64,000 bases of DNA, from the IMG/VR virus record IMGVR_UViG_3300037419_003079. One strand, written 5' to 3'. Under the pieces are notes generated by a model. That model was not told the DNA's origin, searched no databases, and saw only the letters and a program-made list of their open reading frames with translations. This document shows positions 1 through 64,000 of this stretch, in pieces. The stretch is from a virus. Lineage: Duplodnaviria > Heunggongvirae > Uroviricota > Caudoviricetes. A program made the translations under genes and the position numbers. Numbering within the stretch: position 1 is the stretch's first letter; each line of letters opens with the position of its first letter.

Positions 1-291
1 TTAGTTACTTTCTTCTTCATTAGTATCTTCCTCCTCTAATTCATTTAAGGTAACATTAGCAAAAGCACTTACCATGATATCATGTACTTTATTTTTTTCT
101 TCCTCATTTAAAGCCGATATTGTTTCAACAAAAACAAACAATGAATCTAATAAAATCAGGTCATTTCTAATCATGGCGATTACAAGACCAATAAAATTAT
201 ATACTCGAATATCTTCTCTTGTCTCTACTTCCTCTTGTGCTATGGCTTGAAACTCCATTAATTTATCAAGAATTAAATCTTTATTAAACAT
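1..291 (-). CDS. hypothetical acidic protein (96 aa), complete
   Basis: Minus-strand ORF with an AGGAGG RBS 7 nt upstream of the ATG at 291. The stop (TAA) is at 1-3. Confidence 0.55.
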   Translation of the reverse strand: MFNKDLILDKLMEFQAIAQEEVETREDIRVYNFIGLVIAMIRNDLILLDSLFVFVETISALNEEEKNKVHDIMVSAFANVTLNELEEEDTNEEESN

Positions 292-1298
292 TATCTGTCC
301 TCCTTCTTGTATTTTCCTTCTAGCAATACATCTCTAACTATTGCTATTTGTAGGATTTCGTTTATCTCGAATCCACCTGCCTTGGCATGACCGCCACCTG
401 AAAAGTACTTTCTAGCAATATCTTTTCCTAGGTCTATATTATCATGTTTTCCACGAAGACTTACCTTATTATTTCCAATATCAAAGATGGCTACAAAATC
501 AATTTCTTCTCCGTATTCTTCTGCAATAGCATTACCTAGCAGTGATACATTTTGCTCTGCAAAGACATAGGCAACATTATACGACCTTTCGGGTAGGGTT
601 AACTTATCAAACTTTACTTCTTGTTTCTTGTTCCATATGTATTTATTGATTCTGTGTTGTTCAATTTCAAGCAGTGTCAACTCTGTATCTGTGAATGTCG
701 GTAGTGGACTGCTAGAGAATCTTTCCACGAACTTTTCTCGTCCAATAATCCACAGTAGGTCATTTAATTCCTTAGGGTGGTCATCTTTGTAGATATTGTG
801 CCACTCCCAACAGTCGTATCGCCTAACTGTTTCAGCAAAGATTTTTAATTTTTCATTTCTTGCTATACTAGGCAAGTGCTTGTTACGAAGGAATTTGTAA
901 AACAAGCTAGTTCCACTTGCACCTACTTTTTCACGATAATAAGGGCTAGTAGGTATTACAGGATACATATCGCTTTCTTCAACTCTTACTTCGCACCAAG
1001 AATATCTCTCTGCTAACCATAATGCAGTTCCATGATGGTCAATCAAGTTTACAGTTGAAACTCCACCTCTATGTATTAAGTCTAACCTCTCAGCCACTTC
1101 TTCGCTAACGGAAATATCTGTAATAAAGATACGGTCATAGTCTGTTACTTTACTATTCTCTAAGAAATCTAGAATCTTTTCATTTACATCTACATAGTCA
1201 CAATATGTAACTTCTACATCTTTAAATGCTGTCTTTGCTACTACAGCACAGCCAATACCGTCTAAATCTGTATGAGTAAATAATTTAACCTTCACCAT
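291..1298 (-). CDS. DHH/DHHA1-family phosphoesterase (NrnA-like nanoRNase / pAp or cyclic-dinucleotide phosphodiesterase-like)
   Basis: 335-aa ORF. N-terminal DHH motif region (HTDLDGIGCA ... DHHG) and C-terminal DHHA1 GGGH motif (FSGGGHAKAGG). GGAGG RBS. Size matches NrnA/GdpP-catalytic-domain class, not RecJ. Confidence 0.8.
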   Translation of the reverse strand: MVKVKLFTHTDLDGIGCAVVAKTAFKDVEVTYCDYVDVNEKILDFLENSKVTDYDRIFITDISVSEEVAERLDLIHRGGVSTVNLIDHHGTALWLAERYSWCEVRVEESDMYPVIPTSPYYREKVGASGTSLFYKFLRNKHLPSIARNEKLKIFAETVRRYDCWEWHNIYKDDHPKELNDLLWIIGREKFVERFSSSPLPTFTDTELTLLEIEQHRINKYIWNKKQEVKFDKLTLPERSYNVAYVFAEQNVSLLGNAIAEEYGEEIDFVAIFDIGNNKVSLRGKHDNIDLGKDIARKYFSGGGHAKAGGFEINEILQIAIVRDVLLEGKYKKEDR

Positions 1299-1321
1299 AT
1301 CGCCTCCGATTTATTTTATAC

Positions 1322-1356
1322 ATATAATATAACACACGTTAGAAAGAAAAGTCAAG
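1322..1356 (-). promoter_or_regulatory. sigma-A-type promoter (TTGACT-17/18-TATATT) driving 291..1298
   Basis: Reverse complement reads CCTTGACTTTTCTTTCTAACGTGTGTTATATTAT. Same extended -35 (CCTTGACTTT) as the other early promoters. Confidence 0.6.
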
Positions 1357-1368
1357 GACAATCCCTGA

Positions 1369-1647
1369 CTATTTCTTACGATATTTGAGTACCATTAACA
1401 ACATTACGAACGCTAATCCTTCATTAAAGATTTCCGTCACCATGTAGCCCCAAACTCCTGAGGTCTTAAACACGATGACTGCGTTAACAACTAAACATGA
1501 TAATGCTAGATTAAGAATAATCCAAAATGCTAGGCTCATACCTGTTACATCTTTAGATTTAAATGTCTTTGCTATCTGAGGTAAGTAGCAAATGCCTAAT
1601 AAGATACCTGCAATACTAGGTAACAAGTTTAATAGAAAATTTTGCAT
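1369..1647 (-). CDS. PQ-loop (SemiSWEET/MtN3-like) small membrane protein
   Basis: 92 aa with three predicted TM segments and an LPQI motif in TM1 (CYLPQIAKTF). AAGGAGAG RBS. Stop/start overlap (TAATG) with the upstream gene. Confidence 0.5.
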   Translation of the reverse strand: MQNFLLNLLPSIAGILLGICYLPQIAKTFKSKDVTGMSLAFWIILNLALSCLVVNAVIVFKTSGVWGYMVTEIFNEGLAFVMLLMVLKYRKK

Positions 1648-2051
1648 TATTTAAACTCTCCTTCGTCCTTGCTTGCACCTGTGTAGTATACTTGGGCTAG
1701 GTGTAAATCAAGCAATTCTTTATTTAGATTCTTCCATACTCCATTGTCTAGATAAAAGATAGTTCCTAAGTATCTGCTAAAGCTACCATCTTTAAATTTA
1801 ATGCTCTCTACAGCCATTTGCTTGCCCTCTAGAGTGGTTTTAACATGCTCCTTAGCCTTACTAGCTAGGGCTTTCCTTTCGGCTGTTTTAGAGCCAATCT
1901 CAGCAGTATTAATGCCATCTAGTCGGAATGTGATTCTTCTTAAATCATCAAAACCGTTTTCTACTAGTACTGTTAGTGTGTCTCCATCATGAATGTCAAT
2001 AATAGAATGAATATCTCGTCTGAATGTATCAAAATACTGCTTAGTTGCCAT
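1647..2051 (-). CDS. staphylococcal/micrococcal nuclease (SNase)-like protein
   Basis: 134 aa. HDGDTLTV ... RLDGINTAEIG matches the SNase DGDT...R(L)xGID(T/A)PE catalytic core. Confidence 0.6.
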   Translation of the reverse strand: MATKQYFDTFRRDIHSIIDIHDGDTLTVLVENGFDDLRRITFRLDGINTAEIGSKTAERKALASKAKEHVKTTLEGKQMAVESIKFKDGSFSRYLGTIFYLDNGVWKNLNKELLDLHLAQVYYTGASKDEGEFK

Positions 2052-2063
2052 TATGTATTCTCC

Positions 2064-2663
2064 TTAGTTGTATTGTTCTTTTAATTCTTTATAATATTTT
2101 CTGCATACAGGAAGATAGTTATTTCCGGGAGCAACTTGGTCTCCTTCAAATACTGGCTTTCCTGTTGCGTCATCTATACGCATATTGAAGATGGCTTTTC
2201 CTCCACAACAAGGACATATAGTTTTAAATTCTTGGAACTTATCTGCTATTTCAAATAGTCTCCTACTGCCTTCAAATAAGTTTCCAAACGAATCTGTCCT
2301 AAGACCATAAGCCATAACTGGAATATCGAATCTATCTACAATCTCTCCTAGTTCTTCCACTTGCTCTCTAGTTAGAAATTGAGCCTCGTCAACTAGGACA
2401 ACCGATATATCAAGTGATTCCATACTATCTAAGAATCTCATATAGTCTAATAGTAGATTTCCTCTGTCGTTATCAAGAACCATATCTACTTTACGCTTAA
2501 TATCTAATGCTCTTGATATTACATAAGCACCATCTCTTGTGTCTAGTTTGGGCTTTACGACTAGTACTCTGTGATTTCTTTCTTCGTAGTTGTGTGCAAC
2601 CATGAGTAATTGTGCTGATTTACTTGCGTTCATTGGTGCGTGAATCCAGTGTAGACTAGCCAT
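2064..2663 (-). CDS. tdk: thymidine kinase
   Basis: 199 aa. P-loop region plus C-terminal zinc ribbon (CPCCGGKA ... PVCRKYY) typical of type II TK. The DEAQF motif is present. Confidence 0.9.
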   Translation of the reverse strand: MASLHWIHAPMNASKSAQLLMVAHNYEERNHRVLVVKPKLDTRDGAYVISRALDIKRKVDMVLDNDRGNLLLDYMRFLDSMESLDISVVLVDEAQFLTREQVEELGEIVDRFDIPVMAYGLRTDSFGNLFEGSRRLFEIADKFQEFKTICPCCGGKAIFNMRIDDATGKPVFEGDQVAPGNNYLPVCRKYYKELKEQYN

Positions 2664-2952
2664 TATAAGTCACCTCCTCATATGTCTCATAAAATATGTT
2701 TTCTTTACATGGGTAAGTTTCACCCATTACTCCTGTAATAATAAAATCACCTTCTGACACGAGCATATGTCCTTCAAGAGTAGGTATGTAGTATCTTCCA
2801 TCTTTAGCAGACTTAGAACCCCACAGACCACTAAGACTAGCGTGGTCTCTTATAGTAGGGTATTTTGAACTGTCTTTTATGTATTCATCTTCAAAGAATT
2901 GGATTGCGTCAATAACAACTGGTTTCTTTCTGTATTTCTTATTCTCAGCCAT
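2656..2952 (-). CDS. hypothetical protein (98 aa)
   Basis: ORF translationally coupled to tdk (8-nt overlap). It lies in the same operon. Confidence 0.55.
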   Translation of the reverse strand: MAENKKYRKKPVVIDAIQFFEDEYIKDSSKYPTIRDHASLSGLWGSKSAKDGRYYIPTLEGHMLVSEGDFIITGVMGETYPCKENIFYETYEEVTYNG

Positions 2953-3349
2953 TGTACAACTCTCCTAATATTTCAGGGAAAATCTCTGACCAGTCATCAC
3001 TTATTCTTTCAATGTCGCTTTCTTCGCACTCACTTCCAAATTGAATTTCCATAAATTCCAATCCTCTATCTAGTGCCTTAACACTATGCAGACTTCCAAT
3101 TGGAATATCCATATTAGAACCTTGTTTTACAAATCTTACTTCTCCATCTTGCACAAAAAGTCCTTCTCCATTAATAACTGTCCATACTTCTTGACGGTGA
3201 AAATGTTTTTGATAACTAATGTGACAATGTGGATTAACAAAGATTCGTTTAATCTTGCAATGCTTTCTGCCTCTGATTTGAAAATTAAGTACTTCATAGC
3301 TACCCCATCTAGTAGGGATAATTGTGTTTAATTCTTCATTTTTAATCAT
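2945..3349 (-). CDS. cupin-fold protein
   Basis: 134 aa. The HxH...E...H-like region (HCHISYQKHFHRQEVWTVINGEG ... SLHSVKA) is consistent with a cupin metal site. Confidence 0.55.
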   Translation of the reverse strand: MIKNEELNTIIPTRWGSYEVLNFQIRGRKHCKIKRIFVNPHCHISYQKHFHRQEVWTVINGEGLFVQDGEVRFVKQGSNMDIPIGSLHSVKALDRGLEFMEIQFGSECEESDIERISDDWSEIFPEILGELYNG

Positions 3350-3381
3350 ATCAAGTACCTCCGTTTTTGTTTATATTTATA

Positions 3382-3409
3382 TTATAAATGTTTTATAAAA
3401 AATTGTCAA
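3382..3409 (-). promoter_or_regulatory. sigma-A consensus promoter (TTGACA-17-TATAAT) for the cupin-tdk-nuclease-PQ operon
   Basis: Reverse complement reads CCTTGACAATTTTTTATAAAACATTTATAATAT. Confidence 0.75.
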
Positions 3410-3471
3410 GGAATAATATTTGAATAACTACATATAATATTATTGGAGAGGCTGTGCCATTAGTCCTGTCC

Positions 3472-3501
3472 TTGACAAAACGTGTGTTCTTATGGTAAAA
3501 T
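3472..3501 (+). promoter_or_regulatory. divergent sigma-A promoter (TTGACA-18-TAAAAT) for 3524..3796
   Basis: CTTGACAAAACGTGTGTTCTTATGGTAAAATAG sits ~25 nt upstream of the RBS of the plus-strand gene. Confidence 0.65.
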
Positions 3502-3523
3502 AGACTCATAAGGAGTGATATAA

Positions 3524-3796
3524 ATGGCAAACAATAGAGACAATAAAATAGTACACATCGACCCAATATATATAAAATACCGTAAGATGTGGAAAGAAAA
3601 CAGATGGCAGTTCAGTGGAGATTTGGTTAAGTTAACAATAAAGCAAAACAAAGTTGGATTAGACAATATAGAGAAACATGCTATGGATACGATGAATAGA
3701 GTGATTAACGAAAACGATGGTAAATGGACAGAAGGATATGAATACGATAACGGTATACTTAGTAAGATAAAAAATAATAGAGATAAGAAGAAATGA
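3524..3796 (+). CDS. hypothetical basic protein (90 aa)
   Basis: Own promoter, AAGGAG RBS and own terminator. It is the only plus-strand gene in the left arm. Confidence 0.6.
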   Translation: MANNRDNKIVHIDPIYIKYRKMWKENRWQFSGDLVKLTIKQNKVGLDNIEKHAMDTMNRVINENDGKWTEGYEYDNGILSKIKNNRDKKK

Positions 3797-3821
3797 CCAC
3801 TTTATAGTGGTTATTTTTTTG
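3796..3821 (+). terminator. rho-independent terminator
   Basis: ACCACTTTATAGTGGT stem-loop followed by TATTTTTTT. Confidence 0.75.
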
Positions 3822-3835
3822 TTTAAATTTCCCTT

Positions 3836-3868
3836 TAAAAAAAGAGCCTAAGTAAATTACTTGGCTCT
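3836..3868 (-). terminator. rho-independent terminator after DHFR gene
   Basis: AGAGCC...GGCTCT stem overlapping the stop codon. A7 on the plus strand gives U7 on the minus-strand transcript. Confidence 0.65.
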
Positions 3869-4339
3869 ATCGTAAACTTCAAATATTAAGTCATATCCAT
3901 TATCAACTTCATGAGTTCTTCTTAATTCCTTCCACTCACTGAAATCTACCATAGGGAAGTAAGCGTCAGCACCTTCTATAACAGTGTGAACATTTGTTAT
4001 GTATAGTCTATCTGCATACGGTAAAAATTGTTCATATATACTAGAACCACCAATTATAAATGTATCTAAAAATTGAGACTCTTTAGCTGTCTTTAAAACC
4101 TTATCTATATCATCAGTAACGACAATGTTATCTGTTTCTTTCATAGTTTTACTTAATACTACATTGATTCGGTTTGGTAGTGGCTTTCCTATACTTTCAT
4201 AGGTATTCCTACCCATTACCACTATATGACCTTCTGTTATACGCTTAAAGTAAGCTAGGTCTTTTGGCAAGTGCCAAGGTAGTTCATTGTTCTTTCCTAT
4301 TGCATTTTTTCTGTCCTTACATACGATTAAATTAATCAT
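3857..4339 (-). CDS. folA: dihydrofolate reductase
   Basis: 160 aa. N-terminus MINLIVCKDRKNAIGKNNELPWHLPKDLAYFKRIT is a classic DHFR signature. Confidence 0.9.
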   Translation of the reverse strand: MINLIVCKDRKNAIGKNNELPWHLPKDLAYFKRITEGHIVVMGRNTYESIGKPLPNRINVVLSKTMKETDNIVVTDDIDKVLKTAKESQFLDTFIIGGSSIYEQFLPYADRLYITNVHTVIEGADAYFPMVDFSEWKELRRTHEVDNGYDLIFEVYDRAK

Positions 4340-4523
4340 CTCTTTCTGCCTCCTTGCTGACCATTGCTGATATTACCTCTATAATTCCTAATAGTATTAA
4401 AGATAAGGTGTGGGACATTGCGACACAAACTATCTCGCTAACATCTCTAGATACAAAAGAAGTTCTCACCGAGAATAAAGCTATAACGGTAAGAACTATC
4501 CTTGCAAAATTAAACCTACTCAA
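4332..4523 (-). CDS. possible small membrane protein between thyA and folA
   Basis: 63-aa hydrophobic ORF that exactly fills the thyA-folA gap and overlaps both neighbours. It has only a TTG start and no clear RBS. Confidence 0.3.
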   Translation of the reverse strand: MSRFNFARIVLTVIALFSVRTSFVSRDVSEIVCVAMSHTLSLILLGIIEVISAMVSKEAERDD

Positions 4524-5447
4524 CTACAAACCTACAGACACATTACCTTTAATTGGAGGAAATGGGTCATATCCTTCTATTTCAAAATCATCAACTTTAT
4601 AATCGAAGATACTATCAGGTTTTCTTTTGATTATCAATTTAGGTAACTCTTTAGGTTCTCTAGTTAATTGTAATTTTACTTGCTCAATATGATTATTGTA
4701 GATATGAGCGTCACCTATTGTATGTACGAAATCTCCTACTTCTAAATCACATTGTTGTGCTATCATATGAGTTAATAGTGCATAACTTGCAATATTATAA
4801 GGGATTCCTAAGAATACATCTCCTGAACGCTGATATAACTGACAAGATAACTTTCCATCAGCTACATAGAACTGGAATAAAACATGACATGGTGGTAAAG
4901 CCATTTCTTCAATCTGTCCTACATTCCATGCACTAACAATTAATCTTCGACTGTTAGGGTTTATATTGATTTGTTCAATAAGATTTGAGATTTGGTCAAT
5001 GGTAACTGCTACAAACATTTCGTCATCGTAGTTAAATTCTGAATCAGCATACCAACTTCTCCATTGAGAACCGTAGATAGGTCCGAGGTCTCCCTCCCAT
5101 ATCTTGTGGTCATAGTCTCTAATCATTTGAACATATTCTTTTTGATTAAGTTCTGTATTAGGGAATCTTTCTTTGAAGTTTCTGTATGCGTCAGGATTCC
5201 ATATATTAACTCCATTGTCAACTAGATATTTAATATTTGTGTCTCCTTCTAAGAACCAAAGTAGTTCATGAATAATTCCTTGTAATCTAACTCCACTCAT
5301 ATCTTTTGTTGTCATAAGTGGAAATCCTTTTGATAAGTCATATCTCATTTGATATCCGAAAACTGAGATAGTTCCTGTTCCTGTTCTATCTCCTTTTTGT
5401 GTTCCGTTTTCTAATATGTGACTACATAAGTCATGATATTGTTTCAT
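4524..5447 (-). CDS. thyA: thymidylate synthase (ThyA family)
   Basis: 307 aa with a PPCH catalytic-Cys motif ([13 protein letters not shown]). The adjacent DHFR argues for a genuine dTMP synthase. Confidence 0.85.
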
Positions 5448-5785
5448 TGTAACCTCTCCTTGATAGACTGATAAACATCGTCCTTTACTTTGTATACTGC
5501 AACTGTTTTATTTGTAACTAAACACTGTCTTTTTCCAATTACTTCGACAATGCCCATAGATTCCATTTCGTTTAATCTAGGGTGTGTATTGTTACGCTCA
5601 GGAGAGCGAAAGAAACCAATGCTGTGCATTTCAGTTGCTAACTCACTAGCAGTTACTCCTTGTGGGAAACAAAGCAACTCAGTGAAGACCTGAGATTGCC
5701 TAGTTCCTAATGTTTTAATAACTTCGTTAAATGACTTTCGTCTAGTTTGATTAGTTATCATATTAAAAACCTCCAAAGTCACCAA
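5444..5785 (-). CDS. winged-helix (MarR/ArsR/PadR-like) DNA-binding protein
   Basis: 113 aa. Helix-turn-helix-like segment (TASELATEM) followed by a beta wing. It overlaps thyA by 4 nt. Confidence 0.45.
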
Positions 5786-6026
5786 AATTCTTAATTATTC
5801 TACTTGAAATAGCGTTCCAATCGTCTATATGAACTACTGCTGACTTGTCAACAAAGATATTTCCACCATATGTAGATAATTCAACTGAGTATCCACTAGG
5901 CATACTAGGGTCAAATGTAACATCTACCACAGAATACTTATGTCCTATTTTTCCTATAAAAGGTGCTTCATAACTTCTAATATCCATTAGCAGTACAGCA
6001 ACTACTCCTGCCTCAACTTTTCTCAT
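5763..6026 (-). CDS. hypothetical protein (87 aa)
   Basis: ORF overlapping the downstream gene. It is inside the operon. Confidence 0.5.
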   Translation of the reverse strand: MRKVEAGVVAVLLMDIRSYEAPFIGKIGHKYSVVDVTFDPSMPSGYSVELSTYGGNIFVDKSAVVHIDDWNAISSRIIKNFGDFGGF

Positions 6027-6028
6027 GA

Positions 6029-6169
6029 TTACTCACCTCGCATATCTATAATATCTAGAATAGTCTCTTGTAATGACTCGTTGATTCCTGCTTTATCACA
6101 AGCTTTTTTAAACTCACTTAAAGGAAGTTCATTTACCAATCTCACTAATAATTGTTCTAAATTAATCAT
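6029..6169 (-). CDS. small hypothetical protein (46 aa)
   Basis: Not in the ORF track (<60 aa). GGAGG RBS 8 nt before the ATG at 6169. Its stop lies 3 nt before the next gene's start. Confidence 0.4.
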   Translation of the reverse strand: MINLEQLLVRLVNELPLSEFKKACDKAGINESLQETILDIIDMRGE

Positions 6170-6211
6170 AATATCTACCTCCGAAAATTTATTTGATTTT
6201 TTGTTACACGT

Positions 6212-6240
6212 TTAAAGGAGGGAAAACCCTCCTCGTATTA
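6212..6240 (-). terminator. hairpin/weak terminator after ClpP-like gene
   Basis: GGAGGG-AAAA-CCCTCC stem, then UUUAAAC on the minus-strand transcript. Confidence 0.35.
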
Positions 6241-6855
6241 AAACTCTAAGCTTGAGATTAACTCGTCTGCTACACCTAATTCAATAGATTCGTCACCGAA
6301 GAAGAACCATTCTTCTTTGTACTTATCTTTGTATTGCTCAGGAGTAATCTTTGTGTTGCCTAAGATATAAGCCTTAACTCGTTCCTCTTGACGCTTTTGA
6401 AACTCAACTTGGTCGATAACCTGACCTGTAGTTCCTGACGCACCTGATGAACCTTGGTGAATTAAGACTACTGAATCTTTGTAAGTGAAACGCTTATGTC
6501 CTGCGATAAAGATTAATCCTCCTGCTGACCAAGCCTTACCTAAGTTATATGTATAAACAGGTGTTTTACTTAACTGAATAGTATTGATGATAGTATTACA
6601 TGCTACTAAATCTCCACCGTAACAGTTGATAAAAATCTTAATTGGTTTGCGTTGCTCAACTGGTAAGTCTTTGTCTTCTTTGTTATAGCGAATGATATGT
6701 TCAGCGATTTCTGCGATAATATCGTCTTCAACTACTTCGGGCAAGTATAACTCACGGTTCTCAAGTTTTTCTGCATATAGTAATTCGTCAACCTTTGATG
6801 TTGTGTTCATGTTTCCTAATTGTAGTAATAATTTGTTTTGATTCATGCCATTCAC
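6238..6855 (-). CDS. ClpP-like serine protease (Clp protease proteolytic subunit family, paralog 1)
   Basis: 205 aa. Ser-His-Asp arrangement: KAWSAGG (Ser) and LIHQGSSG (His). Not at the prohead-protease position. Confidence 0.75.
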   Translation of the reverse strand: MNGMNQNKLLLQLGNMNTTSKVDELLYAEKLENRELYLPEVVEDDIIAEIAEHIIRYNKEDKDLPVEQRKPIKIFINCYGGDLVACNTIINTIQLSKTPVYTYNLGKAWSAGGLIFIAGHKRFTYKDSVVLIHQGSSGASGTTGQVIDQVEFQKRQEERVKAYILGNTKITPEQYKDKYKEEWFFFGDESIELGVADELISSLEF

Positions 6856-6884
6856 CTCGTAAGTTTATTTTGTATTATACTTAT

Positions 6885-6913
6885 ATTATAACTCAACTTT
6901 CTTTGAAAGTCAA
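6885..6913 (-). promoter_or_regulatory. sigma-A consensus promoter (TTGACT-17-TATAAT)
   Basis: Reverse complement reads CCCTTGACTTTCAAAGAAAGTTGAGTTATAATATAAG. Confidence 0.75.
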
Positions 6914-6922
6914 GGGATAATC

Positions 6923-7396
6923 CTAAAAAGATGGTACTAACATTTTAAGTGCACTTCCTAGTGTAACTAGTACGCCTACTACCAATGTAGGAGTTACAAT
7001 CTGTGGTTTTTCCTGCTCAACTACAGGAGCACTAGGTTCGTGATGAAACTTTACTTTTATTGATGATGTTTCTGTATTCGTTATGTATTCAACCTTAGGT
7101 GTATGTAATAATCCTTTTATGTGTTCTTGTTGCTCAACAACTATGTTATGTAATCCAGTATTTTCATTATGTAATAAAGAATTTTGTGCCTCTAGCTGAC
7201 TTACATGGTCTTGAAGTGAGTTAATCTCTACACTTTGCTGATGATTGTGTTTAACTAGTATGTCTATGTATTTACTAAGGTCACTTATGTATTTCCAAAG
7301 TATAAGGATTAACAGGACAATCAATGCAATAATTATGAATCTGATTATTATTTTGCGATACATCTTCTTTAAGATTTTGTCGCCTTTTCTTTTCAT
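6923..7396 (-). CDS. membrane-anchored coiled-coil protein
   Basis: 157 aa with an N-terminal TM segment (IIIRFIIIALIVLLILILW), a heptad-rich middle and a C-terminal hydrophobic segment. Confidence 0.55.
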   Translation of the reverse strand: MKRKGDKILKKMYRKIIIRFIIIALIVLLILILWKYISDLSKYIDILVKHNHQQSVEINSLQDHVSQLEAQNSLLHNENTGLHNIVVEQQEHIKGLLHTPKVEYITNTETSSIKVKFHHEPSAPVVEQEKPQIVTPTLVVGVLVTLGSALKMLVPSF

Positions 7397-7425
7397 TGTT
7401 ATCGCCTCCTGTTATCTTATAATTG

Positions 7426-7456
7426 TATTATAACTTTATTCTGTGGAAAAAGTCAA
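7426..7456 (-). promoter_or_regulatory. sigma-A promoter (TTGACT-17/18-TATAAT)
   Basis: Reverse complement reads CCTTGACTTTTTCCACAGAATAAAGTTATAATAC. Confidence 0.7.
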
Positions 7457-7608
7457 GGATAAAATTGATAAAAACTTCAAGGAAATAATAGAATATTATC
7501 GGTATGCAAAGTGACTCTACTACTCCGAAATCCGTATAAAAGAATAATAGTGCCGATGGAAGTAAAAGGAATATAATTATTTTTAAAATCATCATAATAT
7601 CTGACATA

Positions 7609-7914
7609 TTAATCGTGGTGGTGATGATGTGCTATTCCTAAAGCAAATCCAACTGCTAATGAGAATAGTCCAAAAATCACATTTTCAATATTAGGCAACA
7701 TTATTGCCCACATAGTCAACGCTTTATCTACTCCGTTTACAAACAACATACTAGTTATAGTGCTTACTCCAAATGCTTTGAACACTCCAACAGAACCTAT
7801 ACACGCTACTATTAAGTGAATAACTCCTTCAATACCATTTAATATAGCCATACTATTATACAACCATTTACCAAACTTGTTTTCAAAAAAGAAATGTTTT
7901 AATTTGTTTTTCAT
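7609..7914 (-). CDS. small membrane protein with natural C-terminal His5 tail
   Basis: 101 aa with 2-3 TM segments, ending ...GIAHHHHHD. AAGGAGG RBS. Confidence 0.6.
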   Translation of the reverse strand: MKNKLKHFFFENKFGKWLYNSMAILNGIEGVIHLIVACIGSVGVFKAFGVSTITSMLFVNGVDKALTMWAIMLPNIENVIFGLFSLAVGFALGIAHHHHHD

Positions 7915-8423
7915 ATAATAACTACCTCCTTAATTCCTTTAACTTCTTTTCTAACTATTTCTATAGGTACAGCATAACCGTAGCTATGATAAAGAACTTT
8001 ATTGCCACTCCTTGTTGCCAACTTTTTCTTGTCGAATCTATCCATGTTTTTTATGAACCACTCTCTAGTAGATGGCATAGGAAGTATGTAGATTGTACTG
8101 CTCTTTACAAAATAATAATGTAAGTAGTCTGCACAGGTATACATAAAACAACCTTGAGTTCCTTTAGTTGCGTTACTAATTGTCTCAAAAAAGAAATTTC
8201 CACTTTCATATGTATCAGACTTAACCTCTATGTTAACAACATTTCTGTTGGTTATATGGATTAAATCTATGTCAAACTCTTGAAACGCTTTGTCATCTTC
8301 TACATTCATTACGTCTATCGTTTCTTCGAGTGAAAAAAGATAATGACTTACCCTATCAATAGCTATCTTTGAAACATCATATTGTTTATTGAAGTCGTAA
8401 GTTTTAATAGCTAAACACCTCAA
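7911..8423 (-). CDS. hypothetical protein, possible PD-(D/E)xK nuclease fold
   Basis: 170 aa. D...E-x-K-like core (DIDLIHI ... NIEVKSD). TTG start. 20-nt overlap with the upstream gene. Confidence 0.4.
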   Translation of the reverse strand: MRCLAIKTYDFNKQYDVSKIAIDRVSHYLFSLEETIDVMNVEDDKAFQEFDIDLIHITNRNVVNIEVKSDTYESGNFFFETISNATKGTQGCFMYTCADYLHYYFVKSSTIYILPMPSTREWFIKNMDRFDKKKLATRSGNKVLYHSYGYAVPIEIVRKEVKGIKEVVII

Positions 8424-8784
8424 CTAAAAGACCTTTCTTTGTAGCGTAGTCTATCATATCTTTAGTTCCTGATGACGTTCCATTCCAAAATGCTAACAGT
8501 ATGTCTGCATAATCACCCATGTCGTGATTACGCTTAATTCCTGCACCTTTATCTGTAGAACCGTCTGCTCTTTTCCATTTAGGTATAAATCTCTTTATCC
8601 TACAATCTCTTTCTCTAGCAAATCTCTCTCCTAATTTGTCAGCACCGTTAGCACCACCCGACACTATCTCCACTTTATCCCATAATTCGGGAGGGAGTTG
8701 TGAACAAATAAAGAAGGCAACCTTATCTGCTAAGTAATCGTAGTCATTAAAGTCTCGACCACCTGCAATTATGATTCTTATCAT
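8404..8784 (-). CDS. SLOG/Rossmann-fold protein (DUF2493 / YpsA-like)
   Basis: 126 aa. IIIAGGRDF ... IVSGGANGADKLGERFA motif is typical of the DprA/LOG-like SLOG clade common in phages. Confidence 0.55.
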   Translation of the reverse strand: MIRIIIAGGRDFNDYDYLADKVAFFICSQLPPELWDKVEIVSGGANGADKLGERFARERDCRIKRFIPKWKRADGSTDKGAGIKRNHDMGDYADILLAFWNGTSSGTKDMIDYATKKGLLVEVFSY

Positions 8785-8815
8785 GTCTTACCTCCTTTGC
8801 TTATCTTATATTTAT

Positions 8816-8844
8816 ATTATAGTTTCCCATAGTCCGAAAGTCAA
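8816..8844 (-). promoter_or_regulatory. sigma-A consensus promoter (TTGACT-17-TATAAT)
   Basis: Reverse complement reads CCTTGACTTTCGGACTATGGGAAACTATAATATAAATA. Confidence 0.75.
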
Positions 8845-8865
8845 GGACAAATTGTAAAAAATTTC

Positions 8866-8890
8866 AAAAAAAAGAGAGGCGTTAGCCTCC
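8866..8890 (-). terminator. rho-independent terminator after SPFH gene
   Basis: GAGGC-GTTA-GCCTC stem, with plus-strand A8 giving U8 on the minus-strand RNA. Confidence 0.6.
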
Positions 8891-8895
8891 CTCAA

Positions 8896-9837
8896 TTACT
8901 TAGTTCCTTTGATTGGTAAGTTGAACAACATATTACCATTGTCACCAATTACTAGGTTCTCAGGTAATTTAATTTTACCTTCTGCTAAACCTTTAGCTAA
9001 TGTTTCTTGAATTTCTAATTGTTTCATCTCTGCTAATGTAGCCATAGCTTGCTTCTTTTTCTGTGCTTGTAGTAATTCAGATTGTGCTTTAGCCTCATTA
9101 GTAGCGTTGGTAATTTTTTGTGCCTCTTGTTCTGCCTTAGCAGTAACTTTTGCTGTTAATGCGTTTTGTACAGCCTCGTCAGAGTAAACTAACTCACCTT
9201 TATAACCAATGTTAGAAATAGTAATACCTTGCTCTTTGAAATACTTAATGACATCTACACTAACTTCATTGATAATGTCAGCCTTGTTAGCACGAATTTC
9301 GTCCATACTACGCTTAGAGAAAGCCTCAATCATTTTCGTTTCTAAACGGTTACGAATTTCATTATCCATGATTTCAGATAAGTGCTTACCTTTGTATGTA
9401 TATAAGAACTTAGGTGTGTCCTCAGGGTGAATAGATGAAGTAGCAGAGATACCTTGTGAGAACTTAATTGAGTCACGAGATTCCGACTTAATAACTTTGT
9501 CTCCAATCCACTCACGAGTCTCAGGGGAACGATTGATTTTTACAACTGAAACAGTGTCAATGTATTTTACTTGCCAGTATCTACGACCTACTTGGATTTC
9601 TTTTTGAGGAATTTGGATTCGCTTACTAGCAACCATGTTCTTCTCTAAGAATTGAACTGAATCGAATTGTTGTTGGTCAGAAGTCTTACCTTCTAACGGT
9701 AATACGAAAGCAGTCTCATTAGCGTCAATAGTGACGAACTTAGGCTTGTTATAAGGCTTAACACAACCTGTTAATGTAGTTGTTAAAGCAATACCTACTA
9801 CTAAAGCACCAATTTTTTTACTTGTTTTCATTTGCAT
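8896..9837 (-). CDS. SPFH/band-7 (stomatin/prohibitin-like) lipoprotein
   Basis: 313 aa. Lipoprotein signal MQMKTSKKIGALVVGIALTTTLTG-C, then an SPFH core, then a coiled-coil tail (AKAEQEAQK ... ELLQAQKKKQA). Confidence 0.75.
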   Translation of the reverse strand: MQMKTSKKIGALVVGIALTTTLTGCVKPYNKPKFVTIDANETAFVLPLEGKTSDQQQFDSVQFLEKNMVASKRIQIPQKEIQVGRRYWQVKYIDTVSVVKINRSPETREWIGDKVIKSESRDSIKFSQGISATSSIHPEDTPKFLYTYKGKHLSEIMDNEIRNRLETKMIEAFSKRSMDEIRANKADIINEVSVDVIKYFKEQGITISNIGYKGELVYSDEAVQNALTAKVTAKAEQEAQKITNATNEAKAQSELLQAQKKKQAMATLAEMKQLEIQETLAKGLAEGKIKLPENLVIGDNGNMLFNLPIKGTK

Positions 9838-10081
9838 TACCTCCGAATAGTTTTTTAATATCTTTTAACATAAACAAGATGAAGATTAAGATTGAGCCAC
9901 TGAATTGAATGGTAGTTCCATATTTAGTTAGGAAGTTATATCCTGCTAAACTAGTGTTGCTATCTTGAAGTTGCATTAAAGCTACTTTGTTGTCTATTGG
10001 TGTTGAAAAAGAATTTAGTACTACATTGAGTAATGTTATAAATACTAATCCTACTACTAATCTAATGATTGTTGATTTCAT
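9818..10081 (-). CDS. small membrane protein (possible NfeD-like partner of the SPFH protein)
   Basis: 87 aa with two TM segments. Overlaps the SPFH gene start by 20 nt. Lies 11 nt downstream of the ClpP-like gene. Confidence 0.5.
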   Translation of the reverse strand: MKSTIIRLVVGLVFITLLNVVLNSFSTPIDNKVALMQLQDSNTSLAGYNFLTKYGTTIQFSGSILIFILFMLKDIKKLFGGNANENK

Positions 10082-10092
10082 TGTTCTCCTCC

Positions 10093-10713
10093 TTATTCAA
10101 TTGCGAAATTTCCTGCTTGAACATCTTCTCTTTTCAGACGAGTAATAGCAATCTTAGATTCTACTACACCTAGCTTAATAGCCTCGTCAGTATCAAAATA
10201 CCAATCTTTGACTGTATCTTGCATATTAGCAATCTCGTCTGCACGAATATTAGTTCTTTCTAAGACAAATTTATTAACCTTGCTTCTCATAAACTTCTCT
10301 ACAGCCTCCATGCGTCTTTGGTGTTCTGTGAAAGTACCACCTTGACCATATGAAATGTCATGGAACATAAACACTGTATGTTCGTATGAATAACGCTTAT
10401 GTCCTGCTAGTAAAATTGGGATACCCATACTAGCTACCATTCCTAATCCAATAGTATGTACTGGTGTCTTACTATTTCTGATGATGTCCATCAATCCTAG
10501 ACCTGATGTTACAGAACCACCGGGAGTATTGATAGTCAAGAAGATAGGGAATTTACTTCTGTCGTGATTGTTATAAGTAGCCTTCTCTTTTGCGTCATCA
10601 ATTCGATTGATTTCTACAATCTTCTCGATAATGGCTTTTGTAGAGGTATTACTAACTTCTTCTGATAAAAATAAGTTACGGTTGATTTCGTTAACTGGAA
10701 CCTGTACTGTCAT
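10093..10713 (-). CDS. ClpP-like serine protease (paralog 2), first gene of the protease / small-membrane-protein / SPFH operon
   Basis: 206 aa. TINTPGGSVTSGLGLMD ... MVASMG (Ser) ... MFHD (His). ClpP/NfeD-N (clan SK) organisation. Confidence 0.8.
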   Translation of the reverse strand: MTVQVPVNEINRNLFLSEEVSNTSTKAIIEKIVEINRIDDAKEKATYNNHDRSKFPIFLTINTPGGSVTSGLGLMDIIRNSKTPVHTIGLGMVASMGIPILLAGHKRYSYEHTVFMFHDISYGQGGTFTEHQRRMEAVEKFMRSKVNKFVLERTNIRADEIANMQDTVKDWYFDTDEAIKLGVVESKIAITRLKREDVQAGNFAIE

Positions 10714-10745
10714 TTCAATTACCTCCTCGTTTATCTTATATTTGT

Positions 10746-10775
10746 ATTATAACTTGCTTGGATACAAAAAGTCAA
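10746..10775 (-). promoter_or_regulatory. sigma-A promoter (TTGACT-18-TATAAT)
   Basis: Reverse complement reads CCTTGACTTTTTGTATCCAAGCAAGTTATAATAC. Confidence 0.7.
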
Positions 10776-10810
10776 GGATAAATCAGAAAACTTTTTTAAT
10801 TTATATCCCT

Positions 10811-10840
10811 AAAAAAAATCGACTAGGAAATGTCCTAGTC
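10811..10840 (-). terminator. rho-independent terminator downstream of the tRNA
   Basis: GACTAGGA-CATTT-CCTAGTC stem followed by U8 on the minus-strand RNA. Confidence 0.75.
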
Positions 10841-10868
10841 TTTAAAATCGTGAAACGTTAAAGGGGTG

Positions 10869-10942
10869 TGGCACGGATTGTAAGAATCGAACTCACATCA
10901 AAGGTTTTGGAGACCTTTGTTTTACCATTAAACTAAATCCGC
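10869..10942 (-). tRNA. tRNA-Trp (anticodon CCA), 74 nt with encoded CCA
   Basis: Hand-folded from the sequence: acceptor GCGGATT/AATCCGT (G1-U72), D arm GTTT-AATGGTA-AAAC, anticodon arm AAGGT-CTCCAAA-ACCTT (U33, C34C35A36, A37), 4-nt variable loop, T arm GTGAG-TTCGATT-CTTAC, discriminator G, CCA. Confidence 0.75.
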
Positions 10943-11463
10943 ATAAGAGGGAGTGCATTAGCACTCTTGGCTCACCAACTGTTTTTATAGAGAAACAGTA
11001 AACGTATTGAGAGAGGTTTTCCGTGCCTCTCCCATTTAATCGGAGGTAGGTTGCGTGGGGAAAATCAACAAAACCCAACGCACGTTTAAGGGTATCGTTT
11101 AAAAGCACGCTTTCCTAGTTATATTATATAGCGAGTGCTAGGTCACTACCTCAGATACCCGTGAGGCAAGCATGTTTATACTCTACACTTCAAGAGATAC
11201 GTTGTAGCGATTCGAGAGGAATGACCATATTGCCGTTTATCTAGGATAAGTCCGTGTAATACAGGCAAACTACCTTGAATCGCATAATTACAGTGCTAGG
11301 CTCATACCAAGAACCAACCTAGCTTGTATTCTCCTCAACTTTTACTTAACTCGTGTCAGGTGTATCGCCTTAGATTAAGTTTTATTGGAGATTACGGTTG
11401 TCCGTTTTCAAACATAGACCTGATACAGGAGGTACGGACGGTAAAGTTTCATGTATTGTGATT
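10943..11463 (-). ncRNA. GC-rich ORF-free structured region upstream of tRNA-Trp (candidate pre-tRNA leader, additional non-canonical tRNAs, or large structured ncRNA)
   Basis: 520 nt with no convincing ORF and clearly higher GC than the flanks. Multiple long stem-loops (e.g. GTCCGT...ACGGAC at 11399-11438, GCGTGGGG...CCCAACGC at 11052-11086, GAGTGC-ATTA-GCACTC at 10951-10966, GGGTATC...GATACCC at 11090-11160). It is co-transcribed between gene 11464..11787 and the terminator at 10811-10840. Confidence 0.4.
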
Positions 11464-11787
11464 TTACTTCTTGTTAAAATAAAGAACAGTTGCATAGTAA
11501 GTAGTTGTTCCGGGAGCGATTGCATATACTTCTTCGCCTTTTTCTAAGTATAATTCGATTTCTCTAGAATTATTTCCTGCATTAATGCTCTCCACTGGAA
11601 TAAGCATTGAATTATTGTTGATGTTCTGTAGTAATTCCGTGTAATTAGGATTTTGGAAGTCGATATTAAGGATTTCTTTTCCTGCAATTCTTACAGGTTG
11701 ATTATCAACGAAGATTTTGACATATCCTCTGTCTCCAACTGCTATAACACTAGGCGTTGCATTTACTGGTTTCACTTCTACTCTCAT
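11464..11787 (-). CDS. hypothetical protein (107 aa)
   Basis: ORF with tandem promoters upstream. Confidence 0.55.
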   Translation of the reverse strand: MRVEVKPVNATPSVIAVGDRGYVKIFVDNQPVRIAGKEILNIDFQNPNYTELLQNINNNSMLIPVESINAGNNSREIELYLEKGEEVYAIAPGTTTYYATVLYFNKK

Positions 11788-11884
11788 TAAACATCTCTCC
11801 TTATTATATCTAATATAAAACGTTGCCCTCTATAAGAGGGATTGGGATATACCCTTACTGATATGTTTTTTATCAGTAATATTA

Positions 11885-11957
11885 TTATGTATTCTTATAT
11901 ATTAAGTTGTCAAGGTATCTTATAAATATATTATAACACAAGACCTTTTAAAAGTCA
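11885..11957 (-). promoter_or_regulatory. tandem sigma-A promoters (TTGACT-17-TATAAT and TTGACA-17-ACATAA)
   Basis: Reverse complement reads CCCTTGACTTTTAAAAGGTCTTGTGTTATAATATATTTATAAGATACCTTGACAACTTAATATATAAGAATACATAAT. Confidence 0.65.
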
Positions 11958-11976
11958 AGGGTTATTACGTTAGAAA

Positions 11977-12300
11977 GGAGGTTTAGCGTTGCCTCCTTCC
12001 ATGATTATTGACATATCATAGTTAGTGTCTGTATTCTATTCCATGATATACACGCCAATGTGGTAGTAACCAACACTTCGATTGGTCTTTGTTGAGAGTA
12101 GAACTATATGGTGAGAGCCTAAACCCTTCATCTCTCTGCACAATGCCCGCTACCGTCACCTTCCATTGTGTTTCCTAGTTCGTAGCTACTGAACTAATCG
12201 CCACACCTTGCGAGTATGACTTCCCTTTCGGGCATAACAGGACTAATCCCCTTCACCTGTCTGTGTCGTCCCCTTTCTATCTTTCCTATGACGACTTTCC
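11977..12300 (-). ncRNA. candidate ~300-nt GC-rich non-coding RNA transcribed from promoter 12314-12342 and ending at hairpin 11977-11996
   Basis: No ORF. GC well above local background. Perfect TTGACT-17-TATAAT promoter directly upstream on the minus strand. GGAGG-N10-CCTCC hairpin at the 3' side. Internal long hairpin TAGTTC-AGTAGCTAC-GAACTA. Confidence 0.35.
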
Positions 12301-12313
12301 TAATTACTATGTA

Positions 12314-12342
12314 ATTATAACATACTTATAATATAAAGTCAA
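12314..12342 (-). promoter_or_regulatory. sigma-A consensus promoter (TTGACT-17-TATAAT) with no ORF downstream for ~300 nt
   Basis: Reverse complement reads CCCTTGACTTTATATTATAAGTATGTTATAATTAC. Confidence 0.7.
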
Positions 12343-12348
12343 GGGTAA

Positions 12349-12633
12349 TTATCTTACGCTCTGACCTGAATGAATTTTTCTAATAGCCTCTAGTGCCTCA
12401 ATATTCTGAGGTTGATTACGCATAATCCAAAGCCTTAATTCATTATATTTTAATGCGAATTTATGTTCTAACTCTCTGTCTAGTTGCTCTTTCCAATAAT
12501 CTGCTACTGCTCTAGTTGTAAAGAAAATGTCGTGCATGGATTTGTCAGATAAATGTATGCTTTCATTTGTTTGAATGTGGTAGGCAATCTTTCTTGCGTC
12601 ATATTCCACTCTAGGGTCATACTTTCTTTTCAT
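12349..12633 (-). CDS. hypothetical protein (94 aa; start refined to ATG with AAGGAGG RBS)
   Basis: The ORF-track ORF was trimmed to the internal ATG at 12633, which has a strong RBS. No recognisable motif. Confidence 0.5.
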   Translation of the reverse strand: MKRKYDPRVEYDARKIAYHIQTNESIHLSDKSMHDIFFTTRAVADYWKEQLDRELEHKFALKYNELRLWIMRNQPQNIEALEAIRKIHSGQSVR

Positions 12634-12646
12634 GCTACATTCCTCC

Positions 12647-13165
12647 TTAGATTTTGTAGTACTTCTTAATGGATTCAATAAGTGAGTCTAAGTCAGGAGA
12701 TATACTACCTCCTGAATCTTTGATAGTTCCAACTACATAAAGGTTACGGTATGGAAATTGATTTTCTACAGCGTCCTGAGACAAAGCATGTAATTTTTTC
12801 ATGTTATCTCTACCTTGTTGGCGAATATCTGTAAATAATGCAAATATAGGTCTAGGTTTAGCACCTGTTCTTAACTGATAGTTAATATCAAAACCTGCAA
12901 ACTTACCAATCTCACATGCAACTCCTGAATCTATCTCAACTCCATCAATAACTGCTATCAAAAATTGAGAGTCTAGTAGATATTCATCGTCTCCTCTTGA
13001 GATAGTTAAACTATTAGCATATCCTGTTTTATCATTTAGTGCCTCGTTTTCTTGTGGAACATATAGTTCTAACTCAGGAAACACCAATCTTAGTTCGTTT
13101 GCTATGATAGTATTATATAGATAGTCTGCCTCACTGAATAGTCCGTTTGCTAGGTACGCCTTCAT
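12647..13165 (-). CDS. nucleoside 2-deoxyribosyltransferase-family protein (NDT/Rcl-like)
   Basis: 172 aa. N-terminus MKAYLANGLFSEADYLYN... with a conserved acidic pocket (DSGVACEIG) characteristic of NDT/DNPH1-like enzymes. Confidence 0.6.
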   Translation of the reverse strand: MKAYLANGLFSEADYLYNTIIANELRLVFPELELYVPQENEALNDKTGYANSLTISRGDDEYLLDSQFLIAVIDGVEIDSGVACEIGKFAGFDINYQLRTGAKPRPIFALFTDIRQQGRDNMKKLHALSQDAVENQFPYRNLYVVGTIKDSGGSISPDLDSLIESIKKYYKI

Positions 13166-13422
13166 TAGTCACTACCTTCTTCTGCTACATCTTCTTTCAC
13201 TACTTCTACATTTTCTTCTAGAACGATTTCTTCTTCTTTGTTTAATCGAAGAATAAATTTATCTTTATTACTCTTGCTATAATCAACTTCAAGTCCTTCT
13301 AAGTAGTTCTTTTCTAGTTGATGATTAGTTATGTGAATTGGTGCTTTGCCATTCTTTGATAGTCGTCTTATACACTCAATCAATAATAAAGTTAAGACTG
13401 CCTCTTTTGATGTTTCAGCCAT
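13165..13422 (-). CDS. hypothetical acidic protein (85 aa)
   Basis: ORF whose start ATGA overlaps the previous gene's stop. Confidence 0.5.
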   Translation of the reverse strand: MAETSKEAVLTLLLIECIRRLSKNGKAPIHITNHQLEKNYLEGLEVDYSKSNKDKFILRLNKEEEIVLEENVEVVKEDVAEEGSD

Positions 13423-13549
13423 TCATACCTTCCTCCATTTCTAAATATCTTTTAAGTTCTGATGGGTTAAATTCTTCTGAGATTCGCTTGTTAATTTCAG
13501 CCATCTCAACGTATCCTTGTGCCATTTGGTCTTTATCTATTTTTTTCAT
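13415..13549 (-). CDS. small hypothetical protein (44 aa)
   Basis: Not in the ORF track. AAGGAGATGG RBS 5 nt before the ATG at 13549. Its TGA overlaps the ATG of the next gene (translational coupling). Confidence 0.4.
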   Translation of the reverse strand: MKKIDKDQMAQGYVEMAEINKRISEEFNPSELKRYLEMEEGMNG

Positions 13550-13593
13550 TCCAACCATCTCCTTAAATTATATTTATATTATAACTTCCCTGT

Positions 13594-13619
13594 AAAAATT
13601 TGAGGGGGCGAACCCCCTC
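13594..13619 (-). terminator. hairpin terminator/attenuator between promoter 13657-13685 and first gene of its operon
   Basis: GAGGGGG-CGAA-CCCCCTC stem followed by AAAUUUUUA on the minus-strand RNA. It sits ~35 nt downstream of the predicted start site. Confidence 0.45.
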
Positions 13620-13656
13620 TGAAAGAGTAGAAATTATGTATTGATTAACTATTTAT

Positions 13657-13685
13657 ATTATACTTGAATTATAACTAAAAGTCAA
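13657..13685 (-). promoter_or_regulatory. sigma-A consensus promoter (TTGACT-17-TATAAT)
   Basis: Reverse complement reads CCTTGACTTTTAGTTATAATTCAAGTATAATATAAATAG. Confidence 0.75.
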
Positions 13686-13695
13686 GGACAAATTC

Positions 13696-14421
13696 TCAAC
13701 CTTTACCAATTCGCATAATGCTTACTTTAACATGCTTTTGTCTTCCGAACTGTTTAGCAATGCTTTCGTTTCTTACAAGAACGTCTAACTTATGTCCTCT
13801 AATAGCACCACCTTTATCTAACGCTTGTGCGTAGAATGTTTCTCCACGAGCCTCAATCTTGATAATGGAGTACATAGGAATCACATTAGGGTCTACTGCT
13901 ACAACCCTCATTCCATCTACTTTAGTGGTATTTGCTACATTGTATCCTGTCGATGTCATTCCAGTGCAACCTTCTGAACAAAAGGCTGTGTAGGCTGTCG
14001 CCTCCATATAAAGAACTCTCTTAGCTTGTTGTTGTGATTTCACCACTTTGGTTTTTCTGATATTGTTCTTTTGCCTTACCGAGGGAGATTCACTTCCATC
14101 TTTATATGTTTCAATCTTCTTCTTTAGGTTTGCGTTCTCTTTTGTAAGATTAGCAATCTTGCTGTTCATTCGTTGTGCTTCTTGTAAATGTTTTTGTTTT
14201 TCTAAATCTTTCTTTTGAAGGTCAACTTTCGCTTGGAAAAGCCTATCCTCAAGACTATCAATCTGCATGTTTAAATCTACTCTCTCTTTTTGCATATCTC
14301 TCGCATTGGTCTCGGAAATTATTGCTCCTGCTCCGAATGTTGTCAGACCTGCTAATAAAATAGCTACGGATAAGATATTCATAGACTTAGAAAAGAATTT
14401 TTTCTCCTCCATTACTATCAT
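13696..14421 (-). CDS. membrane-anchored 3D-domain protein (MltA/YabE/YuiC-like cell-wall-active domain)
   Basis: 241 aa with an N-terminal TM segment, a coiled coil, and a C-terminal 3D domain (YMEATAYTAF ... VVAVDPNVIP ... LDKGGAIRGHKLDVL). Confidence 0.65.
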   Translation of the reverse strand: MIVMEEKKFFSKSMNILSVAILLAGLTTFGAGAIISETNARDMQKERVDLNMQIDSLEDRLFQAKVDLQKKDLEKQKHLQEAQRMNSKIANLTKENANLKKKIETYKDGSESPSVRQKNNIRKTKVVKSQQQAKRVLYMEATAYTAFCSEGCTGMTSTGYNVANTTKVDGMRVVAVDPNVIPMYSIIKIEARGETFYAQALDKGGAIRGHKLDVLVRNESIAKQFGRQKHVKVSIMRIGKG

Positions 14422-14443
14422 CTCCTTTGCATATTATAATTGT

Positions 14444-14472
14444 ATTATACACGCCCTTCCATATCTTGTCAA
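14444..14472 (-). promoter_or_regulatory. sigma-A consensus promoter (TTGACA-17-TATAAT)
   Basis: Reverse complement reads CCCCTTGACAAGATATGGAAGGGCGTGTATAATACAATTATAAT. Confidence 0.75.
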
Positions 14473-14486
14473 GGGGTGTCCCTGAG

Positions 14487-14516
14487 TAAAATAAAAGAGA
14501 GGCTAAATGCCCCTCT
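14487..14516 (-). terminator. weak terminator after MBL-fold gene
   Basis: AGAGG-N9-CCTCT stem followed by a U-rich tract (CUUUUAUUUUAC) on the minus-strand RNA. Confidence 0.3.
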
Positions 14517-15294
14517 ATTTAACTTCAAAACTGTAAGTCTCTCTTGGTAGTGCAATTCTCATAAATGAATCTTTAACCTCTAAGTAATGTTCTTCTAGGT
14601 CATCTCCGTAGTGCATTATGAAAATATTTCGTTTATACTTGTTTGGCAATGATTTAAGTTCTTCAAGTGAAGCGTGCACCTTACCATCATAATCAAACAT
14701 TTGGCAATCATGGAAAATAGCTTGTGCACCGTCTTTAACTGCCATCTTAATAAATTCTTCGTTAAACAATGAATCAGATGTGTAAACTATGTAATCGTGT
14801 TCTGAGATAATTAAGCCATATGACTTTTTCTTAGGGATATGCTCAGTGCTATAGACTGAAATCATGCAATCGTTAAAGAAGAAGTATTGGTCTCTATCGT
14901 TAACAATTTCATATGTAAAGTAATCATCAAATTTCATTTGTCTATCTAATTCGCCTTCTACCATAGTTCCTTTAAGGACTTTATTCCACAAATCATTTTT
15001 TAAATCTACATGAGGGAAAATAAGGTGTGGCTTTTTCTTTAAAACATATCGTCCAAAGAATCCTGCCTCCTCTAGTCCGTATACATGGTCTCCGTGGAGG
15101 TGAGTAATAAAAATAGCGTCAATATCTGACCATGAGAACTCTGATTTAAATAAATCATCAGGTGTTGTTCTTCCACAGTCAATCATCATATTCTTTTTTA
15201 CTTCTCCATTTGTTACAGTTAACACTGCACTGTTATTGCCAAAGTTCTTAGCAAATGCACTTCCTGTTCCTAGAAAAGTTAAGTCTATTTTCAT
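14515..15294 (-). CDS. metallo-beta-lactamase-fold hydrolase (RNase Z / cyclic-nucleotide phosphodiesterase-like; Apyc1-like candidate)
   Basis: 259 aa. HxHxDH motif (ITHLHGDHVYG) plus downstream His/Asp ligands. Last gene of its operon. Confidence 0.8.
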   Translation of the reverse strand: MKIDLTFLGTGSAFAKNFGNNSAVLTVTNGEVKKNMMIDCGRTTPDDLFKSEFSWSDIDAIFITHLHGDHVYGLEEAGFFGRYVLKKKPHLIFPHVDLKNDLWNKVLKGTMVEGELDRQMKFDDYFTYEIVNDRDQYFFFNDCMISVYSTEHIPKKKSYGLIISEHDYIVYTSDSLFNEEFIKMAVKDGAQAIFHDCQMFDYDGKVHASLEELKSLPNKYKRNIFIMHYGDDLEEHYLEVKDSFMRIALPRETYSFEVK

Positions 15295-15809
15295 AGGTCT
15301 ATCCTCTCCTCTAACACTTCGTTGTACATTACCAATAAATCAATAATACCATCTAGGTCATCTAAGGAGTTCATTAAGATTTCTAACTCCCAAAACATGT
15401 AGTAACTGCTTTTATCGTCTTTTTCTCTATGGTTAAAGACTTGTTTTACTTGGATACTAACTCTTTCGCTATGATGTGCAAACTTCAACAACATCTTAAC
15501 AAGTTCTATCCAATCAGAACGCTTATGTGGAACAACTTTGATATAAAGGTCTTCACCTATATTTTTAGCTGACATAACTTTCACATCAGCAATAGCAAAT
15601 AGTTCTCCAACAATCTTGTTTTTATAACTTAAAAATTCTAGTGATTCTCGACATTCTTCTTCTGTCATAACCTCTTTTACAAATCCATATCCTTCGCAAT
15701 ATCCACAATCAGTCCAATTTGAGTCTAGGAAGTCTTGTTTCACCTTCCTAAACCCACCTTTTCCATGACATACTGGACACGCTACATTGTAAGGTGTTAC
15801 AGTTTCCAT
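15291..15809 (-). CDS. zinc-finger protein (172 aa; start refined to METVTPYN with AAGGAGG RBS)
   Basis: CPVCHGKGG ... CGYCEGYG treble-clef-like Cys pairs. Overlaps the MBL gene by 4 nt. Confidence 0.5.
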   Translation of the reverse strand: METVTPYNVACPVCHGKGGFRKVKQDFLDSNWTDCGYCEGYGFVKEVMTEEECRESLEFLSYKNKIVGELFAIADVKVMSAKNIGEDLYIKVVPHKRSDWIELVKMLLKFAHHSERVSIQVKQVFNHREKDDKSSYYMFWELEILMNSLDDLDGIIDLLVMYNEVLEERIDL

Positions 15810-15823
15810 GATAATCCTCCTTT

Positions 15824-16513
15824 TTATTTGCCATACATTAATCGTTGCCAAGCACCGTCAGAGAATCCTGCTCGTTGCATTTGACCAACTGTTCTGTCTA
15901 CCGCATAAGGGATTCGATAAAAAGTTACAATGTCTTTTTCAACATCATACACTGCATATGAGGCTCTAGGGTCTCCATCACGAGGAGAACCAACTGAGCC
16001 AACATTGATAATTGCTCTTTTGCCATCTAAGTGCGTAGAGTAATATGACATATGTAAGGGTGATTTAATAAACTCTGCTTTGTTGTATGAATTTACAAAA
16101 CTTATAGATGGTGCGAACATATTTCCTACAAACAACATTTCAAAGTCTCCTAAAAATCCTTGTGGTGTTTCTCTTGAGAATACAATTTCATCTAACCTAT
16201 GACTATCTACTAAGTTTTTCAAATATGATACTTCTTTTCCTAATTTTTCTCTTGTCCAATCTACTGCAAATCTTGATTGAGGAGTCAATCCAAAGCTTGC
16301 GTCCTCGTCAACTACTGCTAAGTCATGGTCTCCCATAACTATGTAATGAAACTCCTCTAATGTTAGAGTTAATGTCTCATTTGGTTTCGGTCCATTACCA
16401 ACAATGTTGCCTAGGTGAACTTTCATGTCCACTCCGACACTGTTCATATGTTCCAATACTGATTGCAGTGCATATAGATTGGAATGTGTATCTGATACAA
16501 TTCCAATTTTCAT
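15824..16513 (-). CDS. calcineurin-like metallophosphoesterase
   Basis: 229 aa. N-terminus MKIGIVSDTHSN ... GD(H)D ... GN(H/I)VG motifs of the MPP superfamily. Confidence 0.8.
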   Translation of the reverse strand: MKIGIVSDTHSNLYALQSVLEHMNSVGVDMKVHLGNIVGNGPKPNETLTLTLEEFHYIVMGDHDLAVVDEDASFGLTPQSRFAVDWTREKLGKEVSYLKNLVDSHRLDEIVFSRETPQGFLGDFEMLFVGNMFAPSISFVNSYNKAEFIKSPLHMSYYSTHLDGKRAIINVGSVGSPRDGDPRASYAVYDVEKDIVTFYRIPYAVDRTVGQMQRAGFSDGAWQRLMYGK

Positions 16514-16737
16514 TTTTTAATCTTCCTCTCGACTATTTTTTTAACGATTGGGTAGTGGTCTCCGTCTGTGAAGTATTTGACTCGTTTATCGCATTGGTCA
16601 CACTCTGAAATGAAAAACATTTCATTATTTTCTACTCCATAATCCTTTGTGATTGGCTTTAAATTATAAAGGCACTCAGGGCATTTTGGTTTCTTACCAT
16701 CTTTGAAAAACACAGCGTCTAGTACTTCTTTAGCCAT
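16510..16737 (-). CDS. small zinc-ribbon protein (75 aa)
   Basis: CPECLYN ... CDQCDKR pairs of Cys. Overlaps both neighbours by 4 and 1 nt. Confidence 0.5.
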   Translation of the reverse strand: MAKEVLDAVFFKDGKKPKCPECLYNLKPITKDYGVENNEMFFISECDQCDKRVKYFTDGDHYPIVKKIVERKIKK

Positions 16738-17309
16738 TATTGACCACCTACAATCTCAATTATTTCTTTCTCAATTTCTGATAGTGTCTTTCTAGTTGTG
16801 TCTACATGATGAAATTTAACATTGTCATATGTATGTTTTATAGTGAAGTCTTGCATAATAGTTTTATATAGGTTTTGCTGTTTAATTGTTTCTGCTACAC
16901 TTTCTTCTGCTTTTCCAAAAGGAACTTTGTCTCTTAGTAGTCGTCCTTTTAGTTCTTCTTCGTCTTCGATAGTAAAGAATATAACGTCTACTTGCATAGC
17001 CATTCTTTTTAAGTTAAAAACTAGATGTCGATAGTCATTAGAAAAGTCATAGTCTTTATATAATTCCGAGAAAACTCTCTCAGAGAAAAAGAATCTATCA
17101 AAGACAAAAGTTGAATCATGATATTTCATTGTTTTTAGAAATTCGTACCAGTTCCAGTAGTACTCTGCTATTTTTTCGTGTCCTTCTGCTCCATCGTCAT
17201 GAAAACCAGTTGGATTAATCAAAGTAATTTCTGAAACTTTTTCTCGAATTGCTCTTGCAATAGTAGATTTTCCAGTTCCACGACCACCTTCAAGAATTAT
17301 AAGTCTCAT
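16737..17309 (-). CDS. P-loop nucleotide/polynucleotide kinase (dNMP-kinase or Pnk-kinase-like)
   Basis: 190 aa. Walker A motif EGGRGTGKST near the N-terminus, with lid-like basic residues. It is the first gene of a kinase / Zn-ribbon / MPP / Zn-finger / MBL operon. Confidence 0.65.
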   Translation of the reverse strand: MRLIILEGGRGTGKSTIARAIREKVSEITLINPTGFHDDGAEGHEKIAEYYWNWYEFLKTMKYHDSTFVFDRFFFSERVFSELYKDYDFSNDYRHLVFNLKRMAMQVDVIFFTIEDEEELKGRLLRDKVPFGKAEESVAETIKQQNLYKTIMQDFTIKHTYDNVKFHHVDTTRKTLSEIEKEIIEIVGGQ

Positions 17310-17343
17310 TTAACCACACCTTTTTATTTTATATTTCATTTAT

Positions 17344-17372
17344 ATTATAAACTAAAAACTAAAAAAAGTCAA
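17344..17372 (-). promoter_or_regulatory. sigma-A consensus promoter (TTGACT-17-TATAAT)
   Basis: Reverse complement reads CCTTGACTTTTTTTAGTTTTTAGTTTATAATATAAATG. Confidence 0.75.
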
Positions 17373-17380
17373 GGTCTATC

Positions 17381-17409
17381 TTGATTTAGTTGTTAGTATA
17401 TATTATAAT
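17381..17409 (+). promoter_or_regulatory. divergent sigma-A promoter (TTGATT-17-TATAAT) for the S1-domain gene
   Basis: CTTGATTTAGTTGTTAGTATATATTATAATAGC. Back-to-back with the minus-strand promoter. Confidence 0.7.
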
Positions 17410-17465
17410 AGCAACAAGTAGCGAAGGTTGCTTGTCCCACAAACTAAATGAGGAGGAATGTCACA

Positions 17466-18392
17466 ATGACAATTACCTACGAAAGAGGAAAATGGATTGA
17501 ACTAGGAAAACAGTTGGAGGTAGTAGTTGCCAAAAATAATGAACTTCCTAAGCCAAGAAAAAAATCTTTAACTGAGTTATTTAAAGACTTTGCTAGAGAA
17601 CATAACACAACTTATAGTTCTGCTCAATTTTATTATTACAACGATATTAAGCCAAAGGTTGATAGAAATGAATTGGTTTACAACCCTAGGTCATATGATG
17701 ATGAACTAAACAACTATATGAACAACACTCAAGTAGACCCTATATTTAGAAACACAAAAAACGTTAGAAATGTTCACAAGATTGGAACTATCGTACAAGG
17801 AGAAATCGTTGGTCTAACAGACTTTGGTGCTTTTCTTAGAACAGAACAAGGATTTGAAGGACTTATACACATATCTCAAATTACAGAAAAAGATTTCGTT
17901 ACGCTTCCTGAGGACTATTTTTATATTGGTGAAAAAGTTAAAGCTAAAGTCATGAGATATGACGGAAACAAACTTAATTTATCAACCAAGGCAACAGGAG
18001 GAAAAGAAAAGATAAATCCTGTTTTCAAAGATTTAAGTTTAAAGAAAACTGAAATACAAGAAACTAAGAAAGTAACTCCGAAAGTAATACAAAAACCAAA
18101 AGAAGTTGTACATGAGACCAAAGTAGAACCTAAAGTTATAGAGGACAATACAAAAGTAGTTCCAATTAGTACATCTAACAATGATAAAGATAACATAATC
18201 AACTTTATTAAGAGATATTCTGATAATAACGTATCTCAAAAGGCACTTGGAGATTTAGACGACTTAATCTCTGAATATGGAGTTTTCCAAACAACTATAT
18301 CACTAATGGAAACTGTTCGTGATTTAGATATTTCTTCTTTCATTACCGAGATGACAAAAGAAAGGCTTGAAGGTGAATATCTTAGGCAATAA
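17466..18392 (+). CDS. S1 RNA-binding-domain protein with Lys-rich C-terminal extension
   Basis: Start refined to the ATG at 17466 (GAGGAGGA RBS). S1/OB core GTIVQGEIVGLTDFGAFLRT ... GLIHISQI ... GEKVKAKV. Confidence 0.75.
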   Translation: MTITYERGKWIELGKQLEVVVAKNNELPKPRKKSLTELFKDFAREHNTTYSSAQFYYYNDIKPKVDRNELVYNPRSYDDELNNYMNNTQVDPIFRNTKNVRNVHKIGTIVQGEIVGLTDFGAFLRTEQGFEGLIHISQITEKDFVTLPEDYFYIGEKVKAKVMRYDGNKLNLSTKATGGKEKINPVFKDLSLKKTEIQETKKVTPKVIQKPKEVVHETKVEPKVIEDNTKVVPISTSNNDKDNIINFIKRYSDNNVSQKALGDLDDLISEYGVFQTTISLMETVRDLDISSFITEMTKERLEGEYLRQ

Positions 18393-18651
18393 TGAATTGA
18401 AAGAAAGATATTCTTTAACTTCACACATAGTCAAACGGTGGAGACAACGTATAGAAAAAAATATTACCTACGATGAAATCAGAGAGAAAGTAGATGAAAT
18501 CATAGATAATGGTATTAAGAGAACTGTAGACGACAAGCATTATCGGATATGTTATAAAGACATCTGTGTTGTGTTTATGAAATTAAGTCCGCTACATTCA
18601 TTGGCAAAGACTGTTTATATTAAGAGTGAGGAGGAATTTGGGTGCTGTTAG
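18367..18651 (+). CDS. hypothetical protein (about 85-94 aa, start uncertain)
   Basis: Only TTG/GTG in-frame starts. Followed by a terminator hairpin. Confidence 0.35.
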   Translation: MKVNILGNNELKERYSLTSHIVKRWRQRIEKNITYDEIREKVDEIIDNGIKRTVDDKHYRICYKDICVVFMKLSPLHSLAKTVYIKSEEEFGCC

Positions 18652-18668
18652 CACTCTTTTTCTTTTCC
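18640..18668 (+). terminator. rho-independent terminator
   Basis: GGTGC-TGTTA-GCACTC stem followed by TTTTTCTTTTCC. Confidence 0.55.
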
Positions 18669-18860
18669 CTAAATTTATAATACACTTATATTTTAACATA
18701 GTCAAGAGTATCTGCAAAAAAACATGCTTTGAATCGTAAATATTTAATAAAAAGAATTATTTAGTATTTATATATCTTTTAGTAATTACTAAGTAATTAT
18801 ATTATATTTATTTATTATTTATTAATATATATATTTATATATATAACTGTCCAAAGTTGA
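18669..18860. repeat. AT-rich region with (TA)n/TATTTA simple repeats and a 6-bp inverted repeat ACTGTC-N7-GACAGT
   Basis: More than 85% A+T over ~190 bp. ATATATATTTATATATATAACTGTCCAAAGTTGACAGTCC lies immediately upstream of the sigma-factor gene. Confidence 0.6.
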
Positions 18861-18901
18861 CAGTCCCCAAAATTGACCCTATAAAAAGGAGGTGCGTTAA
18901 T

Positions 18902-19558
18902 ATGTCAAGAATTGAAAAAGAAGAACATTTAAAAGGACTTATAAATATTGTGCAAAACTCTGATAATGGATATGAGAAAGAAAACGCCATGATGGAGGTA
19001 CTTAATAAATTTGAACCTTTCAGAAGGTCTTTAACGAAGAAATTCGCAGGAAAAGGAGTAGACTTCGATGATGTGTGTCAAGTAATTGATTTAAAGCTAA
19101 TTGAAGCTATGTATGATTATGATGAAAAACTAGATTCATCTGCTATTAGGCATATCACATCTAAGGCAAGGAATGGAGTATTTAATTTCTACAAGAAAGA
19201 AATGAACTACTTTAAAGAAGACCGTAAAACTATTAGCATTGACCAATCATTTTACAATATTTCTCACAACGGATACAAATTAACTATTGATGATTCATCT
19301 TGGATTGAGGCTTATTTTGAAGAAGAATTTGACGAAGATAAAATCATAGATAAGATTATGTTAGAACAAGGATTGACAAATTTAACAGAACATCAAAGAG
19401 AATTAATACATATGTACTATTGGGCAGATATGACCCAAGAGGAGATTGCAGAAGAACTACAGATACACCAAGCAAATGTATCAAGGGCAACAAAAAGAGG
19501 AGTCAAGAGACTCAAAGAGAATCTTAACCCCTTGGGTGAGCAGTCCGATAAGCTTTAG
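18902..19558 (+). CDS. phage-encoded sigma-70-family sigma factor (sporulation/ECF-like size)
   Basis: Start refined to the ATG at 18902 (AGGAGG RBS). Region-4 HTH LTEHQRELIHMYYWADMTQEEIAEELQIHQANVSRATKRGVKRLKE, with a region-2-like helix upstream. Confidence 0.75.
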   Translation: MSRIEKEEHLKGLINIVQNSDNGYEKENAMMEVLNKFEPFRRSLTKKFAGKGVDFDDVCQVIDLKLIEAMYDYDEKLDSSAIRHITSKARNGVFNFYKKEMNYFKEDRKTISIDQSFYNISHNGYKLTIDDSSWIEAYFEEEFDEDKIIDKIMLEQGLTNLTEHQRELIHMYYWADMTQEEIAEELQIHQANVSRATKRGVKRLKENLNPLGEQSDKL

Positions 19559-20393
19559 ACATCTGCTCATTAGCAATAGTTGTATAAACGGTAGTTGTGT
19601 TTATGTCTGCATGACCTAGTAGTTCTTGTATATATCTAATATCAGCACCGTTAGCATGTAAGTGAGTAGCGTAACTATGTCTAAACATGTGTGGGTGAAC
19701 TTCACCATCTGAATACTTATAAACTATTCTACGAGCGTTTCTAGTCGTCATAGGAAGACTAGGGGTTCTTCTACTAGCAAACACATAAGGACTGTTGTAG
19801 TTCCTAGTTTCAAGGTGTCTTGCTATAGCATTTAGAGCAGGATTATTAATAGGTACTAGTCGTTCCTTATTTCCTTTTCCAAGCAACTTAACAGTTCTAT
19901 TTTCTAAGTCTATGTCGTCAACTTTAATAATCACTAATTCACCTACACGACAACCTACTCCATACAATGTTTCCATTATCGCTCTATCTTGCTCATTATC
20001 AATGGAGTCCAATATTCTAGAAGTTTCATTTACTGTCATTACATTAGGTAGTTTCTTGGCTATCTTGGCATTATCAATATCTAGAGCGTCATTATGCTCT
20101 ATCACTCCTTCTTTCTTTAAAAATGTCATGAAAGAGCGAATAGCAGATAATTTTCGTCTTCTAGTTGTAGGTGCTAAAGAATTAATGTCGGCAAGGAACT
20201 TTCTGATTGTTGATTTATTAAGTTGCTCTATATTCACAATAGAACTAGATTCAAAGTATTGATTTAAATCTTTTTTATAACTGATTACCGTGTTATTAGA
20301 TAAATTCTTTTCAACACTCATGTAGTTTAAGAAATCATTTAAATAGTTATCCATATTTATCAGCCTCCGATTTGTTTTGTTCCTATAACACAA
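19524..20393 (-). CDS. tyrosine recombinase, XerC/XerD-like (no N-terminal arm-binding domain)
   Basis: 289 aa. C-terminal catalytic box HMFRHSYATHLHANGADIRYIQELLGHADINTTTVYT (R..H..R..Y). Convergent with, and overlapping by 35 nt, the sigma-factor gene. Confidence 0.9.
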   Translation of the reverse strand: MCYRNKTNRRLINMDNYLNDFLNYMSVEKNLSNNTVISYKKDLNQYFESSSIVNIEQLNKSTIRKFLADINSLAPTTRRRKLSAIRSFMTFLKKEGVIEHNDALDIDNAKIAKKLPNVMTVNETSRILDSIDNEQDRAIMETLYGVGCRVGELVIIKVDDIDLENRTVKLLGKGNKERLVPINNPALNAIARHLETRNYNSPYVFASRRTPSLPMTTRNARRIVYKYSDGEVHPHMFRHSYATHLHANGADIRYIQELLGHADINTTTVYTTIANEQMSKAYRTAHPRG

Positions 20394-20422
20394 AGTTTAC
20401 CAATTAATTCCTATAATGTCAA
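20393..20422 (-). promoter_or_regulatory. probable sigma-A promoter for the recombinase (TTGACA-17-TAAACT)
   Basis: Reverse complement reads TCCCTTGACATTATAGGAATTAATTGGTAAACT. Shares the GTCAAGG motif of the early promoters. Confidence 0.45.
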
Positions 20423-20493
20423 GGGAGAATAGCATACTTTTCCATGTATTAATAAGCCTTAGTATTAGATAGTACCCCTATCGGCAGTTCTCT

Positions 20494-20552
20494 TTTACAT
20501 TTTCCCCTATTTTTGGCTATTGGCTATTTGGCTACCCCCCCCCTGCCTTATA
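20494..20552. repeat. GGCTAT direct repeats (x3), C9 homopolymer and inverted ATAGCC copy upstream of terS
   Basis: TTTTTGGCTATTGGCTATTTGGCTACCCCCCCCTGCCTTATAGCCATTC. Confidence 0.6.
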
Positions 20553-20582
20553 GCCATTCTTTTTAAAAGGAGAGTGATGTAG

Positions 20583-21257
20583 ATGGCAAGAAGAAAACTC
20601 AATGATGAAGAATTAGAGAAAATTTCAAATAAAGAGTGGAAAAAAACGCCTATATTTACAAGTGATGAAAAATTAGCAAATAGAGCCAAAAATTTAACAG
20701 GTCCAAAGACCGTGGAAGGGAAGAAGAAGTCATTGGCAAATTTACAAGTTGGTAGAAACAGTTCGGATTCTCCTACCAATCTTAGGCATGGTGGGTATAT
20801 CCGTAAGATTTTAAATGAAGATGAACAAGAGTACTATTTCATGCGTATGGAGATTTACTATAAGGATTACGATATTAATGGTTCGGCTGATGAAATTATA
20901 TTACATCAGGTTTTGATGGAGGAAGTTATCTTAATGCGTTTATACACTAAGCAAGCAAACAATCCTTCAACAGATATAGAAAGACCATTAAATGATTGTA
21001 CTCGTAGATTGCGTACAGCACTAGAAGACCTAGGTGCATTAAGAAAGCAACGATTAAAACAAGACGATAAAGTAGCAAGTCTGAATATCGCTACAATTGC
21101 TCAAGCATTTGCTCGTGAATTAAATCAAGGAAGTGTAGAGCAAGAACTACTCAAATTAAGACAAGAGGAAGAAGAATTTGAGAAGTCAAGAACAAAAGAC
21201 ATTAACGATAGATATGTAATCGTTGAGGAAGATGAAGATGGAGAACAATCAGAGTAG
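20583..21257 (+). CDS. putative terminase small subunit
   Basis: 224 aa. Located immediately upstream of, and overlapping, the large terminase gene. GGAGAG RBS. Assigned by position; no diagnostic motif. Confidence 0.5.
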   Translation: MARRKLNDEELEKISNKEWKKTPIFTSDEKLANRAKNLTGPKTVEGKKKSLANLQVGRNSSDSPTNLRHGGYIRKILNEDEQEYYFMRMEIYYKDYDINGSADEIILHQVLMEEVILMRLYTKQANNPSTDIERPLNDCTRRLRTALEDLGALRKQRLKQDDKVASLNIATIAQAFARELNQGSVEQELLKLRQEEEEFEKSRTKDINDRYVIVEEDEDGEQSE

Positions 21258-22905
21258 TATAAATATGAGCGTTCAGAACAACGCAGTAGAGCAGGGTGCT
21301 AATGTAAACACAGAACATATGGAGATGATGAAAATCTTCGTAGATAACCCTGATATTGCGGCTAGTAGATTACTAGTTCGTAATGACAAGCCATTGAGAC
21401 TAGCTGTTCACCAACGTTTGATTATTAGAGGACTATGGAAACATCAGTTTAATCTATTAATCCTTACTCGTGGTGGAGGAAAAACATTCTTACTGGCTCT
21501 TTATTGCGTTCTTAAAACAATGCTATTTCCTCGTGAAAAAGCAGTGGTAGCGTCTTCTTCCTATCGTCAAGCACAATTCACATTTGACGAGATAATAAAG
21601 TTTTATGAGGAATCACCTTTACTACGACAGGCTACTACAAAGCCTCCTACGAAAGGTCCTAACTCATGTGAAATGCACTTAGAAAATGGTTCTAAGATTA
21701 TATGTTATCCGTTGGGTGACGGTCAAAAGATTCGTGGTGCTCGTGCTAATACATTGGTTATGGACGAGGTAGCACAGATACCTTCCGATATTATCAACCT
21801 AGTAATCCTACCTATGATGAACACACGACAAGACCCGTTCGATACATCAGGTCGTAAAAACCATTTAGTTATGGCTAGTTCTGCGTATTTCCAATTTAAC
21901 CATCTATATGATAAGTATCTATCATACAAAGATAGGGGTAATCCTAGACATGAAGATTATGACGATAACTACGGTCTGCATGTTTTTTCTGTATACGACA
22001 TGCCTGAGGGTTGGATGGACCCTGCAATTATCAAGGAGGCAAGACAACAACTATCTGAGATACAGTTCCAAATGGAGTACGAATGTTTATTCCCTGCTGA
22101 GTCAGATGGATTCTTCCCTGCTAAATTAATGTATGGTGCTAGAAAACAATCTGTATTATTAGAGTTAGAAGGTAGTAAAGGTTCAGAATATGTATTCGGA
22201 ATTGACCCTGCTCGAACAGGAGATAATTTCGCATTGGTAGTTTTAAAACTAGGTAACCCAAATAAAATAGTAGCGTCTTACTCATTAAATAGAAATACAT
22301 TCCCTGAAATGCACGAGTTTATAAGAAGAAAAATTCGTGAATATAATAAAAATGGTGGAAAAGTAGTTAGGTTACATATGGATAATGGTGGTGGAGGACA
22401 CACTATTAAAGATTTACTAGCAGAAGAGTATGCTTGGTTTGACGGAGAGGCAGGGGTATGGAGAACTGACCCTGCTATTATTGACATGGACGATGAAGAA
22501 CAACAATACCTAACAGGTGAGCGAATACTTAAAATGCAAGTATTTAGTGCACCATCTATCAACTCAATGAACTATGACCTAAGAGCAGACCTAGAGAAAA
22601 ACAGAGTAATACTACCAACTCAACCACCTACTGAGGAAGGTGATATAGGTATGCTTTATAGAGATATTTTTGATGAAATAGAGGATATGATTAAAGAGAC
22701 TATGACTATTGTTCCAACACCTTTAAAATCAGGAATGTTGCATTTTGACACACCAAAACAAAAAATGAAGAAGGATAGATACTCTGCTTTCTTATTATGT
22801 TGTCAAGGTGCTAGAGAATTGCAGAGAGATTGGGGAGGTCCACCAGTTAAGACATTAGCTAGGGGCTTTGCTAGGAACTCATTCATGTCGGGTAGTGGAC
22901 TATAA
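21223..22905 (+). CDS. terminase large subunit
   Basis: 560 aa. Walker A-like LTRGGGKT, Walker B DEVAQIP, and a C-terminal RNase-H-like nuclease region. Confidence 0.85.
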   Translation: MRKMKMENNQSSINMSVQNNAVEQGANVNTEHMEMMKIFVDNPDIAASRLLVRNDKPLRLAVHQRLIIRGLWKHQFNLLILTRGGGKTFLLALYCVLKTMLFPREKAVVASSSYRQAQFTFDEIIKFYEESPLLRQATTKPPTKGPNSCEMHLENGSKIICYPLGDGQKIRGARANTLVMDEVAQIPSDIINLVILPMMNTRQDPFDTSGRKNHLVMASSAYFQFNHLYDKYLSYKDRGNPRHEDYDDNYGLHVFSVYDMPEGWMDPAIIKEARQQLSEIQFQMEYECLFPAESDGFFPAKLMYGARKQSVLLELEGSKGSEYVFGIDPARTGDNFALVVLKLGNPNKIVASYSLNRNTFPEMHEFIRRKIREYNKNGGKVVRLHMDNGGGGHTIKDLLAEEYAWFDGEAGVWRTDPAIIDMDDEEQQYLTGERILKMQVFSAPSINSMNYDLRADLEKNRVILPTQPPTEEGDIGMLYRDIFDEIEDMIKETMTIVPTPLKSGMLHFDTPKQKMKKDRYSAFLLCCQGARELQRDWGGPPVKTLARGFARNSFMSGSGL

Positions 22906-22971
22906 AACAATAGTGCAAACTTTTCGTAGTTGAATCGTAAATATATTAATATGAAGGGAGTGAGCCACTGA

Positions 22972-25200
22972 ATGACAGAAGACAACAAATCAAATACTAA
23001 TATAGTTAATAAGGTAGATTTAGGAAATGGCAAGAAACAAGTCACTTTCAAAGTAGACCCTACTGACATCACAAAGTACTTCTCTAATCTTGATGAATCA
23101 AATGTCAAGTATGATGTAGAAGGTGATTTTAAATTGGGCAAGGGAAGTGTAAGAAATAGATACGAACCTACCAATTATGACTATCTATCGCAACACACTT
23201 CAAACCAAAAGTCTTATACACAAGCATTAAAAACTCCTACTGACCCACATGATAAAATCAGGTTAGCGTCAGAACTTTACTACAAAGAACCAATCATCGG
23301 TACAGTTATCGACATGATGGTAGATTTCAGTGCAAGTGGCTTTAATAATGAGTGTGCAGACAAAGAGGTTAAAAAACTTTATGACCAATGGGCTAAGGAT
23401 ATTAAATTACAAGAAACAGTAGAGCATATATTCTTAGAATATTACCGAAGTGGCAATGTATCAATTTATCGTAGCGATAGAGACGCAAAGGTTAAAAAGA
23501 CAACTACTAAAAAAGGTAAAGCTACTGCTACAGAAGAATTTACTTTTCCTAGTGGCTATACCATTTTAAATCCTATGAATGTTAAGATTGAAGGTCCTTT
23601 ATTATTCAATCAAGAAAGGGCTTATCTTGAACTTGGCGAAGACTTAGTTAAGATGACAAAAGAAGGAGATTCTTCTGTTCTTAAATTAATACCTGCTGAG
23701 GTTGTAAAAGCAGTAAGGTCAGGTCGAGGTAATATACCTTTAGACCCTAAGTTATACACTCGTATCACGAGAAAGAAACAGCCATATGAAAGATATGCAA
23801 CACCTTACTTAGAGAGAGTATTTGAGCCTATCATGTATAAACAAAAATTAAGAATGATGGATATGTCTACTATTGAGGGACTAGTTAACCAACTAGTTAC
23901 AGTAACAATTGGTAATGACGAATATCCTGCAAGCGATGAAGACTTAGAGGCAATCTCAGCATTATTCCAAACTCCTAATAAGGCATACACAGTGTTTTGG
24001 AATCACACACTTGAAGTTAAATTCCATAAGCCTGAGGGCATTGAAACACTGAATAACGATAAATACAAGCAAGTCAATGACGATATTCTAGCAGGACTTG
24101 GTGTAAGCCGAGTACTTATTGACGGTCAAGGTTCTAACTTTTCAACTGCATGGGTTTCAATCCTATCTTTAATTGAGAGATTAGACAATACTCGTGAAAA
24201 AGTAGTTCGATGGCTAGAAGACGAGTATAAGCGTATTGCTGATGAAAATGGTTTCAAAGTTATACCAAAAGTTCAATTTAATAAGATGAATCTTCGTGAA
24301 GATAATTACATTAGAGATGTACTTCTTGCTATGTATGACAGAGGTCTTATTGATGAAGAAGATATTCTTAAAGAAACTGGTCGTGACTACGAATCTATTA
24401 TCGAAACTAAAAAACGCAATGAGAAAAATTCTAAATTATTCTTACCTCCTGAACAACCATTCCAAGGTGGTCAGACAGGTCCGAATGGTGGAAAACCAAG
24501 TGGTCAACCACAAAAACCTATGAAACAAAGAGATGTTTCACCTGAACAAAATAGTGGAAACCCACCAAAATCTAAGGCAAATAAGTCAATAGCATATTCT
24601 CAGCAACTAGAAGAAGAATATGAAACTGAGTTAGTAGAATTTTATAATTCTATCAAAGCAGATATATCTAAACTAGCTGAGGAAAACAAAGACAATAGCT
24701 TGCTAGAGGCAATTTTGTTAGGTGCTTTAATAGGAATGTTTAAGTCTTTAAGTCATCTAGGTGATAGATATATTGATGACGCTTATAATAGTGAGATAGT
24801 AATGCACTCAAATAATATAGATGTTTCAAAGTCTAATAAAGTCAAGAACGACTTAAAAAACTGGAATAACAGCTATGTTGTTAAGCTAGCTAACGATATT
24901 AGAAATGATATTATCAATAACATATCTAAAGACTTACCAGTTAATATTGCAGTTAATAAAGCGTTCAATAGTAACGCATATAGAATCCCTGCTATGGCTG
25001 AGGCTGTAATCCTAGATTCAACTAGACAAGCAAAGATTCAAGGTAACGAGTTCTTAGGTATGCAAACTGCTACATGGAGAGCACACCTTGATGATAGAAC
25101 TTGTTCAACATGCAGAGGTTTAGATGGTAAGACATTTAACATTAATGGAATCCCACCTCGACCACATGCACATTGTCGTTGTGACTTGGATTTCAACTAA
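22972..25200 (+). CDS. portal protein fused to Mu-F/SPP1-gp7-like minor head protein domain
   Basis: 742 aa. The N-terminal ~500 aa is portal-like. The C-terminus carries the Phage_Mu_F signature ...WRAHLDDRTCSTCRGLDGKTF ... PPRPHAHCRCDL. Confidence 0.8.
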   Translation: MTEDNKSNTNIVNKVDLGNGKKQVTFKVDPTDITKYFSNLDESNVKYDVEGDFKLGKGSVRNRYEPTNYDYLSQHTSNQKSYTQALKTPTDPHDKIRLASELYYKEPIIGTVIDMMVDFSASGFNNECADKEVKKLYDQWAKDIKLQETVEHIFLEYYRSGNVSIYRSDRDAKVKKTTTKKGKATATEEFTFPSGYTILNPMNVKIEGPLLFNQERAYLELGEDLVKMTKEGDSSVLKLIPAEVVKAVRSGRGNIPLDPKLYTRITRKKQPYERYATPYLERVFEPIMYKQKLRMMDMSTIEGLVNQLVTVTIGNDEYPASDEDLEAISALFQTPNKAYTVFWNHTLEVKFHKPEGIETLNNDKYKQVNDDILAGLGVSRVLIDGQGSNFSTAWVSILSLIERLDNTREKVVRWLEDEYKRIADENGFKVIPKVQFNKMNLREDNYIRDVLLAMYDRGLIDEEDILKETGRDYESIIETKKRNEKNSKLFLPPEQPFQGGQTGPNGGKPSGQPQKPMKQRDVSPEQNSGNPPKSKANKSIAYSQQLEEEYETELVEFYNSIKADISKLAEENKDNSLLEAILLGALIGMFKSLSHLGDRYIDDAYNSEIVMHSNNIDVSKSNKVKNDLKNWNNSYVVKLANDIRNDIINNISKDLPVNIAVNKAFNSNAYRIPAMAEAVILDSTRQAKIQGNEFLGMQTATWRAHLDDRTCSTCRGLDGKTFNINGIPPRPHAHCRCDLDFN

Positions 25201-25212
25201 GGTGGTGAAAAA

Positions 25213-26844
25213 GTGGATAAAGAGCATAAAAACCTATCTTTAGAGAAGATTGATATGCAGGTACTATCTGTAGAGGCTTGCGAAGTAGATGAAATTAAAA
25301 AGTCTTTTGCAAGTTTAGCAGATAAAGAGGATTTATTTTTAGACCCTGACCTGATGTATGCAAAATTCATTATGTGCCATGAAGGTGCTAATGCTAACGG
25401 TGATTACTTTACAAAAGATGTACTTTTCCGAGCACAATATACACCTAGGTTTAAGCCTATTGATTGGGAACATGGTCAACCTATGATTGGAACTATGTTA
25501 GACAGTCGATACGCAGAAGACGCACAAGGCAGAGCATACATAGAGGCTATAGGAGTTATTTGGAAATTTATTTACCCTGACTTAGCAGAACAAGTAAAAG
25601 AGAAATCTAGCACTGGTGCACTAAGGCTTTCAATGGAGTGTTACTTCAAAGACGCTAACTACAAATATGGAGAGCAAATCTTCGACCAAGAACAAGCAGA
25701 GGAATTAGGAATCTCTGATTATGTTGGTCGTGAATATATGGGACAAAAAGTTTACCGTGTATTCAAAGATGTAGTATTTGGTGGAGTTGGAGTTGTAGCT
25801 AATCCTGCTGACAAAGAGGCTGTATTTCTAGCAGTAGCTAAGAAAAAAGCACAAGAAGTTATTCAAAACAACGAAGTCGCAAACAACCTTACTGATGAAC
25901 AAATCCAAGCGATTGCAAACATCATAAGAAACACAAACGACTTTAATGAGAAACAGATTAGCAAAGACACTATTGACGCTGTAACAGTAGCTAAATTTGT
26001 CAAGGCTTTTGATAAAGCCAAAAGCGATATTGTTGCAAAGTTCAATAAAGAACATCTTGCAACGAAGGAACAGTTAGTATCTGAGGTTAGAAGTATCATA
26101 GAATTACTTCTATCTGATGTTTCTAATATAAACAATGATTATTTTGTTGGTCGTGCCAAAGATGACTCTAATGAGTTAGAGGTTGCGATTGCAGACTTAA
26201 ACCTAAAACTATGCAACCAATGTCAAGAAATAGAGGTAGCAGAAGAAGACGAGGGAGGAAGTGAAAAGATGGAACAGGAAAACTTAGAAACTGTTGTTGA
26301 GCAAGTAGAAGATACTGAGGAAGTTGAAAATACTGAGGAAGTAGCAGTAGAAGAAGTAGTTGAGCCTGTAGTTGAGGAAGTTGAAGTTATTGACTACCAA
26401 GCACAAGCTAATGAACTACAAGTTAAAGTTACTGAACTTGAAGATAAACTTCAAGAAAAAGACCAAGCATTTGCTAGTCTTAAAGAGGAGTTTGACGCTT
26501 TAAAAAATAAAGTTGAAGCAAGCGAAAAAGAGGTCACTTTAAATACTCGTATCGCTGAATTAACTGAATTAGGTATTGAGTTCTCTGAGGCTCGTAAGGC
26601 TAAAGAAATCGAAAAGATTTCTGCTATGGACAACGATTCATTTGTTGATTACAAAGAGTTTTTATCTGAGTTACTAGGTAAAAACACTGAGGTAGTTGAG
26701 GCTACTGAACAAGAAGTTGAAGAAGTAGTTGAAGAAGAAGAAGTAGAAGTTGAGGTAGAAGTTGAGAAAGCTGAGGCTACTGAACTTAATATCGAAACTC
26801 CACAACCAAAAGTTATCAAACCATTTGGACATCTGTCTGAATAA
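25213..26844 (+). CDS. scaffolding protein (possibly with N-terminal prohead protease-like domain)
   Basis: 543 aa. Highly acidic Glu/Val-rich coiled coils (EEVEVIDYQAQANELQVKVTELEDKLQEKDQ ... EEEEVEVEVEVEK). Sits between portal and capsid genes. Confidence 0.65.
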   Translation: MDKEHKNLSLEKIDMQVLSVEACEVDEIKKSFASLADKEDLFLDPDLMYAKFIMCHEGANANGDYFTKDVLFRAQYTPRFKPIDWEHGQPMIGTMLDSRYAEDAQGRAYIEAIGVIWKFIYPDLAEQVKEKSSTGALRLSMECYFKDANYKYGEQIFDQEQAEELGISDYVGREYMGQKVYRVFKDVVFGGVGVVANPADKEAVFLAVAKKKAQEVIQNNEVANNLTDEQIQAIANIIRNTNDFNEKQISKDTIDAVTVAKFVKAFDKAKSDIVAKFNKEHLATKEQLVSEVRSIIELLLSDVSNINNDYFVGRAKDDSNELEVAIADLNLKLCNQCQEIEVAEEDEGGSEKMEQENLETVVEQVEDTEEVENTEEVAVEEVVEPVVEEVEVIDYQAQANELQVKVTELEDKLQEKDQAFASLKEEFDALKNKVEASEKEVTLNTRIAELTELGIEFSEARKAKEIEKISAMDNDSFVDYKEFLSELLGKNTEVVEATEQEVEEVVEEEEVEVEVEVEKAEATELNIETPQPKVIKPFGHLSE

Positions 26845-26877
26845 TAAAAAAGAAAATTTCTAAGGAGGAAATTCACA

Positions 26878-27321
26878 ATGTTAAAAGCAATTTTTGAAGG
26901 CGAATTAGCTGTTCACTTTAATGCTCCATCTGCTGACCTTGAGGCAGGTATCTTAGTAAAACTTAACGGTTCTGCTGTAGCTGTAGCAACTGGTGGTGCA
27001 ACTGGTGATGATGTTTATGGTATCTTAGCACAACCAGTTCGTGCTCGTAATGTAAACAACTTTAAATTAGATTCAGTTACTCATGTAGCTTACTACGGAG
27101 AAAAAGTAGGTGTGTACTACGGTGGTGGTGTATACATTACTGACCAAACTCTTGACGGTACTATTGCAGTAGGTCAAAAGTTATATGTAGGTACAGGTGG
27201 TAAATTAACTAAAACTGCTCCTACTGGTGGAAACACTAAGCATGTTGCTATTGCTGAAACAGCAGGTACATTAGCAGGAGATAAAATCCGTATCCGTCTA
27301 GTTGGAAATATCCAAAACTAA
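26878..27321 (+). CDS. capsid-associated protein (decoration/auxiliary), Gly-rich beta protein
   Basis: 147 aa. Immediately upstream of the major capsid protein gene. Confidence 0.4.
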   Translation: MLKAIFEGELAVHFNAPSADLEAGILVKLNGSAVAVATGGATGDDVYGILAQPVRARNVNNFKLDSVTHVAYYGEKVGVYYGGGVYITDQTLDGTIAVGQKLYVGTGGKLTKTAPTGGNTKHVAIAETAGTLAGDKIRIRLVGNIQN

Positions 27322-27337
27322 TCTAAATAAATTATAA

Positions 27338-28282
27338 ATGGAGGTTAAAAAAATGTTTAATGAATACAAAATTTCTTTAGCTACTAGCTTAAAAGATAAC
27401 AAAGCATTAGCAGGAGAAGAATTACAATCGTTTATTAATGACTTTAAAGCTACTGCTGACAACGAAGAAATTCGTAAATCTTTTGCGGCTAGCCTAGCAG
27501 TACCAATCTTAAAGGCTGTTGCTCCACAATCATCTGTTCGTGACATCTTCATGGTAGATGAATTACCTGCGGGTTCACTAGCTGAATACCCAATCGACTT
27601 AGATGACATTGAAGTAGCAACTGTAATGCCTCGTCTAGGTGCAGTACCTCAAAACTTAGTAGTTGGCGATAGCTTAATCGTTCCTACTTTCGAGGTTGCT
27701 AACTCAGTAGAATGGAAATTAGCTTTCGTTCGTGACGCTCGTTTCAACATCGTTGAGCGTGCATTAGAAAAATTAGCTGAATCTTTTGTTCGTGCAGAAG
27801 AAAAAGCAGGTTGGGATACTATTCGTGGTGCTAAAGACACAACTAATACTATCGCTATCGGTTCTGAAACTGGACTTACTCGTAAATTATTCAACAAAAT
27901 GATTACTGACATGAGAGCAATCGGAGCATGTGAGCCGAATGTAATCTATGTTTCTCCTAAGCGTGCTTCTCAAATTCGTGATTGGGGTGCTAGTGACATT
28001 GATGACACTACTCGTAGAGAGTTATTCGTTAAAGGTGGCATGGGTTCTATCTATGGAGTTGAAATCCGTGAGTTACGCTCATTAGGTGATAACGAAGTAT
28101 TTATGTTTGACACTACTAAATTAGGTGTTATGCCTATTCGTACTAAGATGACTTCATATGACAAGCCGGATTCAATCAACCGTCTTCGTGCAGGTGTGTT
28201 AGCTTGGGAAGAAATCGGTTTCGCTGTAATTGACAAGCGTGCTATGCGTGTTTGCGATACATTACCTGGTTTACCTGCTTAA
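27338..28282 (+). CDS. major capsid protein
   Basis: 314 aa. Lies after the scaffold gene and is followed by the strongest terminator in the window. Start may be at the second Met (MFNEYK). Confidence 0.7.
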   Translation: MEVKKMFNEYKISLATSLKDNKALAGEELQSFINDFKATADNEEIRKSFAASLAVPILKAVAPQSSVRDIFMVDELPAGSLAEYPIDLDDIEVATVMPRLGAVPQNLVVGDSLIVPTFEVANSVEWKLAFVRDARFNIVERALEKLAESFVRAEEKAGWDTIRGAKDTTNTIAIGSETGLTRKLFNKMITDMRAIGACEPNVIYVSPKRASQIRDWGASDIDDTTRRELFVKGGMGSIYGVEIRELRSLGDNEVFMFDTTKLGVMPIRTKMTSYDKPDSINRLRAGVLAWEEIGFAVIDKRAMRVCDTLPGLPA

Positions 28283-28308
28283 TATAATATAATTATATCA
28301 TAAGTGAA

Positions 28309-28349
28309 GACCCACTGCCCCTCTAGTTAGGGGGGTGGGTCATTTTATT
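28309..28349 (+). terminator. strong rho-independent terminator after capsid gene
   Basis: GACCCACTGCCCCTCTAGTTAGGGGGGTGGGTC (7-bp outer plus 5-bp inner stem) followed by ATTTTATT. Confidence 0.8.
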
Positions 28350-28376
28350 ATCCGAGAAAAGGAAAGGTGAAATTAA

Positions 28377-28904
28377 ATGAATTTTGAAGGAAAACTAACT
28401 ATTAAAAATATAGCATATGGTAGGTTGATTTTAGGAGTATTGACATTAGACCATGAAGGTACATTTGATGTAGACTCTGAAACTCTATCAGAACAAAACA
28501 AAAAAGATTTTGAACATCTTATTGCTACAAAACAAATAGAAATCTACCCTGCTGACGTGGAGGAGTCCAAGGAAGTTGAGAAGGCTAGTGATGTTATCAC
28601 AAAAGAGTCAGTTAAAAATGAAAAAGGAGAAACACACAGCCACTCTGTCTATGACCCTGAAACAGCAAGTAAAAACCGTGCAATCAATGTAGAAGAAGTT
28701 CAAACATCTAAGGCAATCGTAGTAGAGGAGAACAGAATGGACTATATTAATTTCTTAGAAAAACATTGGAAGACGGTAGAGAAAGAACTTGAAAACATTA
28801 CAAGTGTTGAGAGATTAAAAAAATTATTATCTGTAGCTGAGGAACTTGGTATGAAGGGCAACAAGAAGTACGAGTTAATCAAAGACAGAATTGCTAAAAT
28901 TTAA
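28377..28904 (+). CDS. hypothetical structural-module protein (175 aa)
   Basis: ORF with AAAGGAAAGGTG RBS. Confidence 0.45.
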   Translation: MNFEGKLTIKNIAYGRLILGVLTLDHEGTFDVDSETLSEQNKKDFEHLIATKQIEIYPADVEESKEVEKASDVITKESVKNEKGETHSHSVYDPETASKNRAINVEEVQTSKAIVVEENRMDYINFLEKHWKTVEKELENITSVERLKKLLSVAEELGMKGNKKYELIKDRIAKI

Positions 28905-28919
28905 GAGAGGTGACTAGAA

Positions 28920-31043
28920 TTGGCAAACATTTATAATTCAGACGGTAGTAATATCGACAGACGCAACCCCCTAAAGGTCAATACTGCCAATGAAAATTCC
29001 AAAATAAGAGATGGATTTCAATCAGTTAACACTGACCTTTGGGATATTACTGTTGCTGATGGAGATACAGTCTCCATAGGTGGTAATACAGCAGGTTCAG
29101 GATATGTCAAAATCTCAAAGAGTATTGACAAAGAAGACACAGAAACGATGTTCCTATCAAAGTTTACATTTGATAGTCCTGCTAGAATAGGTCTAGCATT
29201 ATCATTATCTCAAAGATTTCCACATCAGCGTTTTTCATTTGACATTGTAGGTGTAGATGATTATGGAAATATAGTTAGCGAATTACCTTTAGATATGCCT
29301 ATTGCATTATCTTCTATTCAACAATCTACTACTACATTAACTGTGACAACTCAAACAGCACATGGGTATCTTCCGGGAGACCGAGTTTCTATCTATGGTG
29401 TTACAAGTGATTCAAGGCTTAATTACGGTGAAGTATTAGTTTCATCTGTAACAAGCCCAACTGTGTTCACTGTTACATCTACTCCTTCTGCTACTATTTC
29501 ATCTGTTACAGTAGGTCCTTTTAACGGAGTGGGATATGTTCAGCGTATTGACCCTACATTATATGCTAACAACTCATTAGGTATATATTTAGAAGGTTCG
29601 TCTGCGAGTAATGCAAAAATGATTTCTAGAACTAACAAAGGAACTTTATATAACAGTGTGGATACTTCGTTAGGTAGTAACCATACTAATGCAACTGTAG
29701 CAAACGCTAATGCTTTTGCAGACGCTTTTAACCCTCAATATATGTATGATTTAAGATATAAAGCAGAAGGTGTTATAGCTAGAACATTCCCATTAGATTC
29801 TTTAGGTCAATATGGTGGACAGATAAAGCGTACACAAGTTATTCCTGAAATTGAATCGGGATACAAACTTCGTATCAGAGCAAAAAATAACAAATCAATG
29901 AGTAAGCCAATCGCTAGGATTGTTAGTGCTAGTAAAACAGCTTCAACTACTGCAACAATCACAACTGATGTAGCACACGGATTAACTACAGGAGATTTCA
30001 TTACATTAATTGGTATGCGTGACCAAACAAACTTCGCAAACCAAACTTCTCAAGTTCAAGTAGCCTCTGTTGTTAACTCTACTCAATTCACTGTAGCTTT
30101 CGGTGCGTCTGCAACAGCTACAACTCAAGGTGGAATGGTTACAAAAGTAAATGGTTCACTATTGAACTCAGTTTCAGGTCAGTCAGTTCAGTCAATTCAA
30201 ACAACTGGTGGGTTAATGACTGTTATCGGTAATACTACATGGTCAGGATTCTCCATCGGTGAGACTATTGAACTTCGTGGATTGGTTGATTCAGTGGGAA
30301 CAATATATCCTCAGTACGAAGGAATTTATAGAGTAGCTAATATCTCTACAACTACATTAACATTAATCGCTACTAATGTGGCTGATTTCGGATTAATCAA
30401 CTGTGGTGGTACAGTATTTAAGCGTACTGACTTACGACTGCATTTCTTCCGTCTATTAGACTATAATAGACAAACAGTTGAGATTGATGGCTCTGTAGGT
30501 AATATTGCAGATTTACAAGAGGCTCTTCCAGTAAATATAGCAAACTCACCTACTATTTCAGGTGGTCAAACATCTCATGATGGTGTCACTTCAGGAAACC
30601 CTATGCGTATTGGGGCAAGAGCAAGAAATGTTACTCCTACCAATGTATCTGCTGACAATGACACAACAGAACTTAACGCTACTATGAATGGTACATTACT
30701 TCAAAAACCTTACTCTGTTCCTGAGGCAGACTTTATGTATTCAGGTGCAGGTGCAGTTACAGGTACTACTGATGTAGTCATAAAAATTGCGTCAGGCGTA
30801 GGTATTCGTAACTATATGACTGGTATGCAACTACAAAATACCGGCACTGTTGCTACAGAGGTTGTTATTAAAGATGGTTCAACTGTAATTTGGAGAGGAT
30901 ATTTACCTGCGTCACAAACAGGAATCTCTGATGTTACATTCCCTACACCATTAAGAACAACTGCTAATACTGCGTTAAACTTTGCATGTATCACAACTGG
31001 TGCGAATGTTTATGTAAACGCACAAGGTTATACTGCACCTTAA
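28920..31043 (+). CDS. virion structural protein with three tandem ~70-aa beta domains
   Basis: 707 aa. Repeats of (L/F)xxGDx(I/V)x(I/L)xG ... TxFTV (LPGDRVSIYGVTSD ... TVFTVTS / LTTGDFITLIGMRD ... TQFTVAF / FSIGETIELRGLVD ... TLTLIAT). Confidence 0.55.
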   Translation: MANIYNSDGSNIDRRNPLKVNTANENSKIRDGFQSVNTDLWDITVADGDTVSIGGNTAGSGYVKISKSIDKEDTETMFLSKFTFDSPARIGLALSLSQRFPHQRFSFDIVGVDDYGNIVSELPLDMPIALSSIQQSTTTLTVTTQTAHGYLPGDRVSIYGVTSDSRLNYGEVLVSSVTSPTVFTVTSTPSATISSVTVGPFNGVGYVQRIDPTLYANNSLGIYLEGSSASNAKMISRTNKGTLYNSVDTSLGSNHTNATVANANAFADAFNPQYMYDLRYKAEGVIARTFPLDSLGQYGGQIKRTQVIPEIESGYKLRIRAKNNKSMSKPIARIVSASKTASTTATITTDVAHGLTTGDFITLIGMRDQTNFANQTSQVQVASVVNSTQFTVAFGASATATTQGGMVTKVNGSLLNSVSGQSVQSIQTTGGLMTVIGNTTWSGFSIGETIELRGLVDSVGTIYPQYEGIYRVANISTTTLTLIATNVADFGLINCGGTVFKRTDLRLHFFRLLDYNRQTVEIDGSVGNIADLQEALPVNIANSPTISGGQTSHDGVTSGNPMRIGARARNVTPTNVSADNDTTELNATMNGTLLQKPYSVPEADFMYSGAGAVTGTTDVVIKIASGVGIRNYMTGMQLQNTGTVATEVVIKDGSTVIWRGYLPASQTGISDVTFPTPLRTTANTALNFACITTGANVYVNAQGYTAP

Positions 31044-31056
31044 TAGTATTTTATAG

Positions 31057-31087
31057 GGCTATGTTTCACGACATAGCCTTTCTAATT
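31057..31087 (+). terminator. terminator/hairpin
   Basis: GGCTATG-TTTCACGA-CATAGCC followed by TTTCTAATT. Confidence 0.5.
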
Positions 31088-31116
31088 ATTAACAAGTAAA
31101 AAAGAGGTGATAAGAT

Positions 31117-31524
31117 ATGCAAATGTCCGATATAGTCAATGTACTAAGAAGAAGAATAGGTGACACGGAGAGTCCTTATACATTTACAGATGAACTTTTA
31201 ATAGGATACATAGAGGACGCTGTTGCTAGTGTTGAGATGGATTGGAGTAGAGGATTTGAAGTAAACCTTGGTGTGTTCAATCAACAACCTGACAAGAAAG
31301 ACACAAACCTATTTTGTATCAAGGCTCATTACCTTATCAAACTAAGAACGAAAGATAAAGCAGATAGAGATAATTTCAGAATGGTTAAAGGTAGATTAAC
31401 TCTAGATAATACCAATCAATCTGCTGACCACAAGGACACATTAGAGTTCATTGATAAAGAATACAAACAAACTCTTTATCGAATGAAAAATGGTGGAAGT
31501 ATCAAAGGAATAAGAATGGAGTGA
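31117..31524 (+). CDS. head-tail connector/adaptor protein (putative)
   Basis: 135 aa. Assigned by position in the morphogenesis module. Confidence 0.4.
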   Translation: MQMSDIVNVLRRRIGDTESPYTFTDELLIGYIEDAVASVEMDWSRGFEVNLGVFNQQPDKKDTNLFCIKAHYLIKLRTKDKADRDNFRMVKGRLTLDNTNQSADHKDTLEFIDKEYKQTLYRMKNGGSIKGIRME

Positions 31525-31529
31525 TATAG

Positions 31530-32024
31530 ATGAATATACCTGAATCCAATCTTAGAAATATGCTTAAATCAATAAGCAGTTTAAATCATGTATTAAACGA
31601 AACTCTTAAAATATGTAAGCATAACGAGTCAGACTGCCCTAGTTGTAAGTTTGACCCAATCAGAGGAGAATCAACAGACCCTTATTGTGACACATGTGAC
31701 GGAAAAGGAAAAGTAACAGCAGATGTATTCTATACTATACCTTCATCTGTAGAGACGGAACAAGACTTTACTTTTGATTATGCTAAAGTCGGAAGACTAA
31801 CAAACGGTGAAATACTAGCTACAATAGACAAGGTTGAAATTGATACAGTGCTTAATGTAGGTGGAACATACAATATGGACAGCTATGATGACATCAAAAA
31901 GTTCCTTGACCAATATGATTATTTTGAATGGAAAGGTGCTAAGTATGTCCTAAAGAGTTTTCAAGCAGGATACTTACAAGGCAACTTCTATGAAATATCA
32001 ATGACATTAAGTTTGAAGGCGTGA
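31530..32024 (+). CDS. head-tail joining protein with zinc ribbon
   Basis: 164 aa. CPSCKF ... CDTCDGKG. Confidence 0.4.
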   Translation: MNIPESNLRNMLKSISSLNHVLNETLKICKHNESDCPSCKFDPIRGESTDPYCDTCDGKGKVTADVFYTIPSSVETEQDFTFDYAKVGRLTNGEILATIDKVEIDTVLNVGGTYNMDSYDDIKKFLDQYDYFEWKGAKYVLKSFQAGYLQGNFYEISMTLSLKA

Positions 32025-32029
32025 TATAA

Positions 32030-32755
32030 ATGAAAACATCAACAAACTTTCAAGATTTAGAAAAACACATCAACAGTGTCTTCAAAGGAATGATGAAAAG
32101 CAGAGAGTTAACTGAGGCAGGTAAGACAGCTAGTAAAGCTATGGGTAGATATGTATTGGACGAGGTAGCAGGTGGAGGAGCGTCAGGATACGATTATGAA
32201 CAATCAGGTGACTTCCATAATCTACTAGCTAGTGAGGCTAAACATGGTAATGTCTATTCTACACCAAGCAAGTTAACTATGGGTTTTGCATACATACCTG
32301 AAATGAACTTAGGGGTAGAAGCAAAGCGTAACTTCCAAATACAAGACCATGTAGTTCAAATGAATGGTGGTCGAATAACAAAGATTAGAACCTTCAAGCT
32401 GAAACAAGAAGAACAAATGCCTAAATGGATTATAGCAGAGTTTGGTTCGGGGGAGAAGAAAGCTAAAGGAAGAATATTAAAAGACTTTGCTATTACATAT
32501 ACTCCTAGACCTGATAAGGATTTCCTATTAGGACCATCTTTAAGTAAGGTAAGAGGAGAAGGTGGAGGAAGAAAGAAGGGTTACTTCATGATAAGTGGAA
32601 AGAGCCTAGACAAACTCCAACATCAACAAGCACAAAGATTTTTCCATCGTGGTGTTAAACCGGGTAGAATATTTAGCAGAGGACTTGAGAGTTCGCAAGA
32701 AGAAGTAACACAAATTCTTCACGAAGGAATATCTAAATACCTGAGAAACAATTGA
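32030..32755 (+). CDS. head completion / tail-attachment protein (putative)
   Basis: 241 aa, basic. Assigned by position. Confidence 0.4.
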   Translation: MKTSTNFQDLEKHINSVFKGMMKSRELTEAGKTASKAMGRYVLDEVAGGGASGYDYEQSGDFHNLLASEAKHGNVYSTPSKLTMGFAYIPEMNLGVEAKRNFQIQDHVVQMNGGRITKIRTFKLKQEEQMPKWIIAEFGSGEKKAKGRILKDFAITYTPRPDKDFLLGPSLSKVRGEGGGRKKGYFMISGKSLDKLQHQQAQRFFHRGVKPGRIFSRGLESSQEEVTQILHEGISKYLRNN

Positions 32756-32769
32756 GGAGGTGAACCTAG

Positions 32770-33459
32770 TTGAAGAAAACAAGATTAGTAGAACTATCTT
32801 TGTATTATGCAGTTCAAGAGGCATTGTCTAGGTATAGAGACAAGGAAAAGCCTAAAAGTGCAAACTTTAGTGTGTATAATCTTAAATATAATAATATACA
32901 GACAAATAGCCAAGTAAGTGTATATGTCAATGGTATACTTAAAAGCAATACACTATATTCTGTAAACTATATCGAAGGTATCATTATTTTCAATACAGCA
33001 CTAACCTCCTCTGATGTTGTTGAAGTAAGCTACACATATTGTCCAATCAATATATATGATGAAAGCAAGAGTCCTACAAATGAAGATTTCAAATATCCTG
33101 CTGTTGCAGTGTATGAAGATGAAAGAACAGACCGTCCTTTTGAATTAGGAAATCCTAGAAAAGAAATGCACTCAACATGGGTGTTCGAGGTTTGGTCAGA
33201 AAGAGGAGGAGAGAGAAACGATATTACTGATACTATAATGGAAATGTTTGAAGAAGGCAATGTTCCTGTAGTAGACTACAATATTAACTTTCCTACTAAC
33301 TCAGATGGTAGCAAGAATAGTAGTTTCGATGAAACATCTCAAATTATAGGGTATATGCTATGTGATAGCATAAATTATCGTAAAGGTGGAAGTTTAGATA
33401 TAGGAGACAACCCGAAGTTTTTATCGGAAATAATAGTAGATTTAACTATTAATATATAA
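32770..33459 (+). CDS. tail completion/terminator protein (putative)
   Basis: 229 aa. TTG start. Assigned by position. Confidence 0.35.
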   Translation: MKKTRLVELSLYYAVQEALSRYRDKEKPKSANFSVYNLKYNNIQTNSQVSVYVNGILKSNTLYSVNYIEGIIIFNTALTSSDVVEVSYTYCPINIYDESKSPTNEDFKYPAVAVYEDERTDRPFELGNPRKEMHSTWVFEVWSERGGERNDITDTIMEMFEEGNVPVVDYNINFPTNSDGSKNSSFDETSQIIGYMLCDSINYRKGGSLDIGDNPKFLSEIIVDLTINI

Positions 33460-33506
33460 TAGTATAATAATCATTAAATTTAAAATAAAAAAGGAGAGAT
33501 TCTATA

Positions 33507-35030
33507 ATGGCAAAATCTAGTCGTGTAAGATATAACGGTACTGCACCTTTCATTGATGACGCTCAAGTAAACCGTGTTCAAGCGTTAGGTTCATCTTCTC
33601 GTTTAACTACAGAAGACATGAAAGAATTAGGTACACTTAATATCGTAGAAATCGTGGACGATGTACCACAAGTTGATGTTTCTATTGACGCAAATGAAAA
33701 TGGAACAAATGAAATCTTAGGCTTATTAACTAACAAAGGATATGGCTGTCAAGTTGTAGCAGTGCCAAGTGCGTCAGCTATCGGTACTACTAGCGTTCGA
33801 GTTAGACCGGGTTCTTATATGTATCAAGGAAATCGTATTTTATTTCCGGGTGCTACTTTAACTGTAACAGGCTCAACTGCTACTGCTGTATACTTATTAC
33901 CTGCTGTAACTGGTACTCAAGCACAAGTTAGTTCAACTGTACCGGCAGGTGGAGGAATTAAGATTGCTGACTTAGCACCAACAGCAGGTGTATGTACTCA
34001 AGCGAATATCACTGATACTCGTACATTCGCTCAAGTTACTGAGTTAGACTTTGAATTATGTAAAGCTGACATCTTTGTTCCTGTTAAAGAATCAGGTCAA
34101 GGTAACAATGTTAAGCGTACAATGTATATGGAAAGAGTATATGTAAATAACTTAGACTTAGGTTTCCAAGTAAACGGTGTAGCGTCTGCTTCTTATCGTT
34201 TAGAGACTGACAACAAGCGTTGGTTCTTAAATGACTCAGCACAAATGATTGTTGACGAGTACAAGTTAACTGCAACTCCAACTGTAACATTATCTCAAAC
34301 TCCTTGGATTCTTGCTAATGGTAAGAAAATTCTTAAAGCAGTTAAGAACGGTGTTGAGTTAGTAGAGGGTACAGATTTCACTGTAACAGGTACTACTATG
34401 ACATTAACTCCAACTCCAACAGCAGGTGACTTACTAAAAGTTCGTTACACTTCTGCTACTGGTGGACGATTATTCTCTCCTGTTCCTGCTTTAGAAGACC
34501 CACACCCTGAATTAGCAGGTGGAGTAAAAGAAGGGCAAATCGAGTTATACTTAGTTGACAAAGCAGGTACTCCTGACGCAACTAGAACTGCTCGTGTTCA
34601 ATCTGCTCGTATCTCTGTACCTTTACAGCGTGACCAGTTAGACGAATTAGGTTCTTCGTTCCCTTATGAGCGTCCAATGCAGTTACCTGTAAATGTTTCT
34701 GTGTCTTTAGAGTTAAAAGATTCTGACTTAGAAATGATGGCTCGTTTTGCAGGATACTCAGACATCAACACAGTAGATGAAATCGCATTAAGTGACTTAG
34801 TTAAAGATAAAGGATTATTAATCAAAATCTTCCGTGAGACTGATGTTAAGCGTGCTAAGTTACCGGCAGGACACCCTGACAAATATGCAATCAAATCAGT
34901 ATATGTTAGAAACTTAATCCCACAATCAGAAAGTTGGGACGTTCGAGTTGATTCGGACGCTACTCAATCATTTGAGTTCCTAGCACACAATGTACTTATC
35001 TCTGACAAAGTGACTTTGGCTATGCCCTAA
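33507..35030 (+). CDS. major tail protein (putative, with C-terminal Ig-like extension)
   Basis: 507 aa. Strong RBS AAAGGAGAG. Ser/Thr/Val-rich beta protein placed before the chaperone/TMP block. Confidence 0.5.
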   Translation: MAKSSRVRYNGTAPFIDDAQVNRVQALGSSSRLTTEDMKELGTLNIVEIVDDVPQVDVSIDANENGTNEILGLLTNKGYGCQVVAVPSASAIGTTSVRVRPGSYMYQGNRILFPGATLTVTGSTATAVYLLPAVTGTQAQVSSTVPAGGGIKIADLAPTAGVCTQANITDTRTFAQVTELDFELCKADIFVPVKESGQGNNVKRTMYMERVYVNNLDLGFQVNGVASASYRLETDNKRWFLNDSAQMIVDEYKLTATPTVTLSQTPWILANGKKILKAVKNGVELVEGTDFTVTGTTMTLTPTPTAGDLLKVRYTSATGGRLFSPVPALEDPHPELAGGVKEGQIELYLVDKAGTPDATRTARVQSARISVPLQRDQLDELGSSFPYERPMQLPVNVSVSLELKDSDLEMMARFAGYSDINTVDEIALSDLVKDKGLLIKIFRETDVKRAKLPAGHPDKYAIKSVYVRNLIPQSESWDVRVDSDATQSFEFLAHNVLISDKVTLAMP

Positions 35031-35142
35031 TTCAGCCGACCTAGGAACAGGTTGGTCTGTATATAGTCTAAATGACATACTATAGCCTTTAGCCCTCAAT
35101 TTTTTGGGGGCTAGAACGTTAAATAAACAAGGAGGTAATAAA

Positions 35143-36678
35143 ATGCCGGATTTTTTAAATCAACAAGGTACGATATACACATCGGCAAGAAACAATGGAC
35201 AAAATCAACCTATCACTGATACTTCTGTAAAAGAAAGCATAGCATACGATAAAGCAGATGATATGTTTAAAATAAAATCATTGCAAAAAAAATGGAGAGC
35301 AGACTTTAATGGCTCAGTATTAAATGCAGGTAAATGGGAAGTTCTTCAAACAGGCTCAGGTCATACTATAACAGTTGCCAATAGTGAATTAAAAATTAAT
35401 ACAGGCACTACAATCAACTCGGAGACTATTATTCAATCTACGGAGGCTTTTACAGACCCATTTCGTGCTATGATTGGATTAATGATTTCTCAGAAAATAG
35501 TAAATCAACAATTCTATGTTGAGGCTGTATCTGTTGACCCTGTTACTCTAGTAGCAGATGGTTTAAATAAAGCGTCTTGGAGAATTGACTACGCTGATAA
35601 CTCAAGTGCACAGTATGGAGTGTATGAGGTTCAAAATGGCGGAGGTACAATGTTGGCTTCATCTGCTCAGTATATTGCTAATGCTGTAACTTCATATCAA
35701 AATTTCGAGATTGAATTGTTTTCAGATGAAGTGTGGTTTCACACTAGAGCACAAGATAGTGCTAATGGTAGAAGTGCTTCGTTTGTTCGTCAGAACTCTG
35801 CTCCTGACCCAACTGCTTTATATAAGATTCGTATTAGAGCAAAGAACTTAGGTACTGCTCCTGCGTCAGCAACAGACTTAAAGGTTAATTTTGTTACTGT
35901 TATGGATTCATCTGAGTTAACTGCTGAAATTACAGCAGGTAGAGGTGTTTCATCTCCGGGTCAAGCAATCGGAGTCCAAGTATTAAACACACCTACTCAA
36001 TATGTTGTAGCAGGTGTTCTAGGCTCAAGCTCAACAACAAACTTAGGTGCGAGTGCTACATACACTGCTAGTTCCATTGACAATGGTTCTAGTACACAAT
36101 TATATAATCGTTTTAGGGTTTCTGTTCAACATACAGCAGGTTTAGTACCCGGTCATCTAACATTTGAAATTTCCACTGACAACACTAACTTTAGGGAGAC
36201 ACATCGTATTCCAATTCCTTCTGATGGAAATTATCGTACTTTCGACTTGCCTATAACAGCTAGGTATTTCCGTTGGAAATTTATCAATGGTTCTACTGCA
36301 CAAACATCATTCTTTATTCAGGGAATGTATGTTCGTCAAGACGGAGCAATCGACTTTGATAAATCAATGACATTTGTTCACTCAACTACAGCATTAGGAA
36401 TATCGGCTACATTTACAGGTACTACGCTAGACTTAGGTTCTAATCATTCAATTAATAGACATAGAGCACTGGTTTTTGCAGACCAAACAGGAACAGTATA
36501 TCTAGAGCAATCAAGAGATGGCTCAACATGGAGAACAACAGCAACAGCAAATGTTACTGCTAATACTCCTACCACACTAGAAGATATGGTTATATCTCGA
36601 TATGTAAGAGTTAGATATGCAAATGGTGGAACTGCAAACACTGTATTTGAACTACAAAGTGCTTTAATTAGACAATAG
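35143..36678 (+). CDS. tail-associated ConA-like/lectin-fold protein
   Basis: Start refined to the ATG at 35143 (AAGGAGG RBS). Laminin-G/glucanase-like N-terminal half (WRADFNGSVLNAGKWEVLQ) and a beta-sandwich C-terminal half. Confidence 0.5.
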   Translation: MPDFLNQQGTIYTSARNNGQNQPITDTSVKESIAYDKADDMFKIKSLQKKWRADFNGSVLNAGKWEVLQTGSGHTITVANSELKINTGTTINSETIIQSTEAFTDPFRAMIGLMISQKIVNQQFYVEAVSVDPVTLVADGLNKASWRIDYADNSSAQYGVYEVQNGGGTMLASSAQYIANAVTSYQNFEIELFSDEVWFHTRAQDSANGRSASFVRQNSAPDPTALYKIRIRAKNLGTAPASATDLKVNFVTVMDSSELTAEITAGRGVSSPGQAIGVQVLNTPTQYVVAGVLGSSSTTNLGASATYTASSIDNGSSTQLYNRFRVSVQHTAGLVPGHLTFEISTDNTNFRETHRIPIPSDGNYRTFDLPITARYFRWKFINGSTAQTSFFIQGMYVRQDGAIDFDKSMTFVHSTTALGISATFTGTTLDLGSNHSINRHRALVFADQTGTVYLEQSRDGSTWRTTATANVTANTPTTLEDMVISRYVRVRYANGGTANTVFELQSALIRQ

Positions 36679-36690
36679 GAGGCAGTAAAA

Positions 36691-36840
36691 ATGGCAGTAA
36701 ATTTTTCATTCTCTTTTATCACATGTGGTTGTGGTAAAGAATTTCAAGTAATTAATGCAGACGAGACAGATTGGGACGAAATTGCAACTGCTCAAGAATA
36801 TTACGAGCACCTAGAGGTTTGCCCACTAAACAAAGAATAA
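36691..36840 (+). CDS. small zinc-ribbon protein (49 aa)
   Basis: Not in the ORF track. AGGAGG RBS. CGCG ... C ... VCP Cys cluster. Confidence 0.4.
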   Translation: MAVNFSFSFITCGCGKEFQVINADETDWDEIATAQEYYEHLEVCPLNKE

Positions 36841-36956
36841 AGACCATATAGGGTCAGCACTAGATTCCTTACGAGGACTAGTGCATACGTTCTATATAAA
36901 AATTGAATATAGAAGGAATTACTTAGGTATAAAGGAATAGCAAGGAAAGGGGGTTT

Positions 36957-37214
36957 GTGCAAGTGAGCATGAACGAGGACAAAGATAGGCTAAATCGTGC
37001 CATATCCAAGAGTATCAAGAAAGTCTTTAAGGACTCATTGAATCTTATGGAAATGTCAGGAGTTGACCCTAAACAGTTCGGAAGAATTAGAAAGATGATT
37101 CTTAGGTCAGGAAATGATGAAATTCGCAAAATTGCAGAGGAACTTGATAAATATGAAGTCAAGTATACACCTCAAATTAATGAACAGTTCGACTTCGATA
37201 AAGAAGAAGACTAA
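36957..37214 (+). CDS. hypothetical protein (about 81-85 aa; likely start GTG 36963 or ATG 36969)
   Basis: ORF followed by a strong terminator. Possible tail-assembly-chaperone-region gene. Confidence 0.45.
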   Translation: MQVSMNEDKDRLNRAISKSIKKVFKDSLNLMEMSGVDPKQFGRIRKMILRSGNDEIRKIAEELDKYEVKYTPQINEQFDFDKEED

Positions 37215-37245
37215 TTTTGCGTAAGGACTAACTACTGAAACCGTA

Positions 37246-37280
37246 AGAGACATTTTCTAATAATGTCTCTTTTTTATTTT
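37246..37280 (+). terminator. rho-independent terminator inside late operon
   Basis: AGAGACAT-TTTCTAATA-ATGTCTCT stem followed by TTTTTTATTTT. Confidence 0.8.
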
Positions 37281-37306
37281 ATTAAAACAAAGGAAGGTGC
37301 TAAGGA

Positions 37307-37978
37307 ATGGCAGAGGCTAAAAAGAAAGAAAGTCAGGAAATGAGCAATAAGGATAAGCGTGAAAAAATGACAGAGGTTCAAACTGGAAGACGAGTTTTTG
37401 ACAGTGAGAAATACGGTTTACTACAAATTCGCTATCCAAAGGTAGAGGAGAACCGATTAGCAGATTGGGAGTATTCTAAAGTATTCCAACAAGCTATTAT
37501 GGACGACATTCCAACTAATCGTGAAATGGAAGAATTAATTAAAAAGAAAAAACTATGGACTAAGAAAGATGACGAGCGTATTGAGCAGATTCGTGAAGAA
37601 ATCAATAAGCAATTAACATTGCTATCTAAGATGGAAACAGAGAAAAACATGTTGCCTATCGAGATGAAGATTGAAGAACTTCGTGATGAAATGTTTGCTT
37701 TACAACAAGAAAAGCAAAAATATTTCAATAATACTGCTGAGGCAAAAGCTGACGAGGCTAAGATGTCATTCTTAATTCATAAGTGTACAGAATATGCAGA
37801 GAATGGTAAACCTGTATGGAATAAATATGCTGAATTTAAGGAAGAAGAAGACCAACAAACTGTTAATATGATTGTATACCAATTTTTAACATTTATTAAT
37901 GGCTTACCTGCCGACTTCCTTGCAAGCCCTTCTGAGGACGAAGGAGAAACAGACGAAGTAGAAACTACTGAGGAGTAA
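37307..37978 (+). CDS. putative tail assembly chaperone (acidic C-terminus)
   Basis: 223 aa with coiled coils. Ends ...EDEGETDEVETTEE. Sits before the TMP. Confidence 0.45.
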   Translation: MAEAKKKESQEMSNKDKREKMTEVQTGRRVFDSEKYGLLQIRYPKVEENRLADWEYSKVFQQAIMDDIPTNREMEELIKKKKLWTKKDDERIEQIREEINKQLTLLSKMETEKNMLPIEMKIEELRDEMFALQQEKQKYFNNTAEAKADEAKMSFLIHKCTEYAENGKPVWNKYAEFKEEEDQQTVNMIVYQFLTFINGLPADFLASPSEDEGETDEVETTEE

Positions 37979-38197
37979 TAAGTAAATAACTACTATCGTA
38001 CTGTGATACATAGAGATATGATAATAAGTAGCATAGCGAACCAAGCAAAGGTATCCTAATGTGTTAGGCAACACTTTAACAAATAAGCCTGACCTTGTAG
38101 TAGCTATACTAACCTTGCCCCCAAGACAAGGTGCTTTAGTTCACAAATAACGGTAGGTAGAAATATTGCTTATGAAAGACAATAGATTTCTCCTCGT

Positions 38198-38638
38198 TTG
38201 CCTTCCATTCGGAATAGGGTTCTGAGAGAAGTAGCTAGGGGGCAGGGAGAAGTTGGAGCAGAATGGAGAGCAAGATGGAAAGCTAGTAAAGATACTGGTT
38301 CACCTCTATTTGGTGGTATAGTAGCCGACTGGAATCCATCACAAGTTGCTCTTGCATACTGGTTCTCATTTTATGATAATATTTACGAACACCCTGAGAG
38401 ACCACCTATGAAAGTCATAAACAACGATGACCTACTAGATAAGTGGGTAGAAGATAAGACTAGAGAGATGGAGAAAAGGGCTAAGAAAGGAGATACCTCT
38501 AATACAGTATCAAGAGGTGCTCTAGAATACGATGAAGTAATCATATTCGATAACGCAGACGAAGAATACTACGAAGACCTTGTTGCAAGTGATGGAGACG
38601 GTGATTCGTATGAGTTTAATGGTGTGGATTACGATTAA
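38198..38638 (+). CDS. acidic ORF upstream of TMP without canonical start/RBS
   Basis: 146 aa. Only TTG/ATT starts after an in-frame TAG. Acidic C-terminus resembles chaperone 'T' segments. Confidence 0.3.
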   Translation: MPSIRNRVLREVARGQGEVGAEWRARWKASKDTGSPLFGGIVADWNPSQVALAYWFSFYDNIYEHPERPPMKVINNDDLLDKWVEDKTREMEKRAKKGDTSNTVSRGALEYDEVIIFDNADEEYYEDLVASDGDGDSYEFNGVDYD

Positions 38639-38730
38639 GAAGGTAAAGGGTAGGGTTAGGTTTTCAGGTGAACTATACCCTTCCCTATTTTTTATATAAA
38701 CGTACAAATTTTAAGAAGGAGGTTAAAGAG

Positions 38731-41700
38731 ATGGCAGGAAAAGACTTTAAGTATATTATTAATACCGAGTTAAAGTTAAATACAGGCTCTCTAAAAAAAT
38801 TATTAGAAGATGTAAAAGATGTAGATACTTCCATACGCAACCATTTCAATAAAACTGGTAAAGGTGGTATCAAACTACCTATCAGTATTGATAAAGGTGC
38901 TAGTTTAAATAACTTACAATCAGAAGTAAAGGCAGTAATTACCAACTTCAACAGAAGTCAAGCACCTAAGATTAAAATCAAAATGGAACTTGATAATAAA
39001 AGTGCTGAGGCTTTAAAGCAACAAGTAGACAATGTTAAGCACCATCTTAACAATATTAATAATAGCAAAGAAAATGTAAATATTAAGACCTCTCTTAAAG
39101 TTGACAAGGGCGAAAAAGAAAAAGTACAGAAACAAGTTGGCGACATCAAAGCAACTATGACTGTGGGATTAAAAATAGACCAAAACGATTTAAGAGTTGT
39201 TAAAGGTCAAATAGAATCTTTAAGACAAGAAGTTGTAAACACTAGTAGAACTAGAACAACTAGAAACGGTGAGGTAGTAGGCAGTTTCCGTGACCATGTT
39301 AACGATAGAACTGCGTCAGTTGGCTCTAGAAGTACAGCAGACAAAGACTTACTTAATGCTAAGGCTCAGGCTCAGGCAGAGAAGGATATGGCAAGTGCTA
39401 GAAGGCAAAATGCTCAAGCACAAAAAACTGAATTACAAGTTGAACAGGCTATCACAAAAGAAAAGGAAAAGCAAGCTAAGTTAGACAGAGAAAATACAAA
39501 CCTTTTCAAAATGAGAGACCAATCAACTAGAAGATTGACTAAGGCACAAGATACTCTAACTCAACTAGAGTCAAAGGCTAACGGTTCTAATTGGAGAACA
39601 CTATCTACTAATGACCAAAAAGCATTATCAGGTCAACTAGACACATATAGAAAAAAGGTAGAAAAGTTCCAAAGAGAAAGAGATAAGATTGACAATGCAA
39701 TCTTAAACCAATTACCTAACAACTATTACAATCGTAAGCCATTAGTTGACCCTATGAACGCAACTAGAGGCAGAGTTGTAATGAATACCAACTCTAATGT
39801 TCAAGCACAGATTCAATCACAAATAAAGGCTCAGAGACTAGCTGAACAACAAGCACAAAAGGAAATAGAAAGAGCACATAAGCAAGCTGACGCTCTAAAT
39901 AGAAAGTATGACCAAGACCGTGCTAGACAACAACAACAAGCTAGGAGAGACGCTGAGTGGAATGGTGCTGTACATAGATACGGTGGCAACAGACAAAAAA
40001 CCATTCTTGATGATGAAATGGTTTTAAGAAATCCTGACGCTAGTAAGAATGACAAGTTAGAGGCTCTTGAAAGATTAAAGCAAAATGCAGGTGGATTAGC
40101 TAGGGAAATGAATCAAAACCTAACTCGTTCATTTGAAGTATTTAATCGTAATGCTGATGGAACCATCTCTAGAACTAGAACCGCACAGTATGAGTTCACT
40201 AGATTCGGAGACGCTGTTGACCGTTCTAACAAGTTTATGAGTACTCTTAGAAACACTATGCAATATGCAGGTATTACGACTGCTTTCATGGCTATGGGTC
40301 AAGGTATTCAAATAGCTGTTCAAAGTATGATTGATTTTGAGGCTCAAATGTCTCGTATTCAATTGCTAACTACAGACCTAAGAGATGGTGGTCTAAACCA
40401 AGCATACTCAGGTTTCGGATATAGTAAAAATAACATAAAGCATAATACTCGCAGAGATGTATCAAATCTTTCTCAAAAATACGGAATGTCTGCTACTGAC
40501 ACTGTAATGCCAGTTTATCAACAAGTTATGGCTAGAAGTGAGCTGATTAAAGGTAATGGAGATAAGCCTAGCCCTGTGTTGGCAAATAAGATTACAGACC
40601 AAATCTTAAAATATAGTGCAATTACATTAGGACCTAATGCAGGTGCAGATGATGTTAATCGTATATCTCAAGATATGTTATCTCTATATCAAGGGCTATA
40701 CAAAGGAAAAGGTCAACAACATGTATACGACATGGATAGATTCGTAGACTTCATGACTCTAATGAATGGTAGTGGTGTCAACACTAACAACATTATGGAC
40801 GCTATGAGTGAAGTTGCTCCTGACGCTATTAAGAAAGGTATAGACCCTAGGAGAGTAGCAGGTATGCTAGGTGCTTACAATTTATCTGATAGTGATTCAA
40901 GTGGCTCTAATATGACAACAGTTGCTAAAACATTCTTCGGTGGATTAGCTAGATATAAAGATAGTGAGTCTATCCAATCAGGTCTGAAAACACTAGGCAT
41001 TGATACAACTCAAAACTATTCTCAAGAAGAATTATTAGACTTAGTTGTTAAGAATTACAAAGGTTTGAGTGATACACAAAAAGAATCTGTATCTAGAGAC
41101 TTGTCATCTGTTAATGGTAAAGGTATATCGCAAGCACCTAAGATTCAAAAGTTCTTAGACGCTAGTGGTTCTGAATATGCTGAAACATTCAAAAAGAATA
41201 TGACTAGCACTGGATTAGCTGACAATGCACTTGATACTTATCTAAAAACTGCTAAAGTTCAGTTCGGTCAATTAAAGCAAGAATTGACTGAGACGGTTGA
41301 ACTATTAGCTGAACTAGGTGCTTTAGATGGTCTTAAAGCATTGCTTGGTGGATTCAAAGTTGCTGTTCAAACAGTAAATGGTTTCCTAGATATAATTGTT
41401 AGACTAGGTGACGCTAGTGAGAAAATATTTGGATTCAATATTCCTAAATATGTGACACAAATTTTAGCATTAGCAGGTGCATTTAAATTAGTAACTGCTA
41501 CGATGAAAAAGTTTCAACTTGGAACTGGATTGCTTCAAGGTGGTAGTTCATTAATAGGTGCTCTTACTCAAGGAGAAATGATTACTCGTGCCTCTTTCAA
41601 CGGAAGAACTCAAAGGAAAGTTAATGTAGAAGTTCCTCATACTGGAAAAGGTTCAGGCGTAGGAAATGTTATCGGTCAGGCAGTAGGTTGGGTACTTATG

Positions 41701-44700
41701 GGAGGCAATCCTTTCAAAAGAGGTGCTAATGTTGCTAAAGCAGGTGAAGTTGGAGGCAATGTAGCAACAAACTTATTCTCTAAACTAGGAACTTCTTTAA
41801 AAGGATTACTTCCAATACTAGGTAGGTTTGCAGGAATCTTGCTTAGATTAAGTGCTATAGGTGCTGTCATAGGAACTGCTGTTTGGGTAGGTAAGAAACT
41901 ATGGGACATGAATCAAAAGCATGAGGCTAATGTAAGGAAAGGCGAGTTCAAAAACTTCAACAAGGTATATGGTGGTGGAGAAGAAGACAAAGAGAAATTA
42001 GCTAAGGACTTAAATACTTGGAAAGACTGGAATGACAAAAACAAAACTGTAATAGTTTCTAGAAATGGCTCATTCCACGGAAACCCAATGCCTTCGAGCG
42101 AACCACCTAAGAAAAATAAAATGCCCAAGGAGATTGAAAAACTTCAAAAACAATTCTCTGAAATGGGAATTACTTACTCAACTGTCGCAGGATTAAACGG
42201 TAACAACACTAGTACTATAGCGTACAATGCCGAAGGAAAAGATGGCAAGATATATAAACAACATTTTAATGCCGATGACAAAGGCGGTTGGAAGGATATG
42301 ATTGACACTTTAGGTGCTAAGGGCTTAGATAAAGACGCTCAAATAGCAGAGAAGTGGAAAATCGCTAACAACGAGGCAATTAAATATCAAACAGAATTAG
42401 GTATAATTAATGACTTAACTGAGAAGTTCAATAGAACTATGAACAGACTAGGTTACGATATGTCTAAAATTGACTTTAACTTTATGGGTGCTGAAAACTC
42501 GTCAAGTGCTAGCATTGCTAAGATTAACCTTATCAATGGTGCTATGTCTGATTTAAGTGGAACTATTACTGAGTTAACTGACAAAGGTAACCACTTTAAA
42601 GAGCAAGCAGGAATTTATGACACTAAAATTACTGGTCAAAGAAACAAGATTATAAAAGGAGGTTTAATGTCTAAGGCAGAAATGGACGACTTAGACCAAA
42701 CTTATAAACTTGCCTATGATTCAGGAAACGCAGACACTATCACTAACCAGTATGAAGTAACAGATAAAACTAGAGACAAACTTAAAAAAGCAGGTATGAG
42801 TAAGAAAGATATAGAAAAAGAACTTGCTAAGAGATATGCAGTTAGTGAATATCTGTCATACAAACAATCTAATGCAGGATTTGTAGACGCAGACAAAGAA
42901 ACAGAGGCTCAAATTCTACAAACTAATATGGCTATACTTGAGAGACAACAAGCATTGAAACAGTTAACTGCTCAATTACTAGTGTCTCAATCTCAGATTG
43001 ATGTATTCAATGCTAAGATTAGTGCTATACAGTTTGGTACTGGTAAAGCCAAAACTCTACTTGATTTATCGAATACAGACGAAGAAAAAATCAAGAGAAG
43101 TGGAGACCTACTAAAATCTCAATCTACTGAGTTATCTGCATACAGAGCACAATTAAATTCTGTCTACGCTCAAATGAGTAGAATTAAGGCTCAAAATGGA
43201 GGTCAAGATTTCTCAATCGACACACTATATAATCCGGGAGAGAACGGACTATCAGCAGAGCAAAATGCTTACAAGCAACTACTAGAACAACAATATAGTA
43301 TTCATGACAATATTAACTCTACAACAGTTGCTATGAAGGAACAAGCAGACCAAGTTAAAGAAATGGTGCTTAATTCTGATAAGTATGCTGATGTGTGGGA
43401 AAGAGTTCAAAACCGTATTCAACTAGTAAAAGACCTAAACAACGAGATTGCTAGCATTAAAACTGACCTATCATTAGTTAACAATTTCTCTAATATAAGA
43501 AGTGCTGTTACAGGAGGCTCTTATATTCAAGATAGAAATAGTAGATTAGAAGGTATCCGTGATAGAGGATTAGATGGATACGAGAAAATCATGACTTCTC
43601 TTAAAACTTATGCAGGAGACGAACAGAAACTTGTTGAGGCATATGATGAAATCAATAAGTCTATGGGTGGAGAATTTGACAATGCGTTCATTCAACCACT
43701 TAAAGACTTAATACAAAATGATTTCACTAAAGCAGGAAACCTTATTAGTGATGGTGCAGGTAAACTAGACCAAGTACTAACATATTGGGCAAACAATATA
43801 ACTAGTGGACTTCTAACTCAACAGTCTCAAAATTTCCAATCTGATTTAGCAGGAACAACTGGAACTGGTGGTTCAGTAATTCCGGGATTCACTGGTGGTA
43901 TCAATACTAAAAATGCTACTGACGCTGAAAAACTAGACGCTTATATTACTCAGCAATTCGGGTATAAAAAAGGAACTAGAGAGTTTAACTCTATGAAGAA
44001 ACAAATGCAAGCTAGTATGACTCCTGCTGAAATCAAAAAAGAAGTTAATAGAGGAACTATTTCGGTTGGTAATAATAAGGCAGTTGCAGATTACACTGAA
44101 AAAATAAATTCTTATTTTAGCAAAACTGGAAGAACTAAACTTCAAGGAACTGGAAATATGTTCGTTCAAGCAGGTGCTAAATATGGTATTGACCCAATGT
44201 TCTTAGCGTCTATCGCAGTTCAAGAAACTGGTGGTAAATCAGGAGTAATCAATGGTGCTTATAATGTTGGTAACATCAAAGGTACTGGTAAAGCTAATGC
44301 TGAGTGGAACGGTACTAAGTGGGTTAATCCGGGAGACGGACTAACATATAGAAAATACGGTTCTCTACAATTAGGTATTAATGACTTAGCTAGGTTACTA
44401 AAAGATGTATATATCAGCCAAGGATATGATACTATTCCTAAAATTAACAGCAAGTATGCAGAAGACCCTAACTGGAAATACGGTGTAGCTAGTATCTACT
44501 CTAGTATGTCAGGTACATCTAAAGAGTCATTGCTAGGTGGAACAACTATGTCTGCATTAGGTGGTGGTGGAGGTACATCAGTATCATCATCTTACGGAAC
44601 TATTAGAAAAGGTTCTAAAGGAGCGTCAGTTAAAGAACTTCAAAAAGCATTAGGGGTTAATGCTGACGGTATCTTCGGTTCTGCAACTGAAAAAGCTGTT

Positions 44701-47700
44701 AAAAGCTATCAAAAGAGTCATGGGCTAACTGCTGACGGTATTGTAGGTTCTAAAACTTGGAGTTCATTAGGTATAGGTGGAGGTTCATCTTCTTCAAGTA
44801 CATCAGGTGTTGGAAAAGGTGGAATGGCAGTACTTAATAGTCTAGTTAATAAATCTGCTTCTCAAGGAGGTCTAGGATATTCTTGGGGTGGAGGTCATGA
44901 TAAAGGAGATTGGGATTCATTTATCAAAAAAGCTAAAGCTGACTGCTCAGGACTTGTTCAACATTTCTATAGAGAATTTGCAGGAGTAGAATTAGGAACT
45001 GGTTCGTCTAATAGCATGTGGCAAAATAGCCAAGGTAAAAGGATTACAAATAAAGCAGACCTACAAGTTGGTGATGTAGTCTATTTTGGTAGTGGAGGCA
45101 AAGTAACTCACACTGGTATCTATGCAGGAAACGGTCAATACATTGGTATGAACAGTGGAGGTCCTAATAAGAGTGGAGCACCACTTAAAAAGGACGCATT
45201 ACGAAGCGACTTTGTTGGAGGCAAAAGATATGACGGTGCTAATGCTAGATTAACATCAGGAGGCAGTGTTGCAGGTGCTCTAGGTGCAGATGTGCCAACA
45301 GTAGCACAGATGATTAAAACTGCTTTTGGAATGTTTAAAGAGGCAATCGAGGCTGAAATGGCTATAAACAATGTTGCAACAATTAAAGAGTCATACAATA
45401 AAGACAAGACATTGGGTTATGGTCATGGTAATATCCGTGATGTACTAGGTACAACTGGTAGATTAGGTGCTTATGATAGAAACTATCAAGCTAGAGAAGA
45501 AATCTATGACGCTAAGTACGGTAATGTAGAGCAAATGAAAGCACTTTCTAAAACTCGTGCTCAATATGTTAAGGACGCTAATAGTGCATTGAAGGCAGGT
45601 AAAACTGACGAATATAATGCGAATAAAGAGGCTGTATCTTCTATTGACAAACTTATTGCTACTTTAAAAGAAAACAATAAGAAATTAGACGAGTGGGATA
45701 AAGAGTTAGTAAAAGCACTTCAAGGAGACCCTAGATATAATGCTAGTAATGCAGGTTACTACATAAAAGGTGGGTACAATAAGTTAGCTACTATGCAAGA
45801 CGGAACTACTGATTACTATCGTACAGTTGAAGAACTTAATGGTATGAATAATCAGTACATGACGACTAAGAAACGATTATCAGTAATGGGTGAATTTTGG
45901 AATACAACAGGTCTTGAAACTGGTCACTACAATGCAGTAAAGAGAAAGTCAGACCAAGAGGACATCAATGTTGCGTTTGTTAAACTGAAAGAAATTCAAA
46001 AGGTTTTAAATTCATTCGCTCAAGGAACTCAGAATTGGTACTCTACTCTTGAAGATGTAGTTGCAGTATATCAAGAACTTCGTGAACTTGATGAAAAGAG
46101 ACTTGAAAATGCTAAGGCATACTTTGAGATGACTGGTCAAGGTGCTCAAACATATATTAATCAACAAGCATACCTGAATAGCAAAAGTTACTCTGAAAAC
46201 AGAAGAAACCTTAATGTTGCTAAACAAACCCTTACTAATGACAAACTGAAAAGAGCGTCAGGTGCTAAAGGTATGGACGAAAATCAACAACTGGCTACAC
46301 TACAAATTATAGCAGGTTTGCAAGACGCTTTAATTAGTCAAATGAATGAGTATCGTCAAGCTGTTATTGGTGCTTTTAAAGCAGGTGCTATGTCTATTCA
46401 AGAGTACATAGATAGAATGTCTGACCTTCGTGATGTGCAAAATGAACAGAAAGAAAATGCTCTTAAAATGATTGATTCTATCTCTCAAGGTTTTGAGCAA
46501 TCCCTGTCAAATGCACTAGCAAGTGGATTCATGGGCAACATGGATTCTACTCAAGGTTTCATAGATGGTATCAAGCAGACATTAGCAACAACTATAGCTT
46601 CTCAACTATCAGCTACGCTACTTAATAACACTGGTCTACAGAAAGTTATTAATGACTTAATCACTTCGGTAACTACTGCGGCTACAACTGGAAACCCTGA
46701 TGATATTGCTAATATGTTTAACAATAACAACTTCGGAGACCAAATTAATAACGCACTAGCACCGTTCCTACCTTTAATCGAACAAATTGTTGCCTCAACA
46801 GATGGTATATTCTCTATCATGAAAGACCAACTGTTTAATGCACCACAAGGATTCAAAATTGACCAATACTTATATGACCAAGCTAAAGGTAAGAGTTTTG
46901 AAGGTGTTAAGAACTGGCAACAAAATGGTGAAACTAATGAGGCAGGTTCTCCTATTGGAGGAGTTGGAAGTAATACTCCTATAGTTACACCACCGGGAAC
47001 AACACCGGGAGGAGTTCCGGGAGGTACATCTAAACCACCAACAGGGACACCGGGTTCAACTGGTGGAACACCTAACACTGGTAAGGGTGGAGCAGGAGCA
47101 CCTGATAGTGGAAGTGCTGTTAAGAATCCTACAACTGACAACTCTAAGGTTAATACACCTCCTAAATCTTCGGGTGGCAAAGGTTCATCAGGCTCAGGTC
47201 ATAATCATGGGACTGTTAACAAAGGAGATAGAGGTGAGGCTGTTAAGGAAATCCAAAGGGCTGTAGGAGTTAAGGCAGACGGTATCTTTGGTTCTGATAC
47301 TGAAAGAGCTGTTAAGGCTTACCAAAAGAAACACGGACTTAAAGCAGATGGTGTAGTTGGTAAGGACACTTGGGCTGTTATTCATAAGGGTAACGGTGGA
47401 AGTAGTTCGGGTAGCAAAGGTAATTCTAATTCAGGTAGCAAAGGAACTACTAAGACTACTAAGCAAGCACTTAATTTCCGTAGTAGTCCGGGAGGAAAGG
47501 TAATGAGTGTATTACCTAAAGGTGCTAAGGTAAATTACCTAGGAATGGAAAAAGGTTGGGCGAAAGTAAGCTACAAAGGTAAGACAGGTTATGTTGGTAA
47601 AGATTATATTTATCATACTGGTGGTATCGCAGGAATGATGAATTTTGCTAATGGTCAACAACTTAAAGCGAATGAGATTCAAGCTATTATGCAAAAAGGT

Positions 47701-47937
47701 GAGATAGCATTACAACCTAAGCAATTAGCAACTTTACTTGGTAACACAGTACCTAAAGCAACTGCTGAGGGCAACGGTGCAGGAATCAATATCAATGTCA
47801 ATGTAACTGTTGAAGGTGGAGATTATGACCAAAAAGGAATCGAAAAAGTTGTCGAAACATCTGTTGAAAAAGCTATGACTGAGTTCAAGCGTCAACAAAG
47901 ATTAGGTAACTTATCATGGAAAGGAACTTCCTACTAA
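38731..47937 (+). CDS. tape measure protein with lytic transglycosylase, 2x PG-binding, NlpC/P60 and SH3b domains
   Basis: Start refined to the ATG at 38731 (AAGGAGG RBS); 3,068 aa. SLT-like GIDPMFLASIAVQETGG. PG_binding_1 twice (KELQKALGVNADGIFGSATEKAVKSYQ and VKEIQRAVGVKADGIFGSDTERAVKAYQ). NlpC/P60 Cys-His (ADCSGLVQHF ... VTHTGIYAG). C-terminal SH3b-like domain. Confidence 0.9.
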   Translation: MAGKDFKYIINTELKLNTGSLKKLLEDVKDVDTSIRNHFNKTGKGGIKLPISIDKGASLNNLQSEVKAVITNFNRSQAPKIKIKMELDNKSAEALKQQVDNVKHHLNNINNSKENVNIKTSLKVDKGEKEKVQKQVGDIKATMTVGLKIDQNDLRVVKGQIESLRQEVVNTSRTRTTRNGEVVGSFRDHVNDRTASVGSRSTADKDLLNAKAQAQAEKDMASARRQNAQAQKTELQVEQAITKEKEKQAKLDRENTNLFKMRDQSTRRLTKAQDTLTQLESKANGSNWRTLSTNDQKALSGQLDTYRKKVEKFQRERDKIDNAILNQLPNNYYNRKPLVDPMNATRGRVVMNTNSNVQAQIQSQIKAQRLAEQQAQKEIERAHKQADALNRKYDQDRARQQQQARRDAEWNGAVHRYGGNRQKTILDDEMVLRNPDASKNDKLEALERLKQNAGGLAREMNQNLTRSFEVFNRNADGTISRTRTAQYEFTRFGDAVDRSNKFMSTLRNTMQYAGITTAFMAMGQGIQIAVQSMIDFEAQMSRIQLLTTDLRDGGLNQAYSGFGYSKNNIKHNTRRDVSNLSQKYGMSATDTVMPVYQQVMARSELIKGNGDKPSPVLANKITDQILKYSAITLGPNAGADDVNRISQDMLSLYQGLYKGKGQQHVYDMDRFVDFMTLMNGSGVNTNNIMDAMSEVAPDAIKKGIDPRRVAGMLGAYNLSDSDSSGSNMTTVAKTFFGGLARYKDSESIQSGLKTLGIDTTQNYSQEELLDLVVKNYKGLSDTQKESVSRDLSSVNGKGISQAPKIQKFLDASGSEYAETFKKNMTSTGLADNALDTYLKTAKVQFGQLKQELTETVELLAELGALDGLKALLGGFKVAVQTVNGFLDIIVRLGDASEKIFGFNIPKYVTQILALAGAFKLVTATMKKFQLGTGLLQGGSSLIGALTQGEMITRASFNGRTQRKVNVEVPHTGKGSGVGNVIGQAVGWVLMGGNPFKRGANVAKAGEVGGNVATNLFSKLGTSLKGLLPILGRFAGILLRLSAIGAVIGTAVWVGKKLWDMNQKHEANVRKGEFKNFNKVYGGGEEDKEKLAKDLNTWKDWNDKNKTVIVSRNGSFHGNPMPSSEPPKKNKMPKEIEKLQKQFSEMGITYSTVAGLNGNNTSTIAYNAEGKDGKIYKQHFNADDKGGWKDMIDTLGAKGLDKDAQIAEKWKIANNEAIKYQTELGIINDLTEKFNRTMNRLGYDMSKIDFNFMGAENSSSASIAKINLINGAMSDLSGTITELTDKGNHFKEQAGIYDTKITGQRNKIIKGGLMSKAEMDDLDQTYKLAYDSGNADTITNQYEVTDKTRDKLKKAGMSKKDIEKELAKRYAVSEYLSYKQSNAGFVDADKETEAQILQTNMAILERQQALKQLTAQLLVSQSQIDVFNAKISAIQFGTGKAKTLLDLSNTDEEKIKRSGDLLKSQSTELSAYRAQLNSVYAQMSRIKAQNGGQDFSIDTLYNPGENGLSAEQNAYKQLLEQQYSIHDNINSTTVAMKEQADQVKEMVLNSDKYADVWERVQNRIQLVKDLNNEIASIKTDLSLVNNFSNIRSAVTGGSYIQDRNSRLEGIRDRGLDGYEKIMTSLKTYAGDEQKLVEAYDEINKSMGGEFDNAFIQPLKDLIQNDFTKAGNLISDGAGKLDQVLTYWANNITSGLLTQQSQNFQSDLAGTTGTGGSVIPGFTGGINTKNATDAEKLDAYITQQFGYKKGTREFNSMKKQMQASMTPAEIKKEVNRGTISVGNNKAVADYTEKINSYFSKTGRTKLQGTGNMFVQAGAKYGIDPMFLASIAVQETGGKSGVINGAYNVGNIKGTGKANAEWNGTKWVNPGDGLTYRKYGSLQLGINDLARLLKDVYISQGYDTIPKINSKYAEDPNWKYGVASIYSSMSGTSKESLLGGTTMSALGGGGGTSVSSSYGTIRKGSKGASVKELQKALGVNADGIFGSATEKAVKSYQKSHGLTADGIVGSKTWSSLGIGGGSSSSSTSGVGKGGMAVLNSLVNKSASQGGLGYSWGGGHDKGDWDSFIKKAKADCSGLVQHFYREFAGVELGTGSSNSMWQNSQGKRITNKADLQVGDVVYFGSGGKVTHTGIYAGNGQYIGMNSGGPNKSGAPLKKDALRSDFVGGKRYDGANARLTSGGSVAGALGADVPTVAQMIKTAFGMFKEAIEAEMAINNVATIKESYNKDKTLGYGHGNIRDVLGTTGRLGAYDRNYQAREEIYDAKYGNVEQMKALSKTRAQYVKDANSALKAGKTDEYNANKEAVSSIDKLIATLKENNKKLDEWDKELVKALQGDPRYNASNAGYYIKGGYNKLATMQDGTTDYYRTVEELNGMNNQYMTTKKRLSVMGEFWNTTGLETGHYNAVKRKSDQEDINVAFVKLKEIQKVLNSFAQGTQNWYSTLEDVVAVYQELRELDEKRLENAKAYFEMTGQGAQTYINQQAYLNSKSYSENRRNLNVAKQTLTNDKLKRASGAKGMDENQQLATLQIIAGLQDALISQMNEYRQAVIGAFKAGAMSIQEYIDRMSDLRDVQNEQKENALKMIDSISQGFEQSLSNALASGFMGNMDSTQGFIDGIKQTLATTIASQLSATLLNNTGLQKVINDLITSVTTAATTGNPDDIANMFNNNNFGDQINNALAPFLPLIEQIVASTDGIFSIMKDQLFNAPQGFKIDQYLYDQAKGKSFEGVKNWQQNGETNEAGSPIGGVGSNTPIVTPPGTTPGGVPGGTSKPPTGTPGSTGGTPNTGKGGAGAPDSGSAVKNPTTDNSKVNTPPKSSGGKGSSGSGHNHGTVNKGDRGEAVKEIQRAVGVKADGIFGSDTERAVKAYQKKHGLKADGVVGKDTWAVIHKGNGGSSSGSKGNSNSGSKGTTKTTKQALNFRSSPGGKVMSVLPKGAKVNYLGMEKGWAKVSYKGKTGYVGKDYIYHTGGIAGMMNFANGQQLKANEIQAIMQKGEIALQPKQLATLLGNTVPKATAEGNGAGININVNVTVEGGDYDQKGIEKVVETSVEKAMTEFKRQQRLGNLSWKGTSY

Positions 47938-47985
47938 GGTAGGGGGTTCTCCCTAACGTATAAATAAAAAGAAAGGGTGTAAAAA

Positions 47986-48999
47986 ATGTCTCAAAGATGG
48001 AAACTAGGGAATTATCAATTTACTGTAAATCCAAATAGATACGGAGAAAGCGTAGAGGTAGTTGGAGACACTGTTAAAACATTAGACGGAACGGTAATAA
48101 GTCAACCAACTGAATTAGATGAAAGTTATGAAATAACATCTGTGTTTTTTCAGAGTAGACCTAGAATTGTAGCAGAATTATCCTTTCCAAAATCGCAAGG
48201 ACTAAAGTTTGTTAATGGAAATTACTACTTGCTAGATAATACAACTAAGAAAGTAAATAAATACAATAAGAATATGTCTTTGTTAAGTACAACAAACATA
48301 ATCGACACTCCAAATGGAGAGAACCTTATAGCTTTAGATGTTGAGTCAGATGGAACTATTTGGGCAGTTCAAGAAAGTGTATCTCCAAGTAAGATTCACA
48401 AAGTAGTTAATACTACAAAAACTATCTACAGTATGCCAGTTCAAGTTCAGGGAACTGTTGAGGGAATATGTGTTGATAGTAGCTTTATTTATATCGTAAC
48501 AGATTTAAGGAAGTTGTACAAAATTAGTAAATCAAACATGACAAGCGTATCATCAGTAAGTCTTCCATTTATATCTTACAATAATTTAGGCTATCAAGGT
48601 ATGTCTATTATAAAAGGATACTTGGTAATGTCATTTAACGATGGAGAACAGTCAGGTGCATATCATATGGATATAAATGATGGTAGGGTAGTTAGTAGAT
48701 TCTCAATACCAAATACAACTTACACAGAGTTAATAGACGTTACTCATGACGGAACTAACTTTGTATTTTTATGTAATGGTGGAACTAATGTTAAATATTC
48801 AAACGGAAACACACTTCTTGTAGATATTTATGAATTAGAAAATCAGATTCAGAATTATGGGTATTTAAATTTAGTAGATGACATGGGTGTATCTAGAAGG
48901 GTTACAGTTACAAACTATGGCTTTGAGAGAGAAGATAATAGTCTAACAAAATACCAAGTTAATCTAAGCATTAAAAAAGTAGGTAGGGGTGTTAATTAA
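47986..48999 (+). CDS. distal tail protein (Dit-like, putative)
   Basis: 337 aa. First gene after the TMP. Confidence 0.5.
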   Translation: MSQRWKLGNYQFTVNPNRYGESVEVVGDTVKTLDGTVISQPTELDESYEITSVFFQSRPRIVAELSFPKSQGLKFVNGNYYLLDNTTKKVNKYNKNMSLLSTTNIIDTPNGENLIALDVESDGTIWAVQESVSPSKIHKVVNTTKTIYSMPVQVQGTVEGICVDSSFIYIVTDLRKLYKISKSNMTSVSSVSLPFISYNNLGYQGMSIIKGYLVMSFNDGEQSGAYHMDINDGRVVSRFSIPNTTYTELIDVTHDGTNFVFLCNGGTNVKYSNGNTLLVDIYELENQIQNYGYLNLVDDMGVSRRVTVTNYGFEREDNSLTKYQVNLSIKKVGRGVN

Positions 49000-50081
49000 T
49001 GAGATGGAAAATAGGTACTTATGAAGTAAAGTATAACCCAAAATCAAATTCAAAAAGTTGGGGAGCAGAACAAGACATAATAACAAATGTCAATGGAAAT
49101 TCATCTAACCCAAACTTAGTTTTTAACGGTACTCAAAACTTCACTATTGATATTTACGAAAAAGCTACATATCTTAGTAGGACACCTATATTGACAGGTA
49201 GCTATGTATCTATTACTGAGGAAAGAATTACAGAGAGAATATTCATGTTGAAAAACAATGGTACTTTTGATGTAAAAGGAAAAGATGGTGCAAACTACGG
49301 AAATTTTACAATAACTAAGGGAACTATAACTGCCCTACCATCTACATTTCCTATATCAATGATTCACATTGATACTGAAATTGCTTTTCTATATCAAGAA
49401 TCAGGTCAGACATCTATAGTTATAACTGACAAAAATGGGGTAGGAAATCGTAAATATATATATACAAGTGCTTCAAGTGGAGACATGAGCACATTAGTAT
49501 CGTTATCTTGGGCTTACAATAGCATTATATATGCTGTAAATCCGTATGGCAGAGTATACACACTAAATACAGCAAGTGGAATATACTCATTTGCTTGTGA
49601 ATTTGAAGATTTTTCCACAAACAAATCAGGTGCAATTAAAAAATATAAATCTTCAATAGTAATTGAAAAACAAGGAAACTTGTATCTTGGGATTATGACA
49701 AATAATAAAAACATATTGTTCCTAGATGGAAACTTTAACATTATTTGTCAATGTGAAACAAACATGAATAATATAATCGACATATCCTACAGTAACTACA
49801 GTGAGCAATATTATGTTCTAATAGGGACTTCCATAATAGAGATGTTTCCTAATACTTGCAGGATAGATGTTGAGATAATAAAAAGCATAGTTTCAAATGG
49901 CAGAGTTACTATAACAGATGAAAATGGAGTGACTTCTGTTTTAGCTATAAAAGGATTAAATATTGCAAGAAATAAGAACATGCAAGAAGCCAAGTACGAA
50001 ATATCTTTCAATGCAGACATAATGTATACAAATCAGATGTTCGATAGTAAGTGGAAAACATTGAGTAGAATACCATTTTAG
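48999..50081 (+). CDS. tail/baseplate protein
   Basis: 360 aa. ATGA overlap with the previous gene. Confidence 0.45.
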   Translation: MRWKIGTYEVKYNPKSNSKSWGAEQDIITNVNGNSSNPNLVFNGTQNFTIDIYEKATYLSRTPILTGSYVSITEERITERIFMLKNNGTFDVKGKDGANYGNFTITKGTITALPSTFPISMIHIDTEIAFLYQESGQTSIVITDKNGVGNRKYIYTSASSGDMSTLVSLSWAYNSIIYAVNPYGRVYTLNTASGIYSFACEFEDFSTNKSGAIKKYKSSIVIEKQGNLYLGIMTNNKNILFLDGNFNIICQCETNMNNIIDISYSNYSEQYYVLIGTSIIEMFPNTCRIDVEIIKSIVSNGRVTITDENGVTSVLAIKGLNIARNKNMQEAKYEISFNADIMYTNQMFDSKWKTLSRIPF

Positions 50082-50094
50082 GAGGTGATGAACA

Positions 50095-51738
50095 ATGCTT
50101 ACTGCTAGTTCTTTTTATAAAAACATAATTGACTCAGGTACTAATAGGGTATTTGATATAAAAGTAACAATCACTAGAAATGATACAGGAGCACAACCAC
50201 TAGACATATCTGACAGGGTTGTGTCTTATTCAACTCAACAAGATTTCGAGAGTAGAAACGGTAGATTAAATTTAGAACTAGATAACTATGACTATCAACT
50301 GTCTCCTTTAAACAGAATCAGTTCATTTAATCTTGACGCAGGAGTGTATGACCCATTGTTAGATTCTAATCACAAAGTAGAACTGTACGAGGGACTACTT
50401 GTTAATGGTAGCTTTGAATACATTAAAAAGTTTGTTGGGTATATAGGTGACGAAATAAGCGTAAGTTCATCTCCAACAATACAATTATCTTGTCGTGATA
50501 AATCTAAGCTAATGCAAGATATATACATATATCAAGGTCCTAGTTACTCACTTATGTTGGTGGAAGATGTAATACAAGACATGATTAACGAATTTATGCC
50601 ATTCAATCAAATGGTGATTTTGCAAGTTCAAGACCCAACTCAGTATATGATTGGAAGACCTGATGGAGCGTACACTGCAAAAGATACAAATCTTTGGGAC
50701 GCTTGCCAGTTGCTCGCAGATTCAGCTAGTCAAGAACTTAGATTCTTAGAAGATGGAACTTTAATAATGAGAAAAGTAGATAGAGATTTTTCTGATAAAA
50801 CTCCTAATCTAAGACTCGATTTATCAAATTTAATATCTGATGACATGTCTATAAGTGACGCTGATGTTCGCAATCATATAGTGGTAAAAGTACAGGGATA
50901 TGACCCTATAACAGCCAAAGATATTGACTCGATAAACAAGTATGGAAGAAGATATATGGAAGTAACGAGAAGTATGTCTGACATAATAACTGATGTTTCT
51001 CAAGCACACGAATTAGCAGAGAACATATTGAGGGATTTAAGATACGCAAATCCAACTGAAAGTGCTGAGTTGCCACTACACCCACTTGTTCAAGTTGGAG
51101 ACATAGTGACTATCACGAATCCTAGATTAGGGACTAATTCAATAAACGATATATTTAAGGTAGTTAGTGTATCAAATAATTACACGAAAGACAACAAAAG
51201 AACTCGTCTTGAATTAATAGGTCATGATAAATTCCTGTCAGACCCACTTGCTCTAACAAACCCACCAACAGGACTTACATATGTAATGCAAAAAAGAACG
51301 ATTCAAAACTATAAAGGCTCAGGTTGGTTTGGATATGAGAAAGAACAATATTTTCCTATGTTAAAATGGACACCGCCAACAAAAGATGTTAACAATGTTG
51401 CACTGCCTCCTAACTTCGGAGGATACATAATAGAGAGAGCAACGCTGATAGACTTATTAGGTAAAAATCTAACGGGAACATATAGGTGGACTACTATAGC
51501 CTCTATACCTTCATACATAGGAGCACTAGATAAAAAAATAGACTATTTCTATGACTATTCAGTTTCATCAGTTATTGATAAATACATAAAATTAGGTGCT
51601 ACGGGAAATAGCGTAACTGTTAAGTATAGAATATGTGCTGTAAATAGCCAAGGTAAAAAGACAGCAAAAACAGCAGAGATGTCAGTAGTAGTTAGCTATC
51701 CTAAATATAAGGACGCTCAAGGAAATTACTTAAATTAA
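50095..51738 (+). CDS. tail-associated protein (Tal/baseplate hub-like, putative)
   Basis: 547 aa. GGAGGTG RBS. Assigned by position. Confidence 0.45.
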   Translation: MLTASSFYKNIIDSGTNRVFDIKVTITRNDTGAQPLDISDRVVSYSTQQDFESRNGRLNLELDNYDYQLSPLNRISSFNLDAGVYDPLLDSNHKVELYEGLLVNGSFEYIKKFVGYIGDEISVSSSPTIQLSCRDKSKLMQDIYIYQGPSYSLMLVEDVIQDMINEFMPFNQMVILQVQDPTQYMIGRPDGAYTAKDTNLWDACQLLADSASQELRFLEDGTLIMRKVDRDFSDKTPNLRLDLSNLISDDMSISDADVRNHIVVKVQGYDPITAKDIDSINKYGRRYMEVTRSMSDIITDVSQAHELAENILRDLRYANPTESAELPLHPLVQVGDIVTITNPRLGTNSINDIFKVVSVSNNYTKDNKRTRLELIGHDKFLSDPLALTNPPTGLTYVMQKRTIQNYKGSGWFGYEKEQYFPMLKWTPPTKDVNNVALPPNFGGYIIERATLIDLLGKNLTGTYRWTTIASIPSYIGALDKKIDYFYDYSVSSVIDKYIKLGATGNSVTVKYRICAVNSQGKKTAKTAEMSVVVSYPKYKDAQGNYLN

Positions 51739-51754
51739 AGAAAGGAGTTAGCAA

Positions 51755-54700
51755 ATGAGTAAGTTTAACAACAGATACTTAAAATATTCAACAAACACAA
51801 ATGACACCTACGCTGATTACGGTGAAGTAGTAAGTGTAATTAGTGACAAAATAGTTAATCTAGATATGGGTGGAACAGGGTACATTCTAGAGGCTGTTAA
51901 CTGTGATAATTCATATATACCTAAATTAGGTGATTGGGCTACTGTTGAATGGAGAAATGGTCAGCCATTAGCAAAAGGTGGAACTAGCATGTCTACAGGA
52001 CTGCGAGACATCAATGATAATGTTACTATTATTTCTACAAGTGACATAGCTAGTGGTGTAGTCAACTCAGACCACATCAGAACAAATACGATAGAGGCTA
52101 GACACATTACTGCTGAATCTATTCAAGCAAACCACATTTCAGCAAACTCTATTAATGCAAACCACATTACTGCTAACGCTATTACTACTGTTCAGTTGTC
52201 TGCTAATAGTATCACGACTGACAAGATACAAGCAGGTGCGATTCAAGCACAGAATATTCAAGCAGGAGCAATAGGTGCAACGCAAATTAGTGCTAACTCC
52301 ATTAACGCAACGCATATCACAGCAAACGCTATTCAAACTCAACATATTTCAGCAAACGCTATTCAAGCAGGACAAATAAGTGCTAACGCTATCCAAACTC
52401 AACATATCTCGGCAAACACTATTACTGCTAGTCAGATTAAAGTTGACGCTATCAATGCTAGCCATATTTCTGCTAACTCCATAACTTCTAGTGAGATTTC
52501 TGCGAACGCAATCCAATCAGTTCACATTAGTTCTAATGCTATCAATTCAAACCATATTAATGCAGGAACTATTAATTCAGGTCATATTAGTGCAAATGCA
52601 ATTCAATCACAACATATTTCAGCAAACAGTATTGACGCTAGCCATATTAAAGCAGGGGTAATTAATGCTACACTAATCTCTGCTAACGCTGTTCAAGCAC
52701 AACACATTTCAGCAGGAAGTATTACATCTACACATATCAGTGCTAATGCAATACAATCTCAACATATCAGTGCAAACAGTATTCAAACTAATCACATCTC
52801 TGCTAACTCAATAACTGCTAGTAAGATTAGTTCAGATTCAATCTTTGGATACCATATTGTTGCTAATAATATTACTGCAAGTCATATTACTGCAAATGCG
52901 ATTCAAGCACAACATATATCTGCAAATAGTGTTCAATCTGCTCATATTAGTGCAGGCTCTATTAATGCAGGTCATATCGTTTCAAATGCGATTCAATCAA
53001 ATCACATTTCTGCTAATTCAATTCAAGCAAGTCATATAACAGCGAATGCAATCCAAACGCAACACATTTCAGCTAATACGATTGTTGGTAGTCAAATTAA
53101 AGCTGATACGATTAGTGGTAATCATATCACTGCTAACACTATCCAAGGTAAGCATATTCAAGCTGACACAATTAGTGGAAACCACATTACTGCAAATAGT
53201 ATTGATACTAAGCATGTTAAGGCAGGAAGTATTACTGCTACACAAATTTCTGCTAACTCTATTACTTCTAGTCACATCTCTGCTAATAGCGTTCAGTCTC
53301 AGCATATCTCGGCTAACTCAATTCAGTCAAGTCATATCTCAGCTAACTCTATTAATGCAGGTCATATTATCGCTAACTCAATTCAATCTAGTCATATTAG
53401 TGCAAATTCTATTCAATCAGGACACATTTCTGCTAACTCTATTCAGACTCAACATATTAGTGCAAATACAATCACTGGTGGAATGATTAAATCTAATGAG
53501 ATTTCAGGTAATCACATTCAAGCAGGAAGTGTAGACACAGACCATTTGACGGTGGGAAGTAGAAAAGAAGGATTGCTAGGACAATACTTTACATATAACT
53601 CTGCAAGTGGAAATAGTAAATTCCAAGTTTACAAGGGTAGTCAAATAGACCCTACTATTAACTTCTCATGGGGAACAGGTTCTCCTGCTATTGTAGGTCA
53701 GAATGATAGTTTCTCAGTAAGATGGCAAGGATTCATCTATGCACCTGAGACAGGGACTTACTCATTCCATTTAACTGCTGATGATTTAGGAAAAGTAGTT
53801 GTCAATAACACTGTTGTTGTAAATCAACTTTCTTATTCAGGTGGGGTAGAGCAAACAGGGACTATTTCTCTTACACAAGGAAACTGGTATCCTTTCTTAG
53901 CAGAAATGACAGAAGGTACTAGTGGAGCAATGGCAATAGTAAAATGGACAAAACCATCTCTAGTAAAAGAAGTTGTTCCTTCTAAATATTATACACAAGG
54001 TAACACTGTAATTGATGGTCAAACTATTACTACTGGAAGTATTACTGCCTCTGCAATTCAAGCAGGTACAATTACTGCTCAATCAGGTATTCTAGCAAAT
54101 GCAGTTATTCAAACAGCTAATATTGCTGACGGTGCAATTACAAATGCCAAGATTGGTAACGCTGAAATCAAAACTGCTAATATAGCAAGTGGTAATATCA
54201 CTAACGCATTGATTCAAGACGCTACTATCCAATATGCTAAAATAGCAAGTGTAAACGCTGATACAATTACAGTTGGCAAAATAACTGGTACTCAAATTAG
54301 TGGTAGCACTATCGAAGGTCAGAATATCAAAGGTAATACAATATCAGGTAATCACATCGTAGCTAACTCCATTGATTCGCTACATATCAAGGCAGGTGCT
54401 ATTACTACTACAGAACTTTCTGCACAATCTATTACATCAGATAAAATTCAAGCAGGTTCAATTACTGCTGATTCTATTCGAGTTGGTAGTATTAGAGCAG
54501 AACATATTTCTACTGTAGGCTTAGACGCTAACATCGTTTCTGTTTACAATCCAACTACAGGTCAAACATTAATCGGTGGAGGATATTTAAGAGTAGACGG
54601 TTTAGATGTAGGGGTAGTACAATCGGATAACCTAGTTGGTAACGGATTATTCTTAACAGCCTCGTCTGCATTTGGTTCTAAGAGAGATAATCCTTATGGT

Positions 54701-57700
54701 GAGGTATTATTAGGTAATACAAGAGCAGTAGTCGGTGGAAACCAAGTTTGGAAAATCAATGTTACGACAGGGCAAAAAGTTCAAGTAATTGACATTCCTT
54801 CTTCAAAACCTGCTGATGTCTCTATACACCCATCAGGAAATTACGCATATGTAACCGTTCAAGGTGATGATACTGTAGCACAGATTGACTTAGCTACTGA
54901 CTTATTAACCACAAATACATTAAGTGTAGGAAAAGGTCCTAATGTTATTAAGTGGGTAGGAATGAAGTTAATGGATATGAAACACTTCTTAGTCCTTAAC
55001 AGAGACCCTGATGATATGAATGTACCTGATACTTTAAATGTAATTGATTCACCTCCAACATCAGTTAACGCAGATTTATATGTTCATCACTTTATCCCAC
55101 TAGGAAACGGTCCTTATGATTTAGTCGTTGATGACAACATGCAAATCTATGTAACTATGGCTGATGATGGTGACATTGTAGTTATTGACGCTAGTGCACA
55201 TGATTCTTCTACTTGGAAAGTCAAAGGTAGACTACCAATCTCTGCATACGGAACTGATAACTATCATGGAGGACTACCTGCTAACTTTGGATTGAACGAA
55301 GTAACTGGTGGTGACGCTAGCTACCAATATAATGACGCAGGAATGGCAGGAATGGTAGATATGCCGGGTATGTCACATAGTCATGGTGGATACGGTACAT
55401 CAGATGGTTCATTAAAAACATATCAACCACATGGTATTGCATTAAGTTCAGACCCTAACCATTTATATGTAGTTGACAATAAAAATGGAGAATTAGTTGT
55501 AGTAGATAAACTAGGTAACGCACCATATAACGCATTAATAGGTACATCACCTAATGGTTCATTTTCATATGGAATGGATATGCACATGGATATGAGCAGT
55601 GGTGGAACTATGCCGGGAATGGATATGGGATTCGGTCCTAGCCCTGAGCACCTTAAAGAAATGGGTATAGCAAGTGGTGGAGGTCCGGGAACATACCATG
55701 TAAGATATAGAATACCAGTTGGTGACTCACCTGATTTCATCGAAATAATAAACGGTAAAATCTTCGTAACATTAGAAGGCACTGGTGATATTGCTATTAT
55801 TGACGAGCAAAAGATTCTTGACGAGATAGCACTTGATAAGGCTTACTACGGTAACTTCGTTGAAGGTGGAGTATTCGAGAAGTGGAATGTATTCCAACCA
55901 ATGAGAGATGTTAACGCTATTCCTGTTAGAACAATATCTGTAGGTTCTAAACCATCATTTACTGATGTTGCTAATGGAAAGTTATTCGTTTCACTATCAG
56001 GTCAAAACCAAGTGGCTGTAATTAATCCTACTACAGAAACAGTAACTCAGTACATTAATACTGGTGCTAATCCAAAAGGTTTCGCTTTCACACCTGACAA
56101 CCAATATATGTATGTTGCTAACTTTGGTGGTTCAGGAGACCTGTCAATGGTTTATCCTAAAGGAGAATACATTGGTGACGCTTTCTTAGGTCTAGAAGGT
56201 GGGGTAGTATACCAAGGTGCAGAATGGTGGACTCCTGATAGAAGCGATTGGGTGTATGACGCTAGTGGAAATGTTAAGTCAAGGTCTACTGTAGAGTTTC
56301 GTATCAACGAACCATTCTTGAATGAGGGTGGATATGCAAAGCTTACTACTTTCGGAAAAGACTATCAATATGCACAAATTGAGCAAGACATTTACAATGT
56401 ATCAAACTACTCAAATGGTGATAATAAACTTAATGTTAAGGCAGAAAAGTTAATACAAGGAACTGGAACTGGAAATATATTTTATCCTAGAAATGAATGG
56501 TTAAACAGTCCTGTGCCAAGCAACATCAACATTGGTAATGTAGTGTCAGGAAGTACAATTTTAACTCCTGCAAACCCATCTAAGTACACTATTTATTACG
56601 GACAAAATGCAAGAATTGAGTTCTCTGCAAATACTCTTGTTAGTGGGAACTGGATTGAGGCAGATTATACTTGTAAGAATGACATATATTTCAAACCACA
56701 TAACGGTTCAGCACTTGTAGCTATCGAGAACGGTTCTTCTCCTAACTTCAATGTTACTATGGAAATAGATGAATTTGTTCCTAAGTTCGTTGTTTATGAC
56801 AATCAATTAACTGCTACTACATTCACACCAACAGCAGATGGTATAAACCAAACATACACAGGCTTAGAGTATTCTACTATAACGAATAGAGCATTAGGAA
56901 TGACTGTAACATCGTCAGTAGCACCAACTTCGGGAGGGGCACTATCTAAGATAGTAGACGGTGGAGAAGTAATGTCTGTTCATGGTGACAACACTGCTAA
57001 TCCTTTACCTTCTTCTACTGGAACTCTTACATTCCCATCAGGAAATCAATGGGTTAAAGTAGACCTTGGAAAAGTTTATATGGTAGGTATGATACAAGTT
57101 GCTCATAGTTATGGTCTTGATAGAGTATACCAAGGAACTAAAACTGAGGTTTCAGAAGATGGAGTTACTTGGACTACTATTTATGATAGTGCAGTATCAG
57201 GAACATATAGTGAAAAAATTTCTTACCATGCTCCTCATAACCATACGCATTACGCTAAAACTTTTACATTTGGTGCAAAACCAGTAAGATATGTACGAGA
57301 TTGGGCTAACGGTTGGAAAAGTGGAGATGGATTAACATCAGGAAGTACTAACAACTGGACAGAGATTCAAGTCTTTGGTGATTGGGAGTTAGAAAAAGGA
57401 TATACATATCCTGCAAACTCTGAATTAGCAGGTCAACAAATAGCTACCAACGGAAAAGGATTTGTATCTACAGACATATCTAAAGCATATATCGCAGTAG
57501 ACATTCCTATCGAATACACTACTTGGTGGTACATGTCATATATCGTAGGTCCTGACTTTGGTAGAATAAAAATTGATATGCCTACAGCTATGGGTGGAAG
57601 TCACTTCTTAGAGTTAGAATCTCCATTCGTTAACAAAGTAGCACACAGACATATCATGCCTTTCACTCCTTCTCAGAACATAAAAGCAAATGACGCTATG

Positions 57701-60307
57701 AATATAAAAGCAGGTAAACATAGAGCAGTAATCATGCAAGATAGTGGTAGAGTAACTGTAGATAGATTAAGGTTTGAGGACTACCAGTATCTTACAAGGT
57801 CATCTCTATTGATACCTTCTCAGTCAACATCTACTATTTTCAGAAGAAACAAACTTGTTGCAGAACAAGCAAAATGGTATCAAGGAATGGGAGTGCAGTC
57901 TACAGAAGGTGCATTTGATAAGCCTAGGGTAAACCCTGACACAGGTATTCCTGATAAGTCAGTGCCTATCAAATACAGAATGAGATTTAGAACTGAGTTA
58001 AATGCTAACGGAACTATTGAGGAACGAGGAACAGCATACTTCACTTCTGCAATCTTTGAAACTGGTAAACTTTCTACTCATTGGAGAAGGTCAGAATCGG
58101 TTGATAGCTACCCTGCTCACAAGATTGAGAAATGGGACGGAAACCAACCTCATAAAACTGGTATACAACATGACCACTTAGCCAACGGTGCTGTAAGAGG
58201 TACTAAGATTATGCCTAATACAATCATGGATTGGCATATCAGTAACTACGCTAGAATACAAGAGCATAAGTTGGAATTAAATCACCCAACACATGCACAC
58301 GGTAAGTATCAAGTTCTAGCAGGTCAAGGACCCATGGGAACAGACTTATATCTATGGAAAGACAACTCAGACTTGTTGAACTCTATGGACGGTTGGGCAG
58401 GAACTAGTGGAAACTACGGAACTGGAAATACAGTTTCTCGTGGAGACCATAAGCATGATGATTTGTATCTATCCTTAGCAACTGGTGGAGTAATGAAAGG
58501 ACACATAGATTTCGGTCCGAATAATGCACTAGGATTGAAGTTCGGGTCTGTTGCTAATGGTGCTGTAGGATATATTAGACAAAGTGCTACACAAGGTCAG
58601 TTAGACTTAGGCTCAGATGATTTAATTAATTTCTATGAATCAGACTCTAATACTCTAGCAGTTTCAATTTCTACTAATGGTAAAACATTAGACGCTAAGG
58701 GTGGTCTACTAGAAAATGGAGTTGCATTATCTAGTAAGTATGCACCAATAGCACATGTTGGCTCAGGTGGAAGTGCTCACGCAGTAGCAGTAAGTGGAGG
58801 AGCAAATGGATTTATTGACGGTGCTAACTATGGCAAGCTATTAAGAATCCAAGACAACGCAATCAACCAAACAACTGCTGATGGAAGATATATTCAGTTA
58901 AACGGTAGTACTGGCATACTTAGTGTTGGTGGTGGAGGAGGAGCATTAAGCCTTAAAGCAACATCTACAGACCATATCTATATGGCTATTTACGCAAGGT
59001 CAGGAAACTCTACTCGTTCAGGTTGGTTCGGATATGGAACTAATGGCAATAACACAATGCAAATCACTAATGAAACAAGTGGAAACATAAACATATCAAC
59101 AGTTGGTGGAGGATTAGTTCAAGTAAACGGAAGTACAATTTGGACTAGTGCTAATTTTGACCCTTCTACAAAATCAGATACTACTCATGTCCACGCAGTA
59201 GCAATAAGTGGTGGAGCGAACGGATTTATGAGTGGGTCAGACAAAGCTAAGTTAGATGGTGTTGCTACAAATGCAAACAATTATTCTCACCCTACAGGAG
59301 ATGGAAACCTTCATGTCCCTGCAACTAGCACAACTAACAGTAAAAAGGTATTAACAGCAGGAGCAACAGCAGGAAGTCTATCTTGGGCTAATGTAGATTA
59401 TGCAGATGTAATTAATAAACCTACTACATTTACACCTTCTGCACATACTCATACTGCTAGCAATATTACTGACTTATATAGCAATATCTACACTAAGACA
59501 GAGGTAGACACAGCAGTATCTAATGCAGGAGACATCAAAGCAGGTCAAGCTAACATATTTACTAACACTAATACATTTAACAAAGCAGGATTGGGAATTA
59601 AAATTCAGCCAAGTTCTAGCGTAGCTAATAGCACTAAGTTATTCCAAATTAATAATGCTACTAGTTCAGAAGTATTCTCAGTAAACTATTCAGGTGGTGT
59701 AGTAATAGCAGGAGATTTCACTGTTACTGGTCAACAAATCATTAGTGGTACTACAAATGTAAATGGTGACTATACAATTAGTGGTCAACTAATAGTTGGA
59801 GGAAACTCTACCCTAGGTGACGCTAGTACAGATGTAACGACTGTAAACGGAACTCTTAAAGTACAGAATGGCTCTATTCAAGAAATTGGAAAATATAACG
59901 AAGTACACAGAAGACCGATTTACGGTATTGGAGGAGACCTTCAATTCCAAACTGATAGCACTGTGTTTGATGACATCACAGATTACTACGATTTAAGTTC
60001 TTATGCTCTACCTACAGTTCAAGCAGGTGCTACAAGATATTATCGCTTATATGTAGTTTACAGTGATGATATTACAAGTGCTCAACAAACTGGTGGACAA
60101 AAGGCAACGATAAGAATTGCAGGAGCAACAAATAAGGACTTAGATTTACCGATAACATTCGGATTGGTAAATGGCAGGAGAGATTGGTTTAGTGCTTACT
60201 TCACTGACCTACCAACAGGTAATGGTAAGATTCAAGCTAAACTTGCATTGGCAAACAACAATCTTGGTATTAGATGGATTGAACTTGTGGCTTACGATAA
60301 ATTTTAA
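51755..60307 (+). CDS. giant multi-domain tail fibre/receptor-binding protein (2,850 aa)
   Basis: 47 tandem decapeptide repeats (HISANAIQSQ-type); a PA14 domain (GLLGQYFTYNS ... FSVRWQGFIYAPETGTYSFHL ... DDLGKVVVNN); YVTN beta-propeller-like repeats; Met-rich MDMHMDM/MPGMDMGFGP motifs; a discoidin/F5_F8-C-like domain (VDLGKVYMVGMIQVAHSY); C-terminal HxH fibre repeats (HVHAVAISGGANGF, SAHTHTASNITDL). Confidence 0.85.
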   Translation: MSKFNNRYLKYSTNTNDTYADYGEVVSVISDKIVNLDMGGTGYILEAVNCDNSYIPKLGDWATVEWRNGQPLAKGGTSMSTGLRDINDNVTIISTSDIASGVVNSDHIRTNTIEARHITAESIQANHISANSINANHITANAITTVQLSANSITTDKIQAGAIQAQNIQAGAIGATQISANSINATHITANAIQTQHISANAIQAGQISANAIQTQHISANTITASQIKVDAINASHISANSITSSEISANAIQSVHISSNAINSNHINAGTINSGHISANAIQSQHISANSIDASHIKAGVINATLISANAVQAQHISAGSITSTHISANAIQSQHISANSIQTNHISANSITASKISSDSIFGYHIVANNITASHITANAIQAQHISANSVQSAHISAGSINAGHIVSNAIQSNHISANSIQASHITANAIQTQHISANTIVGSQIKADTISGNHITANTIQGKHIQADTISGNHITANSIDTKHVKAGSITATQISANSITSSHISANSVQSQHISANSIQSSHISANSINAGHIIANSIQSSHISANSIQSGHISANSIQTQHISANTITGGMIKSNEISGNHIQAGSVDTDHLTVGSRKEGLLGQYFTYNSASGNSKFQVYKGSQIDPTINFSWGTGSPAIVGQNDSFSVRWQGFIYAPETGTYSFHLTADDLGKVVVNNTVVVNQLSYSGGVEQTGTISLTQGNWYPFLAEMTEGTSGAMAIVKWTKPSLVKEVVPSKYYTQGNTVIDGQTITTGSITASAIQAGTITAQSGILANAVIQTANIADGAITNAKIGNAEIKTANIASGNITNALIQDATIQYAKIASVNADTITVGKITGTQISGSTIEGQNIKGNTISGNHIVANSIDSLHIKAGAITTTELSAQSITSDKIQAGSITADSIRVGSIRAEHISTVGLDANIVSVYNPTTGQTLIGGGYLRVDGLDVGVVQSDNLVGNGLFLTASSAFGSKRDNPYGEVLLGNTRAVVGGNQVWKINVTTGQKVQVIDIPSSKPADVSIHPSGNYAYVTVQGDDTVAQIDLATDLLTTNTLSVGKGPNVIKWVGMKLMDMKHFLVLNRDPDDMNVPDTLNVIDSPPTSVNADLYVHHFIPLGNGPYDLVVDDNMQIYVTMADDGDIVVIDASAHDSSTWKVKGRLPISAYGTDNYHGGLPANFGLNEVTGGDASYQYNDAGMAGMVDMPGMSHSHGGYGTSDGSLKTYQPHGIALSSDPNHLYVVDNKNGELVVVDKLGNAPYNALIGTSPNGSFSYGMDMHMDMSSGGTMPGMDMGFGPSPEHLKEMGIASGGGPGTYHVRYRIPVGDSPDFIEIINGKIFVTLEGTGDIAIIDEQKILDEIALDKAYYGNFVEGGVFEKWNVFQPMRDVNAIPVRTISVGSKPSFTDVANGKLFVSLSGQNQVAVINPTTETVTQYINTGANPKGFAFTPDNQYMYVANFGGSGDLSMVYPKGEYIGDAFLGLEGGVVYQGAEWWTPDRSDWVYDASGNVKSRSTVEFRINEPFLNEGGYAKLTTFGKDYQYAQIEQDIYNVSNYSNGDNKLNVKAEKLIQGTGTGNIFYPRNEWLNSPVPSNINIGNVVSGSTILTPANPSKYTIYYGQNARIEFSANTLVSGNWIEADYTCKNDIYFKPHNGSALVAIENGSSPNFNVTMEIDEFVPKFVVYDNQLTATTFTPTADGINQTYTGLEYSTITNRALGMTVTSSVAPTSGGALSKIVDGGEVMSVHGDNTANPLPSSTGTLTFPSGNQWVKVDLGKVYMVGMIQVAHSYGLDRVYQGTKTEVSEDGVTWTTIYDSAVSGTYSEKISYHAPHNHTHYAKTFTFGAKPVRYVRDWANGWKSGDGLTSGSTNNWTEIQVFGDWELEKGYTYPANSELAGQQIATNGKGFVSTDISKAYIAVDIPIEYTTWWYMSYIVGPDFGRIKIDMPTAMGGSHFLELESPFVNKVAHRHIMPFTPSQNIKANDAMNIKAGKHRAVIMQDSGRVTVDRLRFEDYQYLTRSSLLIPSQSTSTIFRRNKLVAEQAKWYQGMGVQSTEGAFDKPRVNPDTGIPDKSVPIKYRMRFRTELNANGTIEERGTAYFTSAIFETGKLSTHWRRSESVDSYPAHKIEKWDGNQPHKTGIQHDHLANGAVRGTKIMPNTIMDWHISNYARIQEHKLELNHPTHAHGKYQVLAGQGPMGTDLYLWKDNSDLLNSMDGWAGTSGNYGTGNTVSRGDHKHDDLYLSLATGGVMKGHIDFGPNNALGLKFGSVANGAVGYIRQSATQGQLDLGSDDLINFYESDSNTLAVSISTNGKTLDAKGGLLENGVALSSKYAPIAHVGSGGSAHAVAVSGGANGFIDGANYGKLLRIQDNAINQTTADGRYIQLNGSTGILSVGGGGGALSLKATSTDHIYMAIYARSGNSTRSGWFGYGTNGNNTMQITNETSGNINISTVGGGLVQVNGSTIWTSANFDPSTKSDTTHVHAVAISGGANGFMSGSDKAKLDGVATNANNYSHPTGDGNLHVPATSTTNSKKVLTAGATAGSLSWANVDYADVINKPTTFTPSAHTHTASNITDLYSNIYTKTEVDTAVSNAGDIKAGQANIFTNTNTFNKAGLGIKIQPSSSVANSTKLFQINNATSSEVFSVNYSGGVVIAGDFTVTGQQIISGTTNVNGDYTISGQLIVGGNSTLGDASTDVTTVNGTLKVQNGSIQEIGKYNEVHRRPIYGIGGDLQFQTDSTVFDDITDYYDLSSYALPTVQAGATRYYRLYVVYSDDITSAQQTGGQKATIRIAGATNKDLDLPITFGLVNGRRDWFSAYFTDLPTGNGKIQAKLALANNNLGIRWIELVAYDKF
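52070..53550 (+). repeat. about 47 tandem 30-bp (decapeptide) coding repeats within the giant fibre gene
   Basis: Periodic xIxANxIQxx units create low-complexity spurious ORFs in other frames (52139..52345, 52845..53039, 53046..53486, 53069..53305). Confidence 0.85.
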
Positions 60308-60319
60308 GGAGTGAGATAG

Positions 60320-62794
60320 ATGGCAAAGTACTATGACATAGATAATGATGTAAGAATAAATGGCAAGCTAACTGTCAATGGGGATACTACTATCCCCTCC
60401 TCCTTTAATTTATTAGTAGGAGGAAATATAACAGGAAACACTATAAGTGGTGGAACAATACAAGCGTCCACTATTAATGGAACGAATGCTACACTAACTA
60501 ATGTTACTTCATCAGGAACAGTATCAGGAAGTTCAATAAAGGGTGACGGTTCAACATTAGTTGTTAATAGCGTCACTGCAAATGGTGGTAATGTTCCAAT
60601 ATCAAATGGTTGGGCATACACACATGAAAATAAAACTGGTGCACTTGGTCATATCCCGAATGGAGGAAGTGCAACAACTTTCCTTCGTGGAGATGGAACT
60701 TGGGCAACTCCTACAGACACAGACACCTATGTAAATGGTTTATCAAGTACAGCAGGAGGCAATGGAACTCTTACTGTAAGCAGAAATACTGGTGGAAATT
60801 TAACAATAAATTTATCTCATACCCACCCATTCAGCCAAGTAACAAGCACACCAACAACATTGAGTGGTTATGGTATTACGGATAGTGCACCTAAGTATAT
60901 AGCCTCAAACGGTACAGCATATGGAAGATTCACTGAGACAGGATTTACTCCACTACCTATGTTTGGAGATGAAATACGATTTAGAAAGCCTACTTTAGTT
61001 GAATATTTTGATGGAAGTTCTTGGGTAACTTGGTCAACAACTGCATTTGATATACTTACAGATGGAAAAGGGAATACAAGTGTTAATATAGATTATACAC
61101 ATAAAAATTTCAGGGTAACATATGATGTTGACGCTTATAATGGTGCAGACTTAATTTGGGTTTCATCTGCCTATAATGCTCCGGGTGGAACTCTACTTAT
61201 TGAGTCAACTAGTGACAATTGGGCAACAACAAATGTTCGCAGTAGCAATTCTCCTTTGGGGGCTTATTGGCGATACACATCAATGGCAAGTGTCTCAGGT
61301 GATACAAAAGTTAGATTTACATTTGACTGTGGTTTGTCCAGTGGAAATACCTTCAACTTAAACCAAATAATGATGATGACAAGTAGACCAGCAGAGCAGG
61401 GTGGCTCTATGGAGACTTTATTCCCTTTTGTTTGGGATATAAATAAAAATTTATCAACAGTAGGAAATATAACTGCTAATAGTTTTACTGGTAGTGGAAA
61501 CAGTCTAACTGTAAGTGGAACTCCTGCTAATGGAAGTTTGAACCCTATAAATTCAGGTTGGGCTTACACTCATACAAATACTACTGGAATAGGTTCACAT
61601 GTTCCTACAGGTGGAACAACGAGCAACTTCCTTCGTGGAGATGGAACTTGGCAAATACCTGTAGATACAAATAACTATCTAACAGGAGTATCAAGCACAG
61701 CAGGTGGAAATGGTACTATAACATTTACTAGACAAGGATTATCAAGTCTTACCCTAGACGCAAGCCATACTCATTCTCAATATGTTCTAAATAACACTGA
61801 TAATCAAGTGATGAACACTGGATTGAATGTTAAAGGTAATATGTTTGTTGGTACTACTGGAACAGCAGGAAGTCTTTATGTTAGAAACTCTAGTAATACG
61901 AATGTAATTCAACTAGTTGGAGATACAAGTGCGAAAGGTGCAGGGATAAAAGCACAAATTAATGCAAATGGTGACGCTATATTTGATGGTATTCTTAGTG
62001 GTAATTCATTAAAAGTCACTGATACTACTATAGTATCAAACTTAAATGCAGAAATGGTTGGGGGAACAAAAGAATCCAAAATAGCTAAGAATCTAAGTAT
62101 ACGAGAATTAGGTGGAAGTGGAGTATTCACAGGATTAAATATTACTCAGCAAACAGTTCCTAATATGACAGTGTTAATAAATTCAGGTGTCGTATACACT
62201 GACACTGGAATGAGAGTTGATATACCTAATACAAGTATATCTCTAGCTACTTCGAGTGCTACATATGATAGAAAAGATGTCATATATATTCAAGGTTCTA
62301 GTGCAGGTGCTAATGAAGGTGTTCCAACAGTTGCAACTGGTACTCCTGCCTCAACACCTATTGAACCATCAATACCTTCTGACGCTATTAAATTAGCAGT
62401 TGTTTCTGTTCTTAGAAACATAGGTAGCATACAAGATGTTCACATAACTGACACAAGAGTTTGGAAGATGTTGAGATATAGAAGTACAACAAATGATTTA
62501 TGTGTAGAGAAATTATCTCCAAATATATATTCTTCAAATGTCGCTACAGCTAATTTCGATAAGCCTATAAAAGGTTCAACATTCGCAAGTTCTATTGTTA
62601 TAACAGCAGGAAATACATCTGCAACATGGAATCATAATCTTGGATTAGGAACTAATTACACAATAACATTCTCATGGAACAATGCAGAACCTCATGTGTA
62701 CTGGTCAAATAAAGCCACTAATTCAATAGTGTTAAACCTTGATGATATATGTGAGTCAGATGTGACAATCGACTGTCAGATAATGGCATATTAA
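60320..62794 (+). CDS. tail fibre protein with internally duplicated HxH fibre-repeat module
   Basis: 824 aa. Duplicated ~80-aa module NGWAYTH.N.TG ... FLRGDGTW ... SSTAGGNGT ... SHTH at aa ~95-175 and ~410-490. Confidence 0.8.
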   Translation: MAKYYDIDNDVRINGKLTVNGDTTIPSSFNLLVGGNITGNTISGGTIQASTINGTNATLTNVTSSGTVSGSSIKGDGSTLVVNSVTANGGNVPISNGWAYTHENKTGALGHIPNGGSATTFLRGDGTWATPTDTDTYVNGLSSTAGGNGTLTVSRNTGGNLTINLSHTHPFSQVTSTPTTLSGYGITDSAPKYIASNGTAYGRFTETGFTPLPMFGDEIRFRKPTLVEYFDGSSWVTWSTTAFDILTDGKGNTSVNIDYTHKNFRVTYDVDAYNGADLIWVSSAYNAPGGTLLIESTSDNWATTNVRSSNSPLGAYWRYTSMASVSGDTKVRFTFDCGLSSGNTFNLNQIMMMTSRPAEQGGSMETLFPFVWDINKNLSTVGNITANSFTGSGNSLTVSGTPANGSLNPINSGWAYTHTNTTGIGSHVPTGGTTSNFLRGDGTWQIPVDTNNYLTGVSSTAGGNGTITFTRQGLSSLTLDASHTHSQYVLNNTDNQVMNTGLNVKGNMFVGTTGTAGSLYVRNSSNTNVIQLVGDTSAKGAGIKAQINANGDAIFDGILSGNSLKVTDTTIVSNLNAEMVGGTKESKIAKNLSIRELGGSGVFTGLNITQQTVPNMTVLINSGVVYTDTGMRVDIPNTSISLATSSATYDRKDVIYIQGSSAGANEGVPTVATGTPASTPIEPSIPSDAIKLAVVSVLRNIGSIQDVHITDTRVWKMLRYRSTTNDLCVEKLSPNIYSSNVATANFDKPIKGSTFASSIVITAGNTSATWNHNLGLGTNYTITFSWNNAEPHVYWSNKATNSIVLNLDDICESDVTIDCQIMAY

Positions 62795-62843
62795 TAAAAG
62801 CCCCTTCGGGGGCAAACGTATAAAAAATTAGGAGGAGAATAAA

Positions 62844-64000
62844 ATGTCTAACGCACATAAAGGTAGTAAGTTGATTCTTAAAGACCAAGTTATAGCAGTG
62901 CCTTTTAACTCTACACACTTTGACTATAATATGGACGCAACTGGAATACAATACGGTGACTTAGTAGAACCTACCGTTAGTTCTGTTTACACATTAAGAC
63001 CAAATGAAGGTAGGTTTGGTGTTGGCGTATCGGTAGAACAAGGAACTACAAATCTTTGGACAGGAATAATAAATTCTTATAACAACTATGCTACAAGTGG
63101 TAATATGACTCACACACTTGTACCATTAACTGAAACATATATGGGTCAAACAATATATCGCTTGACGATGACACCTGTATCAGCAAACGCTTTGTCCCAT
63201 GTACAAACGACATTAAGTGGTCATGGTGTAATGGGTTCAACTGGATTCAACTACCTGTCAGGTAATACATATATGACATCTATATATTGGAGACCAGTTA
63301 ACAAATCAGATATTTCAGTAGGAGGGACAGCTTCAAATATAGCAGGTTGGACAGATGTAGGGACACAACAATTAAATAATAATTGGAACAGAAGTGTTTC
63401 TAAATGGTTCGACACAACAAATAGGACTGATGGAAAATATTGGTCGTTCAAATGTCCATCAGCAATTGCTAATGAACCTATTATAATAGACTGGACTTGT
63501 CCTCAAATAGAACAAAAAACATATCCTACATCTTATGTCTTAGGAACAAGAGCCAATGGATTGTTGTCTTACCCAAAAGAAGTTGTAAATACTGATGAAG
63601 GTTGTATATCCTTTTGGCTCTATGCTAGTACGCTTGGAAATTCAAATGGAAGTTCATACCCTGTATTCAGTTCGGGTATAGATAATGGTTGTTTTGATTT
63701 CCTGATAGATAAAACAGGTGGGCATTATTTGAGAGTATACAACACAGTAGGTGGAGCAAACACTCAATTGCAACCCACGCTTACATATGACGCATGGAAT
63801 CATATAGTTGTATATTGGAAAAAGAATGTAGAGGTAGGAATCTATGTTAATGGTGTTTTAAACAAGAATAGTGTTTCTCCTGTTGATTGGTCTACAAATT
63901 ATAACAACAATTCAACTGGTTTCTATGTTGGTTCAGGAATAAGGTCTAATCCTCAAATAATTGTCTCAGACTTAAAAATAGATAAAAAAATGCCTACAGC
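62844..64000 (+). CDS. lectin-like (ConA/LamG-fold) tail fibre/receptor-binding protein, 3'-truncated by window end
   Basis: ATG at 62844 with an AGGAGGAG RBS. Open to the window end (385+ aa). YDAWNHIVVYW ... VNGVL motif typical of the concanavalin-like lectin/glucanase fold. Confidence 0.65.
   Translation, partial: MSNAHKGSKLILKDQVIAVPFNSTHFDYNMDATGIQYGDLVEPTVSSVYTLRPNEGRFGVGVSVEQGTTNLWTGIINSYNNYATSGNMTHTLVPLTETYMGQTIYRLTMTPVSANALSHVQTTLSGHGVMGSTGFNYLSGNTYMTSIYWRPVNKSDISVGGTASNIAGWTDVGTQQLNNNWNRSVSKWFDTTNRTDGKYWSFKCPSAIANEPIIIDWTCPQIEQKTYPTSYVLGTRANGLLSYPKEVVNTDEGCISFWLYASTLGNSNGSSYPVFSSGIDNGCFDFLIDKTGGHYLRVYNTVGGANTQLQPTLTYDAWNHIVVYWKKNVEVGIYVNGVLNKNSVSPVDWSTNYNNNSTGFYVGSGIRSNPQIIVSDLKIDKKMPT

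What the first reader, a model, noticed from the sequence alone, without database searches (positions are those of the whole stretch)
291..1298. Early-expressed DHH/DHHA1 phosphoesterase: candidate nucleotide-signal-degrading anti-defence enzyme
An NrnA/GdpP-type DHH-DHHA1 enzyme (DHH and GGGH motifs are visible) sits behind its own consensus early promoter. It lies in an accessory arm and is not part of a replication module. Cellular relatives hydrolyse pAp, nanoRNAs and cyclic dinucleotides (c-di-AMP, pApA). A phage copy could deplete CBASS, cOA or c-di-AMP immune or second-messenger signals, in the way Acb1 and Apyc1 do with other folds. Alternatively it may just recycle nanoRNA.
Basis: partly seen in the sequence, partly recalled or inferred. 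Interest (0 to 1): 0.6.

Follow-up and report, generated by a model that had tools for sequence, protein, structure and literature searches.

The report
Phage short-form NrnB nanoRNase gene
The gene is a real phage copy of the bacterial NrnB enzyme, which chews very short RNA and DNA scraps into single nucleotides; it sits at the end of the phage's nucleotide-supply gene cluster, so it most likely recycles nucleotides and is an ordinary finding, not an immune-signal destroyer.

Summary
The ORF at 291..1298 (minus strand, 335 aa) is real. It is an intact two-domain DHH/DHHA1 phosphoesterase with every catalytic motif conserved.

It is not NrnA/GdpP-type. It is 40% identical (E 2e-53) to the yngD/nrnB-locus protein of Bacillus spizizenii across the whole catalytic core. 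It lacks the ~100-aa C-terminal extension of chromosomal NrnB, so it is a short-form NrnB.

Published biochemistry on NrnB from all three bacterial clades shows:
- 3'-5' exonuclease activity on 2-4 nt RNA, and on a DNA 5-mer for B. subtilis NrnB;
- no cleavage of c-di-AMP;
- no pAp phosphatase activity in B. subtilis NrnB.

The gene does not stand apart from the phage's DNA-metabolism genes. It closes a ThyA-DHFR-cupin-TK-SNase-PQ-loop-DHH cluster, and this synteny is conserved in related 150-170 kb phage contigs. Short-form relatives in other phages and prophages mostly lie beside RNR, ThyA, DNA polymerase A or helicases.

The promoter claim holds approximately: the site belongs to a repeated TTGACTTT...TATAAT family, with one mismatch.

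Best reading: a nanoRNase/dinuclease that feeds (d)NMPs into phage nucleotide supply. The anti-defence idea is unsupported, was already proposed in the literature, and is not excluded for untested signals. New member of a known kind; low interest.

The parts
291..1298 (-). Short-form NrnB-family DHH/DHHA1 phosphoesterase gene (335 aa). DHH domain about res 1-140, helical linker about 143-225, DHHA1 about 229-330.
1326..1355 (-). Sigma-A-like promoter candidate: TTGACT, 18-nt spacer, TATATT with an upstream TG. One mismatch from the phage's repeated TTGACTTT...TATAAT promoter family.
   Evidence: Consensus scan gives 10/12. The family occurs 8 times on the minus strand against 0.06 expected. 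Function and timing are inferred.
1350..1370 (-). Terminator-like hairpin (9-bp stem, 3-nt loop, then a T-rich tail) directly after the PQ-loop gene. Its 3' arm contains the -35 hexamer.
   Evidence: Scan. RNA fold dG -16.2 kcal/mol, z -4.26.
1303..1307 (-). Ribosome-binding site GGAGG, about 5 bases upstream of the ATG.
   Evidence: Read directly from the sequence.
1..291 (-). Small acidic 96-aa ORF. Its ATG overlaps the DHH stop codon (TAATG), so it is probably translationally coupled. Function unknown.
   Evidence: ORF list and sequence. A weakly similar small ORF (29% and 22% identity) follows the DHH gene in syntenic contigs L003 and L005. No Pfam or PADLOC hit.
1369..5447 (-). Upstream nucleotide-metabolism cluster on the same strand as the DHH gene: ThyA 4524-5447, DHFR 3857-4339, cupin 2945-3349, 98-aa ORF 2656-2952, TK 2064-2663, SNase-like nuclease 1647-2051, PQ-loop membrane protein 1369-1647. 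A small plus-strand ORF at 3524-3796 interrupts it. A 12/12 consensus promoter lies at 3409..3381.
   Evidence: Pfam. Promoter scan. Synteny conserved in L003, L004, L005 and L093.

Best explanation
The gene encodes a phage-borne, short-form member of the NrnB (nanoRNase B, COG2404) branch of the DHH/DHHA1 phosphoesterases.

Proposed mechanism, inferred from characterised family members:
- Aspartates and histidines of the DHH domain (D11, D13, D61, D87-H88-H89, D162) hold a Mn2+ centre.
- The DHHA1 domain (R282, GGGH 301-304) clamps the substrate.
- The enzyme removes 5'-mononucleotides from the 3' end of very short oligonucleotides.
- Because it lacks the positively charged ~100-aa C-terminal extension, it should prefer 2-4 nt substrates and not long RNA. 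B. subtilis NrnB cleaves a DNA 5-mer as fast as RNA, so short DNA oligos are probably also substrates.

Proposed role in infection: it completes the breakdown of host (and abortive or primer) RNA and DNA fragments to (d)NMPs. This supplies the dTMP synthesis and salvage enzymes co-encoded with it (TK, ThyA, DHFR, nucleoside deoxyribosyltransferase). It also prevents the build-up of dinucleotides, which are known to be harmful. Transcription probably comes both by read-through from the cluster promoter and from the gene's own host-type promoter.

Shown here: gene, fold, motifs, family membership, synteny. Inferred: substrate range, direction of attack, physiological role, timing.
For: Family membership:
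- 40% identity, E 2e-53, over residues 6-314 to the 399-aa protein of the yngD/nrnB locus of B. spizizenii. That locus was identified by its yngE-J and yngC/B/A-eglS type neighbours.
- That protein and the phage protein have the same closest solved relative, 6mtz.
- JGI annotates most of the homologues it holds as COG2404 NrnB.

Integrity of the enzyme:
- All catalytic residues are invariant.
- The structure model is confident: pLDDT 94.9, two domains, no OB domain.

Biochemistry of the family:
- 3'-5' exonuclease on 2-4 nt RNA in all three clades.
- Short-tailed forms prefer short RNA.
- B. subtilis NrnB degrades a DNA 5-mer at the RNA rate.
- No c-di-AMP cleavage; no pAp phosphatase activity in B. 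subtilis NrnB.

Context:
- The ThyA-DHFR-cupin-TK-SNase-PQ-DHH order is conserved in related 150-170 kb phage contigs.
- DHH identity to those contigs (65% and 64%) is like that of ThyA (69%) and TK (67% and 65%). The gene therefore evolves like a core metabolic gene.
- About half of 16 inspected phage and prophage contexts of short-form relatives carry ThyA, ThyX, DHFR, TK or RNR within the flanks inspected (4-8 kb). About three quarters carry replication or nucleic-acid enzymes.
Against: - No biochemical data exist for any phage NrnB, so the substrate range is extrapolated from homologues about 40% identical.
- The neighbouring SNase-type nuclease would leave 3'-phosphate ends, which are not obviously good substrates for a 3'-5' exonuclease. 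The two enzymes do not form a clean pathway.
- The link to nucleotide metabolism is not universal. Several short-form copies sit among small unknown ORFs. One sits in an SPbeta-like region with Gad2 and NADAR anti-defence genes.
- The host almost certainly already has NrnA, so the selective benefit of an extra nanoRNase is assumed, not shown.
Confidence: 0.65

Rival explanations
1. Anti-defence enzyme. The phage NrnB-like protein hydrolyses cyclic or linear oligonucleotide immune messengers (CBASS cGAMP or cA3, type III CRISPR cOA or SAM-AMP, c-di-AMP), or finishes off their linearised products, and so blunts signalling-based immunity.
For: - DHH/DHHA1 enzymes elsewhere do degrade such signals: GdpP, CnpB and DhhP act on c-di-AMP; the Sulfolobus membrane DHH-DHHA1 nuclease acts on cA4; the CRISPR-associated NrN is implicated in SAM-AMP signalling.
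- The hypothesis for phage DHH enzymes is in print (PMC7824862).
- The gene has its own host-type promoter.
- One relative lies about 3-5 kb from Gad2 and NADAR genes.
- Only c-di-AMP has been tested on NrnB proteins; cGAMP, cA3 and cOA have not.
Against: - NrnB proteins of clades A, B and C do not cut c-di-AMP.
- Cyclic-dinucleotide phosphodiesterases are more distant fold matches than nanoRNases and RecJ cores.
- No PADLOC hit.
- The gene sits in a syntenic, conserved metabolic cluster and diverges at the rate of ThyA and TK. That is not the pattern of a variable accessory gene.
- Most relatives sit in replication or nucleotide modules.
Confidence: 0.12
2. Replication or recombination accessory nuclease. 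It would act at the replisome, like RecJ or archaeal GAN/RecJ-Cdc45, removing RNA primers or flaps or resecting ssDNA, and would not serve bulk nucleotide recycling.
For: - In two prophages the gene overlaps the 3' end of a DNA polymerase A gene whose recorded Pfam hits include no 5'-3' exonuclease domain.
- Other copies lie next to helicases or a DnaQ-type exonuclease.
Against: - In this window the neighbours are dTMP-synthesis genes, not polymerase or helicase.
- The protein has no OB or other DNA-binding domain and lacks the basic C-terminal tail needed for long substrates in NrnB.
- Sequence similarity to NrnB (E 2e-53) far exceeds that to any RecJ model (E 2.7e-5, far below cut-off).
Confidence: 0.13
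3. RNA 5'/3'-end metabolism or RNA repair helper. It would work with neighbouring RNA-end enzymes (Nudix, triphosphate tunnel metalloenzyme, RtcB) to accelerate host mRNA decay or to clean up tRNA-repair by-products.
For: The relatives in phage Nachito (TTM directly upstream), LysYB1 (NUDIX upstream) and a C. difficile phage (RtcB directly upstream) have such neighbours.
Against: - None of these partner genes is present near the gene in this window.
- This reading overlaps heavily with the nanoRNase explanation, since the chemistry is the same and only the source of substrates differs.
Confidence: 0.07

Closest known systems
Bacillus subtilis NrnB (YngD), NrnB-A clade of nanoRNase B (Myers et al. 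2023, 2025)
   Same: - 40% identity across the whole DHH-linker-DHHA1 core.
- Identical catalytic motifs, including the GGGHAK lysine (K285 in B. subtilis numbering, K306 here).
- Same closest solved relative, 6mtz.
   Different: - It lacks the conserved, positively charged C-terminal extension of about 100 aa that NrnB-A needs to degrade long RNA.
- It has a clade-specific insertion of about 15 aa at residues 108-122, with lower model confidence.
- It is phage-encoded with a host vegetative-type promoter, whereas B. subtilis NrnB is sigma-G dependent and forespore-specific.
NrnB-C clade (short Bacillota NrnB, e.g. B. thuringiensis NrnB)
   Same: - Short C-terminus (<50 aa after GGGH).
- Bacillota-associated.
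- In the neighbour-joining tree the phage protein groups with the short forms, across a deep split from the long chromosomal forms.
- Expected preference for 2-4 nt substrates.
   Different: - Membership of clade C as defined in the paper could not be tested, because no sequence of the tested B. thuringiensis protein was available.
- The short forms examined here lie in phage or prophage modules and are not obviously host housekeeping genes.
Helicobacter pylori G27 uncharacterised DHH protein, PDB 6MTZ
   Different: - Only about 20% identity.
- Different inter-domain orientation (rmsd 8.5-14 A).
- No publication was found for the entry. That it is the NrnB-B protein assayed by Myers et al. is likely but was not verified.
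NrnA / GdpP / Pde2 / CnpB / DhhP
   Same: Same DHH + DHHA1 two-domain fold and metal-binding motifs.
   Different: - NrnA works 5'-3' and some of these enzymes cleave c-di-AMP, whereas NrnB proteins work 3'-5' and do not.
Annotated phage DHH phosphoesterases (PHROG 4771 / 26954; e.g. Bacillus phages Nachito, AR9/PBS1, SP-15, Lysinibacillus phage LysYB1)
   Same: Same family, at 26-42% identity over >90% of the length. They are already annotated as 'DHH phosphoesterase' or 'oligoribonuclease NrnB'.
   Different: - This phage is not closely related to any of them. There is no nucleotide match, and the large terminase is only 30% identical to the nearest phage.
- The gene sits in a different neighbourhood: dTMP genes, as opposed to sigma factor/Nudix/TTM or helicase/DnaQ.

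Membership tests
DHH/DHHA1 phosphoesterase superfamily | DHH-domain motifs I-IV (DxD, D, DHH, D) that bind the metal centre | tested here: met
   D11/D13, D61, D87-H88-H89 and D162 are present and invariant in 50 homologues.
DHH/DHHA1 phosphoesterase superfamily | DHHA1 domain with the GGGH motif | tested here: met
   [not shown]
DHH/DHHA1 phosphoesterase superfamily | Pfam gathering scores for PF01368 and PF02272 | tested here: not met
   24.4 < 28.1 and 19.2 < 25.9 bits. The models under-detect this branch: many homologues have no precomputed Pfam domain either.
NrnB (nanoRNase B, COG2404 branch containing B. subtilis YngD) | Significant full-core sequence similarity to the protein of the yngD/nrnB locus, closer than to NrnA, GdpP or RecJ | tested here: met
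   40% identity, E 2e-53, residues 6-314 vs 4-293 of the B. spizizenii nrnB-locus protein. The NrnA and RecJ models score only 13-23 bits. JGI labels most of the homologues it holds as COG2404 NrnB.
NrnB (nanoRNase B, COG2404 branch containing B. subtilis YngD) | 3'-5' exonuclease activity on 2-4 nt RNA (the defining activity per Myers et al. 2025) | not testable with these tools
   Needs a purified-protein assay. Literature values are for bacterial homologues only.
NrnB-A clade | Conserved, positively charged C-terminal extension of more than 100 aa after DHHA1 | tested here: not met
   The protein ends 31 aa after GGGH. The alignment with the 399-426 aa chromosomal forms shows that the extension is absent.
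NrnB-A clade | Lysine at the position equivalent to B. subtilis K285 (GGGHxK) | tested here: met
   GGGHAK, K306. The position is nearly invariant in alignment A2.
   [not shown]
RecJ ssDNA exonuclease | DHH-DHHA1 core plus OB-fold (and further) domains; match to the recJ equivalog models | tested here: not met
   335 aa, with only two domains in the model. The RecJ models score 13-23 bits against cut-offs of 360-550. The core fold resemblance is real.
Known anti-defence or defence protein families | Match to a PADLOC model, or location in a recognised anti-defence locus | tested here: not met
   No PADLOC hit. The neighbours are ThyA, DHFR, TK and SNase. No dedicated anti-defence HMM library was available.

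The most novel reading that the evidence does not exclude
Short-form NrnB may be primarily a phage and prophage lineage of Bacillota. In that case the 'NrnB-C' type proteins seen in bacterial genomes would largely be prophage cargo. Such enzymes might have been recruited either as a replisome-coupled primer and oligo clean-up nuclease, given the overlapping PolA-DHH gene pairs, or as a degrader of oligonucleotide immune messengers not yet tested on NrnB (cGAMP, cA3, cOA, SAM-AMP). In the second case this gene would be a new fold class of anti-signalling enzyme alongside Acb1 and Apyc1.
Probability: 0.12. Interest if true: 0.65.

Novelty: new member of a known kind. Interest (0 to 1): 0.25.

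Why it matters
If the favoured reading is right, the finding is a routine annotation improvement. It turns 'DHH phosphoesterase' into 'short-form NrnB nanoRNase' and places it in the phage's nucleotide-supply module. That adds a final 'oligo to mononucleotide' step to the familiar phage scheme of degrading host nucleic acids and rebuilding dNTPs.

It would matter more in two cases:
- If phage NrnB proved to hydrolyse immune messengers, which would be a new anti-signalling fold.
- If the short NrnB clade proved to be essentially phage-borne, which would change how the recent bacterial NrnB-C clade is interpreted.

Neither is supported at present.

Tried and rejected
- Megablast of the first 6 kb against 50,697 phage records found nothing. 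The phage is novel, so no annotated twin could be consulted.
- NCBIfam has no NrnB model. Even the protein of the nrnB locus gives only weak RecJ and NrnA hits, so that library cannot decide membership.
- PADLOC gave no hit for the DHH protein or its neighbours, except a weak SNase-domain match.
- A literature search for 6MTZ found nothing. The supplement of the NrnB paper holds no sequences. I therefore could not verify that 6mtz is the assayed H. pylori NrnB, nor place the assayed B. thuringiensis NrnB in my tree.
- The afdb50 fold library was unavailable, so the AlphaFold model of B. subtilis NrnB could not be used as a structural membership test.
- A BLAST screen for ThyA, TK, DHFR, RNR and PolA markers around 15 short-form genome loci found them in only 2. 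Pfam-annotated contexts were then read case by case instead. The nucleotide link is frequent but not universal.
- The one 'DHH' hit in the mCpol/Panoptes preprint turned out to be 'DHHS' in the funding statement.
- I considered an SNase-to-NrnB two-step pathway and downgraded it. SNase-type enzymes leave 3'-phosphates (my own knowledge), which are unlikely substrates for a 3'-5' exonuclease.
Full report

The window has one long ORF at 291..1298 on the minus strand (335 aa, ATG start), with GGAGG a few bases upstream.
- HTDLDG (9-14)
- a second-motif aspartate, D61
- LIDHHGT (85-91)
- RRYD (159-162)
- SLRG (280-283)
- GGGH (301-304)

In an alignment with 49 homologues these residues are invariant.

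Pfam detects both domains only below its gathering scores (DHH 24.4 vs 28.1 bits; DHHA1 19.2 vs 25.9). Other evidence removes any doubt:
- The PHROG families 'DHH phosphoesterase' match at 4.6e-28 and 3.6e-23.
- 627 database proteins match at E<=1e-5.
- The AlphaFold2 model is very confident: mean pLDDT 94.9, pTM 0.88, two alpha/beta domains joined by a helical linker.

The gene and the enzyme class are therefore confirmed.

**2. Which DHH enzyme is it?**

A scan of one genome per species found relatives in at least 584 genomes, mostly Bacillaceae. One of these loci is in Bacillus spizizenii TU-B-10. There the homologue is a 399-aa ORF. On one side lie acyl-CoA carboxylase, HMG-CoA lyase and enoyl-CoA hydratase genes. 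On the other lie DedA-family, UTP-glucose-1-phosphate uridylyltransferase and endoglucanase genes. This is the yngE-J / yngD / yngC-A / eglS arrangement of B. subtilis (identification from my knowledge of that locus; ORFs). yngD is nrnB.

The phage protein aligns to it at 40% identity, E 2e-53, over residues 6-314 against 4-293. That span is the whole DHH-linker-DHHA1 core.

Three further points agree:
- NCBIfam has no NrnB model. The protein of the nrnB locus gives the same weak RecJ and NrnA hits as the phage protein.
- Both proteins have the same closest solved relative, the unpublished H. pylori structure 6MTZ (1.2e-7 and 4.9e-9; family profile 9.5e-19).
- JGI labels most of the homologues it holds as COG2404 'oligoribonuclease NrnB'.

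- archaeal RecJ-Cdc45/GAN, 14.4-17.5
- RecJ core, 14.8
- PggH, 13.6
- NrnA-like, 12.8-12.9
- GdpP, 11.8
- CRISPR NrN, 9.6
- DhhP, 9.4
- Pde2, 7.9

**3. Short form versus long form**

The chromosomal Bacillaceae proteins are 387-426 aa and carry a conserved C-terminal extension. The phage protein stops 31 residues after GGGH. A neighbour-joining tree of 199 sequences splits deeply into the long chromosomal forms and the short forms (292-363 aa). The window protein lies in a tight group of 320-335-aa metagenomic proteins at 57-70% identity. It keeps the GGGHAK lysine that Myers et al. regard as typical of clade A. It also has a group-specific insertion at residues 108-122, which is the only dip in model confidence.

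**4. What the family does (literature)**

Findings for B. subtilis NrnB (PMC10570053):
- It is a 3'-5' exonuclease that degrades RNAs of 2-20 nt.
- It degrades a DNA 5-mer at about the RNA rate.
- It has no appreciable activity on c-di-AMP.
- It has no pAp phosphatase activity.

Findings of the family-wide study (PMC12709177):
- It defines clades A (Bacillota, long tail), B (Campylobacterota) and C (Bacillota, short tail).
- All process nanoRNA from the 3' end.
- The C-terminal extension is diagnostic for activity on long RNA. Tail-less proteins prefer 2-4 nt substrates.
- B. licheniformis, B. thuringiensis and H. pylori NrnB do not process c-di-AMP.

That paper does not mention phages.

**5. 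Genomic context**

On the same strand, in transcription order, Pfam identifies:
- thymidylate synthase (4524-5447)
- DHFR (3857-4339)
- a cupin of the mannose-6-P-isomerase C-terminal type (2945-3349)
- thymidine kinase (2064-2663)
- an SNase-family nuclease (1647-2051)
- a PQ-loop membrane protein (1369-1647)
- then the DHH gene

Further upstream lie a nucleoside 2-deoxyribosyltransferase and a YspA-type SLOG protein.

The exact protein occurs on eight metagenomic contigs with the same gene order. The order ThyA(or ThyX)-DHFR-cupin-TK-(PQ)-DHH recurs on related 153-kb and 173-kb contigs. Between these phages the DHH protein is 64-65% identical. That is similar to ThyA (69%) and TK (65-67%) and higher than DHFR (41%) or the cupin (39-45%). 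The gene therefore behaves like a vertically inherited metabolic gene and not like a fast-turnover accessory gene.

**6. Contexts of other short-form copies**

- Bacillus phage KLEB27-3: RecA, ThyA, DHFR ... NrnB, helicase, NTP pyrophosphohydrolase.
- AR9: SF2 helicase, DHH, DnaQ exonuclease.
- Nachito: TTM directly upstream.
- LysYB1: NUDIX upstream.
- A C. difficile phage: RtcB directly upstream.
- Flasso: next to the portal gene.

The 'bacterial' short forms I inspected all lie in prophage-like DNA:
- Priestia: PolA, SNase, DHH, PAPS reductase, RNR, NrdI, RNA ligase.
- Salibacterium and Virgibacillus: the DHH gene follows or overlaps the end of a PolA gene, with RuvC and RNR downstream.
- B. 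gaemokensis: RecD2, NrdIEF, thioredoxin ... DHH ... RusA.
- Two Paenibacillus elements: integrase, ParB, DnaB or Toprim among small ORFs.
- An SPbeta-like P. odorifer region: Gad2, ligase, NADAR, UvrX/YolD.

Counting the window's group as three of 16 contexts, about half have dNTP-synthesis genes within the flanks inspected (4-8 kb). About three quarters have replication or nucleic-acid enzymes. One has recognised anti-defence genes nearby. None of the 64 long-form chromosomal loci had any of the marker genes.

**7. Promoter**

Between the PQ-loop stop (1369) and the DHH start (1298) there is a 9-bp hairpin followed by a T-rich run (dG -16.2 kcal/mol, z -4.3). Overlapping it is TTGACT-18 nt-TATATT with a TG upstream of the -10 element, a 10/12 match.

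On its own this is unremarkable. The 6-kb scan found no more promoter-like sites than shuffled sequence does (21 vs 25). However, the exact pattern TTGACT-N17/18-TATAAT occurs eight times in the window, against 0.06 expected. All eight are on the minus strand between 6.8 and 17.4 kb, and all begin TTGACTTT. The DHH site begins TTGACTTTT and differs by one base in the -10 element.

So the gene very probably has a host sigma-A-type promoter of the kind used throughout this arm. It can also be read through from the 12/12 promoter at 3409..3381. 'Early' is a reasonable inference but is not shown. The promoter is not conserved in the relative where the upstream gene abuts the DHH gene (L003).

**8. 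Interpretation**

Most likely (about 0.65): a short-form NrnB nanoRNase/dinuclease. It would convert 2-4 nt RNA, and probably DNA, fragments to 5'-mononucleotides during infection. These would feed the co-encoded salvage and dTMP enzymes, and dinucleotides would be kept from accumulating.

Rivals:
- Immune-signal degradation, about 0.12. It has precedents in other DHH branches and was already proposed for phage DHH enzymes by Iyer et al. 2021. It is contradicted for c-di-AMP by the family biochemistry and is not favoured by context.
- A replisome-linked primer, flap or ssDNA nuclease, about 0.13. It is suggested by the RecJ/GAN fold matches and the PolA-DHH gene pairs, but not by this window's context or by the missing nucleic-acid-binding tail.
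- An RNA-end metabolism helper, about 0.07.

None can be settled without enzymology.

**9. Novelty and verdict**

Phage DHH/NrnB-like genes are already annotated in about 20 GenBank phage records and have their own PHROGs. The enzyme family is biochemically characterised in bacteria, and the anti-defence speculation is already in print.

What is new here is modest:
- a precise subfamily assignment;
- the observation that the short form is typically phage or prophage-borne;
- its embedding in a conserved dTMP cluster in a novel phage lineage of about 150-170 kb, whose large terminase is only 30% identical to known phages.

I rate it a new member of a known kind, with interest 0.25.

Noticed in passing
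window 6885-17372, minus strand: There are eight exact copies of TTGACTTT-N15/16-TATAAT (TTGACT, 17-18 nt spacer, TATAAT), all on the coding (minus) strand, against 0.06 expected by chance. This looks like a phage-specific family of strong host-type promoters driving the whole left arm. A 12/12 consensus promoter at 3409..3381 and a divergent 11/12 one at 3472..3501 complete the set.
   Followed up: partly
window 1-291, minus strand: A 96-aa, very acidic ORF has its ATG overlapping the DHH stop codon (TAATG). A weakly similar small ORF (22-29% identity) follows the DHH gene in syntenic contigs L003 and L005. It could be a partner or regulator of the enzyme. It has no family hit.
   Followed up: partly
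L086, L087, L095, L014, L088, L094, L096 (genome loci): Every short-form (292-343 aa) NrnB homologue I inspected in a 'bacterial genome' lies in prophage-like DNA. In Salibacterium the gene starts 5 nt after the end of a DNA polymerase A gene, and in Virgibacillus it overlaps that end. The short 'NrnB-C' type proteins described in bacteria may be largely phage cargo.
   Followed up: partly
window 1369-1647, minus strand (and L005 3752-4039): A 92-aa PQ-loop (SemiSWEET-like) membrane protein is encoded inside the nucleotide-metabolism cluster and is 78% identical in a related phage contig. A small transporter-like protein is unexpected in this setting.
   Followed up: no
window 2945-3349, minus strand: A 134-aa cupin with a mannose-6-phosphate isomerase C-terminal domain is conserved between DHFR and TK in all syntenic contigs. 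Its role in a dTMP cluster is unclear; one possibility is nucleotide-sugar or base-modification chemistry.
   Followed up: no
window 6238-6855, 8404-8784, 8896-9837, 10093-10713, 10869-10942, 12647-13165: This stretch holds two ClpP-family protease paralogues, an SPFH/Band-7 protein, a YspA-type SLOG protein, a tRNA-Trp gene and a nucleoside 2-deoxyribosyltransferase. It is an unusual set of accessory genes in the same early-type arm.
   Followed up: no
window 38668-47937 and 51755-60307, plus strand: Two giant ORFs of 3089 and 2850 aa lie in the presumed structural arm. They were not analysed.
   Followed up: no
L005 4039-5697: In a related phage contig the gene just upstream of the DHH gene is a ThyX split by an intein. 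It takes the place of the ThyA/DHFR pair of this window.
   Followed up: no
L093 4792-4980 and 6665-7008; L003 7782-7964: Just beyond the left end of the window, the same phage (and a relative) encodes a small acid-soluble spore protein (SASP) homologue, and this phage also a Macro-domain protein. The SASP gene points to a spore-forming Bacillota host.
   Followed up: no
whole window: The phage has no nucleotide-level relative among 50,697 GenBank phage records. Its large terminase (21223-22905) is only about 30% identical to that of Bacillus phage Staley. It represents an uncultured lineage, with related contigs of 150-170 kb.
   Followed up: partly

What the first reader, a model, noticed from the sequence alone, without database searches (positions are those of the whole stretch)
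1322..17409. Array of ~14 near-identical consensus sigma-A promoters with conserved extended -35 box (CCTTGACTTT) and divergent promoter pairs
Every early transcription unit is preceded by TTGAC(T/A)-17/18-TATAAT, and most share the longer CCTTGACTTT context. The sites are 1322-1356, 3382-3409, 6885-6913, 7426-7456, 8816-8844, 10746-10775, 11930-11957, 12314-12342, 13657-13685, 14444-14472 and 17344-17372, plus plus-strand partners at 3472-3501 and 17381-17409. The degree of conservation beyond the hexamers suggests a duplicated promoter cassette, or an extra recognition determinant such as a phage early factor or UP/extended -35 contacts. It also gives a clean operon map. Terminators sit immediately after the next promoter (e.g. 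13594-13619), so they overlap the neighbouring unit's leader.
Basis: seen in the sequence. Interest (0 to 1): 0.55.

Follow-up and report, generated by a model that had tools for sequence, protein, structure and literature searches.

The report
Repeated strong early-promoter cassettes in phage
An uncultured phage of a low-GC Gram-positive host drives its leftward nucleotide-metabolism arm from about a dozen copies of one conserved, near-perfect housekeeping-sigma promoter cassette, a real and selected feature of a kind already known from phages such as T4.

Summary
Ten exact TTGACW-N16-19-TATAAT sites occur where 0.31 are expected, plus one site with TATATT. All lie on the minus strand between 1326 and 17374, in intergenic gaps, co-oriented with the genes. 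All 11 carry CC before the -35 box.

It runs (often) terminator hairpin, A/T-rich tract, TTTGT-CC-TTGACT-TT, variable spacer, T-TATAAT-AYAAWTATAAGATAA, then the Shine-Dalgarno sequence. The block after the -10 box contains a second TATAA exactly 11 bp after the first.

Paralogous spacers are at background identity (0.31) while the blocks are fixed. Relatives at about 70% coding identity keep the same blocks. So selection, not recent duplication, maintains the cassette.

Best reading: strong host primary-sigma early promoters arranged as composite terminator-promoter-leader cassettes, like T4 "über" early promoters and PeSL elements.

The second -10-like box matches the geometry needed for sigma-dependent promoter-proximal pausing in E. 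coli. That is an untested but specific lead.

I rate this a new member of a known kind, of moderate to low interest.

The parts
17329..17374 (-). Cassette 1 (CC-TTGACT-17-TATAAT plus downstream block). It drives the Tmk-like gene 17309-16737 and four more genes.
   Evidence: 35.5 bits
14429..14474 (-). Cassette 2 (CC-TTGACA-17-TATAAT-ACAATTATAAT). It is preceded by terminator 14516-14496 and drives the peptidase gene 14421-13696.
   Evidence: 22.9 bits
13642..13687 (-). Cassette 3, of the subclass with TTATAAT inside the spacer. It fires straight into terminator 13619-13602, which predicts an RNA of about 50-60 nt.
   Evidence: the same arrangement is kept in L017 at 973 -> hairpin -> 1083
13567..13596 (-). 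Decayed cassette that keeps GTTATAATATAAATATAAT plus the SD. Its -35 box is replaced by the terminator T-run. The orthologues in L004, L005 and L017 are full cassettes.
12299..12344 (-). Cassette 4 (TTATAAT-in-spacer subclass), followed by about 330 nt with no convincing ORF.
11915..11960 (-). Cassette 5 (CC-TTGACT-17-TATAAT-ATATTTATAAGATA). The spacer is conserved in its orthologues L017_2081, L015_668 and L005_4367.
11869..11915 (-). Tandem weaker promoter (CC-TTGACA-18-CATAAT) that abuts cassette 5.
10731..10777 (-). Cassette 6, the best-scoring copy. It follows tRNA-Trp and terminator 10840-10821 and drives ClpP-like, 87-aa and SPFH genes.
   Evidence: (55.5 bits)
8801..8846 (-). Cassette 7. 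It is preceded by terminator 8893-8872 and an A/T-rich tract, and drives the SLOG-family gene 8784-8404.
   Evidence: (49.2 bits)
7412..7458 (-). Cassette 8, driving the 157-aa gene 7396-6923.
   Evidence: 55.2 bits
6870..6915 (-). Cassette 9, driving the ClpP-like ... ThyA ... DHFR operon (6855-3857).
   Evidence: 45.1 bits
3366..3411 (-). Cassette 10 (CC-TTGACA). It drives the cupin, Tdk, SNase and PQ-loop genes and sits back-to-back with the plus-strand promoter at 3472.
   Evidence: 38.0 bits
1311..1357 (-). Cassette 11 (-10 box TATATT). Hairpin 1370-1350 overlaps its -35 box. It drives the DHH phosphoesterase gene 1298-291.
   Evidence: 38.3 bits
3470..3501 (+). Divergent partner promoter (CC-TTGACA-18-TG-TAAAAT) for the 90-aa plus-strand gene 3524-3796. 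The pair is conserved in L017 and L015.
17381..17409 (+). Divergent partner promoter (TTGATT-17-TATAAT) for the S1-domain protein gene. Its -35 box lies 8 bp from that of cassette 1.
18857..18885 (+). Primary-sigma-like promoter (TTGACA-17-TATAAA) in front of the phage sigma-factor gene.
18902..19558 (+). Phage-encoded alternative sigma factor (divergent SigB/F/G type). It is the likely driver of the rightward structural arm, which has no cassettes.
   Evidence: late role is inferred
14496..14516 (-). Intrinsic terminator hairpin upstream of cassette 2.
13602..13619 (-). Intrinsic terminator (GAGGGGG-TTCG-CCCCCTC plus T-run) lying downstream of cassette 3.
   Evidence: z = -3.9
10821..10840 (-). 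Intrinsic terminator after tRNA-Trp and upstream of cassette 6. The hairpin is conserved in L015, L017 and L006.
8872..8893 (-). Intrinsic terminator upstream of cassette 7.

Best explanation
What it is. The sites are strong promoters read by the host's housekeeping (primary, sigma-A type) RNA polymerase holoenzyme. They are built into a repeated composite regulatory cassette about 75-110 bp long. The parts, in order, are:
- an intrinsic terminator hairpin with a T-run (at about half the copies);
- an A/T-rich, UP-like tract;
- TTTGT-CC-TTGACT-TT;
- about 12 free spacer bases;
- (G)T-TATAAT;
- a fixed A/T-rich discriminator and initial transcribed block, AYAAWTATAAGATAA;
- a GGAGG ribosome-binding site and a start codon.

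What it does. Each copy starts a short transcription unit of the leftward arm. That arm encodes nucleotide salvage (Tmk, Tdk, ThyA, DHFR, nucleoside deoxyribosyltransferase), two ClpP-like proteases, an SPFH protein, a peptidase, a tRNA and non-coding stretches. This lets the phage capture host polymerase immediately after infection without any phage factor. The rightward structural arm lacks such promoters and presumably depends on the phage's own SigF/G-like sigma factor.

Why the extra positions are conserved. They are kept by selection because they tune polymerase binding, DNA opening and the first steps of RNA synthesis. They are not left over from recent duplication.

Shown versus inferred. 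The sequence pattern, its statistics, its placement relative to genes and its conservation in relatives are shown. Recognition by sigma-A, early timing, promoter strength and the role of each extra block are inferred.
For: Statistics and placement:
- 10 exact matches against 0.31 expected, all on the coding strand of the leftward arm.
- CC is present in 11 of 11 sites.
- A matrix trained on other genomes finds 10 window sites at 22.9-55.5 bits against a random maximum of 7.9, and nothing elsewhere in the window.
- Spacers are 17 bp (8 sites) or 18 bp (3 sites), and an SD plus ATG follow 27-38 nt after the -10 box at 8 sites.

Selection rather than duplication:
- Paralog pairwise identity is 0.97-1.0 for CC, 0.64-0.70 for TTT and 0.62-0.64 for the 15 nt after the -10 box.
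- It is 0.31-0.32 in the mid-spacer and 0.29-0.32 further downstream.
- Syntenic relatives with 67-72% coding identity keep the cassette segments at 86-92%.

Not a translation signal:
- The downstream block is also kept in cassettes that precede tRNAs or non-coding DNA: L006_2065, L015_3438, L015_668, L005_4367 and L017_7338.

Composite layout:
- The hairpin, A/T tract and promoter layout is visible in the alignment.

Phage sigma factor:
- It is an alternative SigB/F/G-type sigma, not a primary one.
- The rightward arm has no cassette.

Published precedent:
- T4 early promoters are 'über' UP/-35/TGn/-10 promoters with additional regions of consensus (PMC2988021).
- Early promoters of Listeria phage CKA15, mapped by ONT-cappable-seq, have a conserved TTGACTT and a -10 motif extended on both sides. 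They also drive unannotated regions near tRNAs (PMC12282133).
Against: - There is no transcript data. The host is unknown because the window is a JGI metagenome contig, so sigma-A recognition rests on the general bacterial primary-sigma consensus.
- The canonical extended -10 motif (TGn) is present in only 3 of 11 sites.
- CC at -37/-36 is not a described sigma-A contact, to my knowledge.
- The exact cassette is almost absent from bacterial genomes: 4 single hits in 185,579 species genomes. So it is not ordinary host promoter grammar, which leaves room for a phage-specific reader.
- One cassette fires directly into a terminator. A simple 'promoter for the next gene' view does not explain that.
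Confidence: 0.8

Rival explanations
1. The block after the -10 box is a built-in sigma-dependent promoter-proximal pause signal. The second -10-like box (TATAAT, or TATAAG/TAAGAT) is re-bound by sigma-A still attached to the polymerase. This would stall the polymerase about 16-17 nt into the leader, at the ribosome-binding site. The stall could couple transcription to translation, meter the flow from very strong promoters, or provide a loading point for a factor that decides whether the many inter-unit terminators are read through. This refines the best explanation rather than replacing it.
For: - The geometry matches what genome-wide nascent-RNA mapping in E. coli found necessary for +16-20 pauses: a canonical -10, a 6-nt spacer, a YR+1Y start-site motif and a -10-like element 11 bp downstream of the -10. 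Lambda pR' is the paradigm (PMC7876045).
- Here the sequence is TATAAT, then ATAAAT, then T-A-T. The second TATAA starts exactly 11 bp after the first in 8/11 window cassettes and 18/22 cassettes of relatives, and almost never at another offset.
- Among 115 viral sites with no similarity to this lineage that share only CCTTGACTTT-N-TATAAT, offset 11 is again favoured: 30 sites at <=1 mismatch, against 4-13 at each other offset.
- The block is kept in front of tRNAs and non-coding DNA, so it acts at the level of transcription, not translation.
Against: - The last base of the second box, the equivalent of the critical T at -7, is G in 4/8 window copies and 11/18 copies in relatives. A shifted TAAGAT at offset 13 would have to serve instead.
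- Sigma-dependent pausing at such elements has been mapped in E. coli, not, to my knowledge, in a Firmicute.
- An A/T-rich discriminator and start region is also expected simply for fast DNA opening at a strong promoter.
- No Q-like antiterminator was found. The only hint is a faint PF06530 hit (E = 0.0085) inside sigma region 4.
Confidence: 0.25
2. The extra conserved positions (CC, TTT, downstream block) form the binding site of a phage-encoded or phage-injected factor. This could be an activator or polymerase modifier that favours phage promoters, as T4 Alt does. It could also be a repressor that shuts the whole early set off together.
For: - The exact cassette is essentially confined to phage DNA: 16 viral loci against 4 single hits in 185,579 bacterial species genomes.
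- Conservation is as strong as in the hexamers at CC and extends over the start site, where repressors typically bind.
- There is precedent. T4 Alt stimulates some early promoters through determinants outside -35/TGn/-10, and early shut-off is a separate, phage-controlled step (PMC2988021).
Against: - No DNA-binding regulator was identified in the arm. The 90-aa divergent gene, the 157-aa gene and others have no significant family matches.
- The block has no dyad symmetry (sequence).
- The same upstream half plus a TATAA at offset 11 occurs in contigs with no detectable protein similarity to the window, such as L007 and L011. That fits a property of the polymerase better than a lineage-specific protein.
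Confidence: 0.15
3. The cassettes are chiefly recombination modules of the PeSL type. Their similarity is maintained because they act as portable homology for inserting, deleting and swapping genes between related phages. On this view the sequence beyond the hexamers has no transcriptional role.
For: - The composite layout of hairpin terminator, A/T-rich tract, strong primary-sigma promoter and SD is the one described for PeSLs (PMC2839356 and PMC4122927).
- The window segment between cassettes 10775 and 8844 (ClpP-like, 87-aa, SPFH, terminator) is absent from L015, which has one cassette followed by the SLOG gene. In L017 and L006 a different 193-aa-class gene takes its place.
- Different genes, tRNAs and non-coding DNA follow orthologous cassettes.
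Against: - By my own hand tally from the block list (no script or control), only 10 of 24 ends of non-homologous segments fall at cassettes. About 29% would be expected if breakpoints fell at random gene boundaries, so this is not significant.
- Several indels, including ThyA-DHFR and SNase, have no cassette at their ends.
- Recombinational homogenisation would also homogenise the spacer, which is at background identity.
Confidence: 0.2
4. The cassettes are read by the phage's own sigma factor (18902-19558) rather than by host sigma-A.
For: The phage does encode a sigma factor next to the arm.
Against: - It is a divergent SigB/SigF/SigG-type alternative sigma.
- Described promoters of that group do not resemble TTGACA-17-TATAAT (established knowledge of Bacillus sporulation sigma factors).
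- Its own gene is preceded by a TTGACA-17-TATAAA site, as expected if host sigma-A must make it first.
Confidence: 0.04

Closest known systems
T4 early promoters (Pe), the 'über' UP/-35/TGn/-10 promoters read by unmodified host sigma-70 holoenzyme (PMC2988021)
   Same: - Dozens of near-consensus primary-sigma promoters occur in one phage genome.
- Extra conserved positions lie outside the hexamers.
- There is an A/T-rich upstream tract.
- The function is immediate capture of host polymerase.
- A separate phage-encoded sigma factor serves late genes.
   Different: - The host here is Gram-positive-type and the phage is unrelated.
- TGn is not a class feature here (3 of 11 sites).
- The -35 context is CC-TTGACT-TT, unlike the T4 consensus.
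- The strongest extra block lies downstream of the -10 box and carries a second -10-like box at +11.
PeSL (promoter-early stem-loop) composite cassettes of T4-like phages (PMC2839356, PMC4122927)
   Same: - A repeated unit of stem-loop terminator, A/T-rich tract and consensus early promoter sits between short gene units in a plastic region.
- At least one indel here is flanked by two cassettes in one genome and marked by one cassette in another.
   Different: - A hairpin accompanies only about 5 of 11 copies.
- The breakpoint association is not significant.
- Spacers are not homogenised.
- Mini-circles are untested.
- The phage lineage and the host phylum both differ.
Early sigma-A-type promoters of Listeria phage CKA15 (P100-like), mapped by ONT-cappable-seq (PMC12282133)
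   Same: - The host is a Firmicute.
- The conserved -35 reads TTGACTT.
- The -10 motif extends on both sides of the hexamer.
- There is an A/T-rich upstream element.
- The same promoter class drives highly transcribed unannotated regions near tRNA genes.
   Different: - The -10 region differs (ATGxTATACTTAA there, TATAAT-AYAAWTATAA here).
- No CC or second -10-like box is reported there.
- The CKA15 promoters are experimentally mapped, whereas these are not.
Sigma-70-dependent promoter-proximal pause elements (lambda pR' type; E. coli 'G1d' promoters, PMC7876045)
   Same: The cassette has a canonical -10, a 6-nt spacer, a pyrimidine-purine-pyrimidine start site and a -10-like hexamer 11 bp downstream of the -10.
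   Different: - Those elements are known from E. coli and lambdoid phages, where pR' pausing serves Q loading.
- No pausing data and no Q homologue exist here.
- The last base of the second hexamer is often G.

Membership tests
Primary-sigma (sigma-A / sigma-70) -35/-10 promoter | TTGACA-like -35 hexamer and TATAAT-like -10 hexamer | tested here: met
   Ten sites score 11-12 of 12 and one scores 10 of 12.
Primary-sigma (sigma-A / sigma-70) -35/-10 promoter | Spacer of 17 +/- 1 bp | tested here: met
   The spacer is 17 bp in 8 sites and 18 bp in 3 sites.
Primary-sigma (sigma-A / sigma-70) -35/-10 promoter | Intergenic position, co-oriented with a downstream gene and RBS | tested here: met
   All 11 sites are on the coding strand in intergenic gaps. 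Eight are followed by GGAGG-type SD and a start codon 27-38 nt after the -10 box. Three are followed by non-coding sequence.
Primary-sigma (sigma-A / sigma-70) -35/-10 promoter | Initiation by sigma-A holoenzyme about 7 nt after the -10 box | not testable with these tools
   This needs 5'-end mapping or in vitro transcription.
Phage 'über' early promoters (T4 Pe type) | Many copies with conserved positions beyond the hexamers | tested here: met
   Pairwise identity is 0.97-1.0 for CC, 0.64-0.70 for TTT and 0.62-0.64 for the downstream 15 nt, against a 0.31 background.
Phage 'über' early promoters (T4 Pe type) | UP-like A/T-rich tract upstream of -35 | tested here: inconclusive
   It is clear in a subset (AAATTTTTT.. 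in the alignment). The 8 nt before CC reach 0.42-0.49 identity, and further upstream identity is 0.33-0.35.
Phage 'über' early promoters (T4 Pe type) | Extended -10 (TGn) | tested here: not met
   TG at -15/-14 occurs in only 3 of 11 sites. G at -14 occurs in 6 of 11.
Phage 'über' early promoters (T4 Pe type) | Active immediately after infection without phage protein synthesis | not testable with these tools
   The phage is uncultured and known only from a metagenome.
PeSL composite promoter-terminator cassettes | Stem-loop terminator adjacent to a consensus early promoter | tested here: inconclusive
   A hairpin lies upstream at 14472, 10775 and 8844, overlaps at 1355, and lies downstream at 13685. 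No hairpin was detected at the other six sites.
PeSL composite promoter-terminator cassettes | Located at indel or replacement boundaries between related genomes | tested here: inconclusive
   There is one clean case, the 10775-8844 segment. Overall 10 of 24 ends fall at cassettes against about 29% expected. This is my own hand tally from the block list, with no script or control.
PeSL composite promoter-terminator cassettes | Cassette-to-cassette recombination products (mini-circles) | not testable with these tools
   This needs inverse PCR or long reads of infected cells or virions.
Sigma-dependent promoter-proximal pause element | Canonical -10, 6-7 nt spacer, YR+1Y start motif | tested here: met
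   The sequence is TATAAT, then ATAAAT/ACAAAT, then T-A-T in the consensus. This is a sequence feature only.
Sigma-dependent promoter-proximal pause element | -10-like hexamer 11 bp downstream of the -10 | tested here: met
   TATAA is at offset 11 in 8/11 window cassettes and 18/22 cassettes of relatives. The sixth base is T in only 2/8 and 7/18.
Sigma-dependent promoter-proximal pause element | Sigma-retaining pause at about +16-20 | not testable with these tools
   This needs NET-seq or in vitro transcription.

The most novel reading that the evidence does not exclude
Every early promoter of this phage lineage carries a hard-wired sigma-A-dependent promoter-proximal pause module: a second -10-like box exactly one helical turn (11 bp) after the real one. 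At least one apparently unrelated lineage has the same arrangement, and there is a weaker tendency across many viral contigs. If so, sigma-dependent pausing would be a general design element of strong phage promoters in Gram-positive hosts and not a lambda pR' speciality. Possible uses are gating read-through of the terminators that separate the units, or coupling the very short leaders to ribosome loading.
Probability: 0.22. Interest if true: 0.6.

Novelty: new member of a known kind. Interest (0 to 1): 0.35.

Why it matters
Practical value. The cassette gives a reliable operon map and a temporal-class prediction for an uncultured phage of roughly 130-160 kb, judging by its relatives. It also provides a compact, portable, probably very strong promoter-leader unit (about 75 bp from -37 to the ATG) for low-GC Gram-positive hosts.

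Conceptual value. The array is a natural mutagenesis experiment. There are 33 non-redundant copies in four genomes, with free spacers and fixed blocks. They show which positions outside the hexamers matter: CC at -37/-36, TTT at -29 to -27, and -6 to +9. The 11-bp-offset second -10-like box links phage promoter design to sigma-dependent pausing, and a synthetic promoter plus Bacillus subtilis RNA polymerase would test that directly.

Limits. None of this overturns current understanding. Arrays of over-optimised early promoters and composite promoter-terminator cassettes are well known in phages.

Tried and rejected
- Close relatives among deposited phages. Megablast of 1-20000 found only a 44-bp match to Bacillus phage G. 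The large terminase is 29% identical to Bacillus Slash/Staley-type phages.
- Anchoring relatives by protein. The S1-domain protein and the metal-dependent hydrolase gave nothing in IMG/VR. The ClpP-like protein gave two loci. The cassette DNA pattern itself was the most productive probe.
- Host grammar. A scan of 185,579 species genomes gave only 4 single hits, 3 of them in Clostridia-class MAGs. I therefore rejected 'ordinary host promoter consensus'.
- Recent duplication or gene conversion. Rejected because the paralogous spacers are at background identity.
- Translation enhancer role for the downstream block. Rejected as the main role because cassettes in front of tRNAs and non-coding DNA keep the block.
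- Late-promoter motif on the rightward arm. k-mer sharing among 13 upstream regions was no better than in shuffled sequence.
- Structured RNAs after cassettes 12342 and in 11290-11445. Folding z-scores are -1.1 and -0.9. Rfam found only tRNA-Trp at gathering score and a sub-threshold wcaG-like hit.
- Regulator candidates. The 90-aa, 157-aa and other small ORFs have no significant Pfam or NCBIfam matches.
- Breakpoint enrichment at cassettes. The result is suggestive but not significant.
- tblastx of the apparently unrelated cassette-bearing contigs against the window found nothing. A fragment of a true relative that lies outside the window's region (L060) also found nothing, so this is weak evidence of unrelatedness.

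Full report
**What the window is**

The 64-kb window is 31-39% G+C, with a strand-skew switch near 17.4 kb. It has no close relative among deposited phages. Its large terminase is 29% identical to those of Bacillus phages Staley, Slash and Stills. Its thymidylate synthase is found on JGI metagenome contigs from sample 3300037420. So this is an uncultured phage with no host given.

The leftward arm (1-17.4 kb, minus strand) encodes:
- a DHH phosphoesterase, a PQ-loop protein, an SNase-like nuclease, thymidine kinase and a cupin;
- DHFR, thymidylate synthase and two ClpP-like proteins;
- a SLOG-family protein, an SPFH protein and tRNA-Trp;
- a nucleoside deoxyribosyltransferase, a peptidase, metallophosphoesterases and a thymidylate-kinase-like protein.

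The rightward arm begins with an S1-domain protein and a divergent SigB/F/G-type sigma factor, with a XerC/D-like recombinase gene on the opposite strand. It continues into terminase and structural genes, including ORFs of 3089 and 2850 aa.

**Checking the observation**

- TTGACW-N16-19-TATAAT occurs 10 times against 0.31 expected, always on the minus strand between 3381 and 17372.
- An eleventh site at 1355-1326 has TATATT.
- CCTTGACTTT is exact at nine sites, all in the same arm and on the same strand.
- CC precedes the -35 box in all eleven sites.
- The two plus-strand partners are present but weaker: TTGACA-18-TAAAAT at 3472-3501 and TTGATT-17-TATAAT at 17381-17409.
- There is also a tandem CCTTGACA-18-CATAAT at 11913-11884, and a decayed copy at 13596-13567 that keeps only GTTATAATATAAATATAAT.
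- The general low-stringency promoter scan is at chance level (83 found, 82.9 expected). The signal therefore lies in the top class only.
- A weight matrix built only from cassettes of related contigs finds ten window sites at 22.9-55.5 bits. Ten random sequences peak at 7.9 bits, and nothing scores in the other 46 kb.

**Anatomy of the cassette**

Aligning the eleven sites shows conservation from -37 to about +9. The consensus is CC-TTGACT-TTt, a free spacer, (g)T-TATAAT, then AtAAaTATAAgATAA.

In eight copies this block runs straight into a GGAGG-type ribosome-binding site, with the start codon 27-38 nt after the -10 box. The predicted leaders are therefore only about 21-32 nt long.

Upstream, several copies carry an intrinsic terminator hairpin with a T-run, followed by an A/T-rich tract (AAATTTTTT...) and TTTGT before the CC.

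Elsewhere the terminator comes first (14516/14472, 10840/10775, 8893/8844) or overlaps the -35 box (1370-1350).

**Duplication or selection?**

Among the eleven window copies and 22 non-redundant copies from relatives, mean pairwise identity is as follows.

| Segment | Mean pairwise identity |
|---|---|
| CC | 0.97-1.0 |
| -35 hexamer | 0.95-0.97 |
| TTT after -35 | 0.64-0.70 |
| -10 hexamer | 0.97-1.0 |
| 15 nt after -10 | 0.62-0.64 |
| Mid-spacer (12 nt) | 0.31-0.32 |
| 16-40 nt after -10 | 0.29-0.32 |

The hexamers and one C were used to pick the sites, so those values are biased. The other segments were not used for selection.

A copy-and-paste origin or gene conversion would leave similar spacers, and they are at background. 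Four IMG/VR contigs are syntenic relatives with 67-72% nucleotide identity in genes, yet the cassette segments match at 86-92%. The blocks are therefore held by purifying selection.

**What the extra blocks might do**

The downstream block is retained in cassettes that precede tRNAs (L006_2065, L015_3438) or non-coding DNA (L015_668, L005_4367, L017_7338). It therefore does not look primarily like a translation signal.

It contains a second TATAA whose first base lies exactly 11 bp after the first base of the -10 box. This holds in 8/11 window copies and 18/22 copies in relatives, and the second box is almost never at another offset.

That geometry is the one reported for sigma-70-dependent promoter-proximal pauses at +16-20 in E. 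coli, with lambda pR' as the model: a canonical -10, a 6-nt spacer, a pyrimidine-purine-pyrimidine start site and a -10-like element 11 bp downstream (PMC7876045).

In 115 viral sites with no similarity to this lineage that share only CCTTGACTTT-N-TATAAT, offset 11 is again favoured. There are 30 sites at <=1 mismatch, against 4-13 at other offsets.

Against this reading, the sixth base of the second box is G more often than T, and pausing is untested. I treat it as a specific, testable refinement with a probability of about 0.2-0.25.

**Host grammar or phage speciality?**

The full cassette pattern hits 16 viral loci but only four single sites in 185,579 bacterial and archaeal species genomes. 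Three of those four are in Clostridia-class MAGs.

The looser upstream half occurs in more than 120 viral loci. Other phages have their own arrays with different lineage-specific extensions, for example L065 and L024/L058.

Repeated, over-optimised promoters are therefore common in phages. This particular extended consensus is characteristic of this lineage and a few others. A phage-specific reader of the extra positions cannot be excluded, but no candidate regulator was found.

**Comparison with known systems**

- T4 early promoters are described as 'über' UP/-35/TGn/-10 promoters with additional regions of consensus that out-compete host promoters (PMC2988021).
- ONT-cappable-seq of Listeria phage CKA15 found early sigma-A-type promoters with TTGACTT, a -10 motif extended on both sides and an A/T-rich upstream element. 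These also drive unannotated regions near tRNAs (PMC12282133).
- PeSLs of T4-like phages are composite cassettes of stem-loop terminator, A/T-rich tract and early promoter that mediate gene shuffling (PMC2839356 and PMC4122927).

The present cassettes share the PeSL layout. One clean case fits PeSL-type exchange. The window segment between cassettes 10775 and 8844 is missing in L015, where a single cassette is followed by the SLOG gene. In L017 and L006 a different gene takes its place. Overall, only 10 of 24 segment ends fall at cassettes, against about 29% expected from gene boundaries. This is my own hand tally from the block list, with no script or control, and it is not significant.

**Temporal logic**

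The rightward structural arm has no cassette. The sigma-factor gene has its own TTGACA-17-TATAAA promoter and is of the alternative SigB/F/G type.

The inferred scheme is that host sigma-A transcribes the leftward arm and the sigma-factor gene first, and the phage sigma factor then serves the late genes. I could not find a late-promoter motif, so that step remains an inference.

**Verdict**

These are almost certainly strong host primary-sigma promoters, organised as conserved composite cassettes under selection. This makes them a new member of a known kind.

The most interesting residue is the fixed second -10-like box at +11, together with the single promoter that fires into a terminator.

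Interest 0.35.

Noticed in passing
window 13685-13602 (minus); L017 973-1083; L060 6099-6170: A full cassette fires directly into a strong intrinsic terminator (z = -3.9), which predicts an RNA of about 50-60 nt. The next promoter follows immediately. The order promoter, short RNA, hairpin, promoter is kept in relative L017, and a similar promoter-then-hairpin arrangement occurs in L060. This could be a small RNA, an attenuator awaiting antitermination, or just compaction.
   Followed up: partly
window 10945-12313 (minus): There is a tRNA/non-coding island inside the early arm: about 330 nt after cassette 12342 and about 520 nt between the 107-aa gene and tRNA-Trp, with no convincing ORFs. Segment 11294-11443 is 87% identical to L017 4942-5092, well above the ~70% coding level. 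Its folding z-score is only -0.9.
   Followed up: partly
window 10964-11053 (minus): There is a sub-threshold Rfam match to the wcaG RNA motif (27.8 bits, gathering score 42, E = 0.018), just upstream of tRNA-Trp.
   Followed up: no
L017 2736-7255: The relative carries ten tRNA genes in the equivalent region. It also has a weak Y-RNA-like (YrlA) hit at 4450-4567 (30.3 bits, gathering score 69) beside a 506-aa DUF2828/DUF7788 protein. From memory only, DUF2828 may be related to the Ro60/TROVE family, so this might be a phage Ro-Y-RNA-like module. The window lacks it.
   Followed up: partly
window 13685, 12342; L017 973, 1532; L015 277, 3818: A subclass of cassettes has a TTATAAT/TTATAAC motif inside the spacer (CCTTGAC-TTTT-nGTTATAATTCAnn-TATAAT) and lacks the second half of the downstream block. 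Most members are followed by non-coding sequence and not by an RBS.
   Followed up: partly
L015 5885-5978; L017 7373-7468: A conserved leader of about 90 nt (AAAACGTAAYCCAAAT...ACGTTTTATCAA) follows orthologous cassettes but precedes different genes in the two relatives (SLOG gene versus a 193-aa ORF). It could be a cis-regulatory RNA.
   Followed up: no
window 17344-17409: The leftward cassette 1 and the rightward promoter for the S1-domain gene are back to back with their -35 boxes only 8 bp apart. Two polymerases probably cannot occupy both at once, so the two arms may compete at this point.
   Followed up: no
window 18660-18860: An extremely A/T-rich, repeat-laden 200-bp stretch lies upstream of the sigma-factor gene. 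It contains a minus-strand TTGACT-17-TATTAT site (18705-18677) that points antisense into the S1-domain operon.
   Followed up: no
window 6238-6855, 10093-10713, 8896-9837: The early arm has two ClpP-like protease paralogues and an SPFH/Band-7 protein. A 44-bp stretch of the SPFH gene (9185-9228) is 93% identical to gp65 of Bacillus phage G.
   Followed up: no
window 17466-18392 (plus): This gene encodes a 308-aa protein with a single S1 RNA-binding domain (CvfD/GSP13-like). It is the first gene of the rightward arm, next to the sigma factor. Its role is unknown, and the likely true start is ATG 17466, after a GAGGAGG site.
   Followed up: partly
window 38668-47937 and 51755-60307 (plus): Two giant ORFs of 3089 and 2850 aa lie in the structural arm.
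   Followed up: no
L065 2953-5526; L024/L058: Other viral contigs carry their own arrays of near-identical promoters. L065 has five copies within 2.6 kb in which even the spacers are conserved, so those look like recent duplications. The 181-kb contig behind L024 and L058 has a different lineage-specific extension (TTGACTTTT..AAAATTnTGnTATAATAWWTATG).
   Followed up: partly

Follow-up and report, generated by a model that had tools for sequence, protein, structure and literature searches.

ClpP-like protease genes and a predicted mini-protein/SPFH-lipoprotein membrane module in the early arm of a caudoviricete genome

Organization of the locus

The window analyzed here, i.e., the whole stretch of 64,000 nucleotides from IMG/VR record IMGVR_UViG_3300037419_003079, carries four minus-strand open reading frames (ORFs) of interest in its early arm, all of which were present at the coordinates assigned to them by a preliminary description of this DNA, and which are accompanied by the following signals:

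10869..10942, minus strand: tRNA-Trp (cca), called by ARAGORN; the upstream limit of the unit
10811..10840, minus strand: terminator-like hairpin ending the upstream transcript (consensus scan; 8-bp stem, then GATTTTTTTT T-run)
10746..10775, minus strand: sigma-A/sigma-70-type promoter, TTGACT-18-TATAAT, 11/12 matches, intergenic
10093..10713, minus strand: ClpP-A, 206 aa (Pfam CLP_protease, PDB sequence matches, model)
9818..10081, minus strand: mini-protein, 87 aa (homologous to phage G gp64; predicted 2-TM hairpin)
8896..9837, minus strand: SPFH/Band-7 lipoprotein, 313 aa, or 311 aa from 9831 (Pfam Band_7)
8862..8893, minus strand: intrinsic terminator 3' of the SPFH gene (stem 8893-8872, 9 bp with 5 GC pairs, then TTTTTTGAAA T-run)
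6885..6913, minus strand: promoter 5' of ClpP-B, TTGACT-17-TATAAT, 11/12 matches
6238..6855, minus strand: ClpP-B, 205 aa (Pfam CLP_protease)

Both the one promoter and the one terminator said to bound the ClpP-A, mini-protein and SPFH genes were confirmed at their claimed positions, as was the separate promoter of ClpP-B (the 11/12 site at 6913-6885), and the three genes constitute a discrete unit, because the tRNA-Trp gene and a second terminator lie just 5' of their promoter. ClpP-A, preceded by a strong GAGGAGG ribosome-binding site, is separated from the mini-protein gene by 11 nt, while the mini-protein and SPFH genes overlap by 14-20 nt, with the GGAGG ribosome-binding site of the latter lying inside the former; the spacing of this site, together with the JGI gene call, makes the ATG at 9831 the probable SPFH start, giving a protein of 311 aa. 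Promoter-like sites show no overall excess (27 in the window versus 23.7 in shuffled sequence), and the minus-strand sites with 11/12 matches all stand in front of genes (6/6).

The SPFH lipoprotein and its small partner

The SPFH protein matches Pfam Band_7 at 44.1 bits (3e-11; cutoff 23.6) and phrog_200 “lipoprotein” at 3e-17, and its signal peptide closes with the lipobox LTGC (LTG-C25), a feature seen in 33/34 of the SPFH homologs, all of which upholds its initial portrayal as a lipoprotein with an SPFH/band-7 core and a coiled-coil tail. The core spans residues ~30-220 and is followed by a single helix (221-285) and a flexible, yet conserved, C-terminus. The fold of the model (pLDDT 81) matches those of cage-forming SPFH proteins, i.e., prohibitin, stomatin, HflK/C, erlin, flotillin and QmcA, with HflK/C and prohibitin being among the top matches (8rrh at 1e-11, 7vhq and 9cz2 both at ~1e-9) and QmcA (8z5g) reaching an E of 3e-7. 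The predicted topology places the SPFH domain outside the cytoplasm, held at the outer face of the membrane by its lipid anchor. Band-7/SPFH lipoproteins of unassigned function have been annotated in T4-like, Vi01-like, Felix O1-like and Schitoviridae phages (PMC1524935, PMC3220722, PMC10892097, PMC13239085), and these have phrog_200 in common with the window protein, but are very distant from it (24% identity at E ~0.2); in the case of an Erwinia phage SPFH lipoprotein, the upstream gene encodes a soluble 73-aa protein and not a 2-TM partner. A search of the literature found no experimental work on any phage SPFH protein.

The mini-protein does possess the two hydrophobic segments previously attributed to it, and its positive-inside charge pattern (+35 / -28 / +53) predicts a 2-TM hairpin, N-in/C-in, with the loop facing outward. 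This loop of ~30 residues carries an A-x-x-Q-L-x-x-S motif, the Gln of which is near-invariant in the family alignment, and the C-terminal tail is basic. Homologs are phage G gp64 (84 aa, likewise a 2-TM hairpin; E 2e-6) and the ORFs upstream of the SPFH genes at loci L119, L120, L122, L123, L124 and L128, whereas a Pfam search with 20 mini-proteins returned no match to NfeD or any other family.

Which genes travel together

The related loci were compared over flanks of no more than 10 kb, to which the adjacency counts refer, and what they conserve is a pair of abutting genes, one for the mini-2TM protein and one for the SPFH lipoprotein. A 2-TM ORF lies directly upstream of the SPFH gene at 58 of 125 loci, nearly all of the viral ones included, as judged by a crude hydropathy rule under which many cellular SPFH loci have no such ORF. 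The pair occurs in phage G, about 30 gut-phage contigs, other large phages and some bacteria. Phage G gp64-gp65, annotated merely as hypothetical proteins, represent the same two-gene module, with gp64 directly upstream and gp65 47% identical to the window SPFH lipoprotein, but no ClpP gene adjoins them and gp63 is unrelated; equivalent pairs are present in uncultured large phages.

The complete trio, in turn, occurred at no locus other than the window, L119 and L128, and no ClpP gene lies within 6 kb of the SPFH gene at any of the 117 bulk-fetched SPFH loci. L122, showing the synteny Ndt...YAcAr...ClpP-B...ThyA, has the mini-SPFH pair (SPFH 68-70% identical) without an adjacent ClpP-A, L129 has a ClpP-A ortholog followed by an unrelated coiled-coil protein and no mini-SPFH pair, and L120, L121, L123, L124 and L125 have the pair in other contexts. 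ClpP-A is probably a chance neighbor of the mini-SPFH pair, albeit a lineage-specific link may exist, given the tight packing, the single promoter and terminator, and the retention of the arrangement in three related contigs.

Two divergent ClpP paralogs

That the early arm encodes two ClpP-like proteins was borne out by their Pfam CLP_protease scores of 97.9 bits (8e-28) for ClpP-A and 89 bits (4e-25) for ClpP-B, both against a cutoff of 20.2, and by ClpPs being their PDB sequence matches (8e-17 and 5e-13, respectively). The AlphaFold model of ClpP-A (pLDDT 86.5) matches Firmicute ClpPs at a TM of ~0.8. Sequence scans found no signal peptide, TM segment or hydrophobic N-terminus in ClpP-A, and no hydrophobic N-terminus in ClpP-B. 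ClpP-A is a divergent S14 ClpP, predicted to be cytoplasmic, and ClpP-B, 34% identical to it, is a second divergent S14 member. By alignment, ClpP-A retains the Ser95-His118-Asp triad and the handle region, but has neither the N-terminal axial loop nor the start of helix A, while ClpP-B keeps Ser-His with a Glu at the Asp171 position and has helix A plus a 24-aa N-terminal extension. Loss of the axial gate in canonical ClpP loosens unfoldase dependence.

Both genes neighbor ThyA, DHFR, TK and Ndt; relatives of ClpP-A in four lineages adjoin DNA ligase, NT5C, ThyX or NrdD; outgroup ClpPs are located in nucleotide-metabolism modules; and the L122 ortholog of ClpP-B (69%) occupies a syntenic position. 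Two early ClpP genes have already been annotated in Joanripponvirinae (Tsamsa-like Bacillus siphophages; e.g., Nate gp175 and gp193, or clpP1 of vB_BcoS-136), which are of comparable genome size (160-170 kb) and have two divergent paralogs near ligase, SLOG, ThyA, DHFR and TK in a nucleotide-metabolism/replication early region, each window ClpP best matching a different member of the phage pair. Their identity to the window ClpPs is, however, only 31-41%, and these phages have no SPFH or mini-protein genes. The window terminase is only ~30% identical to that of any cultured phage.

Might ClpP-A and ClpP-B assemble into a ClpP1P2-like hetero-tetradecamer that docks host ClpX, ClpC or ClpE and thereby redirects proteolysis in the host? 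The idea can stand alongside the view of the SPFH module preferred below, and three observations would suit it, namely, that many large Bacillus siphophages retain two paralog lineages (each record having 2 ClpP places), that both proteins have the handle region, and that the third triad residue is degenerate (Glu, Asn or Asp) in just one of the lineages, a situation reminiscent of Asn172 of Listeria ClpP1. At the positions presumably equivalent to F49, Y60, Y62 and F82 of the E. coli ClpP IGF/ADEP pocket, however, few aromatic residues are aligned (at 27-30% identity), ClpP-A having E, F, T and N there and ClpP-B R, K, F and L, so the check for a ClpX-binding pocket turned out unfavorably. 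Canonical ClpPs, moreover, need N-terminal loops, which ClpP-A does not have, to couple to the unfoldase, L122 keeps ClpP-B with no ClpP-A nearby, and the early arm of the window yielded no gene for an AAA+ unfoldase, all of which leaves such a complex a possible, but rather unlikely, arrangement.

Improbable, too, is that either or both serve as a prohead (head-maturation) protease whose gene lies apart from the structural ones, even if the head module has no protease gene in the interval from the portal gene to that of the major head protein, the best PHROG match of both is phrog_94 “head maturation protease” (7e-26 and 6e-26), and a ClpP-A homolog in phage MMB025 adjoins the terminase gene. 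With NCBIfam Clp_rel_HeadMat the two proteins reach 61 and 65 bits, which is about half of the 120-bit cutoff and less than they score with ClpP models, both ORFs stop 0-20 residues past the ClpP domain and lack any scaffold or capsid-targeting extension, and both genes reside behind sigma-A-type promoters in the leftward early arm among nucleotide-metabolism genes, which agrees with the earlier remark that neither sits at the prohead-protease position. The major head protein (314 aa) would, judging by its length, be too short for a long delta domain, and its gene is closely preceded by a small, separate gene of scaffold- or cement-like type; capsids with a separate scaffold and no long delta domain (SPP1, P22) need no protease.

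Comparison with NfeD/STOPP-stomatin operons

The preliminary description had likened the unit to NfeD/STOPP-stomatin operons, making ClpP-A and the mini-protein a split NfeD/STOPP that acts on the SPFH protein. In such operons, e.g., Pyrococcus PH1510-PH1511, E. coli QmcA-YbbJ and B. subtilis YqeZ-YqfA, an SPFH gene likewise lies beside the gene of a small membrane partner. The order of protease, membrane protein and SPFH in one transcription unit, identical in L119 and L128, would fit, as would faint matches of both window ClpPs to NfeD1b_N (E ~0.009), long NfeD proteins having a protease domain of the ClpP clan (PMC2636767). ClpP-A, however, reaches just 16 bits with NfeD1b_N (cutoff 40) versus 98 bits with CLP_protease, and the top 50 fold matches of its model are cellular ClpPs only (50/50), as befits a free S14 ClpP and not an NfeD-type domain; an OB-fold is found in 0/20 mini-proteins, the ~30-residue loop being too small for one; and the SPFH proteins of these operons face the cytoplasm, anchored by a hairpin, whereas that of the window is a predicted outward lipoprotein. 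Having no export signal, ClpP-A would be on the opposite side of the membrane from the SPFH domain and the mini-protein loop, and this topology makes its cleavage of the mature SPFH C-terminus very unlikely. With protease adjacency not conserved around window-type SPFH genes (lost in L122 and L129, absent at 117/117 other loci), these genes assorting independently, and no NfeD among the Pfam-annotated neighbors listed, a protease that cleaves or organizes the SPFH protein as part of a cassette is hardly credible, and the “undescribed” phage stomatin-protease system is an interpretation, not an observation.

Two probably independent functional units under one early promoter

The trio, in our opinion, probably comprises two independent functional units sharing an early promoter in this lineage, namely, cytoplasmic ClpP-A (along with ClpP-B) and a mini-SPFH membrane module. 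The former two would be soluble cytoplasmic S14 paralogs belonging to the nucleotide-metabolism/replication early module of large Bacillota siphophages, and may act as auxiliary cytoplasmic peptidases early in infection. The latter two would constitute a translationally coupled two-gene membrane module, in which the mini-protein hairpin presents its conserved loop on the same outer face where the SPFH protein is lipid-anchored. Considering the architecture of HflK/C, prohibitin and stomatin, the SPFH protein may use its 65-residue helix to oligomerize, forming a ring or a cage that covers a patch of membrane, with the mini-protein being its integral-membrane anchor or enclosed client; monomer models and gene adjacency are what suggest both the cage and the physical contact. 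HflK/C (with FtsH) and mitochondrial prohibitin are similarly outward-facing (periplasm/intermembrane-space side) and combine an SPFH core with a long helix, but they use an N-terminal TM helix as their anchor and comprise two paralogs, whereas the window has a single SPFH gene (12-18% identity to them), the product of which is predicted to be lipid-anchored and has its 2-TM partner encoded separately. In early infection, such a module could isolate or modulate some component of the host membrane, with membrane protection, superinfection exclusion or control of a host membrane protease as candidate roles.

Transcription Signals and Gene Content of the Early Arm

The window (35% G+C) comes from a JGI metagenome contig of 166 kb and is divided into a leftward early arm (~0.3–17 kb) and a rightward structural arm that follows it. 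The four ORFs singled out in the preliminary description are all present on the minus strand of the former, together with the promoter and the terminator that it had assigned to the first three genes (hereafter, the trio) and the separate promoter that it had assigned to the second ClpP-like gene (an 11/12 promoter). The relevant features are as follows:

10869–10942 (-): tRNA-Trp (cca), directly upstream of the ClpP-A promoter
10811–10840 (-): terminator between tRNA-Trp and the ClpP-A promoter (sequence signal)
10775–10746 (-): trio promoter, TTGACT-18-TATAAT (sequence signal)
10093–10713 (-): ClpP-A, first ClpP-like protease (Pfam CLP_protease, 8e-28)
9818–10081 (-): mini protein, 87 aa (no Pfam family)
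8896–9837 (-), probable start ATG 9831: SPFH lipoprotein, 313 aa (Pfam Band_7, 3e-11; phrog_200 "lipoprotein")
8893–8872 (-): stem, followed by a T-run, of the terminator after the SPFH gene (sequence signal)
6238–6855 (-): ClpP-B, second ClpP-like protease (Pfam CLP_protease, 4e-25)

As the trio has its own promoter and terminator and is preceded by a tRNA-Trp gene with a terminator, ClpP-A, mini and SPFH make up a discrete transcription unit by sequence signals. The Shine–Dalgarno sites of all three genes are strong, and the SPFH gene overlaps that of the mini protein, its ribosome-binding site lying within the 3′ end of the latter.

Several neighboring genes deserve mention in their own right. 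A YAcAr/SLOG-family protein (PF10686, 48 bits; 75% identity in the related locus L122) is encoded directly 3′ of the SPFH unit at 8404–8784 (-) behind a promoter of its own (8844–8816), and a 101-aa predicted membrane protein with the C-terminus HHHHHD (7609–7914 (-); phrog_22482, function not assigned) lies between the SLOG gene and ClpP-B. The 259-aa product of 14515–15294 (-) is likely, judging by its match to the anti-Pycsar Apyc1 family (PF23023, 128 bits vs. a cutoff of 50), a cyclic-nucleotide-degrading counter-defence protein, and an Apyc1-family orthologue is also found upstream of the trio in L119, another relative of the window. Where the leftward arm gives way to the rightward one (17448–19558 (+)), the genes encode an S1-domain protein together with a sigma factor of phage type (Sigma70 regions 2 and 4).

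Two Divergent ClpP-Like Proteases

Both early-arm proteases exceed the Pfam CLP_protease cutoff (PF00574, 20.2 bits), as their earlier designation as ClpP-like would have it: ClpP-A scores 97.9 bits (profile positions 17–177 of 182) and ClpP-B 89 bits (10–180 of 182), the two being 34% identical to each other. Their best solved-structure matches by sequence are cellular ClpPs (8e-17 and 5e-13, respectively), and the AlphaFold model of ClpP-A (pLDDT 86.5) superimposes on the ClpPs of E. faecium, S. aureus and B. subtilis with a TM-score of ~0.8 and an rmsd of ~2.1 Å. All of the top 50 PDB fold matches of this model are cellular S14 ClpPs, with neither an NfeD/PH1510-type nor a capsid protease among them. 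The NfeD1b_N model gives 16 bits for both proteins (cutoff 40) and, among the NCBIfam scores of the window proteases, SppA_dom gives 17.8 against a cutoff of 155. The best NCBIfam ClpP equivalog/subfamily scores likewise miss their cutoffs (85.9 bits vs. 228 for ClpP-A and 75.1 bits vs. 249 for ClpP-B), as do those for NF045542, the ClpP-related head maturation protease (60.6 and 64.6 bits vs. 120). As these NCBIfam ClpP and head maturation scores are far below the cutoffs, ClpP-A and ClpP-B are, judged by sequence, divergent S14 members that are neither orthologues of the cellular ClpP nor head maturation equivalogs.

The catalytic residues were located in an alignment of the orthologues with E. 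coli ClpP (the numbering being self-consistent), the triad of which is S97, H122 and D171. The Ser97 and His122 columns are invariant, S95 and H118 being the ClpP-A residues; at the D171 column, ClpP-A shows an Asp that is retained across its lineage. The third position varies in the ClpP-B lineage (genes compared include 6238–6855 (-) of the window, 6924–7529 of L122 and 4160–4762 of L127), with Glu in both the window and L122, Asn in gp175 of Bacillus phage Nate and Asp in Bacillus phage vB_BcoS-136. The handle region is found in both proteins. The N-terminal axial loops and helix A of ClpP gate the pore and couple it to the unfoldase; ClpP-A has neither the axial loop nor the start of helix A, with ~10 residues ahead of strand 1 and an ORF that cannot be extended upstream, and ClpP-B possesses helix A and a 24-aa N-terminal extension dissimilar to the canonical axial loop. 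Going by what is generally known of gate loss and of ClpP1-type subunits, ClpP-A, lacking its gate, may depend less strictly on an unfoldase, and the ClpP-B lineage, in which the third catalytic residue varies, is reminiscent of the catalytically dependent ClpP1-type subunits. In the ClpX-binding hydrophobic pocket, to which attention had been drawn earlier and which in the tetradecameric ClpP barrel receives the IGF/LGF loops, the aromatic IGF/ADEP positions are mostly substituted in both proteins (in an alignment at 27–30% identity). By hydrophobicity, no signal peptide or TM segment is present in either; as with the E. coli enzyme, the sole hydrophobic maximum of both is the buried strand on which the catalytic Ser lies. 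The two ClpPs would act as cytoplasmic auxiliary peptidases.

That one or both of them might instead be the prohead protease, encoded away from the head genes, is unlikely. By PHROG E-value, the labels "head maturation protease" (phrog_94) and "ATP-dependent protease" come out nearly level, with a slight lead for the former, and no recognizable protease is found in the head module (22972–28282 (+)), which encodes TerL, a portal to which a Mu-F/SPP1 gp7-like domain is fused, an ORF of 543 aa that matches no Pfam family, a 147-aa protein (matching cement/minor-capsid families and a PHROG scaffold family) and a 314-aa HK97-type major head protein. Both ClpP genes, however, lie in the leftward early arm, outside this module (neither occupies the prohead protease position, just as had been noted from the sequence), and are preceded by sigma-A-type promoters that point to probable early expression; moreover, both ORFs stop 0–20 aa past the ClpP domain, leaving no C-terminal scaffold/targeting extension, their scores for the head maturation family fall short, and their relatives recur in a nucleotide-metabolism context. 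Further along the structural arm, there are two giant tail-arm ORFs of 3089 aa (38668–47937 (+)), presumably a very long tape-measure protein, and 2850 aa (51755–60307 (+)).

SPFH Lipoprotein, Its Two-TM Partner and Their Predicted Topology

The SPFH/band-7 lipoprotein with a helical tail also stands as proposed, the Pfam score (Band_7, PF01145; 44.1 bits vs. a cutoff of 23.6), the lipobox and the model being in agreement. Its N-terminus comprises a basic n-region, a hydrophobic core and the lipobox LTG-C, the Cys of which is found in 33/34 homologues by regular expression (34/34 by eye); the predicted lipid-modified Cys serves as the membrane anchor in place of a TM segment or hairpin. The model (pLDDT 81) depicts an alpha/beta SPFH core, one 65-residue helix (221–285) and a flexible, yet conserved, C-terminus. 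Its best fold matches (E 1e-11 to 1e-6) are SPFH proteins that form cages, namely prohibitin, stomatin, HflK/C, erlin, flotillin, the vault shoulder domain and QmcA-YbbJ, and, as the identities are 11–18%, no single SPFH subfamily stands out. NCBIfam has no model for either the SPFH or the mini protein, and PADLOC gave no meaningful match for these two or the ClpPs.

The mini protein has the two TM segments ascribed to it, seen as two hydrophobic stretches flanking a loop of about 30 residues (27–46 across the family), which is its only soluble part. The net charge summed over 20 family members (N-terminus +35, loop −28, C-tail +53) is that expected of an N-in/C-in protein whose loop lies outside, and the family alignment reveals the loop motif A-x-x-Q-L/M-x-x-S with a near-invariant Gln. 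No Pfam family, the NfeD OB-fold (PF01957) included, is matched by any of the 20 minis at E ≤ 0.05. A HMMER search with the single mini sequence against 1.84 billion representatives returned just 7 proteins (one of them a repeat protein, probably spurious), the family evolving too fast for such a search. Given the SPFH signal peptide/lipobox, the orientation of the mini protein and the lack of a signal or TM segment in ClpP-A, the SPFH domain and the conserved mini loop are both predicted to lie on the outer side of the cytoplasmic membrane, with ClpP-A being cytoplasmic.

Two other readings of the mini protein were rejected, the first of them as its main interpretation. A holin/antiholin (two TM segments, basic tail) fits neither the conserved outward ~30-residue loop nor the pairing with the SPFH gene, and the relatives have a separate holin–endolysin cassette; similarly, the tail motif IKKLFGG is hardly a ClpP-docking peptide, as similar tails occur in loci with no ClpP.

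Distribution of the Mini-SPFH Pair and Its Linkage to ClpP-A

Loci with SPFH homologues were fetched from IMG/VR (35) and from genomes/MAGs (80), and none of the 117 bulk-fetched SPFH-bearing loci has a ClpP within 6 kb of the SPFH gene. A two-TM ORF (~74–105 aa), on the other hand, directly abuts the SPFH gene in 58/125 loci, which comprise essentially all of the viral loci and some that are cellular (Pirellulales, Brocadiaceae, Lentisphaeria, Orenia, Clostridia, Massilia). The closest phage relative of the SPFH protein is gp65 of Bacillus phage G (47% identity), which is preceded by the mini homologue gp64 (84 aa, E 2e-6), whereas gp63, further upstream, is not related to ClpP. A megablast of the region against deposited phages yielded a single 44-nt match, within the SPFH gene, to the same phage.

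Among the relatives of the window, the order ClpP-A, mini, SPFH is retained in L119 (SPFH 68%) and L128 (SPFH 78%), and linkage of ClpP-A to mini-SPFH was seen only in these two and the window itself. In L122 (SPFH 68–70%), which is syntenic (Ndt ... mini, SPFH, YAcAr, a ClpP-B orthologue with 69% identity, ThyA), unrelated genes occupy the ClpP-A position, and in L129 an Ndt orthologue, DUF2828 and a ClpP-A orthologue (53%) are followed by an unrelated coiled-coil protein. Mini-SPFH lies between RecJ and ribonucleotide reductase in L120, L121 and L123 (SPFH 53–57%), and in further, different contexts in L124 and L125; in L123 alone of these, an HNH endonuclease gene (5423–6001) sits exactly between mini and SPFH, splitting the otherwise abutting pair. 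As L122 and L129 break the trio, and other relatives carry mini-SPFH elsewhere, ClpP-A and mini-SPFH therefore assort independently even at a short evolutionary distance, and the trio is a narrow-clade synteny; the mini-2TM and SPFH-lipoprotein module is conserved and apparently undescribed.

Clustering of the neighbors of SPFH genes in the 80 cellular loci yielded lineage-specific synteny and spurious high-GC ORFs only, and no universal partner. Homologues from this lipoprotein subfamily are frequent in MAGs of Planctomycetota, Verrucomicrobiota, Lentisphaerota and Patescibacteria (L039–L118, genome_contigs), only a subset of which have the upstream two-TM ORF, and some of these "MAG" contigs may be mis-binned phages.

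Comparison with the NfeD/STOPP–Stomatin System

The reading of the trio as a split NfeD/STOPP–stomatin-like system, put forward in the preliminary description, is not supported. The NfeD/STOPP protease is an S49-like domain fused to a membrane and OB part, whereas ClpP-A is a separate, soluble S14 protein and no OB-fold is found in the 20 minis; the protease and the SPFH domain of NfeD/STOPP reside on one side of the membrane, whereas opposite sides are predicted for ClpP-A and the SPFH domain of the window; and the operon linkage of the former is conserved, whereas that of ClpP-A is absent from the 117 bulk-fetched loci and broken in L122 and L129. Furthermore, none of the Pfam-annotated neighbors in L119–L125, L128 and L129 has an NfeD domain. 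In a survey of prokaryotic SPFH operons (PMC2636767), an NfeD partner is reported for SPFH1, SPFH2 and SPFH5 and for no other subfamily, and neither lipoproteins nor phages are mentioned.

Paired Early ClpPs as a Lineage Trait

No relatives of ClpP-A emerged when metagenome_contigs and viral_contigs were scanned by pattern, and they were sought in the protein database. Many large Bacillus siphophages, such as the Joanripponvirinae (Tsamsa-like group) and vB_BcoS-136, have two matches to ClpP in each genome, with ClpP-subunit annotations. In Nate (166.9 kb), gp175 precedes DNA ligase and gp193 follows ThyA and DHFR, ahead of TK and Pol III, with a SLOG protein (DUF1273) between the two ClpPs; the early arm of the window (ClpP-A, SLOG/YAcAr, ClpP-B, ThyA, DHFR, TK) is a region of the same type, with the genes in a different order, and the best Nate matches of ClpP-A and ClpP-B are gp193 and gp175, respectively. 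No SPFH homologue is found in these two-ClpP phages. The nearest ClpP-A outgroup consists of gut-phage ClpPs (~184 aa, 38–45% identity) that likewise adjoin either DNA ligase, Gmk, NT5C, ThyX and NrdD or NT5C and an SMC-like protein. The window is another instance of the early ClpP pair of large Bacillota siphophages, and its terminase, only ~30% identical to that of any cultured phage, indicates a distinct lineage. A literature search for paired phage-encoded ClpPs found no relevant paper.

Possible Roles and Implications

With the ClpP pair and mini-SPFH taken as independent units, the SPFH lipoprotein would, judging from monomer models and with HflK/C and prohibitin as analogues, use its long helix to assemble an oligomeric ring or cage on the outer face of the membrane, the mini protein being its putative integral-membrane anchor or client, and the pair might serve to isolate, or to modulate, some component of the host membrane at an early stage of infection. 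HflK/C also has an outward-facing SPFH domain, as predicted for the window; it comprises, however, two paralogous subunits with an N-terminal TM and associates with FtsH, whereas the window has a single SPFH gene and a lipid anchor. It seems very improbable that the outward cage takes hold of some machine in the host membrane (FtsH, a channel, a receptor or a defence effector) while, in the window lineage, the gate-less ClpP-A, possibly together with ClpP-B, is recruited to the cytoplasmic basic mini tail, which would amount to a split, phage-made analogue of the HflK/C–FtsH supercomplex, its cage on the outer and its protease on the inner side of the membrane.

Annotations of phage SPFH/Band-7 lipoproteins go back to 2006, and as late as 2026 a paper calls the reason for their presence in phage genomes unclear. 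A Felix O1-like Erwinia phage encodes a distant band-7 lipoprotein, the upstream gene product of which is soluble and not two-TM, which indicates that the two-TM partner is specific to the SPFH subfamily found in the window. One SPFH subfamily pairs with a small two-TM partner in essentially all viral loci, the loop of the latter being predicted on the SPFH side of the membrane, and the tempting but unsupported STOPP–stomatin analogy is removed. In its place stands a concrete, testable two-component module, found in the cultured Bacillus phage G (gp64–gp65) as well, alongside which the paired early ClpPs of large Bacillota siphophages, one gate-less and the other with a variable third catalytic residue, constitute a recurrent, uncharacterized trait.
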